A DNA stretch of 64,000 nucleotides from the IMG/VR virus record IMGVR_UViG_3300005511_000001; one strand, 5' to 3'. The notes under the pieces were generated by a model that saw only the letters and a list, made by a program, of their open reading frames with translations, was not told the DNA's origin and did not search any database. Source of the stretch: a virus. A program made the translations under genes and the position numbers. Below, piece after piece: positions 1-64,000 of the stretch. How positions within the stretch are numbered: the stretch's first letter is position 1; every line of letters starts with the position of its first letter.

Positions 1-1
1 T

Positions 2-538
2 CTCGTCAGACATCCATTCAAGGTGGCAGTCCACGAGGCGGCCGGCGGGGAATGTCGATATCTGGTGATGGTGCACCTCGGCACAAAGTGTGTGGCGATG
101 GAGCGAGGTAACGTAGTCCGTACCCACCACCAACTTGCCGCGGGTACCACTCGAATCCCGAATGCCGCTCTTGGGGATGGGCGCACCGTTCTGGCAGGTA
201 TCTTTGACCCTGAAACCAATTGCATTGTCGGGCACCCATAGTTTGCAAACCCACGTTTGGGCCACACCTCGCGGCCGCCCCACTGCATCCTTCACCTCCT
301 CAATCCCGCTCAGCACCAGGTTCCAGCCCTGCAGCTTCACCAGCTTTGGCAGCACCAGCTGGGCCAGGATGCGCTGCACGCCAATCGGTTGTAGGCGCGC
401 GACTTTCGCCGGCCGGCGGTTGCCTTCTAGTGTCACCTCGACCACCAGCAGCTCCAGTAACATCGCGCCATCGACCACCGGCAGCGCGTCAGCCAGCGCC
501 GCGCCATCCTCTCGCCGCCTTGAAGCCCAAACCTTCAT
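2..538 (-). CDS. SOS-controlled hypothetical protein, partial (runs off left edge; absent from ORF track)
   Basis: Manually translated: ATG at 538 with GAGGT SD, MKVWASRRREDGAAL...LAQLVLPKLVKLQGWNLVLSGIEE..., no stop down to position 2. Confidence 0.8.
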   Translation of the reverse strand, partial: MKVWASRRREDGAALADALPVVDGAMLLELLVVEVTLEGNRRPAKVARLQPIGVQRILAQLVLPKLVKLQGWNLVLSGIEEVKDAVGRPRGVAQTWVCKLWVPDNAIGFRVKDTCQNGAPIPKSGIRDSSGTRGKLVVGTDYVTSLHRHTLCAEVHHHQISTFPAGRLVDCHLEWMSDE

Positions 539-554
539 TATTACCTCGAATAAA

Positions 555-574
555 TACTGTATGCACATACAGTA
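555..574. promoter_or_regulatory. LexA (SOS) box between divergent genes
   Basis: TACTGTATGCACATACAGTA = CTGT-N8-ACAG, near-perfect palindrome, followed by TATAAT. Confidence 0.9.
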
Positions 575-632
575 TAATCAAAGCATCGAGAACGCGCTAT
601 TATTTGCTTATCAACATAGAGGACTTCCAGCC

Positions 633-1334
633 ATGTGCGTGAACTTCCGCCCTCCCGATCCTGAAATGCTCGACGCGGTCATGGGCGTCATCATCGACTT
701 GCACGACACTGGATTCTGGAAAACCGAAACATGGAAGGATTACAGCGCGCCGATAGTGCGCCGCGGCCCCCATGGGAAACGCGAGGGCCTGCTGGCCAGC
801 TACGGCATGGTGCCGCGCAAACGCATTCCTCCCGGCGTGCGGCCGTTCGACACCATGAACGCGCGCGCCGAGACTGTAGGCCAGCTGCGCTCATTCTCGG
901 GCCAGTGGAGAAAGTCGCAACTATGCCTAGTTCCTATGACCGCGTTCTACGAGCCAAACTACGAGAGCGGCAAACCGGTACGCTGGGGCATCGGCATGGC
1001 CGACCAGTCGATGTTCGCCGTAGCCGGCCTGTGGCGAGAGTGGGATGGCGAGACCGGCCCGGAGCACAGCTTCACGCAGCTTACGATTAACGCTGACGAC
1101 CATCCTGTGATGAAGCGCTTTCACAAGCCCGGCGATGAAAAGCGCGCCCTGGTGATCGTGCCTCAGGCAGAATGGGATGATTGGCTCGACTGCAATGATC
1201 CAGAGTACGCGCGTGGCTTCCTGCGCCACTACCCAGCCGAGCTGATGCGGGCGTGGGAATTCCCGGCTCCACCGCGCGCGAAGAAATCCGAACCAAATAC
1301 GCCGGCGCCAGACACGCAATTGGGATTGCTATGA
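633..1334 (+). CDS. yedK: SOS response-associated peptidase (SRAP/YedK/HMCES abasic-site crosslinking protein)
   Basis: Start MC (catalytic Cys2), motifs MNARAETV, FYEP, AVAGLW, SFTQLTINAD, H..M.RFH...DEKR; GAGG SD before ATG 633. Confidence 0.92.
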   Translation: MCVNFRPPDPEMLDAVMGVIIDLHDTGFWKTETWKDYSAPIVRRGPHGKREGLLASYGMVPRKRIPPGVRPFDTMNARAETVGQLRSFSGQWRKSQLCLVPMTAFYEPNYESGKPVRWGIGMADQSMFAVAGLWREWDGETGPEHSFTQLTINADDHPVMKRFHKPGDEKRALVIVPQAEWDDWLDCNDPEYARGFLRHYPAELMRAWEFPAPPRAKKSEPNTPAPDTQLGLL

Positions 1335-1561
1335 GCGAAGAGATGAAAGACGGCCGCCCTCCGCTGGGCAGCTTGGTGCGCATGATCGCTTATCCTGATG
1401 GGCAGATCATGGAGGTGACGAATTCTGCGCTCGGCGAGCAGCACGATTGGGAGGGAGTGAGGAACGGGATACTTTGCGAGTGGGTGGTTGATGGCGAGCC
1501 GCGATTTGAGGTGTTCAGGCCTGGCCAGCTGGTGGTCGTAGGCAGCGCACCGGCGCGCTAA
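1331..1561 (+). CDS. Small beta-barrel protein, DUF2158/YodC-like
   Basis: ATGA overlap with SRAP stop; GSLVRM...MEV...LCEW...EVF..GQL pattern. Confidence 0.6.
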   Translation: MSEEMKDGRPPLGSLVRMIAYPDGQIMEVTNSALGEQHDWEGVRNGILCEWVVDGEPRFEVFRPGQLVVVGSAPAR

Positions 1562-2112
1562 ATGAGTTCCGCTTCCGCGTCACGCCGCAGCACCAAGCCC
1601 CGCAGCACACGGCCGGCGGCGAACTTCCACTTGCGAATCTCGGCGGGAACCTCCGACCAGCGGCCAGCGTTGATCCGGCGCCGCATGGTCGACGCCTTCA
1701 AGTTGCCAGCGCCGAGGTTATAGCACCAGTCGATGATCGCAGCGAGGCGCTCCGGAGTATCGATTCCCGGACAAAGCCGACGAACAGCCGGCAGATAGAC
1801 GTCGCGTATCTGCAGCACCAGTAGCCGCTCGGCTTGCGCCTTGGTGATCGGTGGATCCATCAGCGTAACGGCGCGGCCGTCGGCGTAGTGCGTGGTGCCG
1901 TATCCAATCGACGGCACTCCAGCCGGGCACAGGTAGGGATGCAAGAACAGCCCCTCGAAGCGCCGGCCCAGCGCCGCGGCGATATCGATCGCCATCTGCT
2001 CGTTATCCTTTGGCTGCTCAGTCATCGCCATCGGCGCGCTTGCCGACGCCGGCGTGGCCGCACTGCCCTGCATCCATGCCCGGGCCCGGGCGAGCAAGTC
2101 GGCGGCGGCCAT
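1558..2112 (-). CDS. Phage endolysin, GH24 lysozyme
   Basis: FEGLFLHPYLCPAGVPSIGYG, YNLGAG, STM.R.IN, RGLV.RR..E motifs; TAATG overlap with upstream gene. Confidence 0.93.
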   Translation of the reverse strand: MAAADLLARARAWMQGSAATPASASAPMAMTEQPKDNEQMAIDIAAALGRRFEGLFLHPYLCPAGVPSIGYGTTHYADGRAVTLMDPPITKAQAERLLVLQIRDVYLPAVRRLCPGIDTPERLAAIIDWCYNLGAGNLKASTMRRRINAGRWSEVPAEIRKWKFAAGRVLRGLVLRRDAEAELI

Positions 2113-2576
2113 TATTTGCCTCGCTTGAACAGTGCGCGGTCGGCGAGGTAGATGCCCAGCGCGGCGCCGCAGACAGACCAGCCGTTCTCGTCCAGCACCC
2201 ACCACTTGAAGTAGTGGCCGCTGATCATGCCCACCGACCAGGTGGCCACGGCCGGCCGGATAATGCCGTTCCACAGATCGACCAACCATACACCGGTGGC
2301 CGTTGTGGTGCCGCGCACGGCCGTCAGCCAGCCGTCGGCCTCGATGCGTGAGATATCGGCCTCGCCCTGCACGCGGATAGTCTGAACACCCAGCTCGGCC
2401 TGCAAGCGTATGGCGTCTTGGTTGCGCAAGTGCGCGGCGGCGTCAAGTTCACCCTGCAGGCGCATGCGCTCGATTTCGTGGGTATGGTCTTGCCGGGCAG
2501 TCAGCCAGGATGACAACTCGCCCCAGATCATGCGGAAGACAGAGCCCCCGAGGAAGGAAATAAGTGCGGACAGCAT
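2112..2576 (-). CDS. Putative holin (3TM/GTA-holin-like)
   Basis: Hydrophobic N-terminus, coiled coil, W...IRP.VATW and C-terminal hydrophobic segments; directly upstream of lysozyme. Confidence 0.6.
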   Translation of the reverse strand: MLSALISFLGGSVFRMIWGELSSWLTARQDHTHEIERMRLQGELDAAAHLRNQDAIRLQAELGVQTIRVQGEADISRIEADGWLTAVRGTTTATGVWLVDLWNGIIRPAVATWSVGMISGHYFKWWVLDENGWSVCGAALGIYLADRALFKRGK

Positions 2577-2589
2577 CAGAAGACTCCTT

Positions 2590-2892
2590 TCATTTCTTCG
2601 CGCGCTCGAGCGTGTCGATGCGCAGTGTGAGATTGTCGTTGGCACGCTCCAGGCCGAAGATCTTGTCGCGCAGGCCGTCGATGCGCGTATCGCGATCATC
2701 GAGGCGCTTCTCCAGCTTCTGGTTTGTGATGACTAACTGGTCCAACTTGTTCGACTGGCCGGCGATATTCCAGAGGGTCGCGCCAAGCATAAAAACAATG
2801 GTGGCGGCCGAGCTCAGCAGCCACGAAAGCGGGACTCTCATATCCACGAATTGGCGATCCTTTTCTTCGGTTGTGGTAGAGCGTGGGCTCAT
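2590..2892 (-). CDS. Membrane-anchored coiled-coil lysis-region protein
   Basis: Single TM (WLLSSAATIVFMLGATLW) followed by heptad coiled coil. Confidence 0.65.
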   Translation of the reverse strand: MSPRSTTTEEKDRQFVDMRVPLSWLLSSAATIVFMLGATLWNIAGQSNKLDQLVITNQKLEKRLDDRDTRIDGLRDKIFGLERANDNLTLRIDTLERAKK

Positions 2893-3146
2893 TGGGTGAC
2901 CTCCACCTCGCTGGCCGGCGGCACCTTCGGCACGAAATTGACGCCATTCCAGGTGTAGTCCGACGCAATGAAGCCAGCCGGCACCTCGATGTTGAGCAGT
3001 TCGTATGCGCCGATCACGCAGACCGGCAAGTCAGCGCCGGGCGCGTTATCTGGTGTGCCGGTGGACCAAGCTCGCAGCCGGTCGCCCAGCTCTTCTATGC
3101 GCCTAAACGGGCCGAACAATCCTGCGTCGGAGGAGATAATCGTCAT
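2889..3146 (-). CDS. Small tail-fibre-associated protein
   Basis: Coupled overlap after the tail fibre gene; 85 aa. Confidence 0.55.
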   Translation of the reverse strand: MTIISSDAGLFGPFRRIEELGDRLRAWSTGTPDNAPGADLPVCVIGAYELLNIEVPAGFIASDYTWNGVNFVPKVPPASEVEVTQ

Positions 3147-5293
3147 GCGAGCCTCAGTTTCTGAATGTGGAGGTTGAGGGATGGTGCTGAACCGCTGGCC
3201 GCCCAGAGAACATCGTTTTCCTCCGAGAGGCTTGTGTAGTTGAGCGGCGTATTAATGAAGCGGACGGGCCCGACGGTCGCCTCGGCAAAGCCGCCGACGC
3301 AGTCGTACTGCAGGCTCGCCTTCGTGCCATCGAGTACCGCCATCACGCGGCTGGAGCTGCGCATGGTTGATCGCGCCTTGCTGGACTTTGGGTACAGCGG
3401 GTCATTGGCGGCGAGAGCTTGGCCGAAAGTCGCCATGCCCGGCATGCGCCATTCGTCGATGGCATTGTCCGGGTTGAGGTAGACCACGTCCGCCGCGCTG
3501 GCCAGCTGCCACTGACGCCCCATCAAGTAGACGGGCACATGCGCGGCGGACATGTAGCCGGTGGCGGTCGCCGCCGCGGTCGGCGTACCGCTCGGGAACG
3601 AGACCGACGTAAGCTCCGAGAGGAACCTGCCGCTCGCGTCGGTACCCGACACGGCCACCTGCAGGTTCGCGCCGGCCAGATCGAATGCCATGCTGCCGGT
3701 GGCAAAAGTATTGATGGTGGTGATCAAAGTCTGCACGATCAGCTGACTGGAGAAGGCGGCCACGGTGCCGCTCAGGCTCAGGCGCGCCACGCTGGCCTTG
3801 GTATTTGTCAGCGATACAGCCCACAGCGCGTTGGTGCTGTCATAGCGCACCGCGAGGCCGGAGTTGCTGGTGATGGTGGTCGTGGCAGAGGTGCCCGGTG
3901 TGAGCGTGGTATTACTTGGCGTCAAAGTCAGCGGCTTAGCCGTCAACACCGTGCTGCTAGTCGTGGCCAGCGCAATGACGTTGTCGGTACCCGCCACCGG
4001 CAACACGGCACCCCACGATCCCGTCGTAGTGGTGGTATTCGGAGACGCGGAGACGGAAACCGAGGTGCCGCCAGAGATGAGCACACCATATACCGCGAGC
4101 GAGGTGGTCGAAATCATCGTGGCGAGAACGAAGCCGGTACTCAGCGTGCCGACAGGAAGCAGGTCCACAATCCGTGCCGCCGCAGAGCCCAGTGTGGTCG
4201 CCGTCGGCGAGTTCGGGGTCAGGCCGGCCCCGGAGATTTGCAGTACCATCGTCTGCAGCGCGGTGGTACCTGCCGGGCAGGATGCAATTAGTACGTCGTC
4301 AGCGCCATTGTGCAACGCGGCCACCCCAACGGTCGCATCCTCGCCGGCGGCACTCATTGCCGCACGGATCAGCACCGAGGTGCCGAAGTTGCCACTGGAA
4401 TCAACTACCACTGCATGCAGCGATGCACCGTGCACCAGCAGTAGCGTATTGCCGCTATCGAGCTTGAACGATTTGATGTAGATTCCGCTGGTGCCTGCCA
4501 CGACGGAACTGAACGCGACCTTCGCCATCACGTCGGTACCATACGACCGGCCGCCGGCGCTCTCGAGAATGCCATTGACAGCATGCAGCCGGACTTCTTT
4601 GCGCGGCCCCATATACGCGAACGTGCCACCGCTCACGGCGCTGTCTACACGCACATCATGCCCGTAGCCACCGGTGACATTTTGCAGCACAAGCGCATCC
4701 GGACCCGGGATGCTCGTCACGTTCTCGTCTACAGAATAAGCTGCACCAGGCCCAGCTGCTGCCATGCTTTGATAGCGCTGCGCGACAGGCGTGTTGATGA
4801 AGCTCGAGCTGCTCGACTGAAGCGAGTTGCCCGTATCGCGAGCCCCGGGTGCCGAGAGCGTGATAGTCCAATTGTTGTATGTCCCACCACCGGCTGCACG
4901 GGTCACGGAAACAACGAGGACACCAGTTGCCGAGTTATAGGATGTGACGGCGCCATTCATCCAGGTGGTGCTGGGCGTGGACGTCCGCGCGATCGTAACC
5001 CACATCCCTGGCACGATCGACTTGCCGGTTTGGATGGTGAAAGTCTTGGTGCCGGAGGAATTGCTAACCGAGCTTGTAGACGTCGCGCTCGTGTTCGGTG
5101 CCGCGATAGCCGCTGCCGCGCTGAGCGCCGCCGCTGTCTCAGACCCTGCGGCTGCGGTGACACGCGCCAGGAGCTCAATCAAGGAATCCTGAATCATCGG
5201 GAAGAAGTATTCGGAACTCCCTCCGTCGTTCATATCCTTCGCGGTCGAGCCGTCGTCGGAGTAGGTGTTGCCATTTACAGTGACTTGAGTCAT
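3143..5293 (-). CDS. Tail fibre / receptor-binding protein
   Basis: 716 aa, Thr/Ser/Ala/Gly-rich beta-type sequence, last large gene of the tail module. Confidence 0.75.
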   Translation of the reverse strand: MTQVTVNGNTYSDDGSTAKDMNDGGSSEYFFPMIQDSLIELLARVTAAAGSETAAALSAAAAIAAPNTSATSTSSVSNSSGTKTFTIQTGKSIVPGMWVTIARTSTPSTTWMNGAVTSYNSATGVLVVSVTRAAGGGTYNNWTITLSAPGARDTGNSLQSSSSSFINTPVAQRYQSMAAAGPGAAYSVDENVTSIPGPDALVLQNVTGGYGHDVRVDSAVSGGTFAYMGPRKEVRLHAVNGILESAGGRSYGTDVMAKVAFSSVVAGTSGIYIKSFKLDSGNTLLLVHGASLHAVVVDSSGNFGTSVLIRAAMSAAGEDATVGVAALHNGADDVLIASCPAGTTALQTMVLQISGAGLTPNSPTATTLGSAAARIVDLLPVGTLSTGFVLATMISTTSLAVYGVLISGGTSVSVSASPNTTTTTGSWGAVLPVAGTDNVIALATTSSTVLTAKPLTLTPSNTTLTPGTSATTTITSNSGLAVRYDSTNALWAVSLTNTKASVARLSLSGTVAAFSSQLIVQTLITTINTFATGSMAFDLAGANLQVAVSGTDASGRFLSELTSVSFPSGTPTAAATATGYMSAAHVPVYLMGRQWQLASAADVVYLNPDNAIDEWRMPGMATFGQALAANDPLYPKSSKARSTMRSSSRVMAVLDGTKASLQYDCVGGFAEATVGPVRFINTPLNYTSLSEENDVLWAASGSAPSLNLHIQKLRLA

Positions 5294-6153
5294 CAGATAA
5301 GTTCCTTCAGTTCGAAGCCGACGTTGTTGCGGGAGTGAGTGGGGTATTCGATGGGGCTCAGCGTGCGCATGCGTGCAAGGAACTGGCGCCGGATGGCATG
5401 GATCGTGTCGGCAGGGTCATGGATCCAGAGCACCTCCTGATCGACGCCGCCCTGCCCTTGAATCTCGAAGGCGTTGGAAAAAATCTCGTCTTCGTCGAGC
5501 AGGTTCAGTGCGACCTTCTGGATCCGGGTCGGATATCGATGCTGGTAGTACTCCGCGCCGCTCAAGGCCGCATAGACTTCGGTCGTGGTTTCCCATCCGA
5601 GCGAAGTCCCGTCGTAGCTCATGTTGATGCTCGGCTGCCAGGCGTCGCCGATGAACATGCGACCGATCTGAATAAAGCCAGCAGGGTTCGCTGAATCATC
5701 GAACTCGATCAGCCAGTACCTGGTGTACTTGGAAGCCGGCATGATGTGGATCAGCTCGGATACGTAGCGCTTGCGCTGCTCGGCCGTGTACGTCCGGCTC
5801 CACCAGCCCTCATCCTTCCAGTCCAGCGTGTTGAGGCCGTAAATGACCTTCCAGACCCTCGTCCATCCGGAATCGTAAATGGCAGTGGCGTAGCTCGCAT
5901 CACTGAATGCACGCGCGCGAAACTTCGACTTGATCGACAGGTTGTGGTACCGCCAACTGAGCAGCCGGACCTTGCGGTTCGCGCCAAGGTCCAATTTGAA
6001 TTGCGTGCTGGTCAGAGCCAGATCAGCCGAGCGCGCCACGTCACCCAGCGTGCGAGTCTGCAGCTTTTTTAGCGGCAGCGAGGGCATCCACGAACCTCCA
6101 GTCAATGCGCCGGCGTCGATGCGATTGGGGAACCCGATCATGCAATTAGCCAT
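5293..6153 (-). CDS. Tail tip / distal tail structural protein
   Basis: 286 aa between hub-like gene and fibre; aromatic-rich beta-sandwich-like sequence. Confidence 0.65.
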   Translation of the reverse strand: MANCMIGFPNRIDAGALTGGSWMPSLPLKKLQTRTLGDVARSADLALTSTQFKLDLGANRKVRLLSWRYHNLSIKSKFRARAFSDASYATAIYDSGWTRVWKVIYGLNTLDWKDEGWWSRTYTAEQRKRYVSELIHIMPASKYTRYWLIEFDDSANPAGFIQIGRMFIGDAWQPSINMSYDGTSLGWETTTEVYAALSGAEYYQHRYPTRIQKVALNLLDEDEIFSNAFEIQGQGGVDQEVLWIHDPADTIHAIRRQFLARMRTLSPIEYPTHSRNNVGFELKELI

Positions 6154-6156
6154 TGA

Positions 6157-7686
6157 TCAACCCCATACTGTAAAAATGATCTTGTTTGTCGCCAGTTCAG
6201 GACGGCGGCCGACGACGCGGAACAACTTCCCTGCACTGAGGCCAAAGCGCGGCAGTGTCAGCCGCGCCACGCTCATCAGCGAGACAGTCTTCCCATTCAG
6301 CTTGTCGAGCGAGATCGGCACATCGAAAATGTCTCGGCGCTTCTTGTGAAGCTGCAGTTGACGATCCGTTTCCGCACTCGCATCGGCCTCGTTGACGAGC
6401 AGTCCGTCGGCGGCCATGTCCGTCGCAAGCAAATGCTTCTTTTTGATATCAGAATCGGAAGACACTACAGTGCGACTCGCGGTGGCGAGGTAGGCACGGC
6501 GATCTGCCGTGACTGCCCCTGCGAGCCCGGACGTCTGCACCGACCAATTACGGCCGTACTTCATCGACACGCGCCAGACCGGCACATCGTTGTCACGCGC
6601 TGGGCGCCGCTCAATGCCGTCCAGAGTGTCGAAATCCTTCAACTCGATCAGGGGCGCGCCAGCTGGCTCGGCCAGTACGCCCATGCGCAATACGCCTAAC
6701 TCGTCAAAGCCATACCAGGCGCCAATGCTTGCAGCGACCATATCCATCGCCGACTGAATCGTGGTGCTCTCGTCGTTCAGCCATATTCCGACGGCCCCAG
6801 CACTGACCGCGTCGAGCGCAGTGACGTCAGCGGTCGAAATCTCAGGCCCAGACAGCGCGATGCCGGCGAGCCGGCGCAGGACCTGTGCAACCGTGCGGTC
6901 GGAAGGTCCGGCGCCTTGCGCGGCATCCGCAGTGACCAGGCCTGCAGGTACAGCACCAAGCTGAAAGAACCCTTCGGCCAAGCAGGTGTTGTAGGATCCG
7001 GAGGCCGGCGTCGAGGTCTGTAGTAGTTCTTTCGTGGCAAAGTCGCTGCCGAACGTCAGCTCGAGGCCGCTGTCGTACACCGCCGTGATGGCGGCCAGCG
7101 CCCCATCGTTCAGCTGATACGTCAGCTTCGAAGTGTTCGCCGGCACAGCGGGCACATTGAAGACCGCGCCGAACACGCGCGGCTTGACCTTCCCCATCAA
7201 ATCGGACGGGGTGCCCTCGAAGCCCAGCGGCAGGACGTTGGAGCCGGCGTAACGATTCGACAGCGCGGGTACGCTGAACAGGTACTGCTTGTCGCGCAGC
7301 CGAAACACCATCTCTCGCCAGTTGGCCTCGGGCTGCCCCTCGAGCGTTCCGGTGAAAATAGTCTGGAAGTCCGCCGGGTAAGCGCCACCAGTGCCGTAGC
7401 GGATAGTCACCACGCGGCCGTCGAAGCCGTAGTCGAGCCACTCATCGAACTGGCCGTCGACGTTGATGACGACGATTTCGCCGGTTTCCAGCTTCGTCGC
7501 GCCGCCAGTTGTCTTGCCGTCCGAATAGGCGTGCACGCCGATGCTGCCCGGCTCTTTCAGCGCCTGCTTAAAGGCCACGTTGGCAGGTGTATCGCTCGGC
7601 GCAGTGACAAAATGGTTGTCCGAGAGATACAGGGTCGTGAGGGTGCCTGCCGCATCGATCGCGGCAGTGATCTCGATCAGGATCAT
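6157..7686 (-). CDS. Tail tip / baseplate hub-like protein
   Basis: 509 aa directly after the tape measure gene. Confidence 0.65.
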   Translation of the reverse strand: MILIEITAAIDAAGTLTTLYLSDNHFVTAPSDTPANVAFKQALKEPGSIGVHAYSDGKTTGGATKLETGEIVVINVDGQFDEWLDYGFDGRVVTIRYGTGGAYPADFQTIFTGTLEGQPEANWREMVFRLRDKQYLFSVPALSNRYAGSNVLPLGFEGTPSDLMGKVKPRVFGAVFNVPAVPANTSKLTYQLNDGALAAITAVYDSGLELTFGSDFATKELLQTSTPASGSYNTCLAEGFFQLGAVPAGLVTADAAQGAGPSDRTVAQVLRRLAGIALSGPEISTADVTALDAVSAGAVGIWLNDESTTIQSAMDMVAASIGAWYGFDELGVLRMGVLAEPAGAPLIELKDFDTLDGIERRPARDNDVPVWRVSMKYGRNWSVQTSGLAGAVTADRRAYLATASRTVVSSDSDIKKKHLLATDMAADGLLVNEADASAETDRQLQLHKKRRDIFDVPISLDKLNGKTVSLMSVARLTLPRFGLSAGKLFRVVGRRPELATNKIIFTVWG

Positions 7687-7689
7687 CGG

Positions 7690-10600
7690 TTACGCCCTCG
7701 CCAGTTCGCGCTTGAGCTTCACGTTGTCTTCCGCGAGTGTGTCGAGCTTCTTCAGCGTTGCGACACCCACGGCACCTCGCTGGGTTTTGTCCGAGCGCAG
7801 TTCCGCAATCACCTCTTTCAACAACGAGGCGACCTCTGCGCTGGAGCTGGAATCAGACAGAGCAGCACGGGTCTGCGAAGCGGTGTACACCCGGCCTGTC
7901 TGACCAAAGTTCACCAGTTCAGGTCCCTCCTCTCCGACAAGCGACCAGCCATTCGCCAAACCTCCCTGGGCGTGAGGAGTCGGGTGCAGCGCCTTATATT
8001 CATCCGACCCGATAAAGCTGGCCGTCAGCTGGTCATAACTCATTCCACCTTGCACCATCTTCAGCCAATGGTCTAAGCCGGCCTGCTCGCCATGGCGGCC
8101 CAGCAGCGATACGTACAGGCCGTCAATGACGTCCAGCACTGCACTCTGTCCCTTGTCCGCAAGGCCTGAATCTCCAGGCCTTCCGGCAGCCTGATTCGCG
8201 CCAGCCAGCGCAATCATTGCCGCGCCAAGCTCCAGTGTCGCCTTCTGGAAATCCTGTACTGCCTTCGTGAGGGTATCGGTACTCTTGTCGAGTCCGAGCA
8301 CGTCGACTGCCATCTTGTCGAGAACATCAAGCTGCTGCTGAGCGATCGACGCCGCCGATTTCTGCGAGGCCAACTGCGTGGCTAAAACGCCCTGCACCTT
8401 GGCGTAGTCCCTCGAGTAGGCGTCCGTCGAGCCGTTGTATGCTCGCGAAGCCTGCAGCAGCGTTTGTGCCGCCGCGTTCTTTGCCTCCACCGTACTGGCT
8501 GCGTCGAACTGGCGCTGGGCCTCGAGATACTTCTGCTCCGGCGACAGCGTCGACAGGTCGCCCAGGTTCAGGCTGTCGATCAGCTTCTTCGTCGCATCCG
8601 CCTCTTGCATACGTTTATCGATGATGGATTGCAGGGCCGACCGCTCGCTTTCGTAGGCGCTTTGGGCATTACTCTTTGCGCTGTTGAAGCGGTTCAGCGC
8701 ATTGACCTGATCAGCCAGCGCACGGTTGGAGGCATCTATCGCCAGGCGCTGCTTGTTATATAGATCGATCGAGTTCAACGTCAGCTCATCGTACTGCTGT
8801 TGCAGGTCCTTGCGTTCGTCGGCAATCTCCTGCTCCGACTTGGTCAAGTCCTCGGTGGCCTTGTGCGTCTTCGCAAACGCATCAGCCAGCGCAAGAAGAG
8901 CGGCGTACTGCTGCGCGCCGGCCTCGGTGGCAAGTGCACCTGAGTTGGCCAGGCCCAGCACGTAGTCCTTGAACTTGTCGCGGGTGTCGAGACTTTGCAG
9001 CCCCATCGCCGCCAGCTGATCGGTGACATACTTCTGCACTGGCGCCAGTTGCTCCGCCTTAGTGAGGAAGTTCTGGTTGAACGAATTGGCCTGGTTGGCC
9101 AGCTTATCGATCCCGCCGACCAGTTCAATCAGGCGCCCGCGAGCCGCGATACTGGCGATGCCGGTGGCGCCGAACGTCGTGCCGCTGGCGGCCAAGATCG
9201 AATCGAGCTTGGCGTAGTCGCCGGCGAGACGAATCACGGTCTCAGCATACCCCTCGCCCACCTTGCGGAACTGGTCGAGCTGTGGGAACGCTGCAGCCGC
9301 GATCTCGTCCATCGACTTCGAAATCACGGAGTTGAGGGCGTCGGTCAGCGCGGTGCCGGTCAGACCTTTCAGCGAAACCTTCGTACTTTCCAGTGTGAGA
9401 TTGTCCAGCACCTTGGTCACATCAGCGGCCGAACCACCCATCGCCGTAGCGGCGGCCCGCAGCGACGTGTCGAGGTTGGTGAAGATCAGGCCAAACTGCT
9501 TCGACAGCTCGTCATTCAAGCCCTGCACTTCGACACGGTTGCTGGTCTTCTTGGACAGGCCGAAGAAGCTGGACTTGGTGGTGTCGACGCTTGCGTACTG
9601 ATCGAACCCGATACCCTGCTGCAGCGACCGGATGCTGCCACCGTATTGCAAGCCGGAGTCAACGATTTTTTGCGTAGTCTTTCCCCAGAACGATGCCAAG
9701 GCATTCGATAGTGGCTCCGTCCACTTCCCAACGCCAAGCGAGGTCAGCGTGGTCACCGCCGAAGTCACGCCGTTCCCGATCGATAGCACGCCCTCCTTCA
9801 CGCCGAAGCTGGAGCCATCGGTCAGGCCCGGAGTGCGCACCACCAAATTCGTTAGGCCGGTCATGGCCGATTCGATGTTCTGCAGAGCGGTCAGCATGCC
9901 TTGATTGATGGGCAGCATGTCGTTCGAATTTGTGGTCAACTGCTCAATCGAGCGGCGGATGGAATCAGATTTCGCCGAGCTGTCGCCGAAAACCGTACCA
10001 GTGCCTTGCGCCTTCTGGACGTCGGCGGCCGACTGCCCACCACCACCCCCGCTGCCACCGCTCAGCGCCACCCCGAGGCCGGTCACGATCGCGGCCATCG
10101 CGGCCATGCGGCCAAATGCCGAATATGGGTCGCCCTCGCCTTGAGTTAGCACGGCATTGACACCCTTGATGAGGCTGAGGGCGACCTCGGCGCTGTGCAG
10201 CAAGACCGATGCCGCGTGCATGGCCTGGTAGCCGCGCGATCCTTCGGCGAAGAAGCCTTGCGCCGCGGTGGTCATGTCCGCGTACGACTTGATTTGCGCG
10301 AGCGAACCATTCAACTGCGCCCGATTTATTGCTTCAATCTTTGCCGGATTGTCGTCTGCCAGTTTCTTCGCTGCTATCAAATCTTTCTGAGCGCGGAGTT
10401 GGCCTTCCACACCTTGGGCGTAGGCCTTGAACATGTCGCCAGCGGCCTTGCCGGCCTTGCCGAAGGCGTCGGTCAGACTATCGGAGATCATCTGGCCGGT
10501 ACGCTGCCAATCCTTGATCGCTTGGTCAGCAGCCTTGTCCTTGTACTGGATGGATTGCTGAATATCGAGGCCGGCGGCAATGCGCGCACGGGCAGCGCGC

Positions 10601-12876
10601 ACGTCTTCCAGATACTTGAGCACAGCCGGGCCCTGCGCGATTTCCTCGGCTGTGGCCTTGGCCGGATCCTGCTCGGCGATAAACTGCTTCTGGTACGCGA
10701 TCGCCAGGTCCAAGCGAGCGATGGTTTCGCGCTCAACAGCACTGCGGGAGGACTCGTGTGCAGCGTTCGCATCCTCGAGCTTCTTGGCTTCTTGGTCCAA
10801 GCCGGAGAGGTACTTGTTCGAGGCCGCATCCGAGGCAGCGGCGATCGCGTCTTTGCGCAGGAATTCCTTGGCATCCAGCAGGCTCAACTCGTCCTGCGAC
10901 TTCGCGACGGCTTGCGCACGCTTCGCCTCGATATCATTGATCTGCTTGGCGTGCTTCGCCGCCTCTGCATCAGTTCCGTCGTGGTACTTGCGCAACTCCT
11001 CGATCTGTTTGTTGTAGCCGTAGACCTGGTCTTTAATTGCGGCTTCGATATGGTCGCGCTTGAGCTGGTAGTATTCTTCGTCGCCCATCTTCCCTGCGGC
11101 GTGGAAGGCATCTTCCATGCGCGACATGGCCTCGTACATTTCCTTGTCGGCGTTCACCTCGTCCTGAATGCGCGCGAGCCGGTCGGCCAGCTCGGTGCTC
11201 TCGACCTTGTCCACCTTCGGCTTCGGCTCCCGGCCTTCGGTGTCGCGGTAGGTTGGCGTGCCGACGTAAACCGACTGCATCAATTTCATCTGCGCGGCCT
11301 GCTGCACCTCAATCGACTTGCCAGCATTTGCAATTGCGAGCGCAGTCGCTTTCGCTGCGTAGTCCTGATCTACCTTCAGGCGTGCGTCGGCCTCCGCCTT
11401 GTGCTTGGCGGTGATCGTCGCATCCCGCTCGGCGGCAGCCTTGGCGAATGCGTCGTATTGGGATGAGAGTTTCGCCTGCTGTGTTAGATAGGCGACATTC
11501 TCTTCTGCCAGTTCGGCCGCATGCGCAGCGGCCAGCCGCTTACCGGAGTCGGAGAAGCCTACATCCCAAAAGCTGGAGTTCTTTGCATTCTCGTTGGCGA
11601 GGGCTTTGTACTTTGCGTCGATGGCATCTTGAGCTGCCTTGTGGTCTGCCCAGGCGAATCCTTGTTGTAGCAGCGTAGTGGCATTACCGACCTTGTTGGC
11701 TACCCAGACGAAGACGTCGGCAAGGCTGCGGCCCCACTCGTGCAGTTGCTGGTTTTTCGACAGCTCGGATACTTCTTTGTTGGCATCCCTGAGTCCGCTG
11801 GTCAGCGCCATGACAGCAATGGTCAGTGTCTCGTTGAACGTCTCCCCGATTACCGTCTTCAGGTCTTGGGTGTAGCGCTGCATCGATGTGATCTGCTTGC
11901 CGGCGGTATCCATCGCAGCTTCATAGGTGCCAGCGATATCAGCGCCACGCTCAATGACAGCATTCAAACGGGCCTGCACGCGCTCGTTCTCGGTTAATTC
12001 GGCCGCCGTCTTGCCAAGTTCCTCAGCCATCTGGCGGTAGGCGGTTTGCAGGTTCACGTTGATACCAATATTTCGCAGGATCAGCACGTTGCCGCGAGAG
12101 ATACCATTCACCAGGCGGTCGAACGCGTCCGACGAATTGAGGTGGCCGATCACTGCGGCATCCTGCGCGATGCGGGCCAGCTCGGTGGCGTTCTTGAGGT
12201 CGACGTGGGCTTGCACCAGCTTAGTGGCGGACTCGCGGGACTCGATCATCGTAATGCCTTGGCGCGCAATCGCATCGGTCGCGGTATCCATCTGCACCTT
12301 GGTGTAGCCGGCATTTCGCCCGACTACCTCGGTGACCACGCCCAAGGTCTCATAGCGGGCAGCCAGCAGCGCGGCGTCCTTGATATACTCGCCCACCTTG
12401 AGCGCGCTGTAGCCGACTACCAGCAACTTGATGGAGTCGGTCAAGACGTTGGCCTGCTTGGCCGCTTCCGCCTTGGCATCGGCGGCGGCCTTGATTGCAT
12501 CCTCGTAAGCCTTGATCTTGGCGATGGAAGCCTCAGCCTCCTTCGAGACGCCAAGCTGGGCGGCTTGGTAAGCAGCGAGCTGCGAGCGGCTCATGCCGAG
12601 TACTGCGGCCTGCTCCTGCAGTTTCTCGATGAACAATTGTGCCCCGATCGACGCGCTACCCGACGACGTTCCGAGCGCGGTGTTGGCCGCCGCGGTGGCG
12701 CGCGCCTCGGCCGCTTGTGCGCGCATGATCTTCGCCGTGTCGTTCATTTGCCCGTTCGCTGAGCGGGCTGCCTGATCAACCTTGACGCTCGACTCCGCAA
12801 ATTGGTCGAGCGCTTTCTTGCCATCGACCACTTGCGAGGTATCAATTTGTAGGCCAAGGCTGGCGATATCAGGCAT
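7690..12876 (-). CDS. Tape measure protein with C-terminal DUF4214-like segment
   Basis: About 1728 aa Ala-rich helical; follows G/GT chaperones; C-terminal GG...LVGE.GPE motif; LYVSLLGR.GEQAGLDHW...SFIGSDEY segment. Confidence 0.93.
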   Translation of the reverse strand: MPDIASLGLQIDTSQVVDGKKALDQFAESSVKVDQAARSANGQMNDTAKIMRAQAAEARATAAANTALGTSSGSASIGAQLFIEKLQEQAAVLGMSRSQLAAYQAAQLGVSKEAEASIAKIKAYEDAIKAAADAKAEAAKQANVLTDSIKLLVVGYSALKVGEYIKDAALLAARYETLGVVTEVVGRNAGYTKVQMDTATDAIARQGITMIESRESATKLVQAHVDLKNATELARIAQDAAVIGHLNSSDAFDRLVNGISRGNVLILRNIGINVNLQTAYRQMAEELGKTAAELTENERVQARLNAVIERGADIAGTYEAAMDTAGKQITSMQRYTQDLKTVIGETFNETLTIAVMALTSGLRDANKEVSELSKNQQLHEWGRSLADVFVWVANKVGNATTLLQQGFAWADHKAAQDAIDAKYKALANENAKNSSFWDVGFSDSGKRLAAAHAAELAEENVAYLTQQAKLSSQYDAFAKAAAERDATITAKHKAEADARLKVDQDYAAKATALAIANAGKSIEVQQAAQMKLMQSVYVGTPTYRDTEGREPKPKVDKVESTELADRLARIQDEVNADKEMYEAMSRMEDAFHAAGKMGDEEYYQLKRDHIEAAIKDQVYGYNKQIEELRKYHDGTDAEAAKHAKQINDIEAKRAQAVAKSQDELSLLDAKEFLRKDAIAAASDAASNKYLSGLDQEAKKLEDANAAHESSRSAVERETIARLDLAIAYQKQFIAEQDPAKATAEEIAQGPAVLKYLEDVRAARARIAAGLDIQQSIQYKDKAADQAIKDWQRTGQMISDSLTDAFGKAGKAAGDMFKAYAQGVEGQLRAQKDLIAAKKLADDNPAKIEAINRAQLNGSLAQIKSYADMTTAAQGFFAEGSRGYQAMHAASVLLHSAEVALSLIKGVNAVLTQGEGDPYSAFGRMAAMAAIVTGLGVALSGGSGGGGGQSAADVQKAQGTGTVFGDSSAKSDSIRRSIEQLTTNSNDMLPINQGMLTALQNIESAMTGLTNLVVRTPGLTDGSSFGVKEGVLSIGNGVTSAVTTLTSLGVGKWTEPLSNALASFWGKTTQKIVDSGLQYGGSIRSLQQGIGFDQYASVDTTKSSFFGLSKKTSNRVEVQGLNDELSKQFGLIFTNLDTSLRAAATAMGGSAADVTKVLDNLTLESTKVSLKGLTGTALTDALNSVISKSMDEIAAAAFPQLDQFRKVGEGYAETVIRLAGDYAKLDSILAASGTTFGATGIASIAARGRLIELVGGIDKLANQANSFNQNFLTKAEQLAPVQKYVTDQLAAMGLQSLDTRDKFKDYVLGLANSGALATEAGAQQYAALLALADAFAKTHKATEDLTKSEQEIADERKDLQQQYDELTLNSIDLYNKQRLAIDASNRALADQVNALNRFNSAKSNAQSAYESERSALQSIIDKRMQEADATKKLIDSLNLGDLSTLSPEQKYLEAQRQFDAASTVEAKNAAAQTLLQASRAYNGSTDAYSRDYAKVQGVLATQLASQKSAASIAQQQLDVLDKMAVDVLGLDKSTDTLTKAVQDFQKATLELGAAMIALAGANQAAGRPGDSGLADKGQSAVLDVIDGLYVSLLGRHGEQAGLDHWLKMVQGGMSYDQLTASFIGSDEYKALHPTPHAQGGLANGWSLVGEEGPELVNFGQTGRVYTASQTRAALSDSSSSAEVASLLKEVIAELRSDKTQRGAVGVATLKKLDTLAEDNVKLKRELARA

Positions 12877-13238
12877 CACTTATCCTTCTTGTATTGGTGC
12901 GACAGGTACAGGTCGTCGAGCCTGTCGAGAATGTCGTGCTCGTGCGGCTCGAAGGAGACGCGTTGGCGCGCGCACCAAGCGAGTATTTCTTCGCTGGCGA
13001 TGGGGAGCGGTCCCATGCCGCTCTGCCGCTTCCGGCTGAGCTTCAGGAACCACTCCCAGAGGTAGGCCAGCTCGTGCGGAAGATTCGGCGCGACCGGCGC
13101 CTCCGGCGGCTTGTACAACGGGTGCCGCTTTGCCGCGTCGACGTGCTCGCCGATCGAGCTGCCGTCGGCTGCCTTGCTTAGCCGTTCGAACTGGTGATTG
13201 GCGAAGGCGAGGAGGCTGGCGACGAGATCTTCAAAAAA
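12876..13238 (-). CDS. Tail assembly chaperone GT extension (-1 frame)
   Basis: -1 frame is open from the TTTTTTG site to TGA at 12876 (EDLVASLLAFANHQF...LAYLWEWFLKLSRKR...). Confidence 0.8.
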   Translation of the reverse strand, partial: FFEDLVASLLAFANHQFERLSKAADGSSIGEHVDAAKRHPLYKPPEAPVAPNLPHELAYLWEWFLKLSRKRQSGMGPLPIASEEILAWCARQRVSFEPHEHDILDRLDDLYLSHQYKKDK

Positions 13239-13672
13239 TTCGCGTCAACCTCCAGCGCGGCATTGACCTTGTCTTCCCAAGTGGGGAATTTTTTGAATGC
13301 GGCCAGGCCCAGCTCTTTCGTGTACGCGGTGGGCTGGCCGTTGCTGGTGAAGCCATACCAGTCTTTCACCACGGAGAGCGCCAGACGCGTGGCGTTGCTA
13401 TCGACCGCTTCCACCAGTTTGCTGGCCCCGTCATCGGTCTTTGCGTCGATCGCGGTTTTGCGAACAGCCGAGCGCTTGAAGCCCTCAGCGCGAATAGCAT
13501 GATTCTCGGCCTGGTATTCGGGGCTGTTCTTGCCGACGATGACAAAGCCGGCGACCGCTTCCCCATCGTCATTGAACAGGACGTCGACTTTATGGGTAAC
13601 CGGCGCAGTTTCGATAGCGGTCAGGTTGGAGATATCGAAGCCTACGGCGGCGATGGTTTGGGCAGTATTCAT
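13178..13672 (-). CDS. Tail assembly chaperone G
   Basis: 164 aa between tail tube and tape measure; slippery site near its 3' end. Confidence 0.8.
   Translation of the reverse strand: MNTAQTIAAVGFDISNLTAIETAPVTHKVDVLFNDDGEAVAGFVIVGKNSPEYQAENHAIRAEGFKRSAVRKTAIDAKTDDGASKLVEAVDSNATRLALSVVKDWYGFTSNGQPTAYTKELGLAAFKKFPTWEDKVNAALEVDANFLKISSPASSPSPITSSNG
13232..13238 (-). promoter_or_regulatory. Programmed -1 ribosomal frameshift heptamer T TTT TTG
   Basis: AAT TTT TTG in G frame; same heptamer class as P2 E/E'. Confidence 0.8.
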
Positions 13673-13799
13673 GGTGTTGCCTTTCTTCGCGGGATAATAG
13701 GTGCCCGTGCCGGCCGCTGCGCCCGCGAAGGCGACAGCGACCGGTCGGTGCTGGTGATGGCTTGCGCCAAAAGTGAATGCCGGCGGCGCCGGCGGTGGA

Positions 13800-15005
13800 T
13801 TACAGAGTGGTGTCCTGGACGGCCAGCGTGGTCAACTCGTGCTGGAGGTCGGCGCCCTTGTAGCGCAGAATGTCGAACTGGCAGGTGATGATCTTGTTCT
13901 TCTCGCCGTCGTCGACCTTGGCGGAAGTGATCTTGATGCGCCCCATCTGGAGCGCAAGCACGTCGGCCAGCGGCAGATTGTTCGACGCCATCGCGTAGGC
14001 CAGCGAGACCTCGGTCTCCGACTTGAAGTAGTCGATGTACGCGCTATCCTGCATCAGCACAGTGAACTGGCCAGTGCCCAGCACTTTGCCGCGGGAAGCG
14101 GCAGTGGCGTACTTCGAACCGATGACAGGGTCGATCTTGACCTGGCCGTCCAGCGATACCGACATACCGGTGCAGATTTGCGATGGGATGCCTGCTACCG
14201 ACAACAGTGCGGTGGCACCGGAAAACTTGCCAGTTCCCGGCGCCGCCGTCGGCGTGCCGAAGTAGGCCGCAGGGGTAGTCGGGTCTTCGCGCTTGCCCAT
14301 GAAGGTAAAGTCGCAACTGGTCATACCGTTCGGCTGCACGGCCATGTCCATCTTGCTGACCAACTGGTCCACGAACGTCCGGTGGACCGAGATATCGGGC
14401 TGCTGGATCTCTGCAGTGAAGAAGTCGGTGGTGTGGCCGGTCAGCGGTGTGAAGGTGCGCTTACCCGGTGCCGCGATCGCGACGTTGTCGCCTGCGGCTT
14501 TGGTGACGATCACGCTGCCGTCGAGGTACTGGCCGGTCAGCTTCAGCGCAGTTGCGCTGGTGATGAAGAAATTCTTCGCGTTGTTCGCAGTAGCTGGGGC
14601 GGTGAAACCAGTGACGCGGACCACCGTACCAGCGCGGTGTCCATCAGCCAGGAACGAACCGGCGGTCCGGGTGAAGCCGTCGGCGACCGCCGCGATGGTC
14701 GTGGCAGACGCCGTGCTGCCGGCCAAGGTAAAGTCACGGCGCATCAGCGCGGCCATCAGGATAGCGTAGGTGCCGCACGACGCCTCTCCTTTCAGGTCGC
14801 CGCTGGTACGGAAGTTGCCCAGTCGGGTGTCGCCCTGCTGCTGGCTTGGGTCTTTCTCGTTGCTCGAGTACTTGTCGGCGTCGGTGTCGAAGGTTGCCGT
14901 GACGTTCGGGTAGATCTGGCCGCCGGCGGCCAACGCCTTGGTGCCTTCGGCAGATTGCTTGGCCAGCACCAGCAGGGTGTTAATACCATTTGCAGTAGCG
15001 GACAT
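13800..15005 (-). CDS. Major tail tube protein
   Basis: 401 aa; LAKQSAEGT, G.F.TSGDL..E motifs; position between terminator and chaperone. Confidence 0.85.
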   Translation of the reverse strand: MSATANGINTLLVLAKQSAEGTKALAAGGQIYPNVTATFDTDADKYSSNEKDPSQQQGDTRLGNFRTSGDLKGEASCGTYAILMAALMRRDFTLAGSTASATTIAAVADGFTRTAGSFLADGHRAGTVVRVTGFTAPATANNAKNFFITSATALKLTGQYLDGSVIVTKAAGDNVAIAAPGKRTFTPLTGHTTDFFTAEIQQPDISVHRTFVDQLVSKMDMAVQPNGMTSCDFTFMGKREDPTTPAAYFGTPTAAPGTGKFSGATALLSVAGIPSQICTGMSVSLDGQVKIDPVIGSKYATAASRGKVLGTGQFTVLMQDSAYIDYFKSETEVSLAYAMASNNLPLADVLALQMGRIKITSAKVDDGEKNKIITCQFDILRYKGADLQHELTTLAVQDTTL

Positions 15006-15023
15006 GTGAAGCCTTTCGGAAAT

Positions 15024-15074
15024 AAAAAAGGCCCGCACATGGCGAGCCGTAAAGAAAAAACCGCCTTTCGGCGG
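15024..15074 (-). terminator. Two tandem intrinsic terminators
   Basis: Minus strand CCGCC-GAAA-GGCGG-T6 and GGCTCGC-N5-GCGGGCC-T6. Confidence 0.75.
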
Positions 15075-15081
15075 CCGGTGG

Positions 15082-15495
15082 TTATGCGGAAAAAACGTCA
15101 GCGTGCCAGCGTATCCGAACGGTCTGGCGCCAGCGCCCCTCCTCCGGCGCGCCGGCGGCGATCTCAGGCGTTTTGTCGATCTGTACGGTTACGCCGCTGT
15201 CGCTAAAGGCAGAGCCTCGCTTGAACAGCGCTCGCAGCTGCTCGGCGCGCTGTGCGCAAGGCAACGTGCCAGTCAGCAGCGGATATTGGAGATCAACCTG
15301 GAAGATTCCAGCCTCTCGGTGGAAAGATTGGCCCACCACCGGGTTGCTCGGCTCGGCGACCAGCAAGTAGGCCTCACAGTACGGCACGTCGTCTTGAGGC
15401 TCGTACCGCTCGCTATTCTCGTGCACGATATCGATGCCCGGCGTGATGCTGGCCAGCGCGTCCTCCAGTGCATTACGTATGTTCGGTATGCTCAT
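15082..15495 (-). CDS. Tail terminator protein (DUF4128-like)
   Basis: 137 aa; G.FQVDLQYP..G pattern; position before tail tube gene. Confidence 0.75.
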   Translation of the reverse strand: MSIPNIRNALEDALASITPGIDIVHENSERYEPQDDVPYCEAYLLVAEPSNPVVGQSFHREAGIFQVDLQYPLLTGTLPCAQRAEQLRALFKRGSAFSDSGVTVQIDKTPEIAAGAPEEGRWRQTVRIRWHADVFSA

Positions 15496-16082
15496 AGTGA
15501 ATAGGTCTTGAAGCCCTGCGTGAAGTCTTCCGCACTAGTGCCGTTCCGGATGCCGTTGACGACGTTATCAACGATGGTGCGCCACTCGACGACAGTCAAG
15601 GCGACGACGCCGAGCGGGGCCTGCTTCGACCAGCCCTTCTCCAGCCGTTCCGCGTAAGGCAAATTGTTCCGGAAGTGGATCACATCGCCCGCCTTGGCCG
15701 CAGCCAAAATCGCCTTATGCGCCTCCAGAGTAATGTTTCCGCTCGGGTCCAGCACCGTCCCGACGGTGTTGTCCGGCGCACCGATCGAAACCATCCATGC
15801 GCCGCGGAAGCGCCCGCCCACGTAGCCAACACCTGACATGCGGTAGGTCGACGAGCCGTTGCTCATGAAGCCAAGTTGCCAGTTCGCCTTCGGCCCGGCC
15901 GCGCTGAACTTGCCGAAAACCTTAGGCTTATTCGGGTTCACCTTCCATGTGGTCGGGTCGCCCACCGGCGAGCGATACATCAGCTTGCCGTCCACTGCCA
16001 GCGCGCAGTACTTCACCGCAGTATCGAGGTCGGTGCCGACCTTTTTGCACCACTCCGCAATTTGAAGCGAGAACGACGCCAT
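15492..16082 (-). CDS. HK97 gp10-like neck/tail completion protein
   Basis: SPVG...GRFRGAW..S, NNLPYA.RLE.G.SKQAP.G motifs; start moved to ATG 16082 (TGATG overlap). Confidence 0.85.
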   Translation of the reverse strand: MASFSLQIAEWCKKVGTDLDTAVKYCALAVDGKLMYRSPVGDPTTWKVNPNKPKVFGKFSAAGPKANWQLGFMSNGSSTYRMSGVGYVGGRFRGAWMVSIGAPDNTVGTVLDPSGNITLEAHKAILAAAKAGDVIHFRNNLPYAERLEKGWSKQAPLGVVALTVVEWRTIVDNVVNGIRNGTSAEDFTQGFKTYSL

Positions 16083-16465
16083 CAAATCCGGGCGACCAGT
16101 TGCCATACAACGACCACACCGGCCGGCGCAACCTTGTCGATGTTCTTGACCTTGTAGGTCACGCCGCCGGCCAGCACGAGGTCGTCCTCCTTCATCTGCG
16201 GGAGGGCTGCGCCGGTCTCGTCGAATGCCGACATTAGGATCTTGCGGTCGCCGGACTTGATCAGCGTGCCGTTGATGGTGCCGACGCCCAGGTCGTGCGC
16301 GGTGACGCCGGTTTCTATGCCCCATGCTTTCTTGATGATCGGCGTGCCCGGCACTACCGCGCCTCCGACGTATGCGCCCGGCTGCTTGAAGGTCAGCATC
16401 AGCAGCTGGCCATCTTCGCGGAAGGCCTCGTCGGCGTCGCGTGCGTCTTGGGCGTAGTCGCTCAT
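16082..16465 (-). CDS. Head closure / head-tail joining protein
   Basis: 127 aa; GTLIKSGDRKI, D.V..GG..Y.V pattern. Confidence 0.75.
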   Translation of the reverse strand: MSDYAQDARDADEAFREDGQLLMLTFKQPGAYVGGAVVPGTPIIKKAWGIETGVTAHDLGVGTINGTLIKSGDRKILMSAFDETGAALPQMKEDDLVLAGGVTYKVKNIDKVAPAGVVVVWQLVARI

Positions 16466-16839
16466 GCGTTCGGTTTCATGTAATCGTAAGGTGGCGTCTC
16501 TTCAAAGCGTACCGCCTTGATCGTCGCCTTGCCGTCTATCAGCGCGCGCAGGACGCGATGCCAGCCGTCCATGATGAAGCCCTCGGCACAGAGAATGATC
16601 GGGCAGCTCGTATCCACATCCAGCGCCCGGCGCATGTGATGCGCAATCCCCAAAGCACTACCAACGGGCGTCCAAATGTTCACGCCGGCGTAAATTGCGG
16701 CGAGCGGCAAATCGAATGGTACTAAACCCTTCGCCTTGGCGATCAGGTTAGTGACGACCCATACCCTACCATCGCTCTCTTCGTAGGTGTTTTCATCAAC
16801 CCTCACGCCGGCGATCTTCACCACAGGATAAGCACTCAT
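16462..16839 (-). CDS. ParB/Srx-like N-terminal domain protein
   Basis: PIIL...G.IMDGWHRV..A motif; ATGA-coupled on both sides. Confidence 0.7.
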   Translation of the reverse strand: MSAYPVVKIAGVRVDENTYEESDGRVWVVTNLIAKAKGLVPFDLPLAAIYAGVNIWTPVGSALGIAHHMRRALDVDTSCPIILCAEGFIMDGWHRVLRALIDGKATIKAVRFEETPPYDYMKPNA

Positions 16840-17354
16840 CCGCGCACCATCTTTCCCAAAGTGCCCGAGCCGACCAGGTACGGCGCCAGCAGTTGGTCGA
16901 CCGCGCGGTAGCGCACGTGCTCCGGCGCGCCGTCGGCGTAGATGGTCTTGATAGGGCCGATCTGCTTTTCCTTGACGGTGCGTTTAAGTGGTGGCGCGAG
17001 GTCACCGCTGTTCGCTTGTAGCGCCAGCACAGCACAAGCATTCACGACCTCGGCCGGCACCACGTTCCATGGGACGTATGCTGGAACCGCGCCAAAGCCA
17101 ACGTCCGGAAGCTGAACGTTGTAACGTGGCCAGTCGAGGGCCTGGGTGGCGCTCGTGCGCTGCCCCTTCCAGCTGTCGCGGTATTGGCCCACCATGTACT
17201 CGGTCGCCTTGATCAACAGTGCTTCCTTCGTCGTGGTGTCCAGTGCGGCCCACGCGGCATTCAAACGTTTCGCGTGGTACGCATCTGCGGCGGCCACGCT
17301 GGCGTAGCTCTCGGCATTAGGCAGGCCGGCGCCGGTTTCAATGGTGAGGGCCAT
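16836..17354 (-). CDS. Head-tail adaptor (DnaT-like phage family)
   Basis: MALTIETGAGLPNAESYASVAAADAY, Q.L.WPR, VP.EV..A motifs. Confidence 0.8.
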   Translation of the reverse strand: MALTIETGAGLPNAESYASVAAADAYHAKRLNAAWAALDTTTKEALLIKATEYMVGQYRDSWKGQRTSATQALDWPRYNVQLPDVGFGAVPAYVPWNVVPAEVVNACAVLALQANSGDLAPPLKRTVKEKQIGPIKTIYADGAPEHVRYRAVDQLLAPYLVGSGTLGKMVRG

Positions 17355-17373
17355 CGTTATGCAATCTCCGCGG

Positions 17374-18960
17374 TTAGACAATTGCCGACAGAGCGCCTTT
17401 CAATTTCGGCGCCATCACCTCTTCAATGCCGAGCTCATTCTCGTGGACGGCGTCGTATTTGTACTTTGTCACCAAGCGGTCCGGGTAAAGCCCCTGCACC
17501 AGCTCAGGGAACTCGATCCAGATCACGTTCACTTTGTCGGCAGCGGCTTTGATTTTCGCGTTGATCGCGAGACGGAAATCTTCCTGCGAAGTGCCGTAGT
17601 CATCGCGCGGCAGCACGCCGCGCATGACGAGGTGCGGAATGCGGTAGTCGATGCACAACTGGATCAGCTCGCTGATATGCGAGCCCTGGCGCTCGGCAAT
17701 CCGAGGGTTTGGAGACAGGCCGGTGTCGTTGGTGCTGGCCGGGGCGGCAACGAGCACGGACGGCGGAGGCACGCCAGCCGCAAGAAAAGCACGCAGCGTT
17801 GCGATGTAGGTGTCGGAAGTCTGCGAGCTGCCAGCCATGTTGGCAAACACCACAGGTTTTTCTGGCGTGCTCAGGTCCATACACGCACGCATCACCCAGC
17901 ATGAGGTCTTATCATTTACCAAGGCATCGCATTGGTCGGTAGAATCTCCTGCCACCCACACGGATAGCACCGGTACGCGGAAGCGCACAATCGGATAGAT
18001 CTCGATGGTTGTGGCGCCGGCTGTCATGCCTACGGCTGGGTTGGCCACGCCATCGTTGTTGGCGGTGGAATTTTGCAGGATGCGGTTTCGCATCGCCGCC
18101 GTCGGCGCCGCCAGCGCGGTCGTGTAGGTGGAGATGAACGCGAAGTTATTGGCAGTGCCATCGATGCGAGAACGATACATCAGCAGCGGACGACCACCGA
18201 CAACGTCAGCGCGATTGATGCTGGCATTCGGAATCCAGTCCGACAGCGGGCTAAGTGATTGTAGGGTAGCACCTGAAGCCGGGATTGCGACGGATGATGC
18301 GCCGGACCAGGTGACGCTCTTATAGCCGTTCACGTCCGTGGAACCTTGCAGCGCGTTGTAGCTGACGCCGTTGATGGTCGGCGCGTTGTACTTGATCGAG
18401 GGCGTGGTTTCCGCAGTCTCGGTGACACCGACAAGCGCGGTCAGCGAAGCAATGGCATTGACGCCGCGATTGACTGCAATGAATCGCACCGCATCGAACG
18501 GCGCTTCCATTTCCATCTTCACTTGTGTGGTGAAGTTGGACGGGGACAGGCCGGTCGATTGATTGAACGCGATGCCACCTGCCGCAATGCCAGCGAACTT
18601 CACCAGCGCTTCCATACGACGAGCTCCGGCAATCGGCGCTGGCTGGATGGTGGTCAATTTGTTCGGCGAGAACTGAATAGTCCCGAGTACCGCATCCGCC
18701 ACCACAGCATCAATACTGCCTGCGGTGCAGGCGATCAGCACCTTCTGGGTTCCTTCGTATCCGCTGATAGGCGCCAGCGCGGCCGAACCGATCTGCCAGG
18801 TAGCCTTCGAGTTGGTTCCGCCGAGCGCTTGGTCCAGCAGGTAGGCCACGCCGGCGGTACCGCTCGAGCCCAGCGTCGGCTTGATCGTCAGCGCTTTGCC
18901 TTCTGGCAGCGTGATGGTCTTTGGCAGTTCGCCTACTTTGATCGTGGTGGTGATGGACAT
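17374..18960 (-). CDS. SGNH/GDSL hydrolase-domain protein
   Basis: C-terminal AGDST (block I), MAG (II), STND (III), YDAVHEN (V). Confidence 0.75.
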   Translation of the reverse strand: MSITTTIKVGELPKTITLPEGKALTIKPTLGSSGTAGVAYLLDQALGGTNSKATWQIGSAALAPISGYEGTQKVLIACTAGSIDAVVADAVLGTIQFSPNKLTTIQPAPIAGARRMEALVKFAGIAAGGIAFNQSTGLSPSNFTTQVKMEMEAPFDAVRFIAVNRGVNAIASLTALVGVTETAETTPSIKYNAPTINGVSYNALQGSTDVNGYKSVTWSGASSVAIPASGATLQSLSPLSDWIPNASINRADVVGGRPLLMYRSRIDGTANNFAFISTYTTALAAPTAAMRNRILQNSTANNDGVANPAVGMTAGATTIEIYPIVRFRVPVLSVWVAGDSTDQCDALVNDKTSCWVMRACMDLSTPEKPVVFANMAGSSQTSDTYIATLRAFLAAGVPPPSVLVAAPASTNDTGLSPNPRIAERQGSHISELIQLCIDYRIPHLVMRGVLPRDDYGTSQEDFRLAINAKIKAAADKVNVIWIEFPELVQGLYPDRLVTKYKYDAVHENELGIEEVMAPKLKGALSAIV

Positions 18961-19026
18961 GGGCTATCTCGGCGGCGGGATGAAAAAATCCCGCGCGCGG
19001 CGGGCTGGTGGTGAAACAAGGCCAGG

Positions 19027-19539
19027 TTACGCGGCGGTCAGCAGCGTGAGTAGCTCGGCCTTGTTGGCGGAAGCCGGGAAGCTGGTTCCCTTGGCGGTCA
19101 GTGCAGCTTGCAGCTCGTCCTTGCTCATGGCGGAATAGTTCGGTGCACCGGCGGTGCCGGTCGCGGCCAGCGCGGCCTTCTCGTCGGCTAGGCGTTGCGC
19201 TTCGATGTGATTGGCGGCCTCGCGCTCGGCCAGCGCCGATTCCCGGGCAGCCAACTCCTGCTCGCGCTCGTCCAGAGTGCCGGCACGCTGGTTCAGGCGC
19301 AGTTCGCGGTCATCCAGCTCGTCGCTACGCTCCAGCAGCTGGTTGCGGCTGGCGATCAGTTCGGCCAGAGTTGGCACGCCGTCGCCGGTGTCGCCGGACG
19401 TGTTACCAGTATCGCCCAGCGACTCGCCTTCCAGCAGCTCTTGCTTGGACGGGTCGAAGTCGGCGCGGTTGATGACGACGTAGCCCAGTGGATTGTCGGT
19501 GCTGGTCGGCGCAACGATTTTGATAGTTTCGATTTGCAT
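19027..19539 (-). CDS. Capsid-region protein with coiled coil and C-terminal HeH/LEM-like motif
   Basis: MSKDELQAAL..KG..FPASANKAELL.LL; follows the capsid gene. Confidence 0.7.
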   Translation of the reverse strand: MQIETIKIVAPTSTDNPLGYVVINRADFDPSKQELLEGESLGDTGNTSGDTGDGVPTLAELIASRNQLLERSDELDDRELRLNQRAGTLDEREQELAARESALAEREAANHIEAQRLADEKAALAATGTAGAPNYSAMSKDELQAALTAKGTSFPASANKAELLTLLTAA

Positions 19540-19606
19540 GTTGATCTCGCAGAGAAGCGGAGAGCCAAAGCCCTCCGCATTTCAGGACCGGCAGGCGCCG
19601 GAACGA

Positions 19607-20962
19607 TTAGCCCAGCAGCAGAGCGATGTGCTCGTTCTTTGCTGCCTTCACGCCCCATGCCAAGCCGATCTCGTACTTGATCTGGCGGTACATTTTGTAC
19701 ATCGCAACTTGGTACACGAGGCCGGACAGCGGGTCGACCAGCTCGATCACGTCGTCGGCCATGTCCATCGGCTTGCCATCCGGGCCGACCGGCATGGCCG
19801 GCGCACGGGTGATCAGCTGGATTGCGTTGCGGTTGAACGCCACGTTGCCGGTGTAGCTGTTGCCGACGGTCATGGCTTGAGCCGATGCTGGAAGGGCTTG
19901 TTGCAGACCAGGTGCTTGCAAGGTGATTGGGCCGGGCGCTGCGGTACCTACGGCGACGACGTATTTGTTCGGGTCGCCCGCAAAGGTTACGACGTCACCC
20001 GGCAGCACGGTGCCGGTACCGGTGATCAGGTTGATCACGGTGGCGCCAGCAGCGTAGCCTGCGGTGTTGCTGGTGTAGCCGGAGCCAGTGCCTTTGGTGA
20101 AGGTCTTGATCTGGCCCGATTCGTGTGGATAGAAACCATCCACTGGCAGCGCGATCGAACCAGTGCGCAGCAGAATGTCGGAACCAGCCTCATTGACCTT
20201 GAACAGGCCGGCCTGCTTACCACGCAGATTCGCCGCAGCGGTGGTGTTCATCACCATCTGCAGATCGGTCTGCGGCGCGCCGTTGTCGATCAGAATCTTT
20301 CGCGACTGGGCGAAGTCCGACAGGTCGGCAGCAGTACCGAACGGCGTGGTGCCGGCGGTACCATAAGCGCGGGAGGCGCCAATGGCCAGCGCGGCCAAAT
20401 CGGCCTCCACGGCGTTGGCCAGCGTGCGGAAGCCTTGGGTGAACTGGTCCAACAGCGTGGTGTTGAAGGTGCCGGCGTTGATCTGGCTACGCTGCTCCTC
20501 GCCGCCCCATTTCACCTCGTAGGCCTTCGACTTCGAGATGGTCATCGTGTTCGGCACGATGGCTTGATCGCCAGTGTTTGCTGGCGTAGTGCCAGGCGTA
20601 ATGTCAATCAGCGAACCTTGCGGAGTCACTGGGATGGTGATCACCTGCCCCAGCGCGGCCTTCTCGCCACTGGAGTTACGCGCAACGGCTGGGATGAAGC
20701 CGACAGCTTCACGCGAGACGGTGTCCAGTGCTTGGAACATCGTAGGGATCAGGCCGGTCAGGGTGTTGGCACCCAGCATCAGGCCAGTTTCAGCCATGTG
20801 GTTGCGTAGATGAGCGCCCGCGATTTCGGCAAATGCCTTGCCGAACAGTTCAGTCTTGCGTGCCGCCTCGTGGCCGAAGCCAGTGACCTCGGCGAACAGT
20901 TGTACGGCAGGTGCCAGCGCCAGGGCGACAAATGCCGCCAGCGCGAAGATAATCATCTTCAT
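19607..20962 (-). CDS. Major capsid protein, P22 gp5-like, with N-terminal hydrophobic extension
   Basis: ANTLTGLIPT..ALDTVSRE.VGFIP core; Y.QIKYEIGLAWGVKA C-terminus; GAAAGG SD before first ATG. Confidence 0.9.
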   Translation of the reverse strand: MKMIIFALAAFVALALAPAVQLFAEVTGFGHEAARKTELFGKAFAEIAGAHLRNHMAETGLMLGANTLTGLIPTMFQALDTVSREAVGFIPAVARNSSGEKAALGQVITIPVTPQGSLIDITPGTTPANTGDQAIVPNTMTISKSKAYEVKWGGEEQRSQINAGTFNTTLLDQFTQGFRTLANAVEADLAALAIGASRAYGTAGTTPFGTAADLSDFAQSRKILIDNGAPQTDLQMVMNTTAAANLRGKQAGLFKVNEAGSDILLRTGSIALPVDGFYPHESGQIKTFTKGTGSGYTSNTAGYAAGATVINLITGTGTVLPGDVVTFAGDPNKYVVAVGTAAPGPITLQAPGLQQALPASAQAMTVGNSYTGNVAFNRNAIQLITRAPAMPVGPDGKPMDMADDVIELVDPLSGLVYQVAMYKMYRQIKYEIGLAWGVKAAKNEHIALLLG

Positions 20963-21106
20963 GGGTTTTACCTTTCAAGGTGTGTGATTTGGGAATTCAG
21001 AACAGACAGGCCATCCAGCCCAAAGCACCGACTTGCCCATCCAGGCGCCGGCAGAGGTATTGCGGGTGAAGCGTGGGCGCGCGGTGGCGCGGCCCGGTAT
21101 TGCGAA

Positions 21107-21907
21107 TTAGTCGGTTACTACGGCCCCTTCCTTCATGGCCGACTGCTTATCCTGCGGGCTCATGGTGTCAAACGCGGCGCGGGTAATGGTCTTCTTGCCA
21201 TCGGCCGTCTTGCCGCCAGGTTGTGCGCCGCCGCCCGAAGCGCCTGAGCCTTTGAGGATCATGTCTTTGTTGCAGTACTGGCCGACCATCACTTCGATCG
21301 CTTCTTCGAAGTTCGCGTGTTCGCCGTGACGGGTCGCCGAGAACAGCGGATTGCCGTTCGCGTCCAGCGCGACCAGCTTGCCGCCATCGACCTTGAAGCG
21401 GTCGCCGAAGACTTTCTGGGCGATATCGGCCGGGATGGCTAGCTTATCGGCGATGAATTTGGAGCCGGCGAAGCTGCCGCCGACGATGTGGTTATTCAGG
21501 TCCTGCGTCAGCTTTGCGTTCTGCTCGGTCAGCGTGCGCTCTTTCTCCACGGCGGCGCGGGTGGCGGCCTCGACCGATTCCTTGGCCGATTTGGCGGCAG
21601 CATCTTTGATTTCCTGCACCTGGGCTGCCGTCTTGAGCTCGCCCGCGTTCAGGTTTTTCACGGTCGCCAGCGCTGCGGCAGCGGCGGACGGATCTTCAAT
21701 GCCGGCGTCGCGGAATGGCTTCAGGGCCAGTTCGGCGGCTTCCTTTGCCTCGCGGTGTGCCTTGGCTTCGCCGTTCAGGCGGCCGATATTGGCGACAGTG
21801 GTGTCGGCGTCGAACGGGGCTTCAGCGCCGTCCTTATTGATGTAGATCGGCAGTTTCTTTTCGGCGTCCATCGCAATGGTGCCGTCGGAGTTCAGTTTGA
21901 ATGGCAT
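21107..21907 (-). CDS. Capsid scaffolding protein (DUF6651-like)
   Basis: PIYI..DG.E.PFD, coiled coil, IPAD.AQ..FG..FKV..G, C-terminal ITRAAFD.MSP. Confidence 0.75.
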   Translation of the reverse strand: MPFKLNSDGTIAMDAEKKLPIYINKDGAEAPFDADTTVANIGRLNGEAKAHREAKEAAELALKPFRDAGIEDPSAAAAALATVKNLNAGELKTAAQVQEIKDAAAKSAKESVEAATRAAVEKERTLTEQNAKLTQDLNNHIVGGSFAGSKFIADKLAIPADIAQKVFGDRFKVDGGKLVALDANGNPLFSATRHGEHANFEEAIEVMVGQYCNKDMILKGSGASGGGAQPGGKTADGKKTITRAAFDTMSPQDKQSAMKEGAVVTD

Positions 21908-21984
21908 GGTGCTGGTCTTTCCGGGCATCCGCCCTATCGATGGCCGTCCGGCCGTTGCGCCGCGCTGCATCCGCTTGCGGCAAT

Positions 21985-22013
21985 AAAAAAAGCCGCCAGG
22001 TTGCCCAGGCGGC
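21985..22013 (-). terminator. Intrinsic terminator after the MuF/small-ORF cluster
   Basis: Minus strand GCCGCC-N10-GGCGGC-T7. Confidence 0.7.
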
Positions 22014-22044
22014 CTTTGGAATAATCTTCGGAATAAATTGTGGT

Positions 22045-22257
22045 CTACTTCGTCGTTCCGTCGCTCAACACAAAGTGAGCCGGCTGCTGGCCGTGCGCGA
22101 CGAGGTCAACCTTGCGGATCGCTGCACCGCCGGGAAGCTTGACACCTGCGGCACCCATCCCCAAAGCCTGCAGCTGCGCGAGCGCCACCGCCAGCCCGTC
22201 AACTGTGAGGTCGGGCGGCAGCGGCTCGGTGAGCAGCGATTTGGCGTCGAAGGTCAT
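22045..22257 (-). CDS. Small hypothetical protein (candidate immunity)
   Basis: 70 aa, ATGA-coupled. Confidence 0.55.
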   Translation of the reverse strand: MTFDAKSLLTEPLPPDLTVDGLAVALAQLQALGMGAAGVKLPGGAAIRKVDLVAHGQQPAHFVLSDGTTK

Positions 22258-22487
22258 TTCGAAAGCCTCGGGTCGTCTGGCAGCAGCACATCGCGGCAGT
22301 CGCCGTCGTAGAAGCAGACCAAGTCATCGCCCTTCAGGTCTTCTTTGCGCTTCCACATCAGGTGTTTGCCAACCTGCACCACAAAGCAACCCTCATACCC
22401 CGCCGGCGGAAACATGCGCGCGTTCAACTCTTCCGGCGAAGGAAGAAGCGCGCCGTCCAGTGGTTGGTCGTCGAAGAAGGTAGTCAA
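22254..22487 (-). CDS. Small acidic protein (candidate immunity)
   Basis: TTG start overlapping the MuF stop (TTGA), GAGG SD; 77 aa, Asp-rich. Confidence 0.6.
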   Translation of the reverse strand: MTTFFDDQPLDGALLPSPEELNARMFPPAGYEGCFVVQVGKHLMWKRKEDLKGDDLVCFYDGDCRDVLLPDDPRLSK

Positions 22488-24187
22488 GATGCCTCGCGTG
22501 TGTATTTCAGCCCCAGCTTCGGAGCGGCGCGCAACCACTGGAGGTGATAAATCTCGGTGGTGGCGTATTTGGCGGACAGTTCTCCAGCCTTCACCATTGT
22601 ATCAACATCTCGGCGCGCCGCAGCTTCCTCGCGCTCGAATGCACGCTTGATTGTCGCCTCTGCTGGCCATGCATCGACCGGCTCGAGGATGTGTCGGTAA
22701 CCGGGCGACACAGCGCGCAGCTCTGACAATCCTGCGAACGACCCGTTGCGCACGTCGGCGACCGAAAAGGTGCTGCCGGCCGGATGGTTGTGTGTGAACA
22801 GCGCCCCGTCCATCGACTTGAGCTCGCCGACCGTGTAAGCCACCCGATCAGGCTGGCCGGAGCGCACCAGCAGCATCTTGCCGTCCTTACCGAAGAAAGC
22901 GCCGGTTTCGTGATCGTTGCGGCGGATCGTCTCTTCGAACTTCACCGCCGCGGCGCGCGCTGGCGTAGAAACGTCGGCCGCCACGCGCTTGTGGCCCGGA
23001 TCGTAGATCGTGAACTCGCCCTTCGGCTGCTTGAATACGCGGCTCGGATCGTACTGTGCGCGCAGGTCGTCCAGTTTCAGCGGGCGGCCCGACATATCGA
23101 CCAGCTCTCGTGGCGTCAGCTTGCCGGCGCGGAACAGTTCTGCCCTGCCCTTGCCAAGCGTTGCGTCCTGATAGGCCGGGCCCATGGCCTTGAGGAAATC
23201 GGAGAAGCTCGTCTTCGCGCTGATCGGACCAGCTGCCGAGGCACGCTGCCCCGGCTCAGGATCGTCCATGTCGATGCCCATCTCGCGCAGCGACTTCATC
23301 AGTGCGATCTCGGCGCTGCGGCAATTCCAGTGGCGCGGGACGCCGCCGAGCCACGGCAGGTCGTTACCGTTGATCGGCTCGTATTCCCAGTTCCAGCACG
23401 CGCCGCTGTAAGCGATGCACGTCAGGCTGGTGTGGCTATCCAGCGTGCTGACCTGCATAAACCCGTTGGTCACATCCTTGTTCAGCTCGAGAGTGGCGTG
23501 GCGCGCTGCAGCGGAGACCGCCGCCATGCTGGTTTGCACTACGGCTGCGGCGTTCTTCTTCGCCAGCGGCATGACCCCCGGTACGCCTGGCAGAATCTCC
23601 GGCGTGGCAGGCGTCTTGGCGGTCGGCGCCGCCGGCGCAACCCTGGCCTCTTCGCCAACGATGCGCTTGATGATCTGCGCATTCGTCTCGCCTTGGGCGG
23701 CGCCGATGCGGATCTGGCTGGCCACCTTGAACTGCGTGTCCTGCTGCAGGCGCAACCACCAGTTCTTGGCCGGCGAGCCTTGGATCAGCGTATCGCTGGC
23801 CAGCTTCTTGAGGTAGGCGTCGGTAGGCATACCCATGCCGAGCCGCACGTCAGCGCTGATAGCCCCCGGCGCCGCGCGCTCGATCACGCTGGTCAGCGCC
23901 TTGCGCACCGCCAGCGCCTCAACCTCGGCCACGCCGACCAGGTCGACCTGCAACTGCGCCTCGGCATAGTACTTCGCGATCAGCGCGTTCGAATCGCGCA
24001 GCACCGCGGCCTTAGCTGCCTTGTTCATTTCGGTGAGCTCGCCGGCGTTCGCCAGCATGCCCACCAGATCCTTCTGCATCAGCACCAGCAAAGCCAGCAC
24101 CTTGGCCTTGATCTCCGCCTCAGCGCGCAGCATGTTGATGCCCGCGCCGAGCAGCGCCTCAAGCAGCCATTCTTCGAGCGCACCCAT
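22484..24187 (-). CDS. MuF/SPP1 gp7-like head morphogenesis protein with C-terminal JAB-like domain
   Basis: STLDSHTS..C, P.HWNCRS, QDATLGKGRA.LF MuF motifs; extension contains FTHNHPAGSTFSVAD. Confidence 0.85.
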   Translation of the reverse strand: MGALEEWLLEALLGAGINMLRAEAEIKAKVLALLVLMQKDLVGMLANAGELTEMNKAAKAAVLRDSNALIAKYYAEAQLQVDLVGVAEVEALAVRKALTSVIERAAPGAISADVRLGMGMPTDAYLKKLASDTLIQGSPAKNWWLRLQQDTQFKVASQIRIGAAQGETNAQIIKRIVGEEARVAPAAPTAKTPATPEILPGVPGVMPLAKKNAAAVVQTSMAAVSAAARHATLELNKDVTNGFMQVSTLDSHTSLTCIAYSGACWNWEYEPINGNDLPWLGGVPRHWNCRSAEIALMKSLREMGIDMDDPEPGQRASAAGPISAKTSFSDFLKAMGPAYQDATLGKGRAELFRAGKLTPRELVDMSGRPLKLDDLRAQYDPSRVFKQPKGEFTIYDPGHKRVAADVSTPARAAAVKFEETIRRNDHETGAFFGKDGKMLLVRSGQPDRVAYTVGELKSMDGALFTHNHPAGSTFSVADVRNGSFAGLSELRAVSPGYRHILEPVDAWPAEATIKRAFEREEAAARRDVDTMVKAGELSAKYATTEIYHLQWLRAAPKLGLKYTREAS

Positions 24188-25638
24188 TATTCAGCGGCTG
24201 GCGCAGGGGCCGGAGAAGGTGCTGGCGTCTTCGAACCTGGCATTGGCACCTCAAACACTGGCCCCTCCAGCGCGAGCTTGTCCTGCACGTCTTTCCAGAC
24301 TTTGTCCGGGTTGATGATGCCGTAGCGCTGCATCTCTTCGAATGCCGACTCTTTGTCGAGCAAGCTACTGTTGACCAGCTGGATCAGCGCCAGCACGAAC
24401 GGGCCGGCCGTGGCCAGCAGCGCGTCGGAAGCGAAGTCGTCGAAGATATCGACGGAGCCTTTGTACTCCATCTTCTTCATGATGTGCATCATGTCGAGGG
24501 CATTGTCCAGCGCATCCTCAAGCCCTTGCGTCATGCGCGAGAGTTGGCATTGCTGCTCGGTGTTCTCGATGTTGTTCTGGGTCGCGGTCGTGCTCACCTG
24601 CGTCTCGACCAGTAGTTCCGCGCCCATTGCGCGCATCTGATTTTCGAGGTCCTGCAGAGATTCGCGGCCAGCAGTGATTGCGGCGCCGGTGTGCTCAACG
24701 TACTTCGCCTCGGCACCGATCGGCAGACGGAGATACGACTTCGCGCCGATTTCGACCTTGTCGTCGTCCTGCAAACCGGTGATCGCCAGGAGGGGGACGC
24801 GCGCCGTGTGCAGGATCGAATCCTGATCGCTCGTTGACTGCCAGTGCTTGATGTTCAGGTCCGCAAGGTCGTTCAGAGGCGGCGTCGCCGTCATAAAGCC
24901 CGTGCGCTTCGTGTAAAAGGTGACCATCGGCACGAAATCCAGCGTAGTGACGCCCTCCTTGTGCAACACCCAAGTATCCTTCTGTGTGTCGCGGCCTTTT
25001 CGATAAGTAGCCCAGCGGCCCGGTTCGAGCACGCGGATCTGCTCAATGCTCTTCGAGCCGAATTCACCCTCTGCCGCTGGCTCGGCGACGCACTCCATGA
25101 AGCGGACTTGCCCGATCACCTGCGCACCCCCCTTGCCTTTGATCGGCACGGCGTCGATGATCTGGTTCGGCTTGATGTGAACGAAGTACGGGCGCACGCC
25201 GGCGGCATCCTCAGCCGCCTTGGTCGGGTAGAGCTGGTTGCCCTGCTCGTCCAACGTCACCGGATAGTCAACCAAGATGTGCGTCATGCCCTTGGCCAGC
25301 CCTTCGGTGAACACGCTGTGGGCGAACACGGTCATGTTGTTGCCGCACTGGTCGATATCTTCGAGCCACTCAGCCGCAACAGGATCAATTTCAGTGAACG
25401 TGATCGCCTCGGCGAACGGCTTTGCCGCCATGTTCTCGAGCGTGCGGCCCAGGCCATTGAACAGCGTCGAGGTCTTGACGCGGTAGTCGTAACTTTCCTG
25501 GTCCTCAGCCGGGAACTTCGGCAAGTACAGCTCACGCGCGGTGCGCATCGCCTTGGTGCCGCCCAGCAGCGCATCGATCTTAGCCCAATCGGGCTGCATC
25601 GCGGCGATTGCTGCAGAGACTTCATTGACCTTGGCCAT
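24187..25638 (-). CDS. Portal protein (DUF4055-like)
   Basis: LGGTKAMR...YLPK...E....Y..R, PPL.DLA.LN..HWQ..SD motifs; follows terminase. Confidence 0.9.
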   Translation of the reverse strand: MAKVNEVSAAIAAMQPDWAKIDALLGGTKAMRTARELYLPKFPAEDQESYDYRVKTSTLFNGLGRTLENMAAKPFAEAITFTEIDPVAAEWLEDIDQCGNNMTVFAHSVFTEGLAKGMTHILVDYPVTLDEQGNQLYPTKAAEDAAGVRPYFVHIKPNQIIDAVPIKGKGGAQVIGQVRFMECVAEPAAEGEFGSKSIEQIRVLEPGRWATYRKGRDTQKDTWVLHKEGVTTLDFVPMVTFYTKRTGFMTATPPLNDLADLNIKHWQSTSDQDSILHTARVPLLAITGLQDDDKVEIGAKSYLRLPIGAEAKYVEHTGAAITAGRESLQDLENQMRAMGAELLVETQVSTTATQNNIENTEQQCQLSRMTQGLEDALDNALDMMHIMKKMEYKGSVDIFDDFASDALLATAGPFVLALIQLVNSSLLDKESAFEEMQRYGIINPDKVWKDVQDKLALEGPVFEVPMPGSKTPAPSPAPAPAAE

Positions 25639-25650
25639 AGCTTCCTTGCT

Positions 25651-26934
25651 TCAAATTCTGAGCGTGCCGGACTGCACAGTGCGCTTGACGATCGGGTACC
25701 GCTTCACGATGAAGTAGCCGTTTGCGTCGTTCGGGTGATCGTGCCCGGACTTCTTGTCCGGCTCGCCGCTCTTGTCGTAGACCTGCTGCTCCAGCGCCTC
25801 GGTAGTGGTCGGGCAAAGGTCGGTGTTGATCTTCCAGCGGCGCTCGCCGTCGGCGCTCAGGATCACGCCGTTGTAGGCGTTGATCCGATCGCGCACCGCT
25901 GGGTTGGTGTGGTTGACCTCAATCTGAAAGCCAGCGGCGCGCAAGATAGTCAAGTCCGACTCTGCGGCATTCTTGCTGCTTGTGCTCGCACCCGAGGCGT
26001 CGGGGTATATCTTGATCTGGTGCCCCTTGCTGCCGAAATCCTCCTTCAGGATCCGCGCCATGGTCGGCGTGTCGCGCACCTTCACGCGCTCGGCCAGCGT
26101 CAGCGGCAGGCCCTCGCGCACAACGTTGATGCACGCGGTCATGTTGTTCACGTTGAAGTCGAGGCCTACCTGCAACGGCTCGTTCGGCAGGATAATCTGG
26201 GTCGTGCGGTTCTTCTCGCGGTCGAAGTCTGGGTACACGCTGCCGCTGGTCAGGTTGGTGAACTGGCCGCGCAGGTACGCACTGATTAGCGCCGGCGGAT
26301 AGCTGGCCAAGAGCGACGGGATGTAGTCCGCCGGCAGGTTCAGCTCGTTGTCGAACGTGCTTGCCTGGATGAGGCCGTACAGCGACGCCAGTGCAGGTTT
26401 GTCCCGCACCGCCTTCACGAACTGCTGGTAGACGAACTTAAAGCCCTCGGGCGTGGTCGTCACGTCGATGCCGTTCAGTAGGCCAGGTACGTTGTAGCGC
26501 ATACGCGCGATGATCTTGCGCCAGGCCGTCTCGGCCTTCTTCATCGGCATCACGTCCAGCTCGTCGATCAGCGCGTGTCCGATCTTGAAGCCGACGATGG
26601 TCTCCGGTTTCTCCATCGACCGGCAGATGACCGTGCCGCGGTAAAGCCGCCCTTCGTAGACTTCGACCTCGTGGTCGCCCTGCTTCACCTTGATGCGCAG
26701 GCCCATCGCATACGCAACCTCTTCCATCGTCGGATAGAAGATATCGCGAATCTGCGGATAGGTTGGCGCGAAGTAGCCCTGGCTGATACCTGGCCACTGC
26801 CAAAAGTGCATGCAGATGCCCACACAGCCGACGAACGTCTTACCGGACCCGAAGCCGGCCACATAGGCCTTGTACTTGTGCGGCAGGTTGAGAAAGTTCG
26901 CCTGCGGGACGTTCAGCTCAAGCTGCGGGGTCAT
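25651..26934 (-). CDS. terL: Terminase large subunit
   Basis: Walker A AGFGSGKT, Walker B LIDELD, nuclease GLDFN and DHPNDA.GY. Confidence 0.95.
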   Translation of the reverse strand: MTPQLELNVPQANFLNLPHKYKAYVAGFGSGKTFVGCVGICMHFWQWPGISQGYFAPTYPQIRDIFYPTMEEVAYAMGLRIKVKQGDHEVEVYEGRLYRGTVICRSMEKPETIVGFKIGHALIDELDVMPMKKAETAWRKIIARMRYNVPGLLNGIDVTTTPEGFKFVYQQFVKAVRDKPALASLYGLIQASTFDNELNLPADYIPSLLASYPPALISAYLRGQFTNLTSGSVYPDFDREKNRTTQIILPNEPLQVGLDFNVNNMTACINVVREGLPLTLAERVKVRDTPTMARILKEDFGSKGHQIKIYPDASGASTSSKNAAESDLTILRAAGFQIEVNHTNPAVRDRINAYNGVILSADGERRWKINTDLCPTTTEALEQQVYDKSGEPDKKSGHDHPNDANGYFIVKRYPIVKRTVQSGTLRI

Positions 26935-27379
26935 CGCGCTTCGCGGCGTCCTTCACGCCGATGATGATCTGGACCGGGGTTGGCGGCTGGTCGTTCGGCT
27001 CCGCCTTGTTCTTGTTGACGAACACGTCGCCGACCTCCTTGGCGGCCTGTTCGATCACCTGCACGGCCAGCGCGATGTTGCGCATGCCCTCCGCCTGCTG
27101 CGCCATCCGGCCAAGCGCGCGCAGCCGAAATGCCCGACTCGCAATCGGAATCTCCGCCACGTCGTCGCGAAACTTCGTGCGGGTGTCGTAGAAGATCGTC
27201 TTCCACTTGTCGCTGAGGCTGCGGCCGACGTACTTCTCCGGATCATATGCAGCGATCTGCTGACGCGGCACTTCGAGGCCAAATTCCTCTTTTACTTGCA
27301 CTGCGACCTGCGTCGGCGTGTCAAAGCAAGCCAGCGCCTTGACGATGAACAGCTTCACCTCGTCTTTTAATGCGGCCAT
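26918..27379 (-). CDS. terS: Terminase small subunit (DUF2280-like)
   Basis: LACFDTP.QV..VKEEFG..V.RQQ...YDP pattern; upstream of terL. Confidence 0.85.
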   Translation of the reverse strand: MAALKDEVKLFIVKALACFDTPTQVAVQVKEEFGLEVPRQQIAAYDPEKYVGRSLSDKWKTIFYDTRTKFRDDVAEIPIASRAFRLRALGRMAQQAEGMRNIALAVQVIEQAAKEVGDVFVNKNKAEPNDQPPTPVQIIIGVKDAAKRDDPAA

Positions 27380-27410
27380 GGGTTGCCTTCCGGTAAAAGG
27401 CTGGTCAACC

Positions 27411-28055
27411 TTATGCAGCCTTCAGCAGACAGGTTCCGCACGCCCTCGCTATGTTGATCTTTGCCACCTCCGGGGTGGCGTTTGCCGCGGCAACCAGCTG
27501 GGCCAGCGTGCCTTCAGGATGGCCGATGCCGTAGCGGCGGACCACGCCGACGAACTCTTCCACGTCATGGCCGCGAAGGAACAACTTCGGCATGCCGTCC
27601 TTGGTGAAGGCCGGGCTGCCGAATGCATCCTGCTCCTGGCCAATGTGGTAAAGCTCGTGTTCCAGCAGCGCGCAGAACTCGGCGTCGGAACAAGTCAGGC
27701 AGTAGGTGGCGTCCAGCGTGATCAGGTAATCCGGCACGCGGCCGAACCAGTCCGCCATCTGCTGTTGCTGGCGTCCCTTCTGCCACGGCCCACAGCGGAA
27801 CGTCATCTCCTCGCACTGGCCGATGACCGTGCGGCCCTGCTTCTGGAAGCTGCCGGGAGCCCACAGGAACTGCACGTCGCAGTACTCCAGGTGGGCGTGG
27901 TCGGGATTGTGCAGGTGGCCGCCCTCGGTAAGGATCTCGGCCCGGGCCCACGTGAGCACTTCAGGCGCGGCGATGAAGCGGCAGTTCAGAGGGTCGGCGA
28001 ACATAGCCGGCGGCACCGGGCGCGCAGCACGTTCTGCGGCTGAGTTCTTCGCCAC
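27411..28055 (-). CDS. Putative phage metallopeptidase
   Basis: LLEHELYHI (HExxH) and HDVEEF motif. Confidence 0.8.
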   Translation of the reverse strand: MAKNSAAERAARPVPPAMFADPLNCRFIAAPEVLTWARAEILTEGGHLHNPDHAHLEYCDVQFLWAPGSFQKQGRTVIGQCEEMTFRCGPWQKGRQQQQMADWFGRVPDYLITLDATYCLTCSDAEFCALLEHELYHIGQEQDAFGSPAFTKDGMPKLFLRGHDVEEFVGVVRRYGIGHPEGTLAQLVAAANATPEVAKINIARACGTCLLKAA

Positions 28056-28057
28056 TG

Positions 28058-28303
28058 TTACAGCGCGTCGACCGCCAGCATCACCGGCGGCATGGTTACG
28101 CCGAGCACGGTCAGTGCGATGGAGCCGCCGTCGGTCAGCATTGCCAACTCGTTCTCAGACGGTTTCCAGTAGCTGACCAAGGCGGGCATCCCTTCGATTT
28201 CGATACGGGTAATCGGCAGCGCATTGCACAGCAGATGCGCCTGATCCCATCCATCTGGCGCGCCGAGAACTGCGTTGTTGGTATGGTGCTGGTGCTTGTT
28301 CAT
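28058..28303 (-). CDS. Hypothetical protein
   Basis: GGAG SD before ATG 28303; 81 aa; LGAP.GWD, SYWKPS..EL..L..GG pattern. Confidence 0.7.
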   Translation of the reverse strand: MNKHQHHTNNAVLGAPDGWDQAHLLCNALPITRIEIEGMPALVSYWKPSENELAMLTDGGSIALTVLGVTMPPVMLAVDAL

Positions 28304-28662
28304 ATGCACTCCTGGTGTTCAGCGAACTACTTCGAGGGTGGCCTTAACCAGTTATGGGGAAGGTGCTATTCCCAGCATGCCACATACCCAATTTTGTCGC
28401 CGCCCGCTCCGGGCTGGAACCTCCGGGCAACTTGCAGCGCGCCCTTCGGCCGGACCCACCCGGTATTGTTTCGTCAGCGACTGCGCCCGCTTTCTAAGCT
28501 CGCCCGCTGGAGCGCGATGGACGGCCACACGTGAAAGTTTGAAGCTCACAAATTCCCGCGAGGACGGAGCCGGTCACCGAAAACGGTTTTGCAAACAGTG
28601 CGATCCACGCGAGGATGAAATGGTGCTACATTGGCTTCACAGATCACTAACCGGAGAATCCC

Positions 28663-28875
28663 ATGAACGAAGCAGCCCTTTTTAACAAACGCGATGATCG
28701 CTACCAACAACTCGACCGTATGCTCTCTAACCGACATAGTGGCAAAGCAATGGCGTCGCCTCTACGGGCTAGTCGCGTCGTCGCTCTGATCTACGGCTAC
28801 CACAGGTGGATCGACAAAATCGTTTTTTCGAGGGTACGTGTCAACGCCCCACAGGATCATCATGATGGCGAGTAG
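28663..28875 (+). CDS. Possible small antisense moron
   Basis: GGAG SD and 70-aa ORF; no recognisable motif. Confidence 0.35.
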   Translation: MNEAALFNKRDDRYQQLDRMLSNRHSGKAMASPLRASRVVALIYGYHRWIDKIVFSRVRVNAPQDHHDGE

Positions 28876-28891
28876 ACTCATGCATCACCTC

Positions 28892-28921
28892 AAAAAAAAA
28901 ACCGCTGCGTGAAAGCAGCGG
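28892..28921 (-). terminator. Strong intrinsic terminator downstream of tRNA-Thr
   Basis: Minus strand CCGCTGC-TTTCAC-GCAGCGG-T10. Confidence 0.85.
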
Positions 28922-28953
28922 CAAACGTACAGCAGGGGTTGAACTGGGAAATA

Positions 28954-29029
28954 TGGTGCCATCACAAGGATTCGAACCCTGGACCCGCTGCTTACAAGGC
29001 AGCCGCTCTTCCACCTGAGCTATGACGGC
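28954..29029 (-). tRNA. tRNA-Thr(UGU), phage-encoded
   Basis: Full cloverleaf: GCCGTCA acceptor, GCTGC-CTTGTAA-GCAGC anticodon arm, TTCGAAT T-loop, 3' CCA. Confidence 0.95.
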
Positions 29030-29270
29030 ACGTCCAACACTATGTGAAGTGCAGGCTAGAACCTATTTCTCGACATTGTCGAGGGCCCGTACAACCAAGG
29101 TAACTCGTCGGTGAGTGAACCTTTTGATGGTTGTCACTTTCTACGTTGCTATCCCGCCGTTGGCGCGCTGTCAAACCGCGCAATGTAGCGAGTCACTAGA
29201 ATTAGGTGCCGGGTTACAGCGTCCCAGCGGCCGGTCTGGCGCGCGGCCTCGCGAACTGGCGCGAAAATAG

Positions 29271-29294
29271 AAAAAGCCACCGCAAGGGTGGCTT
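29271..29294 (-). terminator. tR'-like terminator
   Basis: AAGCCACC-N5-GGTGGCTT stem plus T run on minus strand, about 155 nt downstream of the pR'-like promoter. Confidence 0.75.
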
Positions 29295-29433
29295 CGATTG
29301 GTGCTCCAGCGCTATCTGCGAAGTGAGCTGTACACGCGAGCGAAAGCATCAACGGGTTGGTGCTAGCCTCGAATCTCGGTTATCGGTGAGGCTCGAAGCC
29401 TACATTACGAGTGCCGAGAGTGTGTATGGCTGG

Positions 29434-29463
29434 ACGTTAACGTACTCAAGTGGAAGCTGTCAA
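29434..29463 (-). promoter_or_regulatory. pR'-like late promoter
   Basis: TTGACA-18 nt-TAACGT on minus strand, upstream of terminator, tRNA and late genes. Confidence 0.65.
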
Positions 29464-29498
29464 CTACCTCCGAGGCGAGCATACCTATATATCTCGAT

Positions 29499-30566
29499 CT
29501 AACCTCTAGCAGCTTTAACGACGCTAGCTACCTGATCTAGTCCATCGAACATCGACACCGACTTGTCCTCGCTATACGATATCGGGGAAAAAATTATAGT
29601 CTCGAATTTTTGCAACAGCTCTTTATTCTGTTTGAGGTCATCTGCATACTTCACATAGCGCTGAATAAACTGACAAAGTGTTTTGCGAAGCTCAATCTGA
29701 AGCAACTGAGCTTTACAGGCGTCAGCACTTTTCAAGAAAACGCGATAGAAATATATAAACAAGAAGGTTGCGCTGAACGTGACAGCGATGAATGCAGACA
29801 CTAGTGGAGTACTAGCAGCCAAGACCTGCTCGCGGTGGGTGAATAATAAGGAAATATCGAAACCTACTGGCATTAATACAGCGAAGGCTAAGACCACCAT
29901 CATAATCCGAGTTCGAAGAAGCTCCGCTTTCTTGGATTTTGATAGGTCATTAAAGCCACTAAATAAGCCTACAAAATTAAAGGCGTCGCGTTGCTTCTCG
30001 AGCATTGATTGCAATTGCTTTACCGTAGCGGTTTGATTCTTCAAATCACGCTTCCACTCCTTAACCTTTCCGTGTACATCCTGGGCAATCTTGGGTACCT
30101 CCTTGAGATCCGCGACTGCGGTGTCACTCAGCAAGGACTTAAGCAGGGCCGCGGGAAGGCGCACTTGGCCAAACTCAATAATAGCCTTTGCTTGCGAATT
30201 AAATAAGTCTCGGTTTTCATCGACGAAATTTCGATACTCCCGAAGATCGTCTGAGAGCTCGTCTTGAACGCACATATCGTATTCACACACGACGACAAAA
30301 AAAATAGCAAGATATAGGTCTAAATTAAGACTACGAACATCAACATTGGTAAAACTTACGTCTTTGATCATGCCACCAAATCGACCGGTGGAGAAATGGC
30401 AGAACTTATCGAATTCTTTCGTATTTTGGATAAATATTTCGATAACGCGCGCCAGGTGTTGCGCCTTCCTCTGTGTGTGATCTCCCTCCGCAAAGTTTAG
30501 CGAGCTGGCTATCGCAAGCAGATTTTTCAATTTCCCCAGAGTAGCTTCTTCTTGGAAGAACATCAT
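29499..30566 (-). CDS. AT-richer moron: coiled-coil plus 2-TM membrane protein
   Basis: 355 aa, visibly AT-rich, GGAG SD, two TM helices (IMMVVLAFAVLMPVGF; LVSAFIAVTFSATFLFIYF). Confidence 0.85.
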   Translation of the reverse strand: MMFFQEEATLGKLKNLLAIASSLNFAEGDHTQRKAQHLARVIEIFIQNTKEFDKFCHFSTGRFGGMIKDVSFTNVDVRSLNLDLYLAIFFVVVCEYDMCVQDELSDDLREYRNFVDENRDLFNSQAKAIIEFGQVRLPAALLKSLLSDTAVADLKEVPKIAQDVHGKVKEWKRDLKNQTATVKQLQSMLEKQRDAFNFVGLFSGFNDLSKSKKAELLRTRIMMVVLAFAVLMPVGFDISLLFTHREQVLAASTPLVSAFIAVTFSATFLFIYFYRVFLKSADACKAQLLQIELRKTLCQFIQRYVKYADDLKQNKELLQKFETIIFSPISYSEDKSVSMFDGLDQVASVVKAARG

Positions 30567-30637
30567 GACACTCCATGCGTTACAAAATTACAATAATGCA
30601 AGAAGAGTCTGCAATAGGCAATAGATTTGACGCTTGG

Positions 30638-30724
30638 TTAGGCGTTCCGGAGCGAAACCGCGGCACGCGTATTATGTGACTGCAGCATCCCTTCAAGCTC
30701 ACTGACCATGTCCAGCACGCGCTC
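30638..30724 (-). pseudogene. Displaced original 3' end of the Q gene
   Basis: Encodes ERVLDMVSELEGMLQSHNTRAAVSLRNA*; 21/28 aa identical to Q residues 153-180. Confidence 0.9.
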
Positions 30725-32261
30725 AGGTCCCGAATAGATCATCAATCGAACAATAACGGCAGCTCGCGAACTCCTCAGGCGTCTCCTCGCGCATCACAAG
30801 TATGGGATAGTGAACAACTTCGACTGGCAAAAGATAGACACCGCGCACAGCCGAGTTTGATGGCTCAAGTTGGATTGCGATGACGAAATGAATTCCTGCG
30901 ACCTCGCGTAGTGGGAAACTCCAACGGTATGGCCGATCCACGCGATTGCGGCGCGCCCGGACGACAAGCAATCGCGTGTGGGCGGCGCCGTTCAAAACGA
31001 ACGCGTTCTTCGACGGAAGCGGATCGAATGACCCGCCTGCGGCTGTCACACATTCTTTGATCTTTGCCATTGCGTCGTTGCGGATGGTCTCGATCTTGCG
31101 CAGGCTTTCCAAGTAGCGCTCGGCCCGCTGTGTTGCGGGCACGCCTGCCAGTCGGTATGCGTTGCTCAGCGTCTGGAAGCGGTTGAGGAAGGCGTTGTGA
31201 TGCGGCCCGTCGGGATAATCGTCGATCAGCTTCGTCGAGATCACGCCGTGCTGCGCGTAGATTTGTCGGAGAATATTCAACAGCTCCTGCCGCGTGTAGC
31301 GTTCCGCACGAACCCGGCGGAGCTCCTGAGCACGATTGAAGGTATCCGGATCAATCAAGGAGGCAAAGGCGCGCGGCTTCCTGATCCACGCGTCGCGAGG
31401 ATTGTCGTGGACCTGGCCCTGCAGTTTGTACGATTTCCGGTTGTAGACCACCGTGCCGATATACTTCTCGTTTGTCAAAATGCTGACGATCACCGGCGGG
31501 GTCCATGGTCGACCAGCATCCGAGACGATGCCGCGAGAATTGAGCTCGGCCGCTATCGCAGTGTCGCCTTTCTCGCCGCTCACATACCAGTCGTAGATTT
31601 GGCGAATAACGGCCACCTCTTCGTCCGGGCCCGGCACGAAGACCACGTGATCAGCGGGTGCCCCTTTTCGATCACCGGCAACCAGGATCCGACGAATTTC
31701 ACCGTTCGGTTTGACCGACGCGCGCCGAAGGCCATATCCTGCTGGGCCACCTTGCTTAAAGCCAGACTTTACGAGGCGTGTCTGTGCCTCAAACACTTTC
31801 ACGGACAGGGCGCGACTGTACTCAGCCGCCATGGCGCGCTTCATCGTCTTGACGATGGCTGCTATCGCAGAGCCATCGTTATCGAATTCCTCCGCACAAT
31901 AAACCACGTCGATCCCGGCGTTCCGACAGAGGAACTCGTAGTGTGCGCTTTCGTCGACATCTTGAAAACGCCCCCACCGGCTAACATCGTAGACCAGAAT
32001 TACGTGGTACTCGACGTCCGTACTGGTGACGTCGGCCAACAACCGCTGCAGACCTGGTCGTCCTTTTATCCCCAGCCCGCTCTTCCCGGGGTCTGAGTAC
32101 TCGGAGACGACCTCTATTCGGTGGCGGCGAGCGTACGCGGCGATGGCCGCCCGCTGGTTCGCGATTGAACCCGCCTGCCCATCCGATGACATTCGAAGGT
32201 AGGAAGCAGCCTTCTTACCTACCAACGCGCGGGTGCTGCGCGTGGACTTACTTGATGGCAT
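30723..32261 (-). CDS. Large serine recombinase (resolvase plus recombinase domain)
   Basis: YLRMS catalytic motif, D.G.SG....GRPGLQRL, YDVSRWGR, EYSR.LS.KV, GG..GYGL, L.NE.Y.G..V.N; GAGGTG SD. Confidence 0.93.
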   Translation of the reverse strand: MPSSKSTRSTRALVGKKAASYLRMSSDGQAGSIANQRAAIAAYARRHRIEVVSEYSDPGKSGLGIKGRPGLQRLLADVTSTDVEYHVILVYDVSRWGRFQDVDESAHYEFLCRNAGIDVVYCAEEFDNDGSAIAAIVKTMKRAMAAEYSRALSVKVFEAQTRLVKSGFKQGGPAGYGLRRASVKPNGEIRRILVAGDRKGAPADHVVFVPGPDEEVAVIRQIYDWYVSGEKGDTAIAAELNSRGIVSDAGRPWTPPVIVSILTNEKYIGTVVYNRKSYKLQGQVHDNPRDAWIRKPRAFASLIDPDTFNRAQELRRVRAERYTRQELLNILRQIYAQHGVISTKLIDDYPDGPHHNAFLNRFQTLSNAYRLAGVPATQRAERYLESLRKIETIRNDAMAKIKECVTAAGGSFDPLPSKNAFVLNGAAHTRLLVVRARRNRVDRPYRWSFPLREVAGIHFVIAIQLEPSNSAVRGVYLLPVEVVHYPILVMREETPEEFASCRYCSIDDLFGT

Positions 32262-32598
32262 GGCACACCTCGATCAGTTACCCATACCCTCAAACGATAG
32301 CACGACTATCTGCGCCTCCGGTCTCTCGTCTCACGAGGACAAAGAGAGCGACCTCGATCGAAACGTGGTTCTCCGCCAGAAACGCCGCGGCGAACTGAAG
32401 CCCGTGCATCCTTGCCAATTCCAGCGCCACTCGGCACATTGCTTTCGTCCTGTAATCCATCAGCGCAGATTACCAGACCGGTGCGCGCTCCGTTTGACGT
32501 GGATCAACCTCCATGGCTATTGCGCAGCATTACCGAAGCACGAGCATTATGCGACTGAAGCAGGCCTTCCAGTTCTGACACCATATCCTTGACCTTCT
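30724..32598 (-). mobile_element. Minimal large-serine-recombinase element inserted in Q
   Basis: GAG core at both junctions (30722-30724 and 32597-32599); carries replacement Q 3' end, a 56-aa ORF and the recombinase. Confidence 0.85.
32290..32460 (-). CDS. 56-aa ORF within the LSR element (candidate directionality factor)
   Basis: Manually translated MDYRTKAMCRVALELARMHGLQFAAAFLAENHVSIEVALFVLVRRETGGADSRAIV*; below track cutoff. Confidence 0.5.
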   Translation of the reverse strand: MDYRTKAMCRVALELARMHGLQFAAAFLAENHVSIEVALFVLVRRETGGADSRAIV

Positions 32599-33055
32599 CC
32601 AGTTCGAAGCCTCCGGCGCCGGAGATCTCAGCCTTGCCGGTACCTCTGCAAGGCACGCAGATGCGGCGGTCGGCGGTGTTGCCGCTGCCGCTGCACGCCG
32701 GACACTTCCCGTCCAGCCAGTAGGCCAGCGAGCGCTCGGCCACACGGCGGTACAGCGCCTGGGCGGCTTGAGCATCCCACGCGGTGCCCTGCTTCACCCA
32801 CTTGCGCTCGCCACCCTTCTCGATCACGCGTGCTGTCCAGAGCTTCACCAGCTTTGCCAAGTTGGCGCTGCCCGATTCGAACAGCTTGTGCTGCGTGCCG
32901 TCGGCGTACTTCACGCGCGATAGCAGCGAGCCGATGCCTGCGCCGGTGGTATCAGCCAAAGCGGCCGCGCACAACGCGTCAGTGGCGTGGTGGTGTTCGT
33001 CATCCTGCAGGTTGCTCGAATTGACGGAGTGAAGATAGCGGTCAGCAAAGCCCAT
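32504..33055 (-). CDS. Late antiterminator Q-like protein (hybrid 3' end)
   Basis: Last PR-operon gene; CPAC.GSG...C.PCRGTG zinc finger; position upstream of pR'-tR'. Confidence 0.8.
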   Translation of the reverse strand: MGFADRYLHSVNSSNLQDDEHHHATDALCAAALADTTGAGIGSLLSRVKYADGTQHKLFESGSANLAKLVKLWTARVIEKGGERKWVKQGTAWDAQAAQALYRRVAERSLAYWLDGKCPACSGSGNTADRRICVPCRGTGKAEISGAGGFELEKVKDMVSELEGLLQSHNARASVMLRNSHGG

Positions 33056-33119
33056 TCGGTACGCTCCAAGAAGTGATACTGGACGTTAACACAGCTACAG
33101 AAAAATGGAAGGGGCTGGC

Positions 33120-33548
33120 TCAAACACGGAGCACACCGTTCCGGTCAAACTCTCGCGTAGCTGCCGCTGCGGCGCGCCAAATTTCAGCGTTCGACACCGT
33201 CCGCAGGAACTCCATCAGCTGCGGCAAGCCTTCCTTGAGCACGCGCATTTCGTCACCGCTGGCGCCAGTCTTGCCGGCGCGTTCGGCACGCTGCTGGATC
33301 TCGGCGCATGCCAGCACGACGCCCTGGGCCACCTCACGGATCCGGTGGCCGGCCGGCGCCGTGCGCTTCGCCAGATCGGCCGCCGACAACAGGTCGTAGA
33401 TGTGCTGCTCCTGCAAGTGGTCCATGCCCAGAGCGATCATCGCTTGGTAGCCGGGCATCTCCATCTGCACCTGGCGGCGCATGCCGAACGGCAGCACCGC
33501 GGGCTTTTGCCTGTAGGGCTTCCGTGGCTTCTTCGTCTTAGCCATCAT
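33120..33548 (-). CDS. Hypothetical nin-region protein
   Basis: MMAKTKKPRKPY start, GGAGG SD; 142 aa. Confidence 0.7.
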   Translation of the reverse strand: MMAKTKKPRKPYRQKPAVLPFGMRRQVQMEMPGYQAMIALGMDHLQEQHIYDLLSAADLAKRTAPAGHRIREVAQGVVLACAEIQQRAERAGKTGASGDEMRVLKEGLPQLMEFLRTVSNAEIWRAAAAATREFDRNGVLRV

Positions 33549-34303
33549 TCCTCCGGATCTTGCAGGCCCAGGGCCTGCCTTGCGTCTTTCAACTGAAACG
33601 GCTTGAGCGACCTGTCGCCGCGCGCGTGCCGCGCCATGATCTTCTTCGCCCACGCCTTGTGGTCGACCTTGCTGCTGGCCGACTTCGTGATGCCGGCGGC
33701 GCCGAGCTGGGCCAGCATGCGCCTCGCCTCGTCCGGGGCGGTGGGCGACTTACCCGGCGCCGGCAGCTGCAACCGAGCCGGGGGAATCGGCTCCCACTGC
33801 CCGCGCGACAGCTGCGTCTTCAGTGCCGCCGCCCAGCGGTCTCTCATGAACTGGCCGGCTTGCAGCAGCAAATCGCGAGAGAGGCTACTGGCGGCCCAGT
33901 AGATCGCCGGGTGCGACCACACCCCTACCTCGCCCTTTCCGCGCGCTTCCAGCCCCGCTATCGCCTCGTGGTAAGCCTCCATCGGATCGATGGGAGGGTT
34001 GCACAGCGCAGCGAACTGCGGAACGGTCGGCGGCCAGTCCCGATACTGCCGGCGGCACTCGCGCAATCCGGCGGCGGCCTTTTCGACCGAGACGCCCTCC
34101 TCCGCGAAAACCGTTACGCACTCGTCGCGCCAGTTCTGCAGCGACTGCTCGGTCTTGAACTGCTTGCTCCAGGTGCCCGGATACATGCCGTCCAGCCGGT
34201 TAAACAGGTGATCCAGCGCCGACTTGCCCTCGAGCTTGTCGCGCGGCGCTGTCCAGTACGCCAGCGCGTCAGCGCGGGTTGATGTCGATAATTGCACCGG
34301 CAC
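33545..34303 (-). CDS. Replication protein P-like helicase loader
   Basis: WPPT.PQF..LC, EAY.EA, WSHPAIYWAA motifs. Confidence 0.8.
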   Translation of the reverse strand: MPVQLSTSTRADALAYWTAPRDKLEGKSALDHLFNRLDGMYPGTWSKQFKTEQSLQNWRDECVTVFAEEGVSVEKAAAGLRECRRQYRDWPPTVPQFAALCNPPIDPMEAYHEAIAGLEARGKGEVGVWSHPAIYWAASSLSRDLLLQAGQFMRDRWAAALKTQLSRGQWEPIPPARLQLPAPGKSPTAPDEARRMLAQLGAAGITKSASSKVDHKAWAKKIMARHARGDRSLKPFQLKDARQALGLQDPEE

Positions 34304-35180
34304 CTCCGTTCAGCGGCGGCTGCCCGCCTTGGTTCACATGCGCCACCGGGTCGAATGGCTGTGCGCGCGCCGGCCCGGCGGCCGGCAAACGGGTGCTGGC
34401 GCGGTCCTGCTCCTTCGCCAGCCAGGAGTTGCAGAAGGCCATCACCCCTCGCTTCGTCTTGCGCTTGCGCGGATTGGCGATGCACCACTGGCGCATGGCG
34501 GCCAGCTGCCGAATCACGTCGACGCCCGGGTACGCGCCCACCCAGCCGTCAACGTGCGACTGCAGGATCGCGAATTCGCCGGTGCCGGCCAGCGGCATCA
34601 TCAGGACCGGCACCTCTACCTGCTTCGGCGGCGCCGTCGGGGCTGGCGCCGGTGGCTCCGTCAATGTACCGCCTGCCAGCACGGCGTCCAGCGCAGCAAC
34701 ATCCGACAGGTCGACCAGGTCATCGGCTGCCGGCGGCGAGTCGCTTTGCGGCTCGGTGCAAACGGGTTTCTTCCCTTCCTCTGATCCTTGATCCTTAGAT
34801 CCTTGATCCTTGATCCCACCACGAGGATTCGCGAGGATTCGCGAGGATTCGGCGAATGGAGGAATTTTTGACTTGCTCGGCTTATCAATCTTTTGATGAA
34901 TCAACCAGTTACAGATTTGGACGTAGGTAGCGGAGCCAACCTGATACACCACGATGCATTGCTCGCTAACCAGTTCGGCCATCCATCCGTCAATCAGCGC
35001 TGGAGCGTCGTTATCGTAGGGAAAAAGAAGGCTCGCGAGCATTCGCGAATTTCCGCGAAGCCTCCCCTCATCATCGGCCAAGGTCCACATCAGGATAAAA
35101 AGCAGCCGAGCCTCGCGACTCACTTTGCCCATGCTCTCAGACTGTGGAAGCTCCGGTTTTATGCTTCTAATGCGAGCCAT
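34269..35180 (-). CDS. Replication initiator (O-like)
   Basis: MARIRSIKPE...RLLFI..W..ADDEGR, W..HQKI.KPS motifs; internal tandem repeats. Confidence 0.85.
   Translation of the reverse strand: MARIRSIKPELPQSESMGKVSREARLLFILMWTLADDEGRLRGNSRMLASLLFPYDNDAPALIDGWMAELVSEQCIVVYQVGSATYVQICNWLIHQKIDKPSKSKIPPFAESSRILANPRGGIKDQGSKDQGSEEGKKPVCTEPQSDSPPAADDLVDLSDVAALDAVLAGGTLTEPPAPAPTAPPKQVEVPVLMMPLAGTGEFAILQSHVDGWVGAYPGVDVIRQLAAMRQWCIANPRKRKTKRGVMAFCNSWLAKEQDRASTRLPAAGPARAQPFDPVAHVNQGGQPPLNGGAGAIIDINPR
34783..34851. repeat. Putative phage origin iterons inside O
   Basis: 4 x GATCCTT plus one partial copy (34783-34817) and 3 x CGAGGATTCG (34822-34851). Confidence 0.7.
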
Positions 35181-35358
35181 TAGCGTCTCCAACTGCAGCA
35201 GCATAGGCGGTCCGCCCGGTCAGCGCATCGCGCACGGTGGACTCGGCCACGCCGAAACGGCGCGCCAGCTCACGGTAGCCGGCGCCGCGTACGCCCGGCC
35301 GGTGCGCAGCGCGGATCGCGCGCACCTGATCGTCAGTTAGTGCATGGCGGCGCGTCAC
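35167..35358 (-). CDS. Small HTH protein
   Basis: GTGA overlap; LTDDQVRAIR...YRELARRFGVAESTVRDALTG. Confidence 0.75.
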   Translation of the reverse strand: MTRRHALTDDQVRAIRAAHRPGVRGAGYRELARRFGVAESTVRDALTGRTAYAAAVGDANGSH

Positions 35359-37994
35359 GATGCGTTCTCCTGATCCAGAGCAACCATGTCGAACAGCGTA
35401 GGCATGCTCACCTCGCGCTCGGCCAGCTGCAGGTAGTGCACTTGATCGCGGAAGTAGCCGGCGTTCAGCTCCGAGCCGGCGCCGCGGCGGCCCAGCTTCA
35501 CAGCGCGCACGCCGACGGTTCCGAGGCCGTGGAACGGGTCGTATACCACATCGCCCTTGTTGGTGTAGCGGTTGATCAGGCGGTCCACGATATCGATCTG
35601 GAACGGACATACGTGGTTCTCGACCGCGCGCGCCGACTGCTCGCCGTTCAGGGTCTTCATGCGCACGACGTCGTGCCAAACCATCGGATTGCCGCTTCCC
35701 GGCGCCAAACTCATGTACGTGGCCGGCAGCGCTTTGTTCGCCAGCATGTGCTCTCCGGTGCCGACGTGAAGTTCGTAGTCGTAGACGTTAGTCAGCGACA
35801 GGTCGGTGAACAGCTTGGCCAGCTTGGCCGGTCCGTAGCTGGCCAGCTCGGCCGCGCCCAGCAGGCGATCGCCGCTCGAGCGCCAGAAGGCGTGGGCGTC
35901 GACCTGCCAGCGCGCCACGCTGTAGCCGGTGTCGGGAATCGCCGGCAACTGCCGGTCAAATGGCACGGCGGCGCCGGTTTCGTCGCGGCACAGCGGCTTC
36001 TCCTTGGTAACCGGCACGTCGGCATAGCCGCGCGAGCGGTCGGTCTGCGGCTTATGAAACAGAAGGACGTACTCCGGCATCCCCACGCCCATTTTCGTGC
36101 CATCCTTGCACACTTCGGAATAGCCAAGCCGGTAGGTCTGGTTGTTCTCGCGCACCACGTCGGTCACCACCGTGATCATGCCCATGTAGTCGAAGCCGTG
36201 TTTGCGCGCGTGGAAAATGGCCTCAGCGTGGAACGGGCTCACCGTCGGCACGCCGGCGCCGGTCACATTGCCGAACAGGATGCGGTCCTTCACGTGGCAG
36301 GCGTAGATGCGGCCTGGCTGCAAGATGCGCAGCAGCTGCGGCGTCAGGAAGTCCATCTGCCGCCAGAACTGGGCGTTGTCCACGGTGTGGCCGAAGTCGT
36401 TATAGCTCGGTGAATATTCATACTGGTTCCCGAACGGAATCGACGTCAGGATCATGCCTACCGAGTTGTCCGGCTGCTCCAGCGCCTCCAGCACGCAGTC
36501 GTTGTTCGCGACGTGAAAGTGCTCGCCGACGGCAACCTGACGCTGCACACCGATGGTTCGCGCCAGTGTGTCCTGCATCTGCAGCTGGTCCAGCCCGTAG
36601 GTGCGGATGATTTCGCCCATCATGGCGACGGCGTCGTCGTGCAGGCGCCACTTCTCCATCAGGATGGCCAGCACCGCGCGCTCGACCTCAGTGTGGATCA
36701 GATGCACGCTGCAGGTGCCGTTCTGGCCGAAGCGATAGATCCGGTGGACAGCCTGGATGAAGTCAGCGAATTTGAAGCCTATGCCCGCGAAGATCATCAG
36801 CTGGCACTGCTGCAGATTCGGGCCGGCGCCGTACATCACCGGCTTCGACAGGAAGATTTCGGTACGGCGCAAGCGCCAGTCTTCCATCAGCTGTTCGCGA
36901 TGATCTGGATCCTGGCTACCGTCCAGCGACGACACCGACCAGCCGGCTGCAACGATGGCCCGCTCCAGCGCGCGCTGCTCGTCGTTCAGGTCGCACCACA
37001 CAATAGCCTGTGCACCGGCCGGCCGCACGCGCAGTAGGTCGACCACCTTTGCGACACGGTCGGCGAGGCTCTCGCGCTTCTCGCCAGCGGCAGCCGACAG
37101 GCCCATCGCTACATTCGGGATCAGCAGGCCCTGCCCGTTCTTCTCGTTGCCGGCGGCGCCGTAGTTGCTGGCCAGCTCGTGCACCTGCAGGTCCAGCGGC
37201 GGGAGCGTATAGCCCTCGTCGGAGTGGCCCAGATCGCTCGGCTTTTGCAGATAGAGGGCCCAGCTGGCAACCCACAGCCAAAATTCGTGCACCTTGTGCG
37301 GATACAGCGTCAGGTTGCCGGCCTTCTCGCTGTCACGCTGGAAGAAGCGAGTCAGCGCCTGCCCCGTATCCATGACGCCGAGGAAGCCAGCGTAGTGGAT
37401 CAGTTCCTTCAGGCGGTTCGGGCTCGGCGTGGCCGTGAACACGAATTTGAACTCCACCGATTCGAACATCGGCAAGAATTCCTGGAAGGTCTTGCTGCCA
37501 TAGCTGCGCAGCACGGCCGCCTCGTCCAGCGCCACAGCGCGGCAGCGGGTGACGTCGATCTTGCCCTCGCGTACCGACTCGTAGTTCGTCAGGTAGATCA
37601 CGTCCGGATCGACCATCTCCGCAGTTGTGCGGATGAACTGCAGCTTCACGGCATACTCGCCCGTGAAGCGCTGGTGTGCCTCGAGCACGAACTCTTGCCG
37701 CACGCCCAGCGGCAGGACGATCAGGCGCAGGCCTGGTCGATGGATGCCAAGCAGTCTCATAATTTCGAGATTTGCGGCGGTCTTGTGCAAGCCGAAGCTG
37801 GCGAAGATGGCACGCTGACCGCCGGCGAGAGACCAGCGCACGATATCGCGCGTGTGCGGCTTCAGCTGCGGGTTGATCTGGTCCGGTAGCACGTCAAAGC
37901 CCTTCTTCGGTGCCAGCTTGATCTTCTCGCGCAGGAACTGGCCGTACTCGGCCTGGACCATAAGTTTTTGTGCTTCAGGGCTAAATGCGCTCAT
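35355..37994 (-). CDS. SF2/SNF2-like helicase fused to N4/N6 DNA methyltransferase
   Basis: FGLHKT, LDEAA, TAT, QAVHRIYRFGQ helicase motifs; TSIPF (IV) and DPFHGLGT (I) MTase motifs. Confidence 0.88.
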   Translation of the reverse strand: MSAFSPEAQKLMVQAEYGQFLREKIKLAPKKGFDVLPDQINPQLKPHTRDIVRWSLAGGQRAIFASFGLHKTAANLEIMRLLGIHRPGLRLIVLPLGVRQEFVLEAHQRFTGEYAVKLQFIRTTAEMVDPDVIYLTNYESVREGKIDVTRCRAVALDEAAVLRSYGSKTFQEFLPMFESVEFKFVFTATPSPNRLKELIHYAGFLGVMDTGQALTRFFQRDSEKAGNLTLYPHKVHEFWLWVASWALYLQKPSDLGHSDEGYTLPPLDLQVHELASNYGAAGNEKNGQGLLIPNVAMGLSAAAGEKRESLADRVAKVVDLLRVRPAGAQAIVWCDLNDEQRALERAIVAAGWSVSSLDGSQDPDHREQLMEDWRLRRTEIFLSKPVMYGAGPNLQQCQLMIFAGIGFKFADFIQAVHRIYRFGQNGTCSVHLIHTEVERAVLAILMEKWRLHDDAVAMMGEIIRTYGLDQLQMQDTLARTIGVQRQVAVGEHFHVANNDCVLEALEQPDNSVGMILTSIPFGNQYEYSPSYNDFGHTVDNAQFWRQMDFLTPQLLRILQPGRIYACHVKDRILFGNVTGAGVPTVSPFHAEAIFHARKHGFDYMGMITVVTDVVRENNQTYRLGYSEVCKDGTKMGVGMPEYVLLFHKPQTDRSRGYADVPVTKEKPLCRDETGAAVPFDRQLPAIPDTGYSVARWQVDAHAFWRSSGDRLLGAAELASYGPAKLAKLFTDLSLTNVYDYELHVGTGEHMLANKALPATYMSLAPGSGNPMVWHDVVRMKTLNGEQSARAVENHVCPFQIDIVDRLINRYTNKGDVVYDPFHGLGTVGVRAVKLGRRGAGSELNAGYFRDQVHYLQLAEREVSMPTLFDMVALDQENAS

Positions 37995-38016
37995 TGTTTT
38001 GGTTCTCCCTAGTAAT

Positions 38017-38364
38017 CTAAAATTCTTCAATCTTCCAGCCACCGCCGGCACCGCGCGGTGCGGCCTGTACAGCGATGAACTTGAACGGATACATGTCGGC
38101 GGCGATCTTGATCTTCGCGCGCGCGTCGTCTTGCCAGTGCCCCTTCACTTCGTGGGCCTCCAGCGCGCCGCTGGCCAGCATCACGATGAAATCAGGCGTG
38201 TAAAAGGTGTTGTCGGCCAGGCGGAACTTGATGCCCTCGAATTTGAACCACGCCACCTCGCCGGCGCGGCGGCGCATCTCCAGCGTGACGGCGTACGCGG
38301 CTTCAGTTTTGTTCATGGCGCCGGCCTTCATGCGGCCAAGCGCCTGCACGTGTTGCTGCATCAC
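38017..38364 (-). CDS. DUF1064-like PD-(D/E)xK nuclease
   Basis: MNKTEAAY, YTPDF.V, HEVKG motifs. Confidence 0.8.
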   Translation of the reverse strand: MMQQHVQALGRMKAGAMNKTEAAYAVTLEMRRRAGEVAWFKFEGIKFRLADNTFYTPDFIVMLASGALEAHEVKGHWQDDARAKIKIAADMYPFKFIAVQAAPRGAGGGWKIEEF

Positions 38365-38804
38365 TCGATCAGTCCTTTCGTTCTCAGGTATTGGTGGGTG
38401 CGCTCGACGCCGGCCCGGAAGGCAGCCTCGACGTCATCCTTCGTCATGCCGGCCGGGCGCGGCAGTTGGCCGTCCAGCACCGCGTGGCAGGTACTGCACC
38501 CGAACGCCGCGGCGGTGTCTGGCGCCTTTAAGCCCATGCCTTTGCCGTCGGCCAGGCTGTTGCTGTGGCAGAGTACCGTCGTGGCCGCGTCGCCGTTGCA
38601 TACGCCCGGTAATTGGATGGTGCAGTCTTGGCCGCGCGCAGCCTTTCGGATCGGCGTCATTTTCGGGCCACTGGACTTGATCCGCGTGGCACGCGTCAAG
38701 CCCTTGTGCATTTTGGTCACGTCGCGCTGATCGATGCGCTCGGCGCGGACGAAGCCATTGCATTTCATTTCCCGCTTGCGTGGAGGCATCGGCGAGCGCT
38801 TCAT
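38361..38804 (-). CDS. DUF1364/YbcO-like Zn-finger nuclease
   Basis: ARGQDCTIQLPGVC...TTVLCH...GMG.K..D..AAFGC..CH. Confidence 0.85.
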   Translation of the reverse strand: MKRSPMPPRKREMKCNGFVRAERIDQRDVTKMHKGLTRATRIKSSGPKMTPIRKAARGQDCTIQLPGVCNGDAATTVLCHSNSLADGKGMGLKAPDTAAAFGCSTCHAVLDGQLPRPAGMTKDDVEAAFRAGVERTHQYLRTKGLIE

Positions 38805-38893
38805 ATTGCTGCCCTCGGTTCCGATAGCGAAATCCAATCGAGCTCGCTTCCTAGCCGCATTATTATATTTACAATGTTGAACTGGGGCCGGGG

Positions 38894-39154
38894 ATGGCGC
38901 ACATTGTTCAGGACACCTACCGAGGATGGGAAATCACAATTCGGTGCACTGGTGTGATAACGAATGCAGGCCACCGTTACCGCTACACCGCGGTCGCGAG
39001 TGCCGAGCTTCTGCCGGAAGAAGATCCGGCGGAATGGATCGACTCGCGCATGCAACTCATGAGCACGAGTGGCAGACCATTCTCCAGTGGCAGTGCATGC
39101 GTGGCCGCTCTTCTGGCCGACGCAAAGCAGCTGATCGACGCGCTCAGGAAGTAG
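38894..39154 (+). CDS. Antisense moron, hypothetical protein
   Basis: 86 aa, AT-rich upstream region, opposite to the operon. Confidence 0.7.
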   Translation: MAHIVQDTYRGWEITIRCTGVITNAGHRYRYTAVASAELLPEEDPAEWIDSRMQLMSTSGRPFSSGSACVAALLADAKQLIDALRK

Positions 39155-39201
39155 TCGGCCTCTCGCAAGCGTGGCGCCCCGCAAGAGGGCTGTACGGCGC
39201 A

Positions 39202-39657
39202 TCAAGGCAGCACCTCCAAGACGATCAGGCGCCGTGTTTTGGTGACGCCGCACGCGCGCCACCCGGCTGCCTTGAAGCAGTAGCCCGGGTTGCTGCTCGC
39301 CACTCGGCGCGGATTGACATATGTGTAGAAGCGGGTGCCTGGCCAGCGCTGCCAGCCCAGCATCATCGCCGCGCGGATTAGGGTGCTCGACTGCCCTGCG
39401 CCTTCGTTGCGGAAGATGGCGCAATTCACACCATCCTGCTGGTCCTTGCTAATAAACTTGCGCCAGACGAACAACGCACGAGCGCATGGCGTCAGCAGCA
39501 CCATCTTCTCCCCGGGCCCGGCGACTCGTGGATCGCCACGCGAGGCCGGGTTGCGCGAGTAGTGGCGATCAAACAGCGCACTAGCGGTCCGGTTCCCGTC
39601 ACGAACTGGAAGCCACAGCCCATCAGCGAAGAGGAAAGGTTGTTCGGCGTGGTTCAT
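39202..39657 (-). CDS. Mom-like GNAT-fold DNA modification protein
   Basis: FYTYVNP..V.SSNPGYCFKAAGW..CG resembles the Mom ISYAD...G.IY.A.NW pattern. Confidence 0.6.
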   Translation of the reverse strand: MNHAEQPFLFADGLWLPVRDGNRTASALFDRHYSRNPASRGDPRVAGPGEKMVLLTPCARALFVWRKFISKDQQDGVNCAIFRNEGAGQSSTLIRAAMMLGWQRWPGTRFYTYVNPRRVASSNPGYCFKAAGWRACGVTKTRRLIVLEVLP

Positions 39658-39899
39658 GCTACGATTACCTCCCCTACTTTCAGGAGGTGGCTATGTGGAC
39701 CTGCAAGCGCTGCACAATCAACCTGAAATTCTCCGACTGCCAGCCGGATATCGACGACCTCGGAGTCTACTTTCTCTGCCCTCGTTGCGGTTACCGCAAC
39801 AAATTGGCAAGGGTAGGCCCGCGAGACGGCCCGCTTGATCTTGCGCAAATTGACGAGTAAACAGTTTGCGCCGTTAAGTTTGGATGCTGGCCGGGTCAT
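39654..39899 (-). CDS. Hypothetical protein
   Basis: ATGA-coupled at both ends; 81 aa. Confidence 0.5.
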   Translation of the reverse strand: MTRPASKLNGANCLLVNLRKIKRAVSRAYPCQFVAVTATRAEKVDSEVVDIRLAVGEFQVDCAALAGPHSHLLKVGEVIVA

Positions 39900-40522
39900 G
39901 GGCGGACCTCGCCCACTTTTGCTAGTAACAACTTAGCTTGACGAAAATCTCGCCGGCCAACTGCCCGGCCAATATCTTCGGCAAGAAGGCGCTCAGCGAT
40001 CTCCTTCTCGGCAGCCGCAATAAAGGCCGCCCCTTGCGTGGTCCCCAGCCAGTAGGCAATGTGTTCCACCGTCTCGAAGTCTTCGACAGCGAGTTCTGGC
40101 CGGTAACGCAGGCTGCCGTTGGCACGGCATTCTGGCGGCGCAAGAATGTGCTCTATGGCTCTGTAGCCGCTGTTGACTGCTGACTTCCGGTGGTTCTCGA
40201 CTGCCCACTCAGCGACGAAGGCATCAGCACTGTTCAGCGCCGGCCGACGCCGCGCTTGATTGATAAAACCGCGACCGCAGGCTGTGCCTAACCATTGCAC
40301 GAAGGTGGCAGCGACGGTGGCCATGCGCTGCGTCAGTTCATCGCCGACGTGCAGGATCGCGTGTAGCTCCACGTTCGAATAGTAATCTTCGTAGACTCCG
40401 CCTTGATGCGCCATCAGCTCCGTCCATTTTTCAGTGAAGACTTGTTCGCCGTGATGACCATCGCGGGGCGGATGTATTGGCGCGTGATCGCATTGGCCGA
40501 GATCGCAGAGAAGTTTGGTCAT
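39896..40522 (-). CDS. Hypothetical protein
   Basis: 208 aa, ATGA-coupled. Confidence 0.7.
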   Translation of the reverse strand: MTKLLCDLGQCDHAPIHPPRDGHHGEQVFTEKWTELMAHQGGVYEDYYSNVELHAILHVGDELTQRMATVAATFVQWLGTACGRGFINQARRRPALNSADAFVAEWAVENHRKSAVNSGYRAIEHILAPPECRANGSLRYRPELAVEDFETVEHIAYWLGTTQGAAFIAAAEKEIAERLLAEDIGRAVGRRDFRQAKLLLAKVGEVRP

Positions 40523-40941
40523 AAAACAGCCTCCAACGCATGAGCGATGCCAGAACGCTCAAGGCCGGCAGCACGGCAGCCGTTGCGCGTGGCGTGGAAA
40601 TACTGCGTGCGCAGCAGCTGCTCGCCGGCGCGCGCCAGCCCGGCCGCCACCAGGCGCTCCATGGCGGCGCGGTCCTGCACGTTGCACAGGTAGTGGTTGC
40701 GGAAGCCCCAGTGCGTTTTCGGATGGTGCGCCGTGGCGCCCAGCATGTGGCGGAGCTTGTCGAGGTCGCCTTCGGCCGAGCCGGCCGTCAGGCGGCAGTG
40801 ATCGCACTTGCCTTGCTGCGAAAGCTGTCGCGCAGTGATGGCTTTACCGCAAGGGCAAGGCTTGTGGATCAGCGACGGCGGCGCCGATTCTTTGTTGATG
40901 GCGAGGTGCTGGCGCTCCGCGCGAGCAAGGTCATAGATCAT
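40519..40941 (-). CDS. Hypothetical protein with CxC/CxxC motif
   Basis: 140 aa; CPCG...CDHC; RHMLGA...WGFRNHY. Confidence 0.7.
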   Translation of the reverse strand: MIYDLARAERQHLAINKESAPPSLIHKPCPCGKAITARQLSQQGKCDHCRLTAGSAEGDLDKLRHMLGATAHHPKTHWGFRNHYLCNVQDRAAMERLVAAGLARAGEQLLRTQYFHATRNGCRAAGLERSGIAHALEAVL

Positions 40942-40973
40942 GATATATTTGTCTTTCTAACAATGGAGGCTAC

Positions 40974-41228
40974 ATGGTTGAAGATCCTGATTTCAGAAAC
41001 ATCAAAGCGCTTACCACCGGTGACTTCATGGGTTTTGAGCTTTACGATGCCGGCGAATGGCGTGCGTTCCATATCAGCGGAACAGCCCTGAGGATTATTG
41101 GTGGACCGGGCGCATCCAACGATATGGAGGCCTTCGAGCGAGGCGTAGAGCGCATCAAGGCCGCTGCACTGAGGAGGCCAAGGGGCGGTAACGGACTGGT
41201 TATCCTGAACTCCGACGATTTCGCTTAA
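40974..41228 (+). CDS. Antisense moron, DUF1488-like
   Basis: GGAGG SD; F.IS..AL....AF....RI..AA....I.S.D pattern. Confidence 0.65.
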   Translation: MVEDPDFRNIKALTTGDFMGFELYDAGEWRAFHISGTALRIIGGPGASNDMEAFERGVERIKAAALRRPRGGNGLVILNSDDFA

Positions 41229-41428
41229 TCGCCAGATTGCCGCGCGACGTTTGAAGCTTGGTCGCTTGCCATAATCCCTCACGCTGCCACCAACCCCATC
41301 TCACGCTCGTGCGTGAAGTTGGCGCGGATCAGCGCTTCGGATAGCGGAGAGCAAACAAGGTGTTGGCGCTCCGCGCCAACCAGATCGTAGATCATGTTAC
41401 TATTTTCCCTTTTGGCAATTGGCAGAAA

Positions 41429-42079
41429 ATGATCAAGCGAATACATGCTTGGGCTTGCGCTGGATTCGTTATATCCATCAGCGCACTGTCGCTGATCGGC
41501 GTTCTGCTGCTGATTCGCGCACTTAGCTGCATACTCTGGAGTCAGGAAGCAGCTGGATGGGTGCAAGCAGTTGGTTCGATTGCCGCTATTTTCGTCGCCG
41601 GACAAATCGCATCCTGGCAGGTAAAGAAGCAGTTCGAAGACGCCAGGACGTTGGAGCAGCTTTCCCGCCTTACTTCCGAAATGCGCATGCTCGAAGGCTT
41701 GGAGCAAATCATCGACTTCGCTAACCGTCGGGTTCTCCGAGTGGTACGAGCATTCGAATGGGATCGCGACACCTTTTGCAGCATCGCATCCGGTGAGCGT
41801 CATTTCGACAGGAATATACTGCTCGAAGTCCAGAGCGAAACTGCCGCGATCGCGCTCCATGAAGTCCCTAATGCAAGGGTGATTGCTGCCCTCATTAACC
41901 ACCGAAGCTGCTTGAGGCAACTTCACGACCAACTCGAGCGCGGACTTCAAAGCTACCGAAATCTCGATGCCACTCGCTTTGCACAGCTCTTCAACATGCT
42001 TGACGACGGCCATAAAAAGCTTTGCATGGCCGAAGTTGAGATTACGGAGGCGCTGATCAAACTCAGGACGTCCCAGTAG
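41429..42079 (+). CDS. Antisense moron, 2-TM protein with WVQAVGS motif
   Basis: Two N-terminal TM helices then a helical domain; AT-richer codon usage. Confidence 0.8.
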   Translation: MIKRIHAWACAGFVISISALSLIGVLLLIRALSCILWSQEAAGWVQAVGSIAAIFVAGQIASWQVKKQFEDARTLEQLSRLTSEMRMLEGLEQIIDFANRRVLRVVRAFEWDRDTFCSIASGERHFDRNILLEVQSETAAIALHEVPNARVIAALINHRSCLRQLHDQLERGLQSYRNLDATRFAQLFNMLDDGHKKLCMAEVEITEALIKLRTSQ

Positions 42080-42099
42080 TATGTTCAACCCAACAGCAG

Positions 42100-42636
42100 T
42101 CATATCGCCACCATTCCCATCTCACGCTCGCGCGTGAAGTTGGACATATCTGCCCGGTGGCGCGCGCGAACCTCGGCTGCGAGCGCCGCGTCGCCGGTGA
42201 CCAACAGGCCGGCCGCCGCGACGCGCACCAGCCCCTCATTGAGGGCATACTTGCCCAGCTCGCGCAGTGGCACGTTGATGGCCAGCTTCTTGTGGAGCGG
42301 GTAGTTCTCCAGCCAGCAGCCATACTCCGGCGCCGCGTAGATTCGCACGCTGGCCAGGCCACCTTCGATCGCTTCGACCACGCCCGGCAACATCTGCGTG
42401 TAGGTCTGATCGCTGTCGAGTACAGTCGCCCAGCATGGCATGCTGGTGACCATGCCGACCTCCCAGTAGGCGCGCGCCTCGGCGTCCTCTTCCGCGTCGC
42501 GTGCGACCCAGTAACCAGCGAGGCGCTTGCGCTCCGCCTCCACCAAATCGGGCTTCGCAGCGCGCGTTTTGACGCGGCGGCTGACTGGCTTCGCCTTCAC
42601 GGGCGCGTCGAAGTCGAAGCAGAGTTGGGTGCTCAT
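42100..42636 (-). CDS. Hypothetical protein
   Basis: 178 aa, ATGA-coupled to the MTase. Confidence 0.7.
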   Translation of the reverse strand: MSTQLCFDFDAPVKAKPVSRRVKTRAAKPDLVEAERKRLAGYWVARDAEEDAEARAYWEVGMVTSMPCWATVLDSDQTYTQMLPGVVEAIEGGLASVRIYAAPEYGCWLENYPLHKKLAINVPLRELGKYALNEGLVRVAAAGLLVTGDAALAAEVRARHRADMSNFTREREMGMVAI

Positions 42637-43547
42637 GCGGCCGCCTTCATAGCCAGGATGATGTCGCGTGCCACAGGAGGTGCTACGGCATTGCCCAGCA
42701 TATGCATCGCGTCTTTATGAGAAGCCGGTAAGATCGTGTTTGCCGGGAAGCCCATCGCTGCCCTACTCTCCGGCACGCTCAGCATCCGCATGCGATCGCC
42801 ATCGATGATGGCGTGACGATCGCGGGTCGTGATGGTGCCGATCGGGCGCTGGATTGACCGACCGCCTCGTTCGTTGCCGTAGTAGCTGGAGATGAAGCGA
42901 TCGCCGTGGACTCGACGGCCAGCAGCAATACGCTCCAGCGTCGCCGCCGCGCGTCCTGGTTTCTCGATCGGCTGCCAATTGCCGGCGCCAAAATCGATGA
43001 AGCTGCTGGCAGGTATATGCTGGCGCTTCGGAATGTCGAGCCAGAGCGGGTGCTTTGCACGCACACCAATAATGAACAGGCGGCTACGATGCTGCGGCAC
43101 GCCGTGGTCGGCGGCGTCAACAATCATCGGCGTCATGCTGTAATCCAGCGCCTCCATAGCGGCGCACCACGCCGGGTAAAGCGACCACGACACGAATTCG
43201 GGCACGTTCTCTACGATGAAATATTCAGGCTGGTGGTACTCGGCGGCTGACACGACCGCCCAAGCTGTGGAACGGCTGACGTCATGCTGCGGGTTGCCGT
43301 GCTCTTTACCGCGTGCCTTGCTGTGGCCTTGGCAGCATGGGGAAGCCAGCAGAATGTCATGCGCAGGCACGTCGCGCCAGTTGGTCTGGTGCAGATCCTG
43401 GCAAGCGTGTTCAGCATCCGGATGATTCTGCGCATGGATGGCCACGGCCGCCGGCCAGTGGTTCACGGCCCAAACCACGTCGACACCAGCCATCCGCGCG
43501 CCGGTTGAAAATCCCCCTGCCCCGGCGAACAAGTCGATCGCTTTCAT
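42633..43547 (-). CDS. C5 cytosine DNA methyltransferase (orphan)
   Basis: DLFAGAGG (I), SPCCQGHS (IV), ENVPEF (VI), Q.R.RLF (VIII), GNAV (X). Confidence 0.93.
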   Translation of the reverse strand: MKAIDLFAGAGGFSTGARMAGVDVVWAVNHWPAAVAIHAQNHPDAEHACQDLHQTNWRDVPAHDILLASPCCQGHSKARGKEHGNPQHDVSRSTAWAVVSAAEYHQPEYFIVENVPEFVSWSLYPAWCAAMEALDYSMTPMIVDAADHGVPQHRSRLFIIGVRAKHPLWLDIPKRQHIPASSFIDFGAGNWQPIEKPGRAAATLERIAAGRRVHGDRFISSYYGNERGGRSIQRPIGTITTRDRHAIIDGDRMRMLSVPESRAAMGFPANTILPASHKDAMHMLGNAVAPPVARDIILAMKAAA

Positions 43548-43906
43548 CCGCGCACCTCCGCCAAACTGCCGGGGGCAGCGCCCGGCCGCGCGAAGAGCAG
43601 CGATTCCAACTCGCTCACGCGAAACGGCGTTGGGCCCCAGTTGCTGCTGACCAGGTGGACCGGCTCGTACACGGCATGGCCGTCACAGGTCACGCGCCGG
43701 CCCGGGGCCCAGATCGAGCCGGTACCGGACAGAGGTATGGTTTGATGCACGCGATGCACGCGGCCCTGGCGCTGCAGCACGCGCAGGCCGTCTTCGGTCG
43801 CTTGAATCGACAGGCCGACATGGCCGGCGACGTCGGCGGACGTCACCTGGAGGCGGTCCAGCACCAGCTCGGCCATCTTGTTGAGGGTGTCGGCGGAATA
43901 GGTCAT
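43544..43906 (-). CDS. Winged-HTH-like hypothetical protein
   Basis: VTSADVAGHVGLS....EDGLRVL...GRV. Confidence 0.6.
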   Translation of the reverse strand: MTYSADTLNKMAELVLDRLQVTSADVAGHVGLSIQATEDGLRVLQRQGRVHRVHQTIPLSGTGSIWAPGRRVTCDGHAVYEPVHLVSSNWGPTPFRVSELESLLFARPGAAPGSLAEVRG

Positions 43907-44109
43907 GGCTGCCCGCTCCCGTCCAGATTGTCGGCGGCGCCGCGCAGCTCCTGACGCGCGCGGTACTCAGCGCGCTGGGCGTCACGGTCGGCCTTATTCG
44001 CGAGGTGATCGCGGTCGCGCTGGCGCCAAACGGAAAGTTTGCGCAAGGCCGTCCCCTCCGGCGAGCCAGTCTGTGCTGGCGCCGGTCCTTGTTGTAAAAT
44101 TGTGGACAT
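43903..44109 (-). CDS. Hypothetical protein
   Basis: GAGG SD before ATG 44109; 68 aa. Confidence 0.6.
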   Translation of the reverse strand: MSTILQQGPAPAQTGSPEGTALRKLSVWRQRDRDHLANKADRDAQRAEYRARQELRGAADNLDGSGQP

Positions 44110-44155
44110 GTAGTTCCTCTGGTAGGTGATCTGGCCGCGCCCCACGCGGCCTTTT

Positions 44156-44290
44156 CTATTTCTGCTTTTCTGCCGCCGCTTCGCGTGCCAGGCGCTCGTA
44201 GTGCTCGCGGCGCATGACGTGACCCGGTTCGATCGGCGGCGCCGACGTCGGCTGCTCACTCGGCTTTTGGTTCTGGTGCTGCTGAGCCAT
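44156..44290 (-). CDS. Small hypothetical protein (44 aa)
   Basis: TGATG overlap; MAQQHQNQKPSEQ...EKQK*. Confidence 0.45.
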   Translation of the reverse strand: MAQQHQNQKPSEQPTSAPPIEPGHVMRREHYERLAREAAAEKQK

Positions 44291-44583
44291 CACTTCTTGC
44301 AGTCCTTCTTCTGTTTATCGCACTGCGCTGTGGGTGCGGTGTGCGCGGGTGGCACGAACACTGGAACCGGATAGATTTCCGCAGGGCGCGGCAGCGGCGC
44401 GGCCGGGCTGGTCGCTGCCGGGCGCGCAGGCGTGGTAGCGGCGCGCGCCGGCGCAGTCGGACGACTCACGGGAGCAGCACGGGCCACGGGTACAGAGCGT
44501 GCAGTGACGGTCACAGCCGCAGTCGCGGAGGCTTGTGCCAAAGCGATTACCAGCAGTGCTGCGATCAAGAGGCTTTTCTTCAT
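44290..44583 (-). CDS. Secreted Pro/Ala-rich protein
   Basis: Signal peptide MKKSLLIAALLVIALAQASA; low-complexity body; C-terminal CxxxxxxC. Confidence 0.65.
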   Translation of the reverse strand: MKKSLLIAALLVIALAQASATAAVTVTARSVPVARAAPVSRPTAPARAATTPARPAATSPAAPLPRPAEIYPVPVFVPPAHTAPTAQCDKQKKDCKK

Positions 44584-44629
44584 TTTCGACTTTCAAAGGC
44601 CGCGCGCGACGGGGCGCGGCATCCCGGAT

Positions 44630-45337
44630 TCAGTGGTGCTGCATCTGCGCGGCCAACTGGTGCTTGGCGAACTCGCCAGCTACCCACTCCACGCCCTTAG
44701 TGGTAAAGCGCATGCTATTGAAGGCGTGGTCGTTGTGGCGCGCCACGCCGGCTTTCACAAAGAAGCGCCCGGCGTTGAGGTGCTCTGCGTGTGGCGTCAG
44801 TTCGCCGCCAAGCCGGTAGGCGATCTTGCGGTCGAGCAGGAATTCGCGGAAAGCGTTCTCGTTGGCGCGCAGCACCTTGCACACTTGGCGGAAGCCCATC
44901 GTGCCGCTGGCGTCGACGTAGCGGTCCACGAACTCGATCGCCGGCGCAGCGGCAGCGAGCTGCACTTCCAGCGCCTGCTTGGCCTCGACTTCATCAGCCC
45001 AGGCGCGCGCGGCGGCCGCTGGGTTGGTGAAGTCGGGCAAAGTCAATTTTTGTGTGGTCGCGGCTTCCAGCTCCTGCCAGCGGTCGACCAGGCGCGCGGT
45101 GAATTCCGGCGAGAGCTGAGCGACGATGATGTAGCTGTCGCGCTTGCCAATGTGGTAGACCTGCTCCACCACGCCGTTGCCGGCCTTCTCCCCATCCCCC
45201 ATTGGGGGTTGGGATATCACGCCACGAGCGACCAGCCGGTCGATGCTTTGCTTCACTTTGTCGTGGCGGGACTCGACCAGCTCGGAAATTTCCTTGCTGG
45301 TCATCGTCATCTGGATGTTCGGATCAATCAGGTTCAC
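44630..45337 (-). CDS. ant: Antirepressor (Rha N-terminal plus ANT/KilAC C-terminal)
   Basis: MTSKEISELVESRHDKV, LSPEFTARLVDRWQELE, AAP..EFVD, T.KG..WV. Confidence 0.9.
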   Translation of the reverse strand: MNLIDPNIQMTMTSKEISELVESRHDKVKQSIDRLVARGVISQPPMGDGEKAGNGVVEQVYHIGKRDSYIIVAQLSPEFTARLVDRWQELEAATTQKLTLPDFTNPAAAARAWADEVEAKQALEVQLAAAAPAIEFVDRYVDASGTMGFRQVCKVLRANENAFREFLLDRKIAYRLGGELTPHAEHLNAGRFFVKAGVARHNDHAFNSMRFTTKGVEWVAGEFAKHQLAAQMQHH

Positions 45338-45394
45338 GGTGGCTCCTTTGCGTTATTGCGAATTCGGCCTATCGGTTTACGTTTTCCTAGCTGA

Positions 45395-45673
45395 TCAAAG
45401 ACGGAGTCGCGGCACCGGTGCGCCGCCCAGGCGACCATGGGCAGCTGGGAACAGCGCGCGCACTGGGCCCAGTTTTGGCCGTTCACTGCGACGCGCCGTG
45501 TTGGTACGATTCGCTTGGCTGACGTCGCGGTTGATCAGTACGCGGATGCGAGCGCTGACGGCCACGCCGGCGGCGGCGCACTTGTCGCGGAACGGCAGGA
45601 ACTCGTCGGCGTTCAAGCTGGTCTTAACGATCAGGTCACGCGGGCTGCTGCATTTTTTGAGCTTCAGGTCCAT
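45395..45673 (-). CDS. Small DNA-binding protein (RHH-like)
   Basis: IVKTSLNADEF..F...C...GV.VSARIR.LI. Confidence 0.55.
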   Translation of the reverse strand: MDLKLKKCSSPRDLIVKTSLNADEFLPFRDKCAAAGVAVSARIRVLINRDVSQANRTNTARRSERPKLGPVRALFPAAHGRLGGAPVPRLRL

Positions 45674-45750
45674 GGTGTTTTCCTTTTAAAAGTGAATCAG
45701 GCTTTCGGGTGATACAGGTGATGCTGGCGATACAAATTCAGTGGTGGGCA

Positions 45751-45996
45751 TCAGCCCGGCAGGCCGCAAGCGGAAGCGACGCAGGAGGACGCGATGCAAG
45801 GTGGACGGTCCAGCGCGTGCTCGCCCTGCTTCGCGATCACCTCCAGCAGCGTGGTCTGCTTGTTCAGCTCGGTCAGCAGAGGCTCCTGCAGTGCTACGAG
45901 CACGCCGGCCAGCGCGGACGCCGCAGCCGGTTTGTCTGCCTCGTCAATTTCAAATACGCCCAGCAGCGCGGCGGTCAGCTTCTCGTGGTTGCTCAT
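45751..45996 (-). CDS. Hypothetical protein
   Basis: GAAAGG SD; 81 aa. Confidence 0.55.
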   Translation of the reverse strand: MSNHEKLTAALLGVFEIDEADKPAAASALAGVLVALQEPLLTELNKQTTLLEVIAKQGEHALDRPPCIASSCVASACGLPG

Positions 45997-46007
45997 CAGG
46001 CTTCCTT

Positions 46008-46256
46008 TCAGGTGGTCGTGCTGGAATTTGCCGCAGCCACATCGGTACCAGCCGCAGCGTTAAGCCGGTGCACTGCTGCCTCGGCGCGCTCAGCCACCAC
46101 TACAACTTCTTCCAGCAATTTCTTGGCAGCCTCGACCTTTGAGGTGTCGGTATTGAACTGGATGGTCATCGGAATGATCGTTGGAGCGATCTCCGCTGGC
46201 GCGCGCACATACCCGAAGCGCGCCATCAGCGCGTCGATGCGGTTACGGATGGTCAT
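46008..46256 (-). CDS. Hypothetical protein
   Basis: GGAG SD inside the end of cro; 82 aa. Confidence 0.6.
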   Translation of the reverse strand: MTIRNRIDALMARFGYVRAPAEIAPTIIPMTIQFNTDTSKVEAAKKLLEEVVVVAERAEAAVHRLNAAAGTDVAAANSSTTT

Positions 46257-46488
46257 GGGGTTCTCCGGTGGTGGCCAGCTCGGGCCAGATGTTTTGCCAG
46301 TCGTCTGGGCGAAGGTCTTTGCGGGTGACTTGATTCGCGGTAGCACGCTCGATGGCGATGCAGTGGCGAATCGCAACTGGGCGAATACCCTCAATCCACT
46401 GATGTAGCAGCGCCGGCGACACGCTCACAGATCGCGCGAGGTCTGCTTTCTTCACTTCCGCTTGGGCCAAGTAATTTTTGAGGTTCAT
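46243..46488 (-). CDS. cro: Cro-like repressor (YdaS family)
   Basis: HTH LARSVSVSPALLHQW..G.RP; IERAT...VTRKDLRPDDW..IWPEL; divergent from cI. Confidence 0.9.
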   Translation of the reverse strand: MNLKNYLAQAEVKKADLARSVSVSPALLHQWIEGIRPVAIRHCIAIERATANQVTRKDLRPDDWQNIWPELATTGEPHDHP

Positions 46489-46497
46489 GCAGAAACT

Positions 46498-46558
46498 ATA
46501 GCGCCGCTACATTTTAAAAGCAAGCCCCGCTATAGTTTTTTTTAGATAGCATTGCTAT
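46498..46558. promoter_or_regulatory. OR-type operators (3 x 13 bp)
   Basis: ATAGCGCCGCTAC 46498, CAAGCCCCGCTAT 46521, ATAGCATTGCTAT 46546; consensus TAGC-N3-GCTA. Confidence 0.8.
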
Positions 46559-47296
46559 ATGAAGATTCTCACAACAGAAGATGAGGCCGCCAGCCTAAAG
46601 GCTCGGTTCGAAGGCGTGAATAGGGCGGAATTTGCTCGTATCCACGACTTAAAAGGTGGCCAGTCGATGATTTATCAGAACATCACCGGTCGGCGCCCAA
46701 TAAGCATGGAGGCCGCGATGGCGTACGCTCGTGGCTTTGGATGCTCACTTGAAGACATAAGCCCTCGGCTTGCAAAGGAGGCAGCGGCTGCCGCGAGACA
46801 CTTGGAGTCTCCACAGGCGATCACTGAAGTTCTGCCAGGAGCAATGCGGGTGGTGGTCGCGGAACCCGGCGACCCAGACTTCTACGAAATCCCAAAAGTT
46901 CAATTAGTTCTCTCGGCAGGTATGACAGGCTTCCAGACAGTTCCTGAAATTTATGACGGCAGCAAGCTGAGCATCTCAAAAAATTGGGTTGACCGACATG
47001 GGTATGTTCCAGGCCGCCTGATCGCCATCCGCATCAAGGGCGATAGCATGGAGCCCAACCTGTACGAAGGCGACCAGGTCATCATCAACACGGCCGATAC
47101 GAGGATGGAGGATGGCGCTGTATTCGCTGTGAACTTCGAAGGCCAAGCGGTCGTGAAGCGGCTTGCGCGCGACCGCGGCGAATGGTGGCTAACCTCCGAC
47201 AATCCAGATCAGGTACGTCACCGGCGAAAGAGTTGCCGGGAAGGTGAATGCATCATTATCGGGCGCATTGTTAAGCGCGAGACAGATCGAATCTAA
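46559..47296 (+). CDS. cI: CI repressor (HTH plus S24 autopeptidase)
   Basis: N-terminal HTH; SAG cleavage site, GDSMEP catalytic Ser, VVKRL catalytic Lys. Confidence 0.93.
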   Translation: MKILTTEDEAASLKARFEGVNRAEFARIHDLKGGQSMIYQNITGRRPISMEAAMAYARGFGCSLEDISPRLAKEAAAAARHLESPQAITEVLPGAMRVVVAEPGDPDFYEIPKVQLVLSAGMTGFQTVPEIYDGSKLSISKNWVDRHGYVPGRLIAIRIKGDSMEPNLYEGDQVIINTADTRMEDGAVFAVNFEGQAVVKRLARDRGEWWLTSDNPDQVRHRRKSCREGECIIIGRIVKRETDRI

Positions 47297-47316
47297 TTCT
47301 GACGGAGACGGCTTCA

Positions 47317-47679
47317 GTGAAAAAATTGCTCGCTATTTTAGTCGCTAGTCTGGCATGCACGAACGCCGGTGCCGGGTGCGTCGTCCTGGACTACCAGGAA
47401 ATGAAAGAGATGAAATCTGAGGATCTCGTAGCTGAGCTTTGCAAGGCGCGCTCAAGCGCGAAGCAGTACCGGACTGATGCCGACGACTCCACAGTTTATG
47501 GATCGAAGCTTAGCGGCTATGGCTCCGACGCCGAGGTTGACGAGGCGTACAAAAAAGGCGATTCATTGCGGGAGCTTTCAAAGGCCTGCACCGATCAGGC
47601 TTCTCGCATGGAGCGTATCCTTACAGCAGCCGGCATAGGCGCGGATACCATCAAGCAAAGCTGCGCTACGTCCAAATGA
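47317..47679 (+). CDS. Secreted helical protein downstream of cI
   Basis: Signal peptide MKKLLAILVASLACTNAGA; four Cys in the mature part. Confidence 0.7.
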   Translation: MKKLLAILVASLACTNAGAGCVVLDYQEMKEMKSEDLVAELCKARSSAKQYRTDADDSTVYGSKLSGYGSDAEVDEAYKKGDSLRELSKACTDQASRMERILTAAGIGADTIKQSCATSK

Positions 47680-48081
47680 AAGCGCACACCGTTTGATAAA
47701 TCTGCGAATACGAGGCGCGGCGATGAAGCCGGCGCGAGCTGGCGAAGTGTTCAAAGATCACTGGAAGACTATTTGCGAGAAATGAGCCCGTGCACCATCC
47801 GATGCGCGGGTATTAGGAGCATGGTCGCAAGCCATGTCAGCGCCTCGCAAGCGCTGAAGGTGATGTGGCGGTAGAACCTGGTGGATACCAGATGATTGAA
47901 ACCACTGAGCCGAACTGTCAACATGGTACCCACCTGTGAGTGTAAAACCGCTCACTGACAGTGCCACCGCTGCTGCAGCAGCACCGGCTAGCGCCCGGCA
48001 AGGCGCGATACAAATGTTCAGCCCCACTAACCTGGTGCTGAACGAGGCCTCGTTCGGCACCAAGCATGGAGCTTTTGCAAA

Positions 48082-48195
48082 ATGCGAAAAGCCAAACGAT
48101 CAGCAGCAAAGGTGAGCTGGACGATCGATGTGGCCAAGATCATTACCGCCATCACGGGACTGCTCTTGGTACTGCATCAAATCGGACTTCTGTGA
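48082..48195 (+). CDS. 37-aa basic/hydrophobic peptide
   Basis: MRKAKRSAAKVSWTIDVAKIITAITGLLLVLHQIGLL*; GGAG SD; hairpins on both sides. Confidence 0.55.
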   Translation: MRKAKRSAAKVSWTIDVAKIITAITGLLLVLHQIGLL

Positions 48196-48206
48196 CCTAA
48201 AGGCAG

Positions 48207-48230
48207 GCAGGCCGGTTATCCCCGGCCTGC
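48207..48230. terminator. GC-rich hairpin after the peptide ORF
   Basis: GCAGGCCGG-TTATCC-CCGGCCTGC perfect 9-bp stem; weak U-tract. Confidence 0.5.
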
Positions 48231-48460
48231 TTACGCCTGATGATTTTAGACTGCTACTTGCAAGTTTACAACTCCCAACTGCCAGGATTCCACCCTCGCC
48301 GCGCGGCGGCACCGTCTCTCCCGCTTCGCGCGCCCCACCACCACCAACAACATCATCAAGCAGGTCTATACGGATGAGATCGGCTCGGGGATGGCTATGC
48401 TGCCAGCCAAAGAAGACGCGCTACCGTTTTAACAACGGCAAAAAAATTTAATAGTTTTCT

Positions 48461-48498
48461 GTAGCGACGCTATTGTTTTTAAAATATAGCTGCGCTAT
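48461..48498. promoter_or_regulatory. OL-type operators (2 x 13 bp)
   Basis: GTAGCGACGCTAT 48461 and ATAGCTGCGCTAT 48486 match the OR consensus; upstream of the rightward operon. Confidence 0.8.
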
Positions 48499-48537
48499 AG
48501 TTTGTCCATCGACACCATAAACGCGATGGAGAGCGAA

Positions 48538-48645
48538 ATGTCCTCAGCCGAACTGAAAGCCTTGTCCGATGCAGCAGCCGCTGCTGGCGACGTAGTTCCC
48601 TACTTTGATTTCAGCCAGGCCGCCGCTCCGGCGACGCTGGGCTAA
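48538..48645 (+). CDS. First PL-operon peptide (35 aa)
   Basis: GGAG SD; MSSAELKALSDAAAAAGDVVPYFDF... Confidence 0.45.
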   Translation: MSSAELKALSDAAAAAGDVVPYFDFSQAAAPATLG

Positions 48646-48650
48646 TCATC

Positions 48651-49055
48651 ATGAACGCCCCGGTTTCCGCCGCCCTGCTCCAGCTGCGCGCCGGCACCAT
48701 CGCCGCACCGGTGCGCGAAGGCGATGAGCCACTGAAGGCGGTGCTGGTGGTCACGCAACCGATGGTGCCAGCCACCACGCGCCTGCTGCGCCTCGGCTAC
48801 GAGCACGACGGCCTGCGCGTCGACCTGTACGGCACGCTCGATTCCGCCGGCTACGAAGTGGAGCACGTCGCACTAAGCGGCGCCGCCGACAAAATCGACC
48901 TGAGCGTGTGGCTGACGCGCGAACAACTGCGCCAGATGAGCGACTGGTGCGACATGCACATGCCCAGCGCCCACGCACTGCAGCTAATTTCGCGCGACGA
49001 AGCGCGCGCCGAGCGCCACATGTGGATGCGCAACTGCGGCGCCGAGCCGCCTTGA
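48651..49055 (+). CDS. Hypothetical protein
   Basis: 134 aa, phage-like codon usage. Confidence 0.65.
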   Translation: MNAPVSAALLQLRAGTIAAPVREGDEPLKAVLVVTQPMVPATTRLLRLGYEHDGLRVDLYGTLDSAGYEVEHVALSGAADKIDLSVWLTREQLRQMSDWCDMHMPSAHALQLISRDEARAERHMWMRNCGAEPP

Positions 49056-49086
49056 TCCGAACCCGAAGCGCGCTGCCTCGGAATAC

Positions 49087-49160
49087 AACGCAGCGATAGC
49101 CGTTGGCCAGGCGATAGAAATGCGCCCTGTGGGATCAGCATGCCCCGCTCGCGCTGCGTT
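49087..49160 (+). ncRNA. Candidate multibranch RNA element
   Basis: AACGCAGCG/CGCTGCGTT 9-bp closing stem with short internal hairpins. Confidence 0.3.
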
Positions 49161-49211
49161 AGGCGCCGCCGGCCGGCGTACCCGGCTCAACTAACCAAGA
49201 AAGGCAACACC

Positions 49212-49397
49212 ATGGCAGCAGCACCATTCAAAAAAGGCGCCCCAGTGAAAGCGCGCGCCGCACGCGGCGGCAAGGTCTACACCGGGAAATTCGTCGCCGA
49301 GCGTCCGGCTGGTAAAGGTGTCTTCTACGACGTAGACGTGGGCGAAGAGCACGGCGGCGTCAAGTCGTTCCGTCCATCGCAGGTAACTGCAGCCTGA
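49212..49397 (+). CDS. Small SH3/KOW-like protein
   Basis: GAAAGG SD; FKKGAPV.......G....YDVD...G..KSFRPSQV. Confidence 0.65.
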   Translation: MAAAPFKKGAPVKARAARGGKVYTGKFVAERPAGKGVFYDVDVGEEHGGVKSFRPSQVTAA

Positions 49398-49403
49398 TCA
49401 CCG

Positions 49404-49602
49404 CGCGGCTCGCCGCCAGTAATACCGTCCCGCGCCGGGCAAGCGCGGGTTCAACAGGCGAGGCAGTAGGTTGCAGCTGGTCGAGCCGCGAGGGCAGAGC
49501 CGGCGCCGTACAGACGACACCGCACACGCCTGCTGCCTCCCCTGTTGAAGAAACACCACCGCGACGCCAGCCTGAGTGCGCACAGGCCCATGCCGGACAT
49601 GG
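49404..49602 (+). ncRNA. Candidate structured leader RNA with pseudoknot
   Basis: 21-bp stem 49450-70/49529-49; 9-bp helix 49404-12/49482-90 crossing it; further hairpins. Confidence 0.45.
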
Positions 49603-49641
49603 TTAAAGCCGAACAACAACGAAGTCAACAAGGAGAAGTAC

Positions 49642-49902
49642 ATGAGCGACTTACGCGACACCCTCGACCAAATACTGACGCTGTGCGCGCAGTCGCGCAC
49701 GTACAGCCGCCGCACCCAGACGATTCATGAAGTCGCAATGCGCGGCTTGGGCCTGACTGCGAACCAGCGCGAGGCACGGCACCTGGAGATTCTTGGTCGC
49801 ATCGGCGGAAATCCGCACAAGCAAGCTTATCTCGAGCGCAAGGCGAAGCGCGAAGCCAAGCAGGCTGCACGCGCCGGGGCGCGTGTCGCGGGTGCAGTAT
49901 GA
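49642..49902 (+). CDS. Hypothetical protein
   Basis: AAGGAG SD; 86 aa. Confidence 0.7.
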   Translation: MSDLRDTLDQILTLCAQSRTYSRRTQTIHEVAMRGLGLTANQREARHLEILGRIGGNPHKQAYLERKAKREAKQAARAGARVAGAV

Positions 49903-50204
49903 AGCACCGCATCAGGCCGCTCGGTATGCTGTCCAAGGCAGCTATTGCCACCGCCGCGGCGAATGCCGGCGTGCCGGTCGCAAGCGCCGTCGCACACTTC
50001 GCAGGCGCACGCCCAGTGCCACGCGACGCCACCGCCAAAGAACTGCTCTACGCACACCGCATCATCGGCGTGATGTTGAACGTCATGACGGTTGATCAGA
50101 AACTGACCTGCGCAAAGCAGCTGGAAGCCGAAGGCATCTCGCCCGACGGCATGACCCGTTACCACGAGCGGCTCGCCGCTCTCAAATCAGCAGGTGCCGC
50201 ATGA
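49899..50204 (+). CDS. Hypothetical protein
   Basis: ATGA-coupled; 101 aa. Confidence 0.7.
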   Translation: MKHRIRPLGMLSKAAIATAAANAGVPVASAVAHFAGARPVPRDATAKELLYAHRIIGVMLNVMTVDQKLTCAKQLEAEGISPDGMTRYHERLAALKSAGAA

Positions 50205-50554
50205 ATAACGTCACACACATCACCGCCGGCCGCAGCTCTCGCCTCGCCGTGTTCGCCGCCCTCGCCTTCGCCTACCAAGACTCAGGTCTGACTGAATCCC
50301 TGATGGCTGGCAACCTGGACGCTCCGGAAGCTACGCCGGCCGGCAGCCACGTTAGCCGCTACCAGATCGCCGGCCGCAGCCGCAACAGCGTCGCGCCGCA
50401 GCTTGCCGCGCGCGAGTTTGGCCTTGTCTATAACGTCACCGAGCGCACCGCCGCCGGCGCGCGCAGCTACACCGCGATCGGTGACGCCGCCAAGCTGCAG
50501 GATGCAGCCTACGACGCTGGCGCGATGGGCGTAACCATTGTGGTGCGGCCGTGA
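50201..50554 (+). CDS. Hypothetical protein
   Basis: ATGA-coupled; 117 aa. Confidence 0.7.
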   Translation: MNNVTHITAGRSSRLAVFAALAFAYQDSGLTESLMAGNLDAPEATPAGSHVSRYQIAGRSRNSVAPQLAAREFGLVYNVTERTAAGARSYTAIGDAAKLQDAAYDAGAMGVTIVVRP

Positions 50555-50772
50555 CGCCGGCGCAGAAGGCCCTGGTGCGCATCGCGGCGCTGTGCCGCCG
50601 ACCGAATCACCGGATCACCCGCCAGATTCGCCTGCTGGAGCTCGCGCTGGAAGGCTTGGGCGTGCCGACCGCGTTGCGTGACGAGGAAATCCGCAAGGTG
50701 ATTCAGGAGCGCCGCGACCTCGCGCAGCAGCGCGTCGCAGCAAACGCCGGAGGTCGCCGTGAAGCTGCGTGA
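50551..50772 (+). CDS. Hypothetical protein, paralogue of 49642-49902
   Basis: GTGA-coupled; shared I..LC...E.A..GLG pattern. Confidence 0.65.
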   Translation: MTPAQKALVRIAALCRRPNHRITRQIRLLELALEGLGVPTALRDEEIRKVIQERRDLAQQRVAANAGGRREAA

Positions 50773-50893
50773 CTGGCTGACCATTGCCGCGCTGGGAATG
50801 CTGGTCGGCTCCGCGTACGCCTACCTGCAGCACGCCGACGAAGAGGCGGCCGAGCGCGAGCGCGCGATTTGGACCGCAAAGGTGGATCGATGA
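50759..50893 (+). CDS. Small membrane protein (44 aa)
   Basis: GGAGG SD; MKLRDWLTIAALGMLVGSAYAYL... Confidence 0.5.
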   Translation: MKLRDWLTIAALGMLVGSAYAYLQHADEEAAERERAIWTAKVDR

Positions 50894-51021
50894 GGGCCGC
50901 GCTCGCCGCCTTGGCTAGCACCGCCTTGCGCAACCTGCGCGCCGGCCACCGACCAGAACATGCGCTGCGCCTGGCGCTGCTGAATAACGAAGTCAACAAC
51001 CTGAATCGGAGAATACGATGA
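50890..51021 (+). CDS. Small hypothetical protein (43 aa)
   Basis: ATGA overlaps at both ends. Confidence 0.4.
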   Translation: MRAALAALASTALRNLRAGHRPEHALRLALLNNEVNNLNRRIR

Positions 51022-51953
51022 ACGCAGTAACCCGCGAAGCACATAGCGCGATGCAGATGACAACGGCACCGGCCGACCTGCCCGCGATCACCACCAGCAG
51101 CACCGCTCTGATCCTGGACGTCGCCAGCATGGAGAGCATCCTGCGTCTGGCTGACGTCATGGCGAAAAGCCGGACGACTATCCCGGACCACCTTAAGGGC
51201 AACCCGCCCGACTGCGCCGCAATCATCATGCAGGCGATGCAGTGGAAGATGAATCCGTTCGCCGTGGCCCAGAAGACCCACATCGTGAATGGCGCGTTGG
51301 GCTACGAGGGGCAGTTGGTGAACTCCGCGATTCAGTCGAGCGGCGTCACGGTTGACCGCTTCAATTACGAGTGGTTCGGCCCATGGGAGCGGATCATCGG
51401 CAAGACCAAAGTCGTAAGCGTGCCGGAGCGCGGCAAGAAAGGCGACAAGGATTACCGGAAGGCCTACCAGTTCCACGCCCCGGACTACGACATGGCTGCC
51501 GAGGAAGGCTTGGGCATTCGCATCTGGGCCACCCTGCGCGGCGAGCGTGCACCTCGCGAACTGACGCTCCTGCTGGTACAGGCGAGCGTACGCAACTCGC
51601 CGCTCTGGGCTACCGATCCTCGTCAGCAGCTCGCCTATCTGGCCGTGAAGCGCTGGACTCGCCTCTACGCACCCGACGTCATCTTGGGCGTCTATACGCC
51701 AGATGAGCTGGATGAATCCAGCCGCGAGATTCGCGACATCACCCCACCGCCAGCGCAGGCGGTAATCGACGAACAAGTGCTTTTGCCCGAAGTTAGCGAA
51801 GAGCAGTTCAAGGCCGAAACGCCGAAGTGGCGCCAGATCATCCTGCAGAAGAAGAAAACGCCGGAGCAGCTGATCGCTCAGCTCAGCACCCGCGCCACCT
51901 TCACCGAAGACCAAAAGCTGACGATCCATTCGTGGGCACACGAAAACAACTAA
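51018..51953 (+). CDS. recT: RecT-family ssDNA annealing protein
   Basis: IP.HL.GNP.DC.AI..QAMQW.MNPFAVAQKT...NG.LGYE; RNSPLW..DP.QQL.YLA. Confidence 0.9.
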   Translation: MNAVTREAHSAMQMTTAPADLPAITTSSTALILDVASMESILRLADVMAKSRTTIPDHLKGNPPDCAAIIMQAMQWKMNPFAVAQKTHIVNGALGYEGQLVNSAIQSSGVTVDRFNYEWFGPWERIIGKTKVVSVPERGKKGDKDYRKAYQFHAPDYDMAAEEGLGIRIWATLRGERAPRELTLLLVQASVRNSPLWATDPRQQLAYLAVKRWTRLYAPDVILGVYTPDELDESSREIRDITPPPAQAVIDEQVLLPEVSEEQFKAETPKWRQIILQKKKTPEQLIAQLSTRATFTEDQKLTIHSWAHENN

Positions 51954-51983
51954 TCCGACAACGACAACGAACGGGAAAACATC

Positions 51984-53852
51984 ATGCAACGCGATCCAAA
52001 CCTGCACCATCAAGTTCACGAGCTCGCTCAGGGTAGCGACGACTGGCACGCCTTCCGCGCGCAGCACAACGGCGCCAGCGAGGCGCCAGCCATGCTGGGA
52101 CTGTCCGACAAAGTCACCCGCGACGAGCTGGTGCGTATGAAGGCTACCGGCCTGGCCAAAGAATTTTCCGACTGGGTTCAAGAGAACATCCTCGACCACG
52201 GCCACGAAGTGGAAGCGCTGGCGCGCCCTCTGGCCGAGAAGATCATCGGCGACGACCTGTATCCAGTCACCTGCTCGCTCGGCCGCATCAGCGCCTCGTG
52301 CGACGGCTTGACCATCTGCGACAGCATCGGCTGGGAGCACAAGCAGTGGAACGAACAGCTGGCCACCAGCGTTCGCACCGGCACGGTGCCAGACACCCAC
52401 ATGCCACAGGTCCAGCAGCAGTTGATGGTCACCGGCGCAGAGAAGTGGATGTTCATGGTCTCCGACGGCACCGAGGCCAACATGGTCTGGACCTGGGTAT
52501 ATCCGGATGCCGGTTGGTTCGACCGGATCCGCGCCGGCTGGGAGCAGTTCGACGCCGACGTGGCGAACTACAAACAGGTCGACCACGCCGTGAAGCCCGA
52601 AGCGGCGCCGGCCGCCGCCCTGCCCGCTCTGGTCGTCCAGACCGAAGGCAAGGTTGTCAGCAGCAACCTGATGATCTACCAGAAGGCCGCCGAGAAGTTC
52701 CTGTCCACGATCAAGACCGACTTGCAGGACGACCAAGACTTCGCCGATGCCGAGTACAACGTCAAATTCTGCGGCGAGGCCGAACAGAAGCTGGAACTTG
52801 CAAAGGCGGCCGCGCTGGCGCAGACCTCGACCATCGACGAGGTAATGCGCACGGTCGACCACATCAAAGCTCAGTTCCGCGCCAAGCGCCTGGAACTGGA
52901 AAAGCTGGTCAAAGTGCGCAAGGACCAGATCAAAGAAACCATCCTCAACGAAGGCAAGCGCGAGTACATGGAACACGTCGCAGCACTGGAAGCCGAGATT
53001 GCGCCGATCCGCCTGCAGCTTCAGCAGCCCGACTTCGCCGGTGCCATGAAGAGCCTGCGCACGCTGGCCAGCCTCCACAATGCCGTGAACACCGCACTGG
53101 CCAACGCCAAGGTCGCGGCCAACCAGGCGGCAGCCGACGTGCGCGCCAAGCTGGTCTGGTACAACGCCAACGTGGGCGAACATGCCGGCCTGTTCCGCGA
53201 CCTGCAGCAGATCATCGGCAAGGCCTACGACGACTTCCAGCTGGTGGTGCGCACTCGCATCGCTGACCACGTCCGCGCCGAAGAAGCAAAGCAGCAAGCG
53301 CTGCGCGCTCGGATAGCCGCCGAGGAAAAGGCAAAGGCGGAAGCCGCAGCACGCGCCGATCTGGAACACCAGCAGCGCGAAGCTGCTGAGCGCCAGGCAG
53401 CCGCCGAAAAGGCTGAGCGCGAGCGCGTGGCCACCGAAACGAAGCGCCAACTGGAAGCGCAGGCCGCGCAGATCGCAGCACAGCGCCAAGCCGCACAGTC
53501 CGAGCGCCCGACCACCGCCGCAGCCGCAATTGTGCAAGCCAACGCTCTGGCCGAGCAAGCGCGCCTGGCCGACTTGGCAGACGCGCAGGTTGCAGCCGCT
53601 GAGACACCACCTACCGGCGACCTGTTCGACCAGCCGGGCGCCGTTCCCACCGCACCGCCAGCGCTGCGCCTCGGCCAGATCAACGAACGCATCGCGCCGC
53701 TGGCGATCAGCGCCGACGGTCTGCTTTCGCTGGGTTTCACGCCGGCAGCTACCGACAAGTCGGCGAAGCTGTACCACGAGTCTGACTTCCCGCGCATCTG
53801 CGCTGCGATTCAGCGCCACATCAGCACCATCCATGCCAAGTACGCAGCATAA
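51984..53852 (+). CDS. YqaJ/lambda-exonuclease-family protein with long coiled coil
   Basis: QGSDDW.AFR....GASE, GH..E..AR, ASCDG, WEHK, QVQQQL motifs. Confidence 0.9.
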   Translation: MQRDPNLHHQVHELAQGSDDWHAFRAQHNGASEAPAMLGLSDKVTRDELVRMKATGLAKEFSDWVQENILDHGHEVEALARPLAEKIIGDDLYPVTCSLGRISASCDGLTICDSIGWEHKQWNEQLATSVRTGTVPDTHMPQVQQQLMVTGAEKWMFMVSDGTEANMVWTWVYPDAGWFDRIRAGWEQFDADVANYKQVDHAVKPEAAPAAALPALVVQTEGKVVSSNLMIYQKAAEKFLSTIKTDLQDDQDFADAEYNVKFCGEAEQKLELAKAAALAQTSTIDEVMRTVDHIKAQFRAKRLELEKLVKVRKDQIKETILNEGKREYMEHVAALEAEIAPIRLQLQQPDFAGAMKSLRTLASLHNAVNTALANAKVAANQAAADVRAKLVWYNANVGEHAGLFRDLQQIIGKAYDDFQLVVRTRIADHVRAEEAKQQALRARIAAEEKAKAEAAARADLEHQQREAAERQAAAEKAERERVATETKRQLEAQAAQIAAQRQAAQSERPTTAAAAIVQANALAEQARLADLADAQVAAAETPPTGDLFDQPGAVPTAPPALRLGQINERIAPLAISADGLLSLGFTPAATDKSAKLYHESDFPRICAAIQRHISTIHAKYAA

Positions 53853-53873
53853 CCAGCAACCACGGAGAACACC

Positions 53874-54635
53874 ATGAGCGCCATCCCGACCATCAACATG
53901 CAGAAAGTCGAATCCAGTCAGTTCGCAGCCATCGGCCATGTGCCCGAGCTGAACCTGCTGGCCATCCTGTTTCACCCGAAAAAATCGGGCGAGAGCGATA
54001 TCTACCACTACCAGAACGTCAGCGCCGCAATGTTCGCTGAATTCCTGGGTGCCGAGTCGCTGGGCTCCTTCTTCATCCAGCGCATCAAGAAGTGCGCGGA
54101 CCAGTTCCCGTATGTGAAAGCCGACAAGGCGGCGTTCAATTATGCCGCCGGCGAGCCAGCGCTGAAGCCGGTCAGCCTGTCGGTGCCGGTCGCCGCCGCG
54201 CCGGCGCTAACCAAGGAATTGCTGGCTGTCGCGCTGCATGGCCGCGAGTATCCGTTCGACCTGACCGACGAAGAACAGGCGCAAGCAAAGGCGGCTGGTC
54301 TGGTCGTGATCTTCGGCGCCAGCGATGACCTTATGGAGCTGCGCGGCGCGATCAACGACGAATGCGACTGCGACGGCGGCGGCACTGCGCTGATCGACGC
54401 GAAGGGCCTGCTGCCGGATCGCGACAACATCGAGAGCGACGACGAACTGCGCGATTACCTCGCCCGCCAGCCGCTGGCCCACAAGGTCGATGCGCTGTCG
54501 TGCTCGGAAGGCGACTACACCTGGACCTACCGCACAAGCATCCCGCATGCGACGTTCGACGTCGCCGGCGTCGGCGGCCCGTACTGCCGTGGCATCGTGA
54601 TCAGCGTTGCTGACCTGGGCGGTGCTCCCGAGTGA
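53874..54635 (+). CDS. KTSC-domain fusion protein
   Basis: VESSQ..AIGH......L.I.F....IY.Y.NV....F.EFL.AES.G.FF...IK, plus an acidic C-terminal domain. Confidence 0.8.
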   Translation: MSAIPTINMQKVESSQFAAIGHVPELNLLAILFHPKKSGESDIYHYQNVSAAMFAEFLGAESLGSFFIQRIKKCADQFPYVKADKAAFNYAAGEPALKPVSLSVPVAAAPALTKELLAVALHGREYPFDLTDEEQAQAKAAGLVVIFGASDDLMELRGAINDECDCDGGGTALIDAKGLLPDRDNIESDDELRDYLARQPLAHKVDALSCSEGDYTWTYRTSIPHATFDVAGVGGPYCRGIVISVADLGGAPE

Positions 54636-54919
54636 AAACCTGCCGCGCATGCTTGGCACAACTCCCCGGCCACAACTGCTTGGCGTGCCGACGCAACGGC
54701 CGCGCCAAGTGGCGCCTGGAACACAAGGAAGAGGCAACTGAGCACAACGTCCTGCTGGATTTTACGCGGCGCGCGAAAGCGGCGCTGGTGCGTGCGCTAG
54801 GCGTGCCAGCGTCTCAACTGCCTCGCAACCTCATCATATTGAAGCGAGAGCAACTGGCCAATCGACAAATCTCGCACGAGCTGTCGAGAACGATAAAGGA
54901 ACTTTGTAATGAGTCTTGA
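54632..54919 (+). CDS. Hypothetical protein with CxxC motifs
   Basis: GTGA-coupled; CRAC...CLAC. Confidence 0.55.
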   Translation: MKTCRACLAQLPGHNCLACRRNGRAKWRLEHKEEATEHNVLLDFTRRAKAALVRALGVPASQLPRNLIILKREQLANRQISHELSRTIKELCNES

Positions 54920-55175
54920 AATTAACCAAATAGCCACCTTTGGCGACGCTCGCCGGATGATCCTTGACACTATCGTCGAGCTCCGCAACGGCAGCATGGA
55001 TATCAATCGCGGAATGGCGATTGCAGCCAATATGAAGGTCTTGAACGAAAGCGTTCAGACCGAAATCAACGCCGCAAAGATGGCCCTACAGGCGCATCAG
55101 GCTGGGCATGATTTCGGACGTATCGTCGGCATGGGACAAAAGCAAATCGCCAATAGCGAAGGGCAAATCGCATGA
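54909..55175 (+). CDS. Hypothetical protein
   Basis: AAGGA SD; 88 aa. Confidence 0.65.
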   Translation: MSLEINQIATFGDARRMILDTIVELRNGSMDINRGMAIAANMKVLNESVQTEINAAKMALQAHQAGHDFGRIVGMGQKQIANSEGQIA

Positions 55176-55203
55176 TGCTCACCGCTCAATTGGGAGCACC
55201 GCC

Positions 55204-55665
55204 TTGACCGAAATCGTGCTGATGAAGGTCTCCAACATCCTCGTGCCACACGACGAGGCTGCGGCGGCCTTCATCCAGAAAATGAAAGCCGGCGAGCTGA
55301 CCCACGCCGATTTTAAGAGGGTCAGGAATTACAAGTTTCACAAAAAGTACTTCGCGCTGCTCGACTTCGCTTTCGAGCAGTGGGAGCCCAACGGCGAGGT
55401 GACCTACAAGGGCATGCCGGTGGCGAAGAACAAAGAGCGATTCCGCAAGGACCTGATCATCTTGGCCGGCTTTTACGAGTCCACGGTGAACCTGCGGAGC
55501 GAAGTCCGCCTGGAACCGAAGAGCATCAGCTTCGCTCAGATGGATGAGATCGAGTTCGAGCAGTTGTACAACGCGACCGTGGATGTGGTGCTGCGGCGCA
55601 TTTTGACCAGATACACCAGGCAAGACCTAGACAACGTGATTAACCAGCTGCTGGCCTTTACATGA
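55204..55665 (+). CDS. DUF1367-family protein
   Basis: [20 protein letters not shown]...I.AGFY, SISFA.MD..EF..LY. Confidence 0.85.
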
Positions 55666-55690
55666 GCCGGCGGCACCGAGAAGGGCCGAT

Positions 55691-56896
55691 ATGTTTTTCC
55701 GCAACCTCCAAATCTACCGTCTCCCCGCGCCGTGGGCAATGACCGCCGACGCGCTGGCCAGCATGCTCGCGCCGCAGGCCTTCACTCCGCCGAGCAGCAA
55801 TGAGCTGCTGCGCCAAGGCTGGGACGCGCCGCGCCCGGGCGGCGGACTGGTGCACACCGTGAACAAGCAGATGCTGCTCCTGCTGCGCACGGAGAAAAAG
55901 CTGTTGCCGACCACCGTCATCAACCAGGTGGCGAAGGCGCGCGCCGCCGAAATGGAAGAGGCGCAGGGTTTCGCACCCGGCAAGAAGGCCATGAAGGAAC
56001 TGAAGGAGCGCGTGGCCGACGAACTGCTGCCGCGCGCGTTCAGCATCCAGTCCACCACGCCGGTATGGATCGACCCCGTGCACGGCTGGCTGGTGGTCGA
56101 CGCGGCCAGCCCGGCCAAGGCCGACGAGGCGATCAAACTGCTGCTGAAGGCTGTCGACCGCATGCCACTGGAAAGCCTGCGTGTGCAGCGCTCGCCGGTG
56201 GGCGTGATGACCGACTGGTTGTCCACCGACGAAGCGCCGGCCGGCTTCACGGTCGACCAGGACGCCACGCTGCGCGCCACCGGCGAAAGCAAGGCGCAGG
56301 TGGCCTACAAAAAGCACACGCTGGATCCTGACGACGTGCGCCGCCACATCAAGGCCGGCAAGCAGTGCACGCGCCTGGCCATGACGTGGGACAGCAAGAT
56401 CAGCTTCGTGCTGGACGAGAGTCTGGCCGTGAAGTCGGTCAAGCCACTGGACGTGCTGACCGAGCGCGAAATCACCAGCCGCAACGACGAAGAGCGCTTC
56501 GACGGGGACTTCGCGCTGATGGCCGGCGAACTGGCGAAGTTGCTGGCCGACCTCGTTGAGGCGCTGGGAGGCGAAGCGCTGATGGACGCGCCGGCGCCAA
56601 CCGATTCAGCCAAGGGTGATGAGCCGGTGCGCGAGCAGCGGACCTCGAAATGGGTGGATGGAGTCGGCCATGTGCCGGTCCCGGCCGGCGACGGCAGTGC
56701 CACCGATCCGCTGTACGAGCAGGCCGTGGCCGTGGTGCGCACCAACCAGCGCGCGTCGATCTCGCTGGTGCAGCGCCACCTGAGGATCGGCTATAACCGG
56801 GCAGCGCGGATGCTGGAGGCGATGATCGAAACCGGAATCGCAGCGGAATCTGGCAGTGCTTACGAAGCTGTTGAAGGCAAGGGAGCAACCAATTGA
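55691..56896 (+). CDS. rdgC: RdgC recombination-associated protein fused to FtsK-gamma
   Basis: MFFRNL.IYRL, EKKLLP..VI, LLPRAF, LA.TWD..ISFVL; C-terminal DPLYEQAV...[19 protein letters not shown]. Confidence 0.92.
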
Positions 56897-57555
56897 GAAA
56901 TTTGGTTTTGCACTTCCGCGGCCGCGTCTATCGCTCTAGGCAGCTTACGTTGGATGTATGGTCCAAGATCACTGAGGGCCTTATCTGCTTTTTCGCCCTC
57001 GATTTCGCCCTCAAAGTGTCCTGCAGCGTATCGGCTATTCAAGCTGATGATCGAAAACATTGCATCCAACTCAGCGTAAGTTCTCACAATCTTCGACCGC
57101 AGCGCATCGTCAGAAATGAGTCCAAGGCTAGCGGTGCAGCCGATGTAGACAGCAAATCTTGGCTCCATATCTGGATAAACAACTCGGATAATTTGCTCCC
57201 CTGCTGCCTCACAGTGCCTATCAAACACTTTTTTGACGCGGGTAAGCGCCGACTCGTAGGTCCCCAGCTCGGAGCTAAGAGCCTTCAAGAGATTTTGGAC
57301 TTTCCTCCTCTCTTCAACGAGTGCGAGATCGGAAGCATCCTGTGCCGCCTTGGCTGCGCGGTCCGCATTGTCCGCAATTTGCCAACGGATTCCAATTGCA
57401 GCACCAATGATCGCGCCTATCGATCCGATTGCTTGTATCCATGCAGGCAGGGTGGAATCTTTCTCCGGCCAGATGTAGTAGCACACAAGGCAAAACGCTA
57501 CGCTGGCCATGATCGCCAGCGCAATAGCTAATACGACAAGCATCTTCTGAAGCAT
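56860..57555 (-). CDS. Antisense moron, 2-TM protein with WIQAIGS motif
   Basis: AAGGAG SD; two TM helices; AT-richer. Confidence 0.8.
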
Positions 57556-57587
57556 TTATTTCTCCTTAACAATGGAGCAATACTAGC

Positions 57588-58439
57588 ATGAGCGAAAATA
57601 CAAAAATCGAATGGGCAGACCACACTTTCAATCCGTGGACCGGCTGCACCAAAGTCTCGCCGGGCTGTGACCACTGCTACGCGGAGAGCATGATGGACCA
57701 CCGCTTGCGCCGCGTCCAATGGGGGCCGGGCAAGCCGCGCTTGCGCACCAGCGTCGCGAACTGGCGCAAGCCGCTGGCATGGAACGCCGCGCATGCCCAG
57801 TTCTACGCGCACCACGGCCACCGCCAGCGCGTGTTCTGCGCCAGCCTAGCCGACGTGTTCGACAACGAGGTCGACCCGGCTTGGCGCGAGGATTTGTTCC
57901 GCCTGATCGACGCGACGCCGAATCTGGATTGGCTGCTGCTGACTAAGCGGATCGGCAACGTCGGCAACATGCTGCCCGTGCCGTTCGACTTCGAGCGCAT
58001 GTACCCCAACGTTTGGCTGGGCGCGACCATCACCAGCCAGGCTGAAGCCGACCGGGACATCCCCAAGCTGCTGGAGCTGGACGCGCGTGTGAAGTTCCTG
58101 AGCATGGAGCCGCTGTTGGGCCCGGTCGACTTCGCCAAGGTGCCGGGCTTCAACCGAATTGGCCTCCACCTTGGCAACTGGTGGGTGATCGTCGGCGGTG
58201 AGAGCGGCGCCGGCGCGCGCACGATGCATCCGGACTGGGCGCGCGGCATCCGCGATCAGTGCCGCAACGCTGGCGTGCCGTTCCTGTTCAAGCAATGGGG
58301 CGAGTGGGCGCCGAACTGGCTCAACGATGACGACGGCCAGAAAATCGTCGGCACTGAGCAGATGGAGCGCATGGGCAAGCGCATCGCCGGCCGCCTGCTG
58401 GACGGCCTCGAATACAACGGTTTCCCGGAGGTGAAATGA
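57588..58439 (+). CDS. DUF5131 (phage Gp37/Gp68) protein
   Basis: TKIEW.DHT.NPWTGC.KVSPGCDHCYA, VFCASLADVF, LLLTKR, SMEPLLG, VGGESG. Confidence 0.92.
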   Translation: MSENTKIEWADHTFNPWTGCTKVSPGCDHCYAESMMDHRLRRVQWGPGKPRLRTSVANWRKPLAWNAAHAQFYAHHGHRQRVFCASLADVFDNEVDPAWREDLFRLIDATPNLDWLLLTKRIGNVGNMLPVPFDFERMYPNVWLGATITSQAEADRDIPKLLELDARVKFLSMEPLLGPVDFAKVPGFNRIGLHLGNWWVIVGGESGAGARTMHPDWARGIRDQCRNAGVPFLFKQWGEWAPNWLNDDDGQKIVGTEQMERMGKRIAGRLLDGLEYNGFPEVK

Positions 58440-58825
58440 AGGCACTATCCATCCGCCAGCCGTGGGCCTGGCTCATTGTGAACGGCTACAAAGACATCGA
58501 GAACCGCAGCTGGCCAACGCGCCTGCGCGGCGAGGTGCTGGTGCACGCCAGCAAAGGCATGACGCGCGAGGAATACGACGACGTCGACCTGATGCTCGCG
58601 CTGGACGAGCGGCTGCAGTATCTCCGGCTGCCGGCATTCGAGCAGCTGGAGCGCGGCGGGATTGTCGGCAAGGTCACGATCACCGGGTGCATCACCGCAT
58701 CGCGGTCACCGTGGTTCTTCGGGAAGTATGGTTTCGAGCTGCGGGACGCCAAGCCGCTGCCGTTCCAGCCACTGAAGGGTGCGCTGGGCTTCTTCGAAGT
58801 GCCTAATCACCTGGCGGCGCCATGA
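58436..58825 (+). CDS. ASCH-domain protein
   Basis: KALSIRQPWAWLIV.G.KDIENRSW..RG.VL.HAS. Confidence 0.9.
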   Translation: MKALSIRQPWAWLIVNGYKDIENRSWPTRLRGEVLVHASKGMTREEYDDVDLMLALDERLQYLRLPAFEQLERGGIVGKVTITGCITASRSPWFFGKYGFELRDAKPLPFQPLKGALGFFEVPNHLAAP

Positions 58826-59238
58826 ACCCGCGCATCTACAAGAAGCAGGCGAAGCGAGCGGTGGAGCTCTTGCGCAGCCATTGCCGCCACGAGGGTGAAT
58901 ACGAGCCGGACCCAGACATGGGCGTCATGGACCCGCCGGGCGGCTGGCGTCGAATGCGGCGCCAGCCGAAGCATGTTCAACGCGCCTGGGAGCGTATCGC
59001 CGGCGTACCAATCCGCATCTACAACTGCGGCGGTTGGGAGCCGGAGTGGGACGCGAGCGACGCCCGCAATGACTGGATGTTTTTTCACGACGTGGAATGC
59101 ATGCGGTGGGATGAGGAAGGAAATCTCATCCCACCACCGCGCATCGACCATAAGCGCCGGCGCGACTGGATCAGCACCAAGAGCATCGCGCCTGGCTGGC
59201 GGTGGCGCGGCGGCCGCGCTGTGCCGGTTGCGCCATGA
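58822..59238 (+). CDS. Hypothetical protein
   Basis: ATGA-coupled; 138 aa. Confidence 0.65.
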   Translation: MNPRIYKKQAKRAVELLRSHCRHEGEYEPDPDMGVMDPPGGWRRMRRQPKHVQRAWERIAGVPIRIYNCGGWEPEWDASDARNDWMFFHDVECMRWDEEGNLIPPPRIDHKRRRDWISTKSIAPGWRWRGGRAVPVAP

Positions 59239-59555
59239 GTGCCCGTGAGATTGTCGCGCTGATCGCCGTCGCAAACCTCGAGTGCGCGCGCGCCGTCATC
59301 GAAGCACGTAAGCAGGCCGAATACCGGGCGGCGCGCGACATCGTGCTGACTGGTGAGGCACAAGGGCTTGAAGTCGGACAGACGGTGCTGCTCGGCGGCG
59401 AGCTTTACCGCATCGCAAGTCCAGCGGTCGGAGGAACGCTGCGGATCTAGGAATTTACGAGGTTTCAGTCTTTTCCTGTGGAGATGCAGCCTCGCCGCAA
59501 ACCAGCATTCGGCAGCGACCGCCCTTACCTGAAAAAGAAGAAAGGAAGATCATGA
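59235..59555 (+). pseudogene. ORF with an internal in-frame TAG (59448-59450)
   Basis: Frame stays open for 34 codons after the TAG and ends in TGA overlapping the next ATG. Confidence 0.45.
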
Positions 59556-59701
59556 AACGATACATCGGCGCCGGCATCGTGCTTGTCATATTCGCTGCAT
59601 ATTCGTACCACCAGAACGCTATATGCAAGGCCGCAGGCGGCGTGCTGCTGCGCGGCGCCTTTGAGCTTGTTTGCGTACGCAACCCGGAGATTATTCGATG
59701 A
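59552..59701 (+). CDS. Small membrane protein (49 aa)
   Basis: GAAAGGAAG SD; MKRYIGAGIVLVIFAAYSY...C..AGG....C. Confidence 0.6.
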   Translation: MKRYIGAGIVLVIFAAYSYHQNAICKAAGGVLLRGAFELVCVRNPEIIR

Positions 59702-59826
59702 ACGACGAAGACCTGCAAGCCCCGATTCAGAGCGACCCGCACACCCGGCGGCGCGCGTTCCTGCTGATCGCCTTGATCTACGGCGCGGCGGTGCTCGCCA
59801 ACATCGCCTACTGGTGGCCACAATGA
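59698..59826 (+). CDS. Small membrane protein (42 aa)
   Basis: ATGA-coupled; RRRAFLLIALIYGAAVLANIAYWW. Confidence 0.55.
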   Translation: MNDEDLQAPIQSDPHTRRRAFLLIALIYGAAVLANIAYWWPQ

Positions 59827-60074
59827 CCGTGCGAGCTACGGTCAAGGCGCCGCAAGTGGCCCCGGAACCGACCGCGCGCGATCTGGCCGAGAAGCACGAA
59901 CGGATCCTGCTGCGCTGCAAGCAGGAGTGCCGCCCGGTGCTCTACGAGGGCCGCAAGCAATTCATCGCCGGCCTGCACTGGCACAAGGGCGAGACGGAAG
60001 CCATCGTCTATCTTGAAGGCCGGGCCGAGCCGGTGCAGCCATGTGAGATTTCATTTATCAAGGAAGCAGAATGA
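59823..60074 (+). CDS. Hypothetical protein
   Basis: ATGA-coupled at both ends; 83 aa. Confidence 0.6.
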   Translation: MTVRATVKAPQVAPEPTARDLAEKHERILLRCKQECRPVLYEGRKQFIAGLHWHKGETEAIVYLEGRAEPVQPCEISFIKEAE

Positions 60075-61654
60075 GCAACGAAACGACAGACCCACAATTG
60101 CCCTTCCAGCAGCGCGTGCAGCCGTGGATGATGGAATGCTTCGGCCCGATGATCGCCGGCGATCGCGAGGAGCGTAATCATCGCTTCCTCGAAGAAGCGC
60201 TCGAGCTGGTGCAGTCCACCGGCTGCTCGGCCAGCGAGGCAAACCAACTGGTGGACTATGTCTACGGTCGGCCCGTCGGCGAGCCGGTGCAAGAAGTCGG
60301 CGGCGTCATGGTCACGCTGGCCGCCCTGTGCTTGGCCAACGACATGGACATGCACGCCGCTGCCGAAACCGAGCTCGCGCGCATCTGGACGAAGGTGGAG
60401 CAAATCCGCGCGAAGCAGGCGGCGAAGCCGAAGCACTCTCCCCTGCCCGCCGCTGCGACGTCGGCAGGATCTGGCTGGCGCCAACTCGGCCACAGCGAGG
60501 TGCGCGCCATCTACCGCGCCTGGCAGCAGGCCGAAGAGACGCCGATGGGGCTATTCAACCGCTTCCGCGAGGCCGCAACTGCTCCACAGCAGCATGCGCA
60601 AGCGGCGCTGCGTGAAGTGCGCGAGGCAGTGCTGACCTACTACGATGCGCTGACGGCGCGCCAGCATGGAGGCGTGGCGCAGGATAAGGCGTTCAACGCG
60701 ATTCAGCAGGCGCTGGGCCTGTCGTGGCAGTTTGGCGTTGACCATCGTGCCGCTAGCCAGCAACCAGCTGCAGCACCGGCCGCACCGGCTGCGCAAGTAC
60801 AGGATGGGGAACTGCTGCCGTGCCCGTTTTGCGCTGCTGCGCCGCTGATGCAGGAACATGAGCCACACAGCCACAGTAGATTCTTGGGCATTCCAGATCA
60901 TCCTGGCAGCTTCACCGTCGAGTGCCCGACCGATGGCTGCTGCGGCATGATTGCGGACACCAAGGCCCAAGCCGTAGTCGCATGGAACCGCCGCGCCGCT
61001 CTGTCAGCAAAGGCGCAGGCAATGGTAGTGACGGAACCATGCGCACCGCACATCCTTGAGGCGATTTCGTATTACGCCGGCGAGCGCGACGACCTGTCGC
61101 TTGAGGACGCGGTGAAAGCGCTGCGATTCGGCTGGCGCACGGTGTCAGGCCGTAGCGAGCGCGCCATGCTGTTGCAGATCGTTGACCTGCTGGCGTCGGC
61201 GCCAGCCGCCCCATCGCCAGCACAGGCGCAACCAGTGGCCTTCGCCCCCGGCGGCGTTCGAGCGCTGGCCGACGTGACCGGTCAACCTGTGATGTATGGC
61301 GATCAGGAAGTGCAGCCGAGGGCGCAGCCAGTAGCCGAGGGCGTGCCAGTGGAGGCGAAGCCAGTAGAAGGCCTGCTGACGGCGCTGAAAGATATCTCCG
61401 AGGCGTGCAACTGCTGCGGCGACCGCGCTGACTTGGCTGAGATTGCGAAAGGCGCTATTGACGCCTACGCCGCCCAGCCATCCACCGCACAGGGTGAGGC
61501 AATGAAGATCGCCAAATCAGCCATTAGCCTGCGTGCTCTCTACCACAATACCCACTGCAACCCAGAAGGCTTCCAGTTGCAAGTGGAAACGAATGCAGTT
61601 GAGGCTGAGGCATTTATCCGCTCTCTCGCCGCGAAGCCAGCGGAGGGCGTATGA
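60071..61654 (+). CDS. Mosaic protein: MazG-like N-terminus plus Lar-like Zn finger
   Basis: RFLEEALELVQ...QEVGGVMVTLAALC; LLPCPFC...VEC...C...A..AWNRRA. Confidence 0.7.
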   Translation: MSNETTDPQLPFQQRVQPWMMECFGPMIAGDREERNHRFLEEALELVQSTGCSASEANQLVDYVYGRPVGEPVQEVGGVMVTLAALCLANDMDMHAAAETELARIWTKVEQIRAKQAAKPKHSPLPAAATSAGSGWRQLGHSEVRAIYRAWQQAEETPMGLFNRFREAATAPQQHAQAALREVREAVLTYYDALTARQHGGVAQDKAFNAIQQALGLSWQFGVDHRAASQQPAAAPAAPAAQVQDGELLPCPFCAAAPLMQEHEPHSHSRFLGIPDHPGSFTVECPTDGCCGMIADTKAQAVVAWNRRAALSAKAQAMVVTEPCAPHILEAISYYAGERDDLSLEDAVKALRFGWRTVSGRSERAMLLQIVDLLASAPAAPSPAQAQPVAFAPGGVRALADVTGQPVMYGDQEVQPRAQPVAEGVPVEAKPVEGLLTALKDISEACNCCGDRADLAEIAKGAIDAYAAQPSTAQGEAMKIAKSAISLRALYHNTHCNPEGFQLQVETNAVEAEAFIRSLAAKPAEGV

Positions 61655-62268
61655 GCCTCTACGAAACCCTGATGACCTGGCCGCAGGAACGACTTGCCAA
61701 GGAGCTGCAAAGCCTAGCGCGCGACAACGCCACGCTGAAGCGCCGCGTGCTGGAGGTAGAGTGCGAGCTCTTCTGGATGAAGGCCACCCCGCCCGCTCCA
61801 CTCACCAGCACCGCCACGCTGCTCGAGCAGCTCGCTGACTGCGCCGGCGGCATGGTGAACGGCAACCGGCTGGCCAGCCGCGCGAAGGCGGCCGTAGCTG
61901 CCGAAGGCACCGCGCTGGGACTGTGCCTCGTTGTCGATCCGTTGCTGCCGGCCGACGTTGCCGAAATCCGCGGTGAGGGTGGCAAGCTTGTGGCGCGCAT
62001 CGAGAACATCGGCCCGGCGGCCGTCATTCCGGCGCCGCGTGGCTTCGGCCTCGTGGCTGCGCGTCAGCGTACGCCGGAGGAAGCGGCATGCTGGTGCCAT
62101 GCATGCCGTCCTGTGACGCTCGACGACTGCCGCATGGTGCTGTGCCCGACCTGCGGCAACAAGCGCTGTCCCCGAGCCACGAACCACCAAAATGAATGCA
62201 CCGGAAGTAACGAGCCCGGCCAACCTGGTTCAGCGTATCCGCGCTGGCCAGCGAAAGGTGGTGCGTGA
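61651..62268 (+). CDS. Hypothetical protein with C-terminal Cys-rich Zn finger
   Basis: CWCHAC...LCPTCGNKRCP.A..H...CTGSNEPGQPGS. Confidence 0.7.
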   Translation: MSLYETLMTWPQERLAKELQSLARDNATLKRRVLEVECELFWMKATPPAPLTSTATLLEQLADCAGGMVNGNRLASRAKAAVAAEGTALGLCLVVDPLLPADVAEIRGEGGKLVARIENIGPAAVIPAPRGFGLVAARQRTPEEAACWCHACRPVTLDDCRMVLCPTCGNKRCPRATNHQNECTGSNEPGQPGSAYPRWPAKGGA

Positions 62269-62516
62269 TGCCGGCGCCAGATCAATTGCAGAGGCCGCAC
62301 CTGGCAGCCATGACACACCAACTCACCTGCGCGCCGGCCGAGCTTACGCTGGGTGATGTGCTGGCGGCCGTCCAATCGCTCGCCGAGCGCTTCGACCGGC
62401 TGGAGGCGGCGGTAAAACCGCCGGAGTCATCGCTCATGCTCGAGCGGGACGAGATCGCACGAACAATGGCCCTGCTCCGCATCGCTCGGCCACTGCCGAA
62501 GGAGACACCACCATGA
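62265..62516 (+). CDS. Hypothetical protein
   Basis: Coupled at both ends; 83 aa. Confidence 0.5.
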   Translation: MMPAPDQLQRPHLAAMTHQLTCAPAELTLGDVLAAVQSLAERFDRLEAAVKPPESSLMLERDEIARTMALLRIARPLPKETPP

Positions 62517-62773
62517 TGTACAGCCCGGACGAAATTGAACGCATCGCAGAGTTGGTCGCAGCGAAAGCGCCGTCGACATTCCTCTCGTCCGCCGAGATCG
62601 CAGAGTTGACCGGTCGTCGCGCGCACAAGTTGCAAATCGAGACCTTGCGCAAGCAAGGAGTACCATTCTTCCTCAATGCTGCCGGCCGGCCTGTCGTCCC
62701 CCGCTCCGCGATCGACGGCAGGGGCGTGGCGGCGCCAAAGCCGGCAAAAAAAGCATGGACACCACCGGACTAG
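62513..62773 (+). CDS. xis: Excisionase (DUF4224-like)
   Basis: FLS.AEIAELTG.....Q...LR..G.PF..N..GRP.V; directly upstream of integrase. Confidence 0.8.
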   Translation: MMYSPDEIERIAELVAAKAPSTFLSSAEIAELTGRRAHKLQIETLRKQGVPFFLNAAGRPVVPRSAIDGRGVAAPKPAKKAWTPPD

Positions 62774-62777
62774 AAAT

Positions 62778-63806
62778 ATGGGCAGAAAGCCAACAGTAAA
62801 TCTCACCCTCCCGTCAGGCATGCGCAAGCGCGTGCGCGGGAAAACGATATATTATTATTATGACAAGGGCGGTAAGCCTCGCAAGGAGGTCTCCCTGGGC
62901 ACCGACTTTATCGCCGCGCTCCGCAAGTACGCCGACCTGCATCAAACAGATGCCCCGAGCCGGGAAATTCTATTCGTCGATGTTGTCAAGAAATACCGTT
63001 CCGACGCACTTCCTAAGCTGGCCGCTAGCACTATCCGCATCCAACAATCCGATATCAAGCACGTTGAGGCGTACTTCAAGGATGCCCCAATCGACCAGAT
63101 CAAGCCGATGCACATTGCCAGGTTTCTCGAAAAGCACAAGGACAAGCCCACGACGGCGAATCGCTGCAAAAGGCTATTCAGCACGATGTGGAACAAGGCC
63201 CGAGGGTGGGGATATACCGACCTCCCTAACCCCTGCGTTGGGGTGGAGACGCACACTCTGCAGAAGAGGACTGTGTACATAACCGACGAGGTGTACAACG
63301 CGGTGCACTCGGCAGGCACCGCAGCGCTGCAGGACGCGCTGGACTTGGCCTACCTCACTGGCCAGCGCCCTGGTGACGCACTGAACATGTCGGAGCACGA
63401 TATCATCGAGGGCCATCTAATAGTGACGCAAATCAAGACGAAGCAGCCACTCAGGATCGAAATCAAGGGCGAACTGGAAGCGTTGATCGAGCGGATCCGA
63501 GCGCGCAAGCGCACGCACAATATCCTCACGGCCGCCCTGCTGGTGAACCTGAACGGGAAGCGCCTCACGAAGGCCGTGCTACGAAACCACTTCGAGGATG
63601 CGCGGAAGAGCGCAGCTGCGGCGCACCCCGCGCTGGCCGAGCAGATCAGGAATTTCTGGTTCTACGACCTGCGCGCGAAGGCGGCAGACGACACCAGCGA
63701 CGAACGCGGGGAACAAGCGGCGAGCGATCTACTGGGACACGATAGCGTTAGGACAACACAGCGACACTACCTGCGCCGGGGCAAGGTTGTTGCCCCTACA
63801 AAGTAA
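62778..63806 (+). CDS. int: Tyrosine integrase
   Basis: YLTGQRP.D (R), DLRAKA, LLGH, T..HY; N-terminal arm-binding YYYY motif. Confidence 0.93.
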   Translation: MGRKPTVNLTLPSGMRKRVRGKTIYYYYDKGGKPRKEVSLGTDFIAALRKYADLHQTDAPSREILFVDVVKKYRSDALPKLAASTIRIQQSDIKHVEAYFKDAPIDQIKPMHIARFLEKHKDKPTTANRCKRLFSTMWNKARGWGYTDLPNPCVGVETHTLQKRTVYITDEVYNAVHSAGTAALQDALDLAYLTGQRPGDALNMSEHDIIEGHLIVTQIKTKQPLRIEIKGELEALIERIRARKRTHNILTAALLVNLNGKRLTKAVLRNHFEDARKSAAAAHPALAEQIRNFWFYDLRAKAADDTSDERGEQAASDLLGHDSVRTTQRHYLRRGKVVAPTK

Positions 63807-63807
63807 A

Positions 63808-63836
63808 TTTGCGGAAACAATATGATTTTGCGGAAA
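63808..63836 (+). repeat. Integrase arm-type direct repeats
   Basis: TTTGCGGAAA at 63808 and 63827, between int and the tRNA. Confidence 0.6.
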
Positions 63837-63866
63837 ACGCGAAAACGTGGAAACCCGCATGTAGAC

Positions 63867-63943
<77 letters not shown>

Positions 63944-64000
63944 AAAGACGGCGCAGGAATCTGCGGCGGAAATGAAAAACGGGCTGTCTTTTCAGACAAC

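Follow-up and report, generated by a model that had tools for sequence, protein, structure and literature searches.

A predicted RadC-like JAB domain and a small acidic partner gene form one cassette on a prophage MuF head protein

Introduction

What does the minor head protein of this prophage carry at its C-terminus, and which of the two small genes behind it belongs to that cargo? Phages have few routes for bringing protein into a cell alongside DNA, and MuF-borne cargoes are one of them. To our knowledge, activity has been tested for only a handful of MuF cargoes, such as the (p)ppApp synthetases. The locus also touches on a branch of JAB domains, RadC, that has been the subject of decades of dispute over its biochemical activity. 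MPN domains possess a deaminase-like alpha/beta fold, and the JAB/MPN+ motif is E...HxH-x7-S-xx-D.

A known precedent is that of MuF polymorphic toxins followed by small immunity ORFs (PMC5576092, PMC3482391). A "MuF phage-capsid-like" delivery class was described by Zhang et al. (2012; PMC3482391), and the MuF toxins of temperate phages by Jamet et al. (2017; PMC5576092). A sequence-only reading of the window (the entire 64,000-nucleotide stretch of viral DNA analyzed here) proposed such a layout, with a JAB-like tip acting either as a toxin or as a deconjugase against ubiquitin-like defenses. In this study, the exact indel junction of the tip was located, the two small ORFs (ORF-A and ORF-B) were separated from each other, and three classes of partner gene were distinguished.

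Carrier gene and operon

The carrier is a prophage MuF head protein. Its gene (22484-24187, minus strand; 567 aa) encodes a minor head protein and lies directly downstream of the portal gene (24187-25638; DUF4055, PHROG 145), which it abuts. Residues 5-380 match PHROG 241, "head morphogenesis" (E 4.6e-81); a family model and a position after the portal are the marks of MuF/SPP1 gp7 minor head proteins, and both confirm the initial identification. Pfam Phage_Mu_F (PF04233) scored 24.6 bits on this gene, under the cut-off of 29.6. Based on PHROG 241 and on IMG/VR relatives, the minor head/head morphogenesis core spans residues 1 to ~372 (23070..24187, minus strand).

Two small ORFs follow, as had been read from the sequence. 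ORF-A (22254..22487, minus strand; 77 aa, pI 4.5) starts at a TTG at 22487 that overlaps the MuF stop codon (TTGA), and ORF-B (22045..22257, minus strand; 70 aa) is coupled to ORF-A through an ATGA overlap. The terminator said to close them is likewise present: a G+C-rich hairpin (21988-22017) followed by a U7 run (together 21981..22017, minus strand) ends the portal-MuF-ORF-A-ORF-B unit; the scaffold gene (21107-21970) comes next. The hairpin sequence is 95-97% conserved in two relatives (L002 and L005).

Predicted fold and active site of the JAB domain

Residues 381-567 (protein P0001; 22487..23047, minus strand; pI 9.3) are predicted to form a C-terminal RadC-like JAB/MPN+ domain. The AF2 model of the domain has a pLDDT of 95.4. 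Its best structural matches in VIA are PfJAMM1 (Z 6.6), Cap3 (6.3), and RadC (6.0), values of 6.0-6.6 being in the middling range by the tool's own scale, and the top eight (Z 5.1-6.6) are JAMM/MPN proteins with the exception of one ATIC chain. With Foldseek the top five hits are all RadC chains (prob 0.95-0.99), led by 2qlc (prob 0.99, E 2.5e-3). The closest sequence relative is probably RadC/YicR: hhalign aligned the domain to E. coli YicR/RadC with a probability of 70.6% and E 3.9e-5 over 66 columns, from beta1 through the strand after the metal helix.

The predicted metal site, HNHPAGSTFSVAD (H466, H468, S475, D478; 22754..22792, minus strand), aligns to HNHPSG..PS..D of YicR, and its four named residues are invariant in alignment A1; the string FTHNHPAGSTFSVAD within residues 381-567 carries the same four residues. 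The predicted catalytic glutamate is E427 of HETG (22907..22909, minus strand), the invariant E47 of A1, which is located just before the first beta-strand (48-52 in the AF2 model). Across the 45 diverse homologues of A1, E38, E47, H86, H88, P89, S95, and D98 (domain numbering) are invariant. The HxH-x7-S-x2-D signature originally proposed is correct in its residues, including the upstream Glu, but not in its spacing, since the second His and the Ser are six residues apart vs. the canonical seven. The YicR alignment takes up this shorter loop through a one-residue gap; in the family as a whole the loop varies from 5 to ~19 residues and is six residues long in 146 of 183 domains. Additional conserved residues (R422, R491, H548, Y562, and R564) are family-specific. 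Decay to a pseudogene was considered and ruled out, because every invariant JAB residue is intact. The Z values are moderate, and the assignment is based on fold, invariant motif, and hhalign taken together; they indicate a predicted member of the JAB/MPN+ (JAMM) superfamily with intact active-site residues.

No model in Pfam, NCBIfam, PHROGs, or PADLOC matched the tip. The RadC family model PF04002 (gathering score 22.1 bits) gave zero matches to the domain even at E up to 10 and weak matches to 6 of the 45 homologues (best E 0.031); a multi-copy relative, P0032, reaches it with 28.8 bits and E 1.3e-6. Neither Tox-JAB-1 (PF15659) nor Tox-JAB-2 (DUF4329) matched P0001 at E<=10 or any of the 45 homologues at E<=1. 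Sequence searches of the PDB, using the single domain and the profile, returned chance matches only, and a genome-contig search for related loci with the single domain found none.

Presence and absence of the cassette

The window was compared with IMG/VR loci (L001-L028). Ten of them (L002-L011) encode short MuF proteins of 381-390 aa that are 80-91% identical to the MuF core. The window, L001, and L019 have the 195-aa C-terminal extension; these ten do not, and they have no ORF-A either. In blastn alignments to six of them (L002, L003, L005, L006, L008, and L009), homology stops at ~23070-23076 and restarts exactly at 22257, the ATG of ORF-B. The junctions define an 812-bp mobile cassette (22258..23069, minus strand) consisting of the JAB tip and ORF-A, in place of which close relatives have ~43 bp. 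The tip and ORF-A are one cassette, with both parts there or both missing. It was also found outside this lineage: L017 combines a MuF core of only 27% identity with a JAB domain 63% identical to that of the window, and L025-L028 contain JAB and ORF-A as free-standing gene pairs. A variable extension of at least 100 aa on the same core, by which Jamet et al. (2017) recognize MuF toxins, is thus present here. Phages that are near-identical apart from the 812-bp cassette constitute a natural genetic test of the role of a RadC-like JAB.

The same comparison bears on the possibility that the JAB domain is a processing protease, cleaving the scaffold, the capsid leader, or MuF itself during assembly with ORF-A as an assembly chaperone. 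The domain sits in the head module, PHROG 595 ("head maturation protease") matches weakly over the MuF core, and the stretch from the portal to the capsid gene showed no dedicated prohead protease. However, the ten phages with 80-91% identical MuF cores do without the cassette while their portal, scaffold, and capsid-like ORFs are homologous and identically ordered, so the cassette is dispensable for head assembly; it is also carried free-standing and in unrelated head modules. An essential role in head maturation is ruled out by this dispensability, and we regard a morphogenetic or processing function as very improbable.

ORF-A, ORF-B, and partner classes

It had been suggested that both small ORFs would travel with the tip. 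This is true of ORF-A only. The ten JAB-less relatives lack ORF-A yet all keep ORF-B, which places ORF-A with the tip and ORF-B outside it. In all 13 loci whose JAB is at least 40% identical (L001/L016-L028), a homologue of ORF-A lies directly 3' of JAB (overlap to +1 nt), vs. none of the ten tip-less relatives; these loci cover a different MuF lineage as well as free-standing JABs. ORF-B directly follows MuF in L001-L011 and L019, with or without JAB; it is a separate, lineage-specific gene of the head module, independent of the tip, and this independence rules it out as an immunity protein. Likewise, when loci are screened for a coupled ORF of <150 aa that co-varies with the tip (Jamet et al., 2017), ORF-A qualifies and ORF-B fails.

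No family match was obtained for ORF-A or ORF-B in Pfam, NCBIfam, PHROGs, or PADLOC, and neither resembles a ubiquitin-like protein. Sequence searches with ORF-A yielded 10 homologues, all close; P28, W45, G62, D63, V67, L68, P70, and D72 are invariant in its alignment (A3). Its low-confidence AF2 model (pLDDT 68.5) shows a small beta-hairpin plus an extended acidic tail that is conserved, and has no match to a solved fold at Z >=2. ORF-A and the JAB domain have opposite charges (pI 4.5 and 9.3). A search for a sigma-70-like promoter for ORF-A found none and so gave no sign of classical, lysogen-expressed immunity; a keeper acting at the assembly stage is favored instead.

Coupling to a small gene is seen across the family. 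In 80 viral loci the JAB domain is nearly always at the extreme C-terminus of a virion protein with a translationally coupled small ORF after it, and in 56 viral loci an ORF of 40-140 aa starts within -25 to +40 nt of the JAB stop codon. These ORFs form three or more sequence classes with little or no relationship to one another. The classes cluster on the JAB tree, with 19 changes vs. 37.6 in shuffles and 0 of 200 shuffles as low, as scored on a quick tree; shared descent alone can produce the same pattern. The conserved partner ORF offers a handle for JAB biochemistry.

Would such a partner have to be an inhibitor? The alternative is that ORF-A is a cofactor, a packaging adaptor, or a substrate of a JAB domain that is still a virion-carried effector. 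The linkage data demonstrate association only, and the hairpin with an acidic tail modeled at low confidence is what would be expected of a peptide that folds on binding. Moreover, proteins with 2-3 JAB copies have one small partner only, which fits poorly with 1:1 immunity. On the other hand, a polymorphic partner next to a catalytic core that is conserved typifies inhibitor/immunity pairs more than cofactors, and we consider a non-inhibitory ORF-A unlikely.

Comparison with known systems

The locus resembles those of described MuF toxins in its N-terminal MuF carrier beside the portal, its variable C-terminal extension of >100 aa, the coupled small ORF, and the prophage context; it differs in that the cargo is a JAB domain. 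The JAB domain is a new cargo for the known MuF delivery system. JAB occurs 0 times in the text of Jamet et al. (PMC5576092), and MuF is not listed as a carrier of Tox-JAB-1 or Tox-JAB-2 by Zhang et al. (PMC3482391). Our literature searches found no described MuF-JAB fusion and no phage JAB anti-defense protein. Many proteobacterial MuF extensions were left unassigned by Jamet et al. (PMC5576092), and the present family is probably among them.

The domain shares with RadC/YicR (PF04002; 2qlc) the HNHP..S..D metal motif and the fold. It differs from them in the missing PF04002 match, a loop shorter by one residue, and an obligatory small partner gene. Further differences are a QPxGxFTxYD extension at the N-terminus, three additional helices at the C-terminal end, and a last strand in which H548, Y562, and R564 are conserved. 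Like the RadC domains of polyvalent proteins of phages and conjugative elements (Iyer et al., 2017; PMC5512222), the family occurs in multi-domain virion proteins that include ADP-ribosyltransferases. Tox-JAB-1 and Tox-JAB-2 of Rhs/T6SS-type toxins are divergent C-terminal JABs as well, with dedicated immunity proteins, and have been predicted to be nucleases rather than deubiquitinases (PMC3482391). Their carriers are Rhs, T6SS, and T7SS proteins, not MuF, their immunity families are Imm65 and Imm-NTF2-2, and no HMM match links them to the tip; a Toxin-JAB1 similarity of 0.79 to the domain in the Atlas is a lead at best.

Peptidase-type JAMMs raise the possibility of an anti-defense deconjugase, in which a packaged JAB isopeptidase would strip host ubiquitin-like modifications (type II CBASS Cap2, Bil/Bub) on phage entry. 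The catalytic set of the peptidase JAMMs, E-HxH-S-D, is complete in the domain, and besides PfJAMM1 (5ld9) and Cap3 (9ild) its structural matches include a bacterial Ubl-deubiquitinase (8tyy, Z 5.0) and BubCD (9ea5, Z 4.9). The tandem, diverged, and intact copies seen in polyvalent proteins would be in keeping with an arms race against varying host targets. However, the Z-scores fail to separate Cap3 from RadC or PfJAMM1, the sequence-level links run only to RadC-type JABs, with no relationship detected to peptidase-type JAMMs, and the context is that of a virion protein. According to the authors who classified them, RadC-type and toxin-type JABs do not have the groove for a Ubl tail (PMC5512222, PMC3482391). 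PADLOC, whose models cover known defense systems, gave no match. A defense JAB would be recognized by a Cap3 or BilC/Bub model match or by a Ubl partner nearby; neither was found, and the neighborhood encodes no ubiquitin-like partner, E1, or E2. A harmless deconjugase would also have no obvious need for a conserved coupled partner. The suggested action against CBASS or Bil accordingly gained no specific support, and we judge it quite improbable.

Proposed function

The reading that we favor, with moderate confidence, is a virion-carried effector with a cognate inhibitor or keeper, of the MuF polymorphic-toxin kind. The tip would be an optional C-terminal MuF cargo, a metal-dependent hydrolase domain with RadC-type nearest relatives. 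Like other MuF cargoes, it would be incorporated into the capsid by way of the interaction of MuF with the portal; it may reach the interior of the next host along with the DNA and hydrolyze a host target early in infection. In the producing cell, ORF-A would be co-produced with JAB from the same late transcript and could bind the basic domain and hold it inactive, in an immunity or keeper role.

As to the substrate, we commit to the guess that the domain acts on nucleic acid or a nucleotide, and regard a ubiquitin-like isopeptide as less probable. This guess is based on the RadC affinity and on the conserved family-specific arginines, His, and Tyr listed above. It is distinctly unlikely that the JAB clade represents a major class of capsid-injected counter-defense enzymes with a chemistry new for JAB domains (e.g., hydrolysis of a defense signaling nucleotide or of modified nucleic acid), with the three partner classes as dedicated inhibitors in stoichiometric amounts, set free or left behind upon packaging.

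Distribution of the family

The family of JAB cargoes is large (~1,758 clusters at 50% identity) and spread across phage groups, and it is without a model in Pfam, NCBIfam, PHROGs, or PADLOC. Its best BFVD matches include entries named "Minor capsid protein." In Dorea phage DO134P1 the gene order is TerS, TerL, a 447-aa hypothetical protein in the portal position, and a 502-aa protein with a JAB-family domain at its C-terminus. In giant relatives, MuF or Phage_min_cap2 occurs together with ADP-ribosyltransferases and 2-4 intact tandem JAB-family copies, matching the pattern of the polyvalent virion effectors (PMC5512222).

Head module and MuF carrier

The MuF-JAB feature is real. It lies in a phage head module whose genes, all on the minus strand here, encode the small terminase (26918-27379), large terminase (25651-26934), portal (24187-25638; DUF4055, PHROG 145), a 567-aa MuF-JAB protein (22484-24187), ORF-A (77 aa, 22254-22487), ORF-B (70 aa, 22045-22257), scaffold (21107-21970; DUF6651, PHROG 206/784) and major capsid protein (19607-20962). 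The 567-aa protein matched PHROG 241 'head morphogenesis' over residues 5-380 (E 4.6e-81); the match of the MuF core to Pfam Phage_Mu_F was weak (24.6 bits, below the 29.6 cut-off). Relatives of the core were found in >700 phage records, none of which extends over the protein's final third. The sequence-only reading had described HETG and FTHNHPAGSTFSVAD strings in this protein, an acidic 77-aa ORF at a TTGA overlap, a 70-aa ORF after it and a closing terminator. All were present: ORF-A has a pI of 4.5, ORF-B starts at an ATGA overlap, and the terminator is a G+C-rich hairpin ending in a U7 run (21981-22017, minus strand) between ORF-B and scaffold.

Just upstream of the small terminase, a 214-aa ORF (27411-28055, minus strand) carries an HExxH motif (HELYH), which suggests a putative zinc metallopeptidase. 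A tRNA-Thr (TGT; 28954-29029, minus strand) is embedded in the prophage, with the late-gene region on one side and the head module on the other, where G+C falls from ~62% to 53% (28001-32000).

Identity of the C-terminal domain

The C-terminal tip (P0001, residues 381-567) had no match in Pfam, NCBIfam, PHROGs, PADLOC or PDB sequences, and none of the first four, as public models, covers this JAB clade. An exhaustive HMMER search nonetheless recovered homologues in 1,758 representative clusters, with E 1e-3 as the cut-off. Across 45 aligned free-standing homologues (domain number + 380 = full-protein residue number), E38, E47, G56, H86, H88, P89, S95, D98 and V113 are invariant, and R42, N87, R111, H168, Y182 and R184 nearly so. 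The AlphaFold2 model built on this alignment reached a pLDDT of 95.4. Its top five Foldseek matches were RadC chains of 2qlc; a Foldseek-independent structure search gave Z-scores that are by themselves middling (PfJAMM1 6.6, CBASS Cap3 6.3, RadC 6.0, Sst2 5.7, Rpn11 5.4), with nucleotide deaminases, which share the fold, ranking lower (Z < 5). Alignment of the family profile with E. coli YicR by hhalign (E 3.9e-5) paired HNHPAGS-TFSVAD with HNHPSGCAEPSKAD. The metal motif had been read as HxH-x7-S-x2-D; the motif stands, but the spacing is x6 rather than x7, a difference that the single gap against YicR accounts for. Across the family 5 to about 19 residues separate this His and Ser, and the motif is retained in essentially all copies. 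A few members reached Pfam RadC directly (P0032, a homologous protein, at E 1.3e-6; 6 of the 45 homologues weakly), but by its own threshold PF04002 does not include the tip. From the fold, the invariant catalytic set and the profile alignment, the tip is a JAB/MPN+ domain closest to the RadC clade, and the JAB fold first proposed from sequence is confirmed.

Boundaries of the mobile cassette

One near-identical IMG/VR locus (L001; 87% identity in the MuF core, 90% in JAB) has the same MuF-JAB, ORF-A, ORF-B order. Ten further IMG/VR loci (L002-L011) encode short MuF proteins with cores 80-91% identical, ending at residue ~381-390. DNA homology to these stops at ~23070 and restarts exactly at 22257, the ORF-B ATG, so that 812 bp (22258-23069) stand where short-MuF loci have about 43 bp. 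ORF-A is absent from all ten; ORF-B directly follows MuF in nine, the DNA of L004 ending before that position. The JAB tip and ORF-A are thus a mobile cassette, with ORF-B outside it. Exchange of the tip together with its downstream ORFs, the check proposed in the sequence-only reading, holds for ORF-A, which tracks the tip, and fails for ORF-B, which is kept without it.

ORF-B of the window and of L001-L011 is conserved as far as HFVL(S/T)DG, beyond which the tails are unrelated and 3-14 or more residues long; neither a family nor a function could be assigned to these proteins. The gap between ORF-B and scaffold is a variable cargo slot in close relatives, with unrelated ORFs of 89-263 aa adjoining the conserved terminator hairpin (L006:5379-6170; L007:5342-5611; L008:4609-5058; L009/L011:5395-5667); the equivalent window position (~21975-22045) is empty.

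Partner ORFs and other backgrounds

A motif-guided scan detected the JAB domain in 245 viral loci, and in the 80 that were retained it is at the extreme C-terminus in nearly all. An ORF of 40-140 aa starts -25 to +40 nt from the JAB stop in 56 of the 80 (43 distinct sequences). At least three partner classes were distinguished, none with a Pfam family: the ORF-A type (FYDGD ... PDDPR), a CxxC...C type (~70 aa, about 20 loci) and short acidic peptides (~50 aa). When placed on a quick maximum-likelihood tree built from 62 JAB domains, the classes clustered (19 changes vs 37.6 in shuffles; 0/200 as low), with the ORF-A class within one clade (SH-aLRT 96). This clustering would fit cognate pairs, although shared descent alone could give the same pattern.

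ORF-A homologues lie 0-3 nt from the JAB stop in every locus with JAB identity of at least 40%. They accompany JAB on a window-type MuF (L019), on another MuF lineage of 533 aa (L017, L018, L020-L024; core 27% and JAB 46-63% identical to the window) and beside free-standing JAB genes of 187-192 aa (L025-L028). Where the window has ORF-B, the 533-aa MuF lineage encodes a conserved zinc-ribbon protein (74 aa, CxxC...CxxC) after ORF-A (L017:4815-5039; L018:4282-4509; L020-L024 ~4723-4947); it belongs to PHROG 15916 (function unknown), with weak Lar-like and Anti-TRAP-like matches.

Possible role of the cassette

In the cassette, a JAB-type domain with its active site intact, borne by a virion protein, is paired with a dedicated partner that is coupled to it in translation and opposite in charge. 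Close relatives do without the cassette, so head assembly does not require it. MuF/gp7 proteins are found inside the capsid, bound to the portal and with effector fusions (PMC5576092, PMC5512222, PMC3482391). By analogy, the JAB domain would be packaged and delivered along with DNA, and ORF-A may keep it inactive in the cell that makes it. Upstream of ORF-A no sigma-70-like promoter was found; because of this, and of the single partner of multi-copy proteins, ORF-A might be a keeper during late expression rather than an immunity gene expressed in the lysogen.

Given the domain's affinity to RadC and its conserved Arg, His and Tyr residues, the reading favoured here is that its substrate would be a nucleic acid or nucleotide. 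The proposal of a ubiquitin-like deconjugase acting against CBASS or Bil found no specific support: PADLOC, with models covering known defence systems, gave no match, a ubiquitin-like partner is absent, and the low-confidence ORF-A model (pLDDT 68.5) matched no fold.

Family-wide architecture

The layout of MuF-JAB plus a small ORF is that of MuF polymorphic toxins, and neither JAB toxin domains (Tox-JAB-1 and -2) nor RadC domains within polyvalent proteins are new in themselves; JAB is not among the MuF cargoes described in the three papers cited here. Among the best 164 representatives, 87 are free-standing, 58 are longer proteins that end in the domain and 18 have 2-4 copies, all with intact motifs. 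Long JAB proteins carry MuF or Phage_min_cap2, ADP-ribosyltransferases (DRAT, ADPrib_exo_Tox), 2H phosphoesterase, XkdF protease, DnaJ or inteins, matching the 'polyvalent proteins' described as injected effectors by Iyer et al. (PMC5512222). In the cultured Dorea phage DO134P1, TerS, TerL and a 447-aa hypothetical protein at the portal position precede a 502-aa protein ending in JAB, and in the likewise cultured Aphanizomenon phage CL131 the domain is a free gene within the head-tail module. In BFVD the best structural matches were proteins without a name and gut-virome phage entries titled 'Minor capsid protein'. This phage context is consistent with a virion-protein carrier.

Two MuF-JAB proteins (P0049, 880 aa; P0079, 810 aa) have an intein (Pfam Intein_splicing) between MuF core and JAB tip. 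Six loci (L029, L041, L066, L072, L075, L093) encode 2-3 tandem intact JAB copies per protein with one small partner ORF only, and L089 has two consecutive large genes (2030-4501 and 4432-6045; 823 and 537 aa), both with a JAB copy at the end.

Follow-up and report, generated by a model that had tools for sequence, protein, structure and literature searches.

A putative minimal serine-recombinase element replacing the 3' end of a Q-like late regulator gene in a prophage

Results

Direct reading of the minus strand of the window, i.e. the whole 64,000-nt stretch of viral DNA that was analyzed, shows in this order a gene encoding a 183-aa Q-like protein, a 56-aa ORF, a 512-aa serine recombinase (LSR), and a startless second copy of the Q C terminus (Table 1). 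The C terminus encoded in place reads GGFELEKVKDMVSELEGLLQSHNARASVMLRNSHGG up to the stop codon, and the second copy, in the frame running from 30724 to 30638, reads ERVLDMVSELEGMLQSHNTRAAVSLRNA, also up to a stop. Both tails are open and full length. They share 21 of 28 aa and 55 of 84 nt, with different codons at 14 of the 21 identical residues, and their likeness runs ∼15 nt beyond both stop codons (CCACGTCAAA vs CCAAGCGTCAAA). An HMM of the C termini of the Q-like family matches the second copy with E = 1.7e-16, and its presence is therefore not due to chance. The spacing of the two copies is 1,875 bp, in register, and their fusion gives an in-frame 180-aa protein. A preliminary description of this DNA had noted the duplication, the change of most synonymous positions, and the restoration of a 180-aa Q upon joining, all of which we confirm. 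It had also held that only GAG is shared at the two junctions, which is incorrect because GA(T/C)ATGGT, 12 nt beyond GAG, is common to both copies.

Table 1. Features at the Q-like locus of the window
Feature	Position	Strand	Evidence
Q-like late regulator gene, 183 aa	32504..33055	-	ORF list, AF2 model
Left junction core GATATGGT, codons Asp157-Met158-Val159	32580..32587	-	family conservation, L196
Inferred element, 1,875 bp	30705..32579	-	tail-copy register, boundary comparisons, relatives with a like unit
Putative element-borne replacement tail (P' arm), SELEGLLQSHNARASVMLRNSHGG and stop	32504..32579	-	direct reading, boundary comparison
Small ORF of 56 aa, conserved, immediately preceding the recombinase gene	32290..32460	-	conserved in both Q-associated clades
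Serine recombinase, 512 aa	30723..32261	-	Pfam, phrog_95
Putative right arm (P arm) GAGCGCGTGCTGGACATGGT, Q-like codons ERVLDMV	30705..30724	-	identity of window and L032, contig break
Putative displaced original Q tail (B' arm), (V)SELEGMLQSHNTRAAVSLRNA and stop	30638..30704	-	direct reading, tail HMM, copy register
Low-GC gene of 355 aa (phrog_9373), located past the old Q stop codon and before the late promoter, not part of the element	29499..30566	-	ORF list, PHROG
Late promoter-like TTGACA-17/18-TAACGT, ∼170-nt leader, and intrinsic terminator (29295..29273)	29265..29463	-	sequence scan, relatives

The Q-like protein has a CxxCxGxG...CxxCxGxG zinc finger followed by a long C-terminal helix. 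No match to a Q family was found in Pfam, PHROGs, or NCBIfam, only weak matches to DnaJ zinc fingers. The AF2 model (pLDDT 75) is closest to Q-lambda (7ubm_Q, Z 8.8, rmsd 3.1 over 127 residues), with further matches to 7ubn_Q (Z 8.2) and AlpA (Z 5.5), unrelated folds reaching at most 4.9. Foldseek likewise lists Q-lambda entries first, with weak E-values. The model is thus suggestive of a Q-lambda fold including the zinc finger, the Z-score being below 13 for a helical protein. The gene lies after replication genes, with a P-like loader upstream, and just before the late promoter, leader, and terminator. The original label of Q antiterminator, therefore, agrees with fold and position and finds no counterpart in a Pfam or PHROG Q match at the sequence level. 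We found 278 homologues of the Q-like protein, most of them 176-185 aa long, and Asp157 and Met158 are invariant across the family.

The promoter block has a pR'-tR'-like layout, with a tRNA-Thr gene, terminase, and virion genes downstream, and is conserved in relatives behind either Q or LSR units. A homologue of the phrog_9373 gene follows the displaced tail in L089. An Rfam search of the element and of the late leader returned nothing except tRNA-Thr. The prophage is from a soil bacterium; at its end, a tyrosine integrase gene lies beside tRNA-Arg.

The recombinase ORF is intact. It displays a catalytic domain (PF00239, 1.3e-22, residues 18-161) and a recombinase domain (PF07508, 2e-19, residues 214-316) in Pfam, and matches the phrog_95 integrase family at 1e-59. 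Ser25 (in YLRMSSDGQ) and the other conserved catalytic residues are present, and invariant among 34 homologues. On the other hand, no match to Zn_ribbon_recom was found on residues 310-512 even at E = 10, the sequence shows no cluster of four cysteines, and the sole match of the C-terminal 200 aa is a weak one to HNH_repeat (0.014). The protein thus appears to have no detectable canonical C-terminal zinc-ribbon domain or coiled-coil insert. Its best NCBIfam matches are CcrB, CcrC, and CcrA, at 27-56 bits against cut-offs of 700-900, which places it outside the Ccr clade, and its target is a phage gene rather than rlmH, the target of SCC (PMC13739063). More distant members of this recombinase family are located close to viral contig ends or form tandem recombinase pairs without Q. 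A scan of genome contigs with a single recombinase sequence recovered only distant Bradyrhizobium relatives (∼38% identical), again without Q.

The small ORF is conserved in both clades of Q-associated units described below, with Met1, Cys9, Ala12, His19, Gly20, Phe23, Ala25, Ala26, Leu28, Ala38, and Leu42 being invariant. Searches of Pfam, PHROGs, and NCBIfam gave no family for it, and nothing informative came from the Atlas. It may be a directionality factor or a regulator. Because no terminator or consensus promoter was found between Q and the small ORF/recombinase, these two genes are probably transcribed together with Q after induction.

Among 111 distinct Q loci of related Oxalobacteraceae prophages that extend far enough downstream, 10 contain a small-ORF/recombinase unit and 91% are without any. 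As anticipated in the preliminary description, most relatives have uninterrupted Q genes ending ...ER/KVLDMVSELEG..., and recombinase homologues are repeatedly associated with Q tails. Both types of junction are often found in uninterrupted Q genes. The recombinases of the units form two clades of opposite orientations (SH-aLRT 100% each), both inside one 31-member branch. In the same-orientation clade (76-91% identity), the window, L028/L032, L006, and L196 all have a displaced tail behind the unit, and that of L004 has decayed. In the convergent clade (40-44% identity), the recombinase stop codon overlaps the Q tail. Two in-register tails are found in the window, L006, and L028/L032. L065, L066, and L126 each have three Q tails and two units in tandem, of 1,868 and 1,853 bp. 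The tandem recombinases of L065 are only 59% identical and hence do not stem from a recent duplication. With their three tails, these arrays show that insertion at the site was repeated. In a sister lineage (L193, L043), the unit is flanked not by a Q tail but by a duplicated late promoter and leader, i.e. it follows the same logic at another target.

Displaced tails are not uniformly preserved. They have decayed in L004 and L089, the third tail of L066 is interrupted by a stop codon, and none is present in L003, L030/L040, L060, L067, L082, and L086, loci that would need secondary deletions as an explanation. In the window, the displaced tail lacks a start codon and presumably is not translated. 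The replacement tail shows 83-93% nt identity to the tails of the L029/L032 elements and of LSR-free alleles L002 and L112. With the latter two alone, identity is 83-85%, and this type of tail may hence be one of the natural Q alleles and not specific to the element.

Boundary signatures fall at one 8-nt core in three independent comparisons. The window and L032 are identical at 106 of 120 positions up to ATGGT, including all of the last 34 nt, and then at only 37 of 66 (Fisher P = 1.2e-6). A public run contains a related contig that breaks exactly at 30705. Taken alone, the boundary between the window and L032 could be a coincidence; the 20-mer that they have in common is present in 2 of 13 natural alleles. 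L065 and L066 switch, in their third tail, just past ATGGTCAGCGAG. In L196, a short Logan contig that could be chimeric, Q-like sequence starts exactly at TGGT beside unrelated DNA. From these boundaries we infer a crossover within TGGT (32583..32580), in the invariant Asp-Met-Val codons GAYATGGT. The Q-like residues through Val159 would then be phage-encoded, the replaced part would consist of the last 24 codons (from 32579), and the ERVLDMV that follows the recombinase stop would be the element's own, in a right arm that starts inside this stop codon. As delimited, the element comprises the two genes for the small ORF and the recombinase, plus the replacement Q tail with a 3' flank of ∼30 nt and the 20-nt Q-like right arm.

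These comparisons place the crossover ∼20 bp downstream of the GAG junction with an AG core that had been proposed. The dyad centered on this AG (9/13, 12/21) is marginal when compared with shuffles (P ∼0.03-0.04 with all centers scanned, 0.19 at half-width 16). At the refined site the best dyad, 8/16, is not above chance (mean of shuffles, 7.95). Because Q is conserved on both sides, the left boundary leaves no trace in identity profiles computed against L032, L006, L004, and L040.

No relative with an empty site was found for this particular phage; the displaced tail is matched at 74% nt identity at best. An exact 30-mer of this tail is absent from viral contigs, and the phage collection gave no useful DNA match. 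Neither a circle nor a deletion joint was seen in assembled Logan contigs, which drop rare forms.

Discussion

The segment 32579..30705 is probably a minimal site-specific integrative element with one small ORF and one serine recombinase, whose attachment region imitates the 3' terminus of a Q-lambda-like late regulator gene. That insertion of a minimal element replaced the end of Q is well supported, and with it the core idea of the preliminary description, namely a small-ORF/recombinase unit in the 3' part of Q with a replacement tail. The observations behind it are the anatomy of the unit, its recurrence and accessory distribution, the tandem arrays, and the positions of the boundaries. Our model goes further in what it supposes about catalysis at the Q site, about when the element is expressed and what the small ORF does, and about mobility today. 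The recombinase would pair the Q-tail-like site of the element with GAYATGGT, the invariant codons for Asp-Met-Val in the part of Q that encodes the C-terminal helix, and strand exchange would occur within TGGT. The phage Q gene would then run on into the 24-codon tail of the element and its ∼30-nt 3' flank, so that Q would stay intact at 183 aa. The old tail, displaced 1.9 kb downstream, would be free to decay. The new left junction would resemble the target again, so that more elements could insert and generate tandem arrays. Expression with Q would allow the element to move between co-resident phage genomes and to travel in virions.

The alternative with the most in its favor, although we judge it unlikely, is that the unit is a fixed moron-like cassette downstream of Q and that the extra tails are scars left when mosaic phages recombined, homologously or illegitimately, in the conserved 3' end of Q. 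Lambdoid phages are indeed mosaic, with gene-end remnants at module joints, and scars of this kind would be in keeping with the failure to find an empty site or circle for this phage, with a left boundary that identity profiles do not reveal, and with LSR-free Q alleles having the same tail type and 3' flank. However, a cassette with scars does not explain why near-equal-length units with recombinases only 59% identical stand in tandem between three in-register tails, why one design occurs in two recombinase clades of opposite orientation, why breakpoints fall at one 8-nt core in three comparisons, or why a parallel lineage duplicates the promoter instead.

It is highly improbable that the locus is a programmed switch, as the preliminary description had also entertained, in which excision at induction would swap one Q tail for the other and alter Q activity or late timing. 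Such a switch would make use of two tails that are open and full length in the window, of an excision that keeps the frame (180 aa), and of a recombinase probably carried on the Q transcript, with no terminator between. Yet Q is already intact with the element present, excision would be one-way, most Q loci have no unit at all, and the downstream tails are not maintained, being decayed, interrupted, or missing in several relatives. That the recombinase is instead the integrase of the prophage, or a resolvase/invertase with the phage genome as its substrate, the tail duplication being incidental, has next to no likelihood despite the phrog_95 'integrase' match and the distant family members near contig ends or in pairs without Q: we reject an integrase role because the gene lies in mid-prophage, between Q and the late promoter, and the prophage has its own tyrosine integrase at tRNA-Arg, and inversion is excluded because the tail repeats flanking the unit are direct, not inverted.

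Returning to insertion of a minimal element as the preferred reading, a broader proposal, to which we give slightly less than even chances, is that these units are hyperparasites of temperate phages and the smallest autonomous serine-recombinase elements known (∼1.85-1.9 kb). Co-expressed with Q in lytic growth, they would home into other phages residing in the same cell, at the invariant codons of Q or at the late promoter, mend the target as DNA by means of a substitute that they bring along, and be virion-borne, relying on a compact recombinase without zinc ribbon and on mutually homologous att sites. If the elements are mobile, temperate phages carry recombinase-driven parasites that spare the host phage by means of a spare gene end, a DNA-level counterpart to the introns and inteins of phage genes that could help account for mosaic joints at the boundary between Q and the late operon. 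It would also mean that compact serine recombinases with a conserved small partner ORF have a short, highly conserved natural target. The natural tandem arrays imply that the site is reusable, which is useful for defining new integrase/att pairs, and the family is a testable case of a serine recombinase seemingly working without the canonical zinc-ribbon domain. No published description of such elements was found in the literature searched, a limited library, and a family of very small elements stacking at the Q site is apparently undescribed.

Several known systems share parts of this design, the nearest being SCC/Ccr at rlmH and the replacement of the icd end by phage 21 and e14. In staphylococci, the Ccr large serine recombinases of SCC/SCCmec insert at the 3' end of rlmH (orfX), a chromosomal housekeeping target, and SCC elements are 20-60 kb long, with cargo and 15-18-bp direct repeats. 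Common to both systems are a serine recombinase acting at the 3' end of a conserved gene, an intact frame, a regenerated site, and tandem stacking. In contrast, the element described here is 1.9 kb long and cargo-free, its target is a phage regulatory gene, it carries ∼105 nt of diverged gene end, and a zinc ribbon is undetected. By means of tyrosine integrases, phage 21 and e14 insert into the E. coli icd gene and bring a replacement for its 3' end. As in the window, diverged last codons with many synonymous differences are carried, the gene stays functional, and the old end becomes a downstream pseudo-tail. Those are, however, whole prophages that use tyrosine recombinases on a bacterial gene, whereas this is a minimal serine-recombinase element in a prophage gene.

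Gene interrupters excised by LSRs include skin in sigK (SpoIVCA), SPbeta in spsM (SprA), A118-like phages in comK, and the fdxN element (XisF). They resemble the present element in that an LSR, often with a small accessory factor, acts on an element inside a coding sequence, and precise excision restores the frame. They disrupt the gene and act as switches, whereas here the replacement tail keeps the gene and excision is unneeded for function. With the canonical phage serine integrases (phiC31, Bxb1, TP901-1, A118/LI), the recombinase has in common resolvase catalytic and recombinase domains and a presumed 2-bp crossover. Those enzymes have a zinc-ribbon/coiled-coil domain and largely unrelated attP and attB sites; here, the zinc ribbon is undetected and the element site and its target are homologous over ∼125 bp. 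Finally, homing endonuclease genes, introns, and inteins are likewise selfish, reside inside conserved phage genes, avoid harm, and target the most conserved codons. They do so by double-strand break and splicing, whereas the element at Q would rely on site-specific recombination and repair at the DNA level.

The Q-like gene and its duplicated tail

The preliminary description called the interrupted gene a Q antiterminator, a name favored by fold and position, although profile searches of curated family collections returned no match of the 183-aa ORF to a curated Q family. For an AlphaFold model based on 33 homologues (pLDDT 75), the closest structures are Q-lambda in RNA-polymerase loading complexes (7ubm_Q, Z 8.8, rmsd 3.1, 127 residues; 7ubn_Q, Z 8.2), compared with AlpA (Z 5.5) and unrelated folds (Z ≤4.9). 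In addition, the ORF is preceded by the replication genes and followed by a promoter-leader-terminator block. On these structural and positional grounds, it is reasonable to regard it as a putative Q-like late regulator, in a family of 278 detectable members, mostly 176-185 aa long. The window is part of a 1.03-Mb metagenome scaffold; the genera with close homologues are Duganella, Pseudoduganella, and Janthinobacterium. Because the prophage has its own tyrosine integrase beside a tRNA-Arg, the serine recombinase is taken to be internal and not the phage integrase.

Features of the window and of two loci with a duplicated late promoter
Feature	Position	Strand	Remarks
P-like helicase loader	33545-34303	minus	alongside replication initiator; first in order before Q-like ORF
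Q-like ORF, 183 aa	33055..32504	minus	two CxxCxGxG knuckles
Small ORF, 56 aa	32460..32290	minus	
Serine recombinase, 512 aa	32261..30723	minus	
Reading frame without start codon (second Q tail)	30724..30638	minus	ERVLDMVSELEGMLQSHNTRAAVSLRNA, then stop
Low-GC gene, 355 aa, phrog_9373	30566..29499	minus	between displaced Q tail and late promoter
Promoter-like TTGACA-17/18-TAACGT, ~170-nt leader, intrinsic terminator	29463..29265	minus	
tRNA-Thr, then metallopeptidase, DUF2280, terminase, virion genes	3' of late promoter block	minus	
CI-like repressor of prophage	46559-47296		
Tyrosine integrase of prophage	62676-63806		adjoins tRNA-Arg
L193 duplicated promoter and leader	3560-3790 and 5540-5720		
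L043 duplicated promoter and leader	5877-6050 and 7834-8009		

As previously noticed, the Q C terminus is present twice. The current end of the gene and the displaced tail 3' of the recombinase share 21/28 aa and 55/84 nt, with differing codons at 14 of the 21 identical residues, and the second copy matches an HMM of the C termini of the Q-like family with E = 1.7e-16. The copies are in register, 1,875 bp apart, and joining them across the inferred element yields, by computation, the in-frame 180-aa Q that had been proposed.

Inferred position of the crossover

Insertion had been placed at the first GAG shared by the two junctions. This was not supported, since three comparisons point to GAYATGGT, ~20 bp further on, which codes for Asp157-Met158-Val159 of the Q-like protein; Asp157 and Met158 are the sole invariant residues of its C-terminal helix. 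The window and L032 (L-numbers denote related loci) are identical at 106/120 positions up to ...TGAGCGCGTGCTGGACATGGT, including all of the final 34 nt, and at only 37/66 beyond it (Fisher P = 1.2e-6), with the caveat that a 20-mer common to both is found in 2 of 13 natural alleles. A related contig from a public run, aligned to the recombinase 3' end, breaks exactly at 30705. L065 and L066 have third tails that are nearly identical to each other up to ATGGTCAGCGAG and unrelated beyond. In L196 (recombinase 76% identical), a short Logan contig whose boundary should be read with that caution, the left flank is non-Q and Q-like sequence, with a decayed tail, starts exactly at TGGT/GAGCGAGCC; a displaced tail is present 3' of the recombinase.

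With a crossover at GAYATGGT, FELEKVKDMV would be the phage's own sequence, ERVLDMV after the recombinase stop would be the right arm of the element, and the element-borne part would comprise only the last 24 codons and ~30 nt of 3' flank. The Q alleles of L002 and L112, which have the FELEKVKDMV junction without a recombinase, fit a phage origin of this segment. The AG-centered dyad noted earlier is marginally non-random (P ~0.03-0.04). At the refined site, GAYATGGT, no dyad symmetry above chance was found.

Recurrence in relatives

Recombinase homologues and Q homologues occur together on contigs, and the expected tie to Q tails was borne out in L028/L031-33, L006, L065, L066, and L126. The order Q, small ORF, recombinase is repeated in L003, L004/L005, L006, L028-L034, and L040 (recombinase identity 78-91%), with a second Q tail 3' of the recombinase in the window, L028/L031-33, and L006, and a decayed one in L004. 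In a second clade (L060, L065-67, L082, L086, L089, L126, and L134; recombinase identity 40-44%), small ORF and recombinase are aimed towards Q, with an overlap between the recombinase stop and the Q tail; several of these convergent loci have no old tail and run directly into the late promoter. L065, L066, and L126 each contain two units and three Q tails, those of L065 (at 4933, 6801, and 8654) delimiting units of 1,868 and 1,853 bp. Because the two L065 recombinases are only 59% identical, the tandem units are, judging from sequence, two different elements inserted successively and not a duplication.

In a tree of 94 recombinases, both Q-associated groups are fully supported clades within one 31-member branch, separate from the 63 other relatives, for which neither Q nor a flanking duplication was found. 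A unit is present at 10 of 111 distinct Q loci, counting those for which 2.6 kb or more of downstream sequence was available.

A probable second target at the late promoter

In L193 and L043, which are sister to the clade of the window at ~51% identity, the unit has no adjoining Q tail; a copy of the late promoter and leader lies on either side of it. The upstream copy, which lacks the terminator, would drive the unit. In the downstream copy, the -35 hexamer overlaps with the stop codon of the recombinase. L003, L030, and L040 have their left end in the Q tail and their right end at the late promoter, mixed ends that could have arisen if a Q-type unit recombined with a promoter-type one.

In L089, a 45%-identical homologue of the phrog_9373 gene occupies the corresponding position behind the displaced tail. 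The 12-mer GTTAACGTCCAG (~0.01 chance occurrences expected per 64 kb) spans positions -10 to +1 of the late promoter (29430-29441, minus strand) and recurs 24 nt 5' of the Q start codon (33079-33090, minus strand); the two copies may have a regulatory function in common or bind Q.

Small ORF, recombinase, and other contexts

The small ORF, always 5' of the recombinase, is conserved in the two clades alike, eleven of its positions being invariant, and searches of Pfam, PHROGs, and NCBIfam detected no family for it. Its conserved C terminus in relatives, SCYRW, has lost the frame in the window and L032, where the protein ends in ...DSRAIV. Since the underlying DNA TCGTGCTATCGTT is nonetheless conserved (32290-32330, minus strand, in the window), it may be an RNA or DNA signal just 5' of the recombinase start. 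The recombinase has resolvase and recombinase domains and an invariant serine, and no zinc ribbon was detectable by domain search. As there is no terminator or consensus promoter on the minus strand between Q and the late promoter, the unit is likely to be co-transcribed with Q.

Other arrangements were seen in related contigs. L208 (reverse complement) has an N-terminal Q fragment at 601-765 (family positions 6-63) and, 5.4 kb downstream, a complete Q gene at 6154-6696, separated by an opposite-strand recombinase (41% identical) and several cargo ORFs; possibly, this is a larger relative of the element, one that replaces the head of the gene. The same recombinase lies upstream of Q in L062, L094, and L168. 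A layout resembling a phage satellite is seen in L002:1-7400 (Duganella WWCT01000036.1), where a Q-like gene clusters with a tyrosine integrase, a few small genes, and a DUF2280 small-terminase-like gene, with no other virion genes nearby. In a non-Q context, two divergent recombinases of the window's family occur in L192:2026-5479 (Duganella sp. FT135W), with ParB/RepB genes on one side and Tn7-like TniQ/TniB genes on the other; one of the two shares 55% identity with the recombinase of the window. More distant recombinases form overlapping tandem gene pairs in viral contigs L201, L226, L227, L238, and L252, which have neither a Q gene nor a flanking duplication.

Discussion

The findings are best explained by a family of minimal serine-recombinase elements targeting a phage late-regulator gene. 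Such an element would insert at the most conserved codons of the gene and keep it intact with the substitute tail that it carries; insertion would regenerate the target, so that elements could pile up. The main rival, a fixed cassette plus recombination scars, leaves the arrays, the two orientations, and the coincident breakpoints unaccounted for. A programmed switch between tails is unlikely because displaced tails decay or vanish in relatives. Searches of relatives and viral contigs with the displaced tail found no empty site for the window's exact phage, and no excised form was seen in assembled public-run contigs, which drop rare forms.

No account of recombinase-only elements within Q genes of phages turned up in full-text literature searches. 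Insertion of SCC elements at the 3' end of rlmH preserves the frame, and tandem arrays form; phage 21 and e14 replace the 3' end of icd. These are the closest analogues: the elements inferred here would share 3'-end insertion, frame preservation, and tandem arrays with SCC, and replacement of a gene's 3' end with phage 21 and e14, whose integrases are tyrosine recombinases whereas those elements have a serine recombinase. The target of Ccr-moved SCC elements is rlmH (PMC13739063). The principle of a site-specific integrative element restoring its target gene is already familiar; the apparent novelty lies in the size, in a phage gene as target, in attachment sites that are homologous, and in the architecture of the recombinase.

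Follow-up and report, generated by a model that had tools for sequence, protein, structure and literature searches.

Codon-aligned, stop-free reading frames bridge the backward accessory genes in the early operons of a prophage

The stretch of DNA analysed here (the window; 64,000 nt, IMG/VR virus record IMGVR_UViG_3300005511_000001) belongs to a DNA prophage and carries terminase, tail, recombinase and methylase genes. Four genes within its early operons, m1–m4, face backwards. Each is overlain on the operon strand by a further open reading frame, here called a bridge (b1–b4), which is codon-aligned with the gene and spans nearly the whole of it. The features are:

35355–44259, minus strand: leftward early operon of 14 overlap-chained ORFs, three bridges included (ORF coordinates)
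35355–38051, minus: helicase/N6-N4 methylase (Pfam)
38361–38804, minus: YbcO (DUF1364) (Pfam)
38801–39202, minus: b1, bridge over m1, 133 codons, same register as m1
38894–39154, plus: m1, antisense accessory gene, 86 aa (ATG start, GC3 0.66)
40519–40941, minus: 140-aa gene, downstream of the cassette slot (sequence, homologues)
40938–41282, minus: b3, bridge over m3, 114 codons, same register as m3
40974–41228, plus: m3, antisense accessory gene, 84 aa (strong GGAGG Shine-Dalgarno)
41279–41395, minus: chimeric remnant, 38 codons (direct repeats, methyltransferase C-termini)
41279–42103, minus: b2, bridge over m2, 274 codons, same register as m2
41429–42079, plus: m2, antisense accessory gene, 216 aa, 2-TM family (phrog_33632, family alignment, motif)
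42633–43547, minus: C5 methylase (Pfam)
55691–56896, plus: RdgC + FtsK-gamma gene, upstream of b4 (Pfam RdgC, E=1.6e-107; FtsK_gamma, E=5e-19)
56860–57555, minus: m4, antisense accessory gene, 231 aa, distant 2-TM family member (family alignment, motif)
56893–57531, plus: b4, bridge over m4, 212 codons, same register as m4
57588–58439, plus: DUF5131 (Gp37/Gp68), downstream of b4 (Pfam, E=3.7e-86)

The coordinates and shared register of the four pairs, as given in a preliminary description of this DNA, held on re-reading, and the junctions it had listed were read directly from the sequence. Bridge b1 starts at TGATG (39204–39200) on the stop of the ORF at 39202–39657 and ends in ATGA (38804–38801) on the YbcO start, whereas b2 starts at ATGA (42103–42100) on the stop of the ORF at 42100–42636, reads in frame across the chimeric remnant and then ends in GTGA. 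Bridge b3 starts at GTGA (41282–41279) and ends in ATGA (40941–40938) on the start of the 140-aa gene. Stop and start overlap at both ends of these three bridges, and at the start only in b4. The latter starts at TTGA (56893–56896) on the rdgC stop, with a GGAG Shine-Dalgarno 7 nt upstream, spans codons 10–227 of the 231 in m4 (whose 3' end overlaps that of rdgC by 37 nt) and ends uncoupled, 57 nt short of DUF5131, which has its own GGAG. Pfam bears out the earlier labels DUF1364 (= YbcO) and rdgC, but neither Pfam nor NCBIfam supports 'Mom' for 39202–39657. The minus-strand chain of overlapping ORFs proposed for 43547–38361 exists, with overlaps mostly of 4 nt (1 nt and 35 nt once each), but actually extends from 44259 to 35355. 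Scanning the early operons yielded no antisense gene beyond the four, so that the count of 4/4 bridged still holds. The gap at 59450–60071, considered as a fifth case, was rejected, as it consists of small same-strand ORFs with no antisense gene.

We take all four backward genes to be genuine accessory ('moron') genes; they have a GC content of 0.51–0.59 and GC3 of 0.54–0.66 in a window of about 0.61 GC and 0.7–0.87 GC3. Searches of Pfam, PHROGs, NCBIfam, PADLOC and the protein atlas assigned no function to the cargo genes; m1 had no match in the first four of these, and the widespread prophage 2-TM family to which m2 and m4 belong had none in Pfam, NCBIfam or PADLOC. A match to phrog_33632 (E=7e-9) was obtained for m2 and no PHROG match for m4 on its own, but both carry the motif W[VI]QA.GSI in their second hydrophobic segment. 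Consensus promoter and terminator scans flanking the genes, where spacers are only 20–50 nt, gave nothing above shuffled expectation. In the chimeric remnant, the 13 N-terminal codons of a copy of the 140-aa gene continue in the same frame into the 25 final codons of a C5 methyltransferase gene, and this methyltransferase C-terminus is matched in three related prophage loci (L001, L002 and L077). With the direct repeats 41286–41322/42107–42143 (92%) and 40904–40945/41358–41399 (83%), its sequence identifies it as the seam joining two cassettes.

The open bridges coincide with a purge of TTA, CTA and TCA, the antisense stops of the aligned register, from the genes beneath them. Together the four antisense genes use these codons at 2 of 105 Leu+Ser positions (m1: 0/14), against 31 of 152 in the five other window genes with GC3 ≤0.62. 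The preliminary description had noted that m2 contains none while using other A- or T-ending codons, and counting agrees: zero among 27 Leu and 15 Ser codons, with ATA four times, GTA twice and CTT seven times. For m4 it had reported a TTA at codon 9, which is there, but had overlooked a TCA at codon 228; these are its only antisense stops, and the latter sets the upstream limit of the b4 frame. Its caveat that GC-rich genes often have open antisense frames also applies, since the aligned frame is open in 13/59 GC-rich window genes, compared with 0/8 other low-GC3 genes. When codons of the four genes were redrawn from the low-GC3 control genes, an open frame had P = 5e-5 to 5e-4 for m2 and P = 1e-10 to 2e-8 for the four jointly. 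Of the antisense frames, the aligned one alone can be cleared of every stop by synonymous changes (PMC6884476), which explains its use.

A direct protein search with m2 returned only 2 proteins. Family loci were instead gathered by an alignment-based locus scan, which gave 71 loci and, at ≤85% identity, 57 representatives. Their antisense-stop counts are bimodal. In 31/57 representatives (GC3 0.41–0.81) the aligned frame has zero stops, against a total of 204 predicted from gene-internal codon habits (GTA/Val, NCA/Pro+Thr+Ala, and A/(A+G) at two-fold sites); calibrated on 18 broken-frame members, the same predictor expected 178 stops where 150 were observed. Eight further members have 1–2 stops, mostly in the first 25 codons. 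The other 18/57, phi1026b gp50 included, also lie backwards among their neighbours but contain 3–15 antisense stops and are unbridged in all frames, so a bridge is no strict requirement. The upstream stop lies in NTGA phase in 13/14 open but only 2/8 broken members, and 26/28 bridges terminate at TGA, with which an ATG (16) or GTG (6) overlaps. The open state lasts along branches of more than one change per site. Operons around open members tend to be more tightly coupled (39% of junctions, versus 17% for broken members), a trend only (p=0.053) that comes from a crude GC3-based gene caller. One member, L050, has an open antisense frame though its neighbours are co-oriented with the gene.

Related prophages differ in what fills the slot flanked by the methyltransferase end and the 140-aa gene: eight different cassettes were tabulated, plus an off-register one in L079, and the slot is empty (129 nt) in L082. 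In 8/8 cassettes the bridge starts on the upstream stop. It ends in ATGA in six loci (five cassettes), runs in frame into the downstream gene in two and stops 23 nt short in one; for the L079 cassette and a second one in L002, the bridging frame is not the aligned one. Homologues of the 140-aa gene are 50–83% identical in L001–L005 and L077–L081. No Shine-Dalgarno precedes this gene in the window, so it probably depends on coupling. The only homologue found for m3, on the L001 contig, is 92% identical as a protein, compared with 87% for the surrounding DNA match, which marks m3 as the selected frame; in L001 the bridge over this 84-aa gene is broken and unphased. Homologue searches found none for m1 or the L004 cargo, and for the L002 cargo only the contigs of L002 and L003, so the small cargo genes carry little statistical power. 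A DNA search with the window recovered no close phage relatives. Among sequencing runs, the stretch occurs in no RNA run and in a single DNA run, a rhizosphere metagenome from which it may derive. Stop-free bridges thus occur far beyond chance: neither window resampling nor the family predictor yields the pattern, and the survey of antisense morons elsewhere that had been proposed found phased bridges in 31–39 of the 57 family representatives and in all eight same-slot cassettes.

The bridges' amino-acid sequence behaves differently from their frame. Two pairs of open members differ at sense positions 1, 2 and 3 by 46, 37 and 114 changes (L031/L067) and by 70, 46 and 115 (L011/L042). Amino-acid differences number 122 in antisense versus 61 in sense for the first pair and 135 versus 83 for the second, a 1.5–2x excess, and despite this divergence neither pair has gained an antisense stop. 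The positions of these substitutions gave no sign of purifying selection on the antisense amino-acid sequence. Purifying selection would then keep the frame open and phased, with the peptide probably irrelevant.

We propose, with a probability of roughly 0.7, that each bridge is a relay on the operon strand, translated but non-coding, and kept because selection removes TTA, CTA and TCA from the accessory gene. Ribosomes ending the upstream operon gene would start again at the NTGA overlap and read through the region of the backward gene. They would then terminate at the ATGA where the next operon gene starts, pass into that gene in frame or halt just short of it. Translational coupling would thereby be preserved, and no long ribosome-free RNA would be left for Rho or nucleases, so that polarity is probably prevented. 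Cargo in this phage lineage would travel in cassettes whose conserved, pre-phased flanks recombine as units. The earlier idea that insertions are kept if ribosomes can cross them is supported by the open, phased frames, while bridge translation, Rho polarity and the downstream effect are what we infer from them.

The nearest rival, to which we assign a modest chance, also has the bridges translated but for a benefit other than protection from Rho: ribosome hand-over to genes lacking a Shine-Dalgarno, or shielding of the operon RNA against nuclease attack or against pairing with the accessory gene's transcript. Hand-over would fit the exact ATGA/GTGA ends of 22/28 bridges and the missing Shine-Dalgarno of the 140-aa gene, and a benefit unrelated to Rho would fit the operon-strand RNA over the bridges, which has no distinctive C-rich, G-poor (rut-like) composition. 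Strict re-initiation, however, sits poorly with b4, L004 and the members whose stops lie only in the first 25 codons, where the bridge ends short and the next gene has its own Shine-Dalgarno. Such short-ending bridges fit RNA covering better, and the two benefits are not exclusive.

It is rather improbable that the operon-strand ORFs are functional proteins, forming true antisense overlapping pairs, although they are long, have start signals and operon-like junctions, and the L050 frame is open with no operon context. The preliminary description had offered this as its alternative. It is disfavoured by the concentration of changes at sense position 3 (position 1 of the antisense codon) and by the faster-changing antisense peptide. 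Furthermore, no bridge has a family match, bridges occur over unrelated cargo genes, the ORF is missing from a third of the family, and the distribution of GC over the codon positions of bridges is unusual for coding sequence (at 7646–7993 in L002, GC2 is highest).

We consider it very unlikely that TTA, CTA and TCA are avoided for the accessory genes' own translation (rare codons or tRNAs in GC-rich hosts), with the open frame as a by-product. These codons are indeed among the rarest in the window's ordinary genes, yet other low-GC3 prophage genes use them at 17–23% of Leu+Ser, GTA, ATA and NCA are used freely, the stop predictor was calibrated on broken members, and host GC overlaps between open and broken members; junction phasing would be left unexplained, and this reading is contradicted by the phasing data. 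Least credible of all are chance shadow ORFs of GC-rich DNA, whose NTGA phasing would be only apparent since A, G or T before TGA suffices: open frames do occur in ordinary GC-rich window genes (13/59) and a mechanical ORF definition takes the first start after a stop, but the four genes have GC3 of only 0.54–0.66 with the joint P given above, 31 family members have 0 stops instead of 204, and frame phase is right in 13/14 and 8/8 cases against 1/3 expected.

The family data point to a little-described, though not universal, rule of phage genome design. We lean slightly towards a general form for temperate phages, in which a tightly coupled operon accepts a backward insert only when the insert is ambigrammatic, giving rise to translated, selected, non-protein ORFs and to cassettes with pre-phased flanks. 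A literature search of incomplete coverage turned up no account of such bridges across antisense genes in phages. If true, the rule would add a constraint, acting on synonymous sites of the cargo gene and on spacer lengths, to the uptake of defence, exclusion and conversion genes by phages. Hundreds of long 'hypothetical' prophage ORFs may be frame-only relays, and gene callers can choose the wrong strand at bridged loci, whereas an aligned-frame stop purge together with NTGA/ATGA phasing would be a computable sign of operon read-through of backward genes. Bridged genes would also offer a natural system for studying how far operons tolerate untranslated RNA, and engineers a rule for placing backward payloads in phage operons without polar effects.

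Phage morons (Juhala, Hendrix and colleagues, 2000) are reportedly additional genes, unusual in composition, that separate neighbours adjacent in related phages, and are said to have their own promoter and terminator and mostly to be co-oriented with the operon. Genes m1–m4 are likewise deviant in composition and their slot is differently filled in related phages. Unlike classical morons, they face backwards, show no terminators at their flanks and have an operon-strand ORF lying over them. Shadow ORFs and proposed bacterial antisense genes also use a long, mostly codon-aligned frame (e.g. bioRxiv 10.1101/2020.11.18.388249). They follow GC3 bias, however, whereas bridges are open at GC3 0.41–0.66 against the gene's own codon habits, are phased with their neighbours and have no conserved peptide. 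ATGA stop-start coupling and Rho-dependent polarity are textbook matter (review PMC12360218), and bridges share these junction types and the presumed benefit; the difference is that a bridge apparently has no product and seemingly only carries ribosomes across an obstacle.

The nearest analogues in print are P4 eta and the ambigrammatic narnaviruses. In the nested eta/kil genes of the phage-plasmid P4, the ORF, in the passages of PMC10111431 that draw on Forti et al. 1999, is coupled to its upstream gene and prevents transcription termination by being translated. According to the same passages, eta encodes a Bro-network protein, cells are killed by its truncated form Kil, and the gene has a promoter inside it as well as the RNA sites CI and seqA. 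Both are upstream-coupled ORFs that let downstream genes be reached (for the bridges, presumably), but bridges have no conserved peptide and overlie protein genes of the opposite strand. Ambigrammatic narnaviruses (Culex narnavirus 1 and relatives) maintain a codon-aligned reverse ORF by avoiding UUA, CUA and UCA; it is selected, occurs in some lineages only, and its peptide is argued to be non-functional (PMC6884476, PMC8316113, PMC8155312). Bridges resemble it as aligned, stop-free reverse ORFs over a conserved gene, selected, patchy among lineages and with a peptide argued to be non-functional, and their lack of stops likewise exceeds expectation and is conserved in relatives. Narnaviruses, however, are RNA viruses of eukaryotes that lack operons and have a single gene on each segment, whereas bridges belong to a DNA phage, lie on its operon's sense strand, join neighbours by 4-nt overlaps and cover a foreign gene inserted backwards; the two are alike in principle only.

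The window is a prophage recovered from a rhizosphere metagenome, with its nearest relatives in Duganella and other Oxalobacteraceae. Four accessory genes (m1-m4) face backwards within its early operons, and every one of them is covered by an operon-strand ORF (bridges b1-b4) in identical codon register (4/4):

38894-39154 (+), m1, 86 aa, opposite to the leftward operon; bridge b1, 38801-39202 (-)
40974-41228 (+), m3, 84 aa, opposite to the leftward operon; bridge b3, 40938-41282 (-)
41429-42079 (+), m2, 216 aa, opposite to the leftward operon; bridge b2, 41279-42103 (-)
57555-56860 (-), m4, 231 aa, opposite to the rightward operon; bridge b4, 56893-57531 (+)

No further antisense genes were found in these early operons. 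The leftward operon comprises 14 chained ORFs (44259 to 35355; overlaps mostly 4 nt, one of 1 nt and one of 35 nt) and encodes a C5 methylase, YbcO and a helicase/methylase, and the rightward operon encodes RdgC-FtsKgamma (RdgC fused to an FtsK-gamma domain) and DUF5131. The 3' ends of m4 and rdgC overlap by 37 nt (56860-56896). A low-GC island (28000-32300, GC 0.53) separates the late genes from the early region and carries a 512-aa serine recombinase along with a 355-aa gene without known function. The junctions that the preliminary description placed at the bridge ends match the sequence; its 'Mom' label for 39202-39657(-) found no match in Pfam or NCBIfam and is unverified.

No function for the backward genes emerged from Pfam, PHROGs, NCBIfam, PADLOC or a protein atlas. 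The genes themselves are nevertheless real, because m2 matches phrog_33632, because m2, m4, a gene of the related locus L005 and a database protein have in common a membrane anchor of two helices that bears the motif W[VI]QA.GSI, and because m3 has a GGAGG ribosome-binding site and a conserved protein (92% identical to its homologue in locus L001, with an 87% DNA match across m3), while no family matches were found for the bridge ORFs.

Same-register antisense frames are often open in GC-rich genes, as the preliminary description cautioned, and this holds for ordinary genes here: 13/59 GC-rich window genes have an open aligned antisense frame. The GC3 of m1-m4 is only 0.54-0.66. TTA, CTA and TCA, the codons that place a stop in the aligned antisense frame, account for 2/105 Leu and Ser codons in the four backward genes and 31/152 in five other window genes with GC3 <= 0.62. 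The aligned frame was open in 0/8 low-GC3 control genes of the window, each in its own transcription unit or co-oriented with its neighbours. When codons were resampled from the controls, the open frame of m2 had P = 5e-5 to 5e-4, and m1-m4 together a joint P of 1e-10 to 2e-8. Elsewhere, a 1101-codon ORF at 50703-54008(-) runs antisense and codon-aligned over three successive rightward genes in one frame (51018-51953, 51984-53852 and the start of 53874-54635), the first two of which (311 and 622 codons) contain zero TTA, CTA or TCA. It may be a shadow ORF, since GC3 there is ~0.8, though its length is unusual.

An alignment-based scan of viral contigs for the 2-TM family (which includes m2 and m4) yielded 71 loci, reduced to 57 representatives at <=85% identity; family genes nearly always have opposite-strand genes on both flanks. 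The antisense stop count per representative was bimodal. Stops were predicted gene by gene from each gene's own GTA/Val, NCA/(Pro/Thr/Ala) and share of A among two-fold purine-ending codons:

Aligned antisense stops in the 2-TM family
Broken (3 or more stops): 18 representatives, 178 expected, 150 observed
One or two stops: 8 representatives, 44.5 expected, 13 observed
Open (no stops): 31 representatives, 204 expected, 0 observed

The broken group shows the predictor to be calibrated. Open members span GC3 0.41-0.81 (two of these loci, L040 and L075, were checked by eye), and where members have one or two stops, most of these fall, as in m4, within codons 1-25. Among members with a callable upstream neighbour, as called by a simple GC3 heuristic, the upstream stop was in NTGA phase (start overlapping stop) in 13/14 open members (ATGA seven times, GTGA three times, TTGA once) and 2/8 broken ones. 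The bridge stop was TGA in 26/28 open members, overlapped by ATG in 16 and GTG in 6. A third of the family is unbridged, including gp50 of Burkholderia phage phi1026b (L083, 37901-38527), which has six antisense stops and lies backwards inside a leftward operon with gaps of 20-50 nt.

When open members were compared in pairs, sense codon position 3 differed far more often than position 1 (46, 37 and 114 differences at positions 1, 2 and 3 for L031/L067; 70, 46 and 115 for L011/L042), and antisense peptides differed 1.5 to 2 times as much as the sense proteins. No new stop arose in the antisense frame of any compared pair. The open and broken states form clusters on the family tree yet are interspersed, requiring 8 changes, at least 3 of them forced, and the open state is kept along branches of more than one change per site.

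Bridges also recur over other cargo. In relatives, the slot between the C5 methyltransferase end (…NF.HEREMG.VAA stop) and a 140-aa gene (40519-40941(-) here) holds at least eight different cassettes. Across L001-L005 and L077-L082 it is an exchange hot spot, with unrelated cargo ORFs between conserved left and ~30-nt right flanks, as if the ORF alone were swapped; in L082 the slot is empty (129 nt). At the bridge start, the cargo stop triplet was in frame with the start overlapping the upstream stop in 8/8 cases, versus 1/3 expected. The bridge ends in ATGA at six loci (five different cassettes), runs in frame into the downstream gene at two (L081, and b2 via a remnant) and stops 23 nt short of it in L004; in L001, whose cargo is the same as m3, it is broken. 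Two bridges use a non-aligned register: L079 2553-3011, over a 131-aa backward gene, with a TTGA start on the upstream stop, and L002 7646-7993 (second cassette), over a ~103-aa backward gene, with GTGA and ATGA ends. The window slot holds a tandem of two cassettes: the junction of methyltransferase C-end and 140-aa gene start is duplicated (repeats 41286-41322/42107-42143 and 40904-40945/41358-41399), which leaves a 38-codon in-frame chimera (41279-41395) as the seam between the two cargo genes. In the 178-aa gene at 42100-42636, only the last ~13 codons are shared with the relatives' methyltransferases. Because several different cargos have the same conserved right flank, including the cargo's own Shine-Dalgarno, and the tandem cassettes meet in a chimeric seam, each cassette seems to bring its phased ends along.

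These observations are most economically read as a ribosome relay, for which we infer translation of the bridges and a role for Rho. Ribosomes would re-initiate at NTGA, translate across the backward gene and be passed on to the next operon gene, keeping translational coupling and sparing the operon long stretches of naked RNA. The 140-aa gene lacks a Shine-Dalgarno and, without a bridge, would sit 0.3-0.7 kb away from any translated ORF upstream of it. Use of the aligned register is to be expected, as it is the sole antisense frame in which synonymous changes can always remove stops (PMC6884476). A relay does not explain L050 2875-3597, a family member that has neighbours on the same strand and no opposing operon, yet whose antisense frame is fully open (265 codons). 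No rut-like composition was seen. Our literature search, incomplete in coverage, found no published account of such bridges in phage operons. A precedent for the proposed relay is P4 eta: it is translated in coupling with the gene upstream of it, and this translation prevents termination (PMC10111431).
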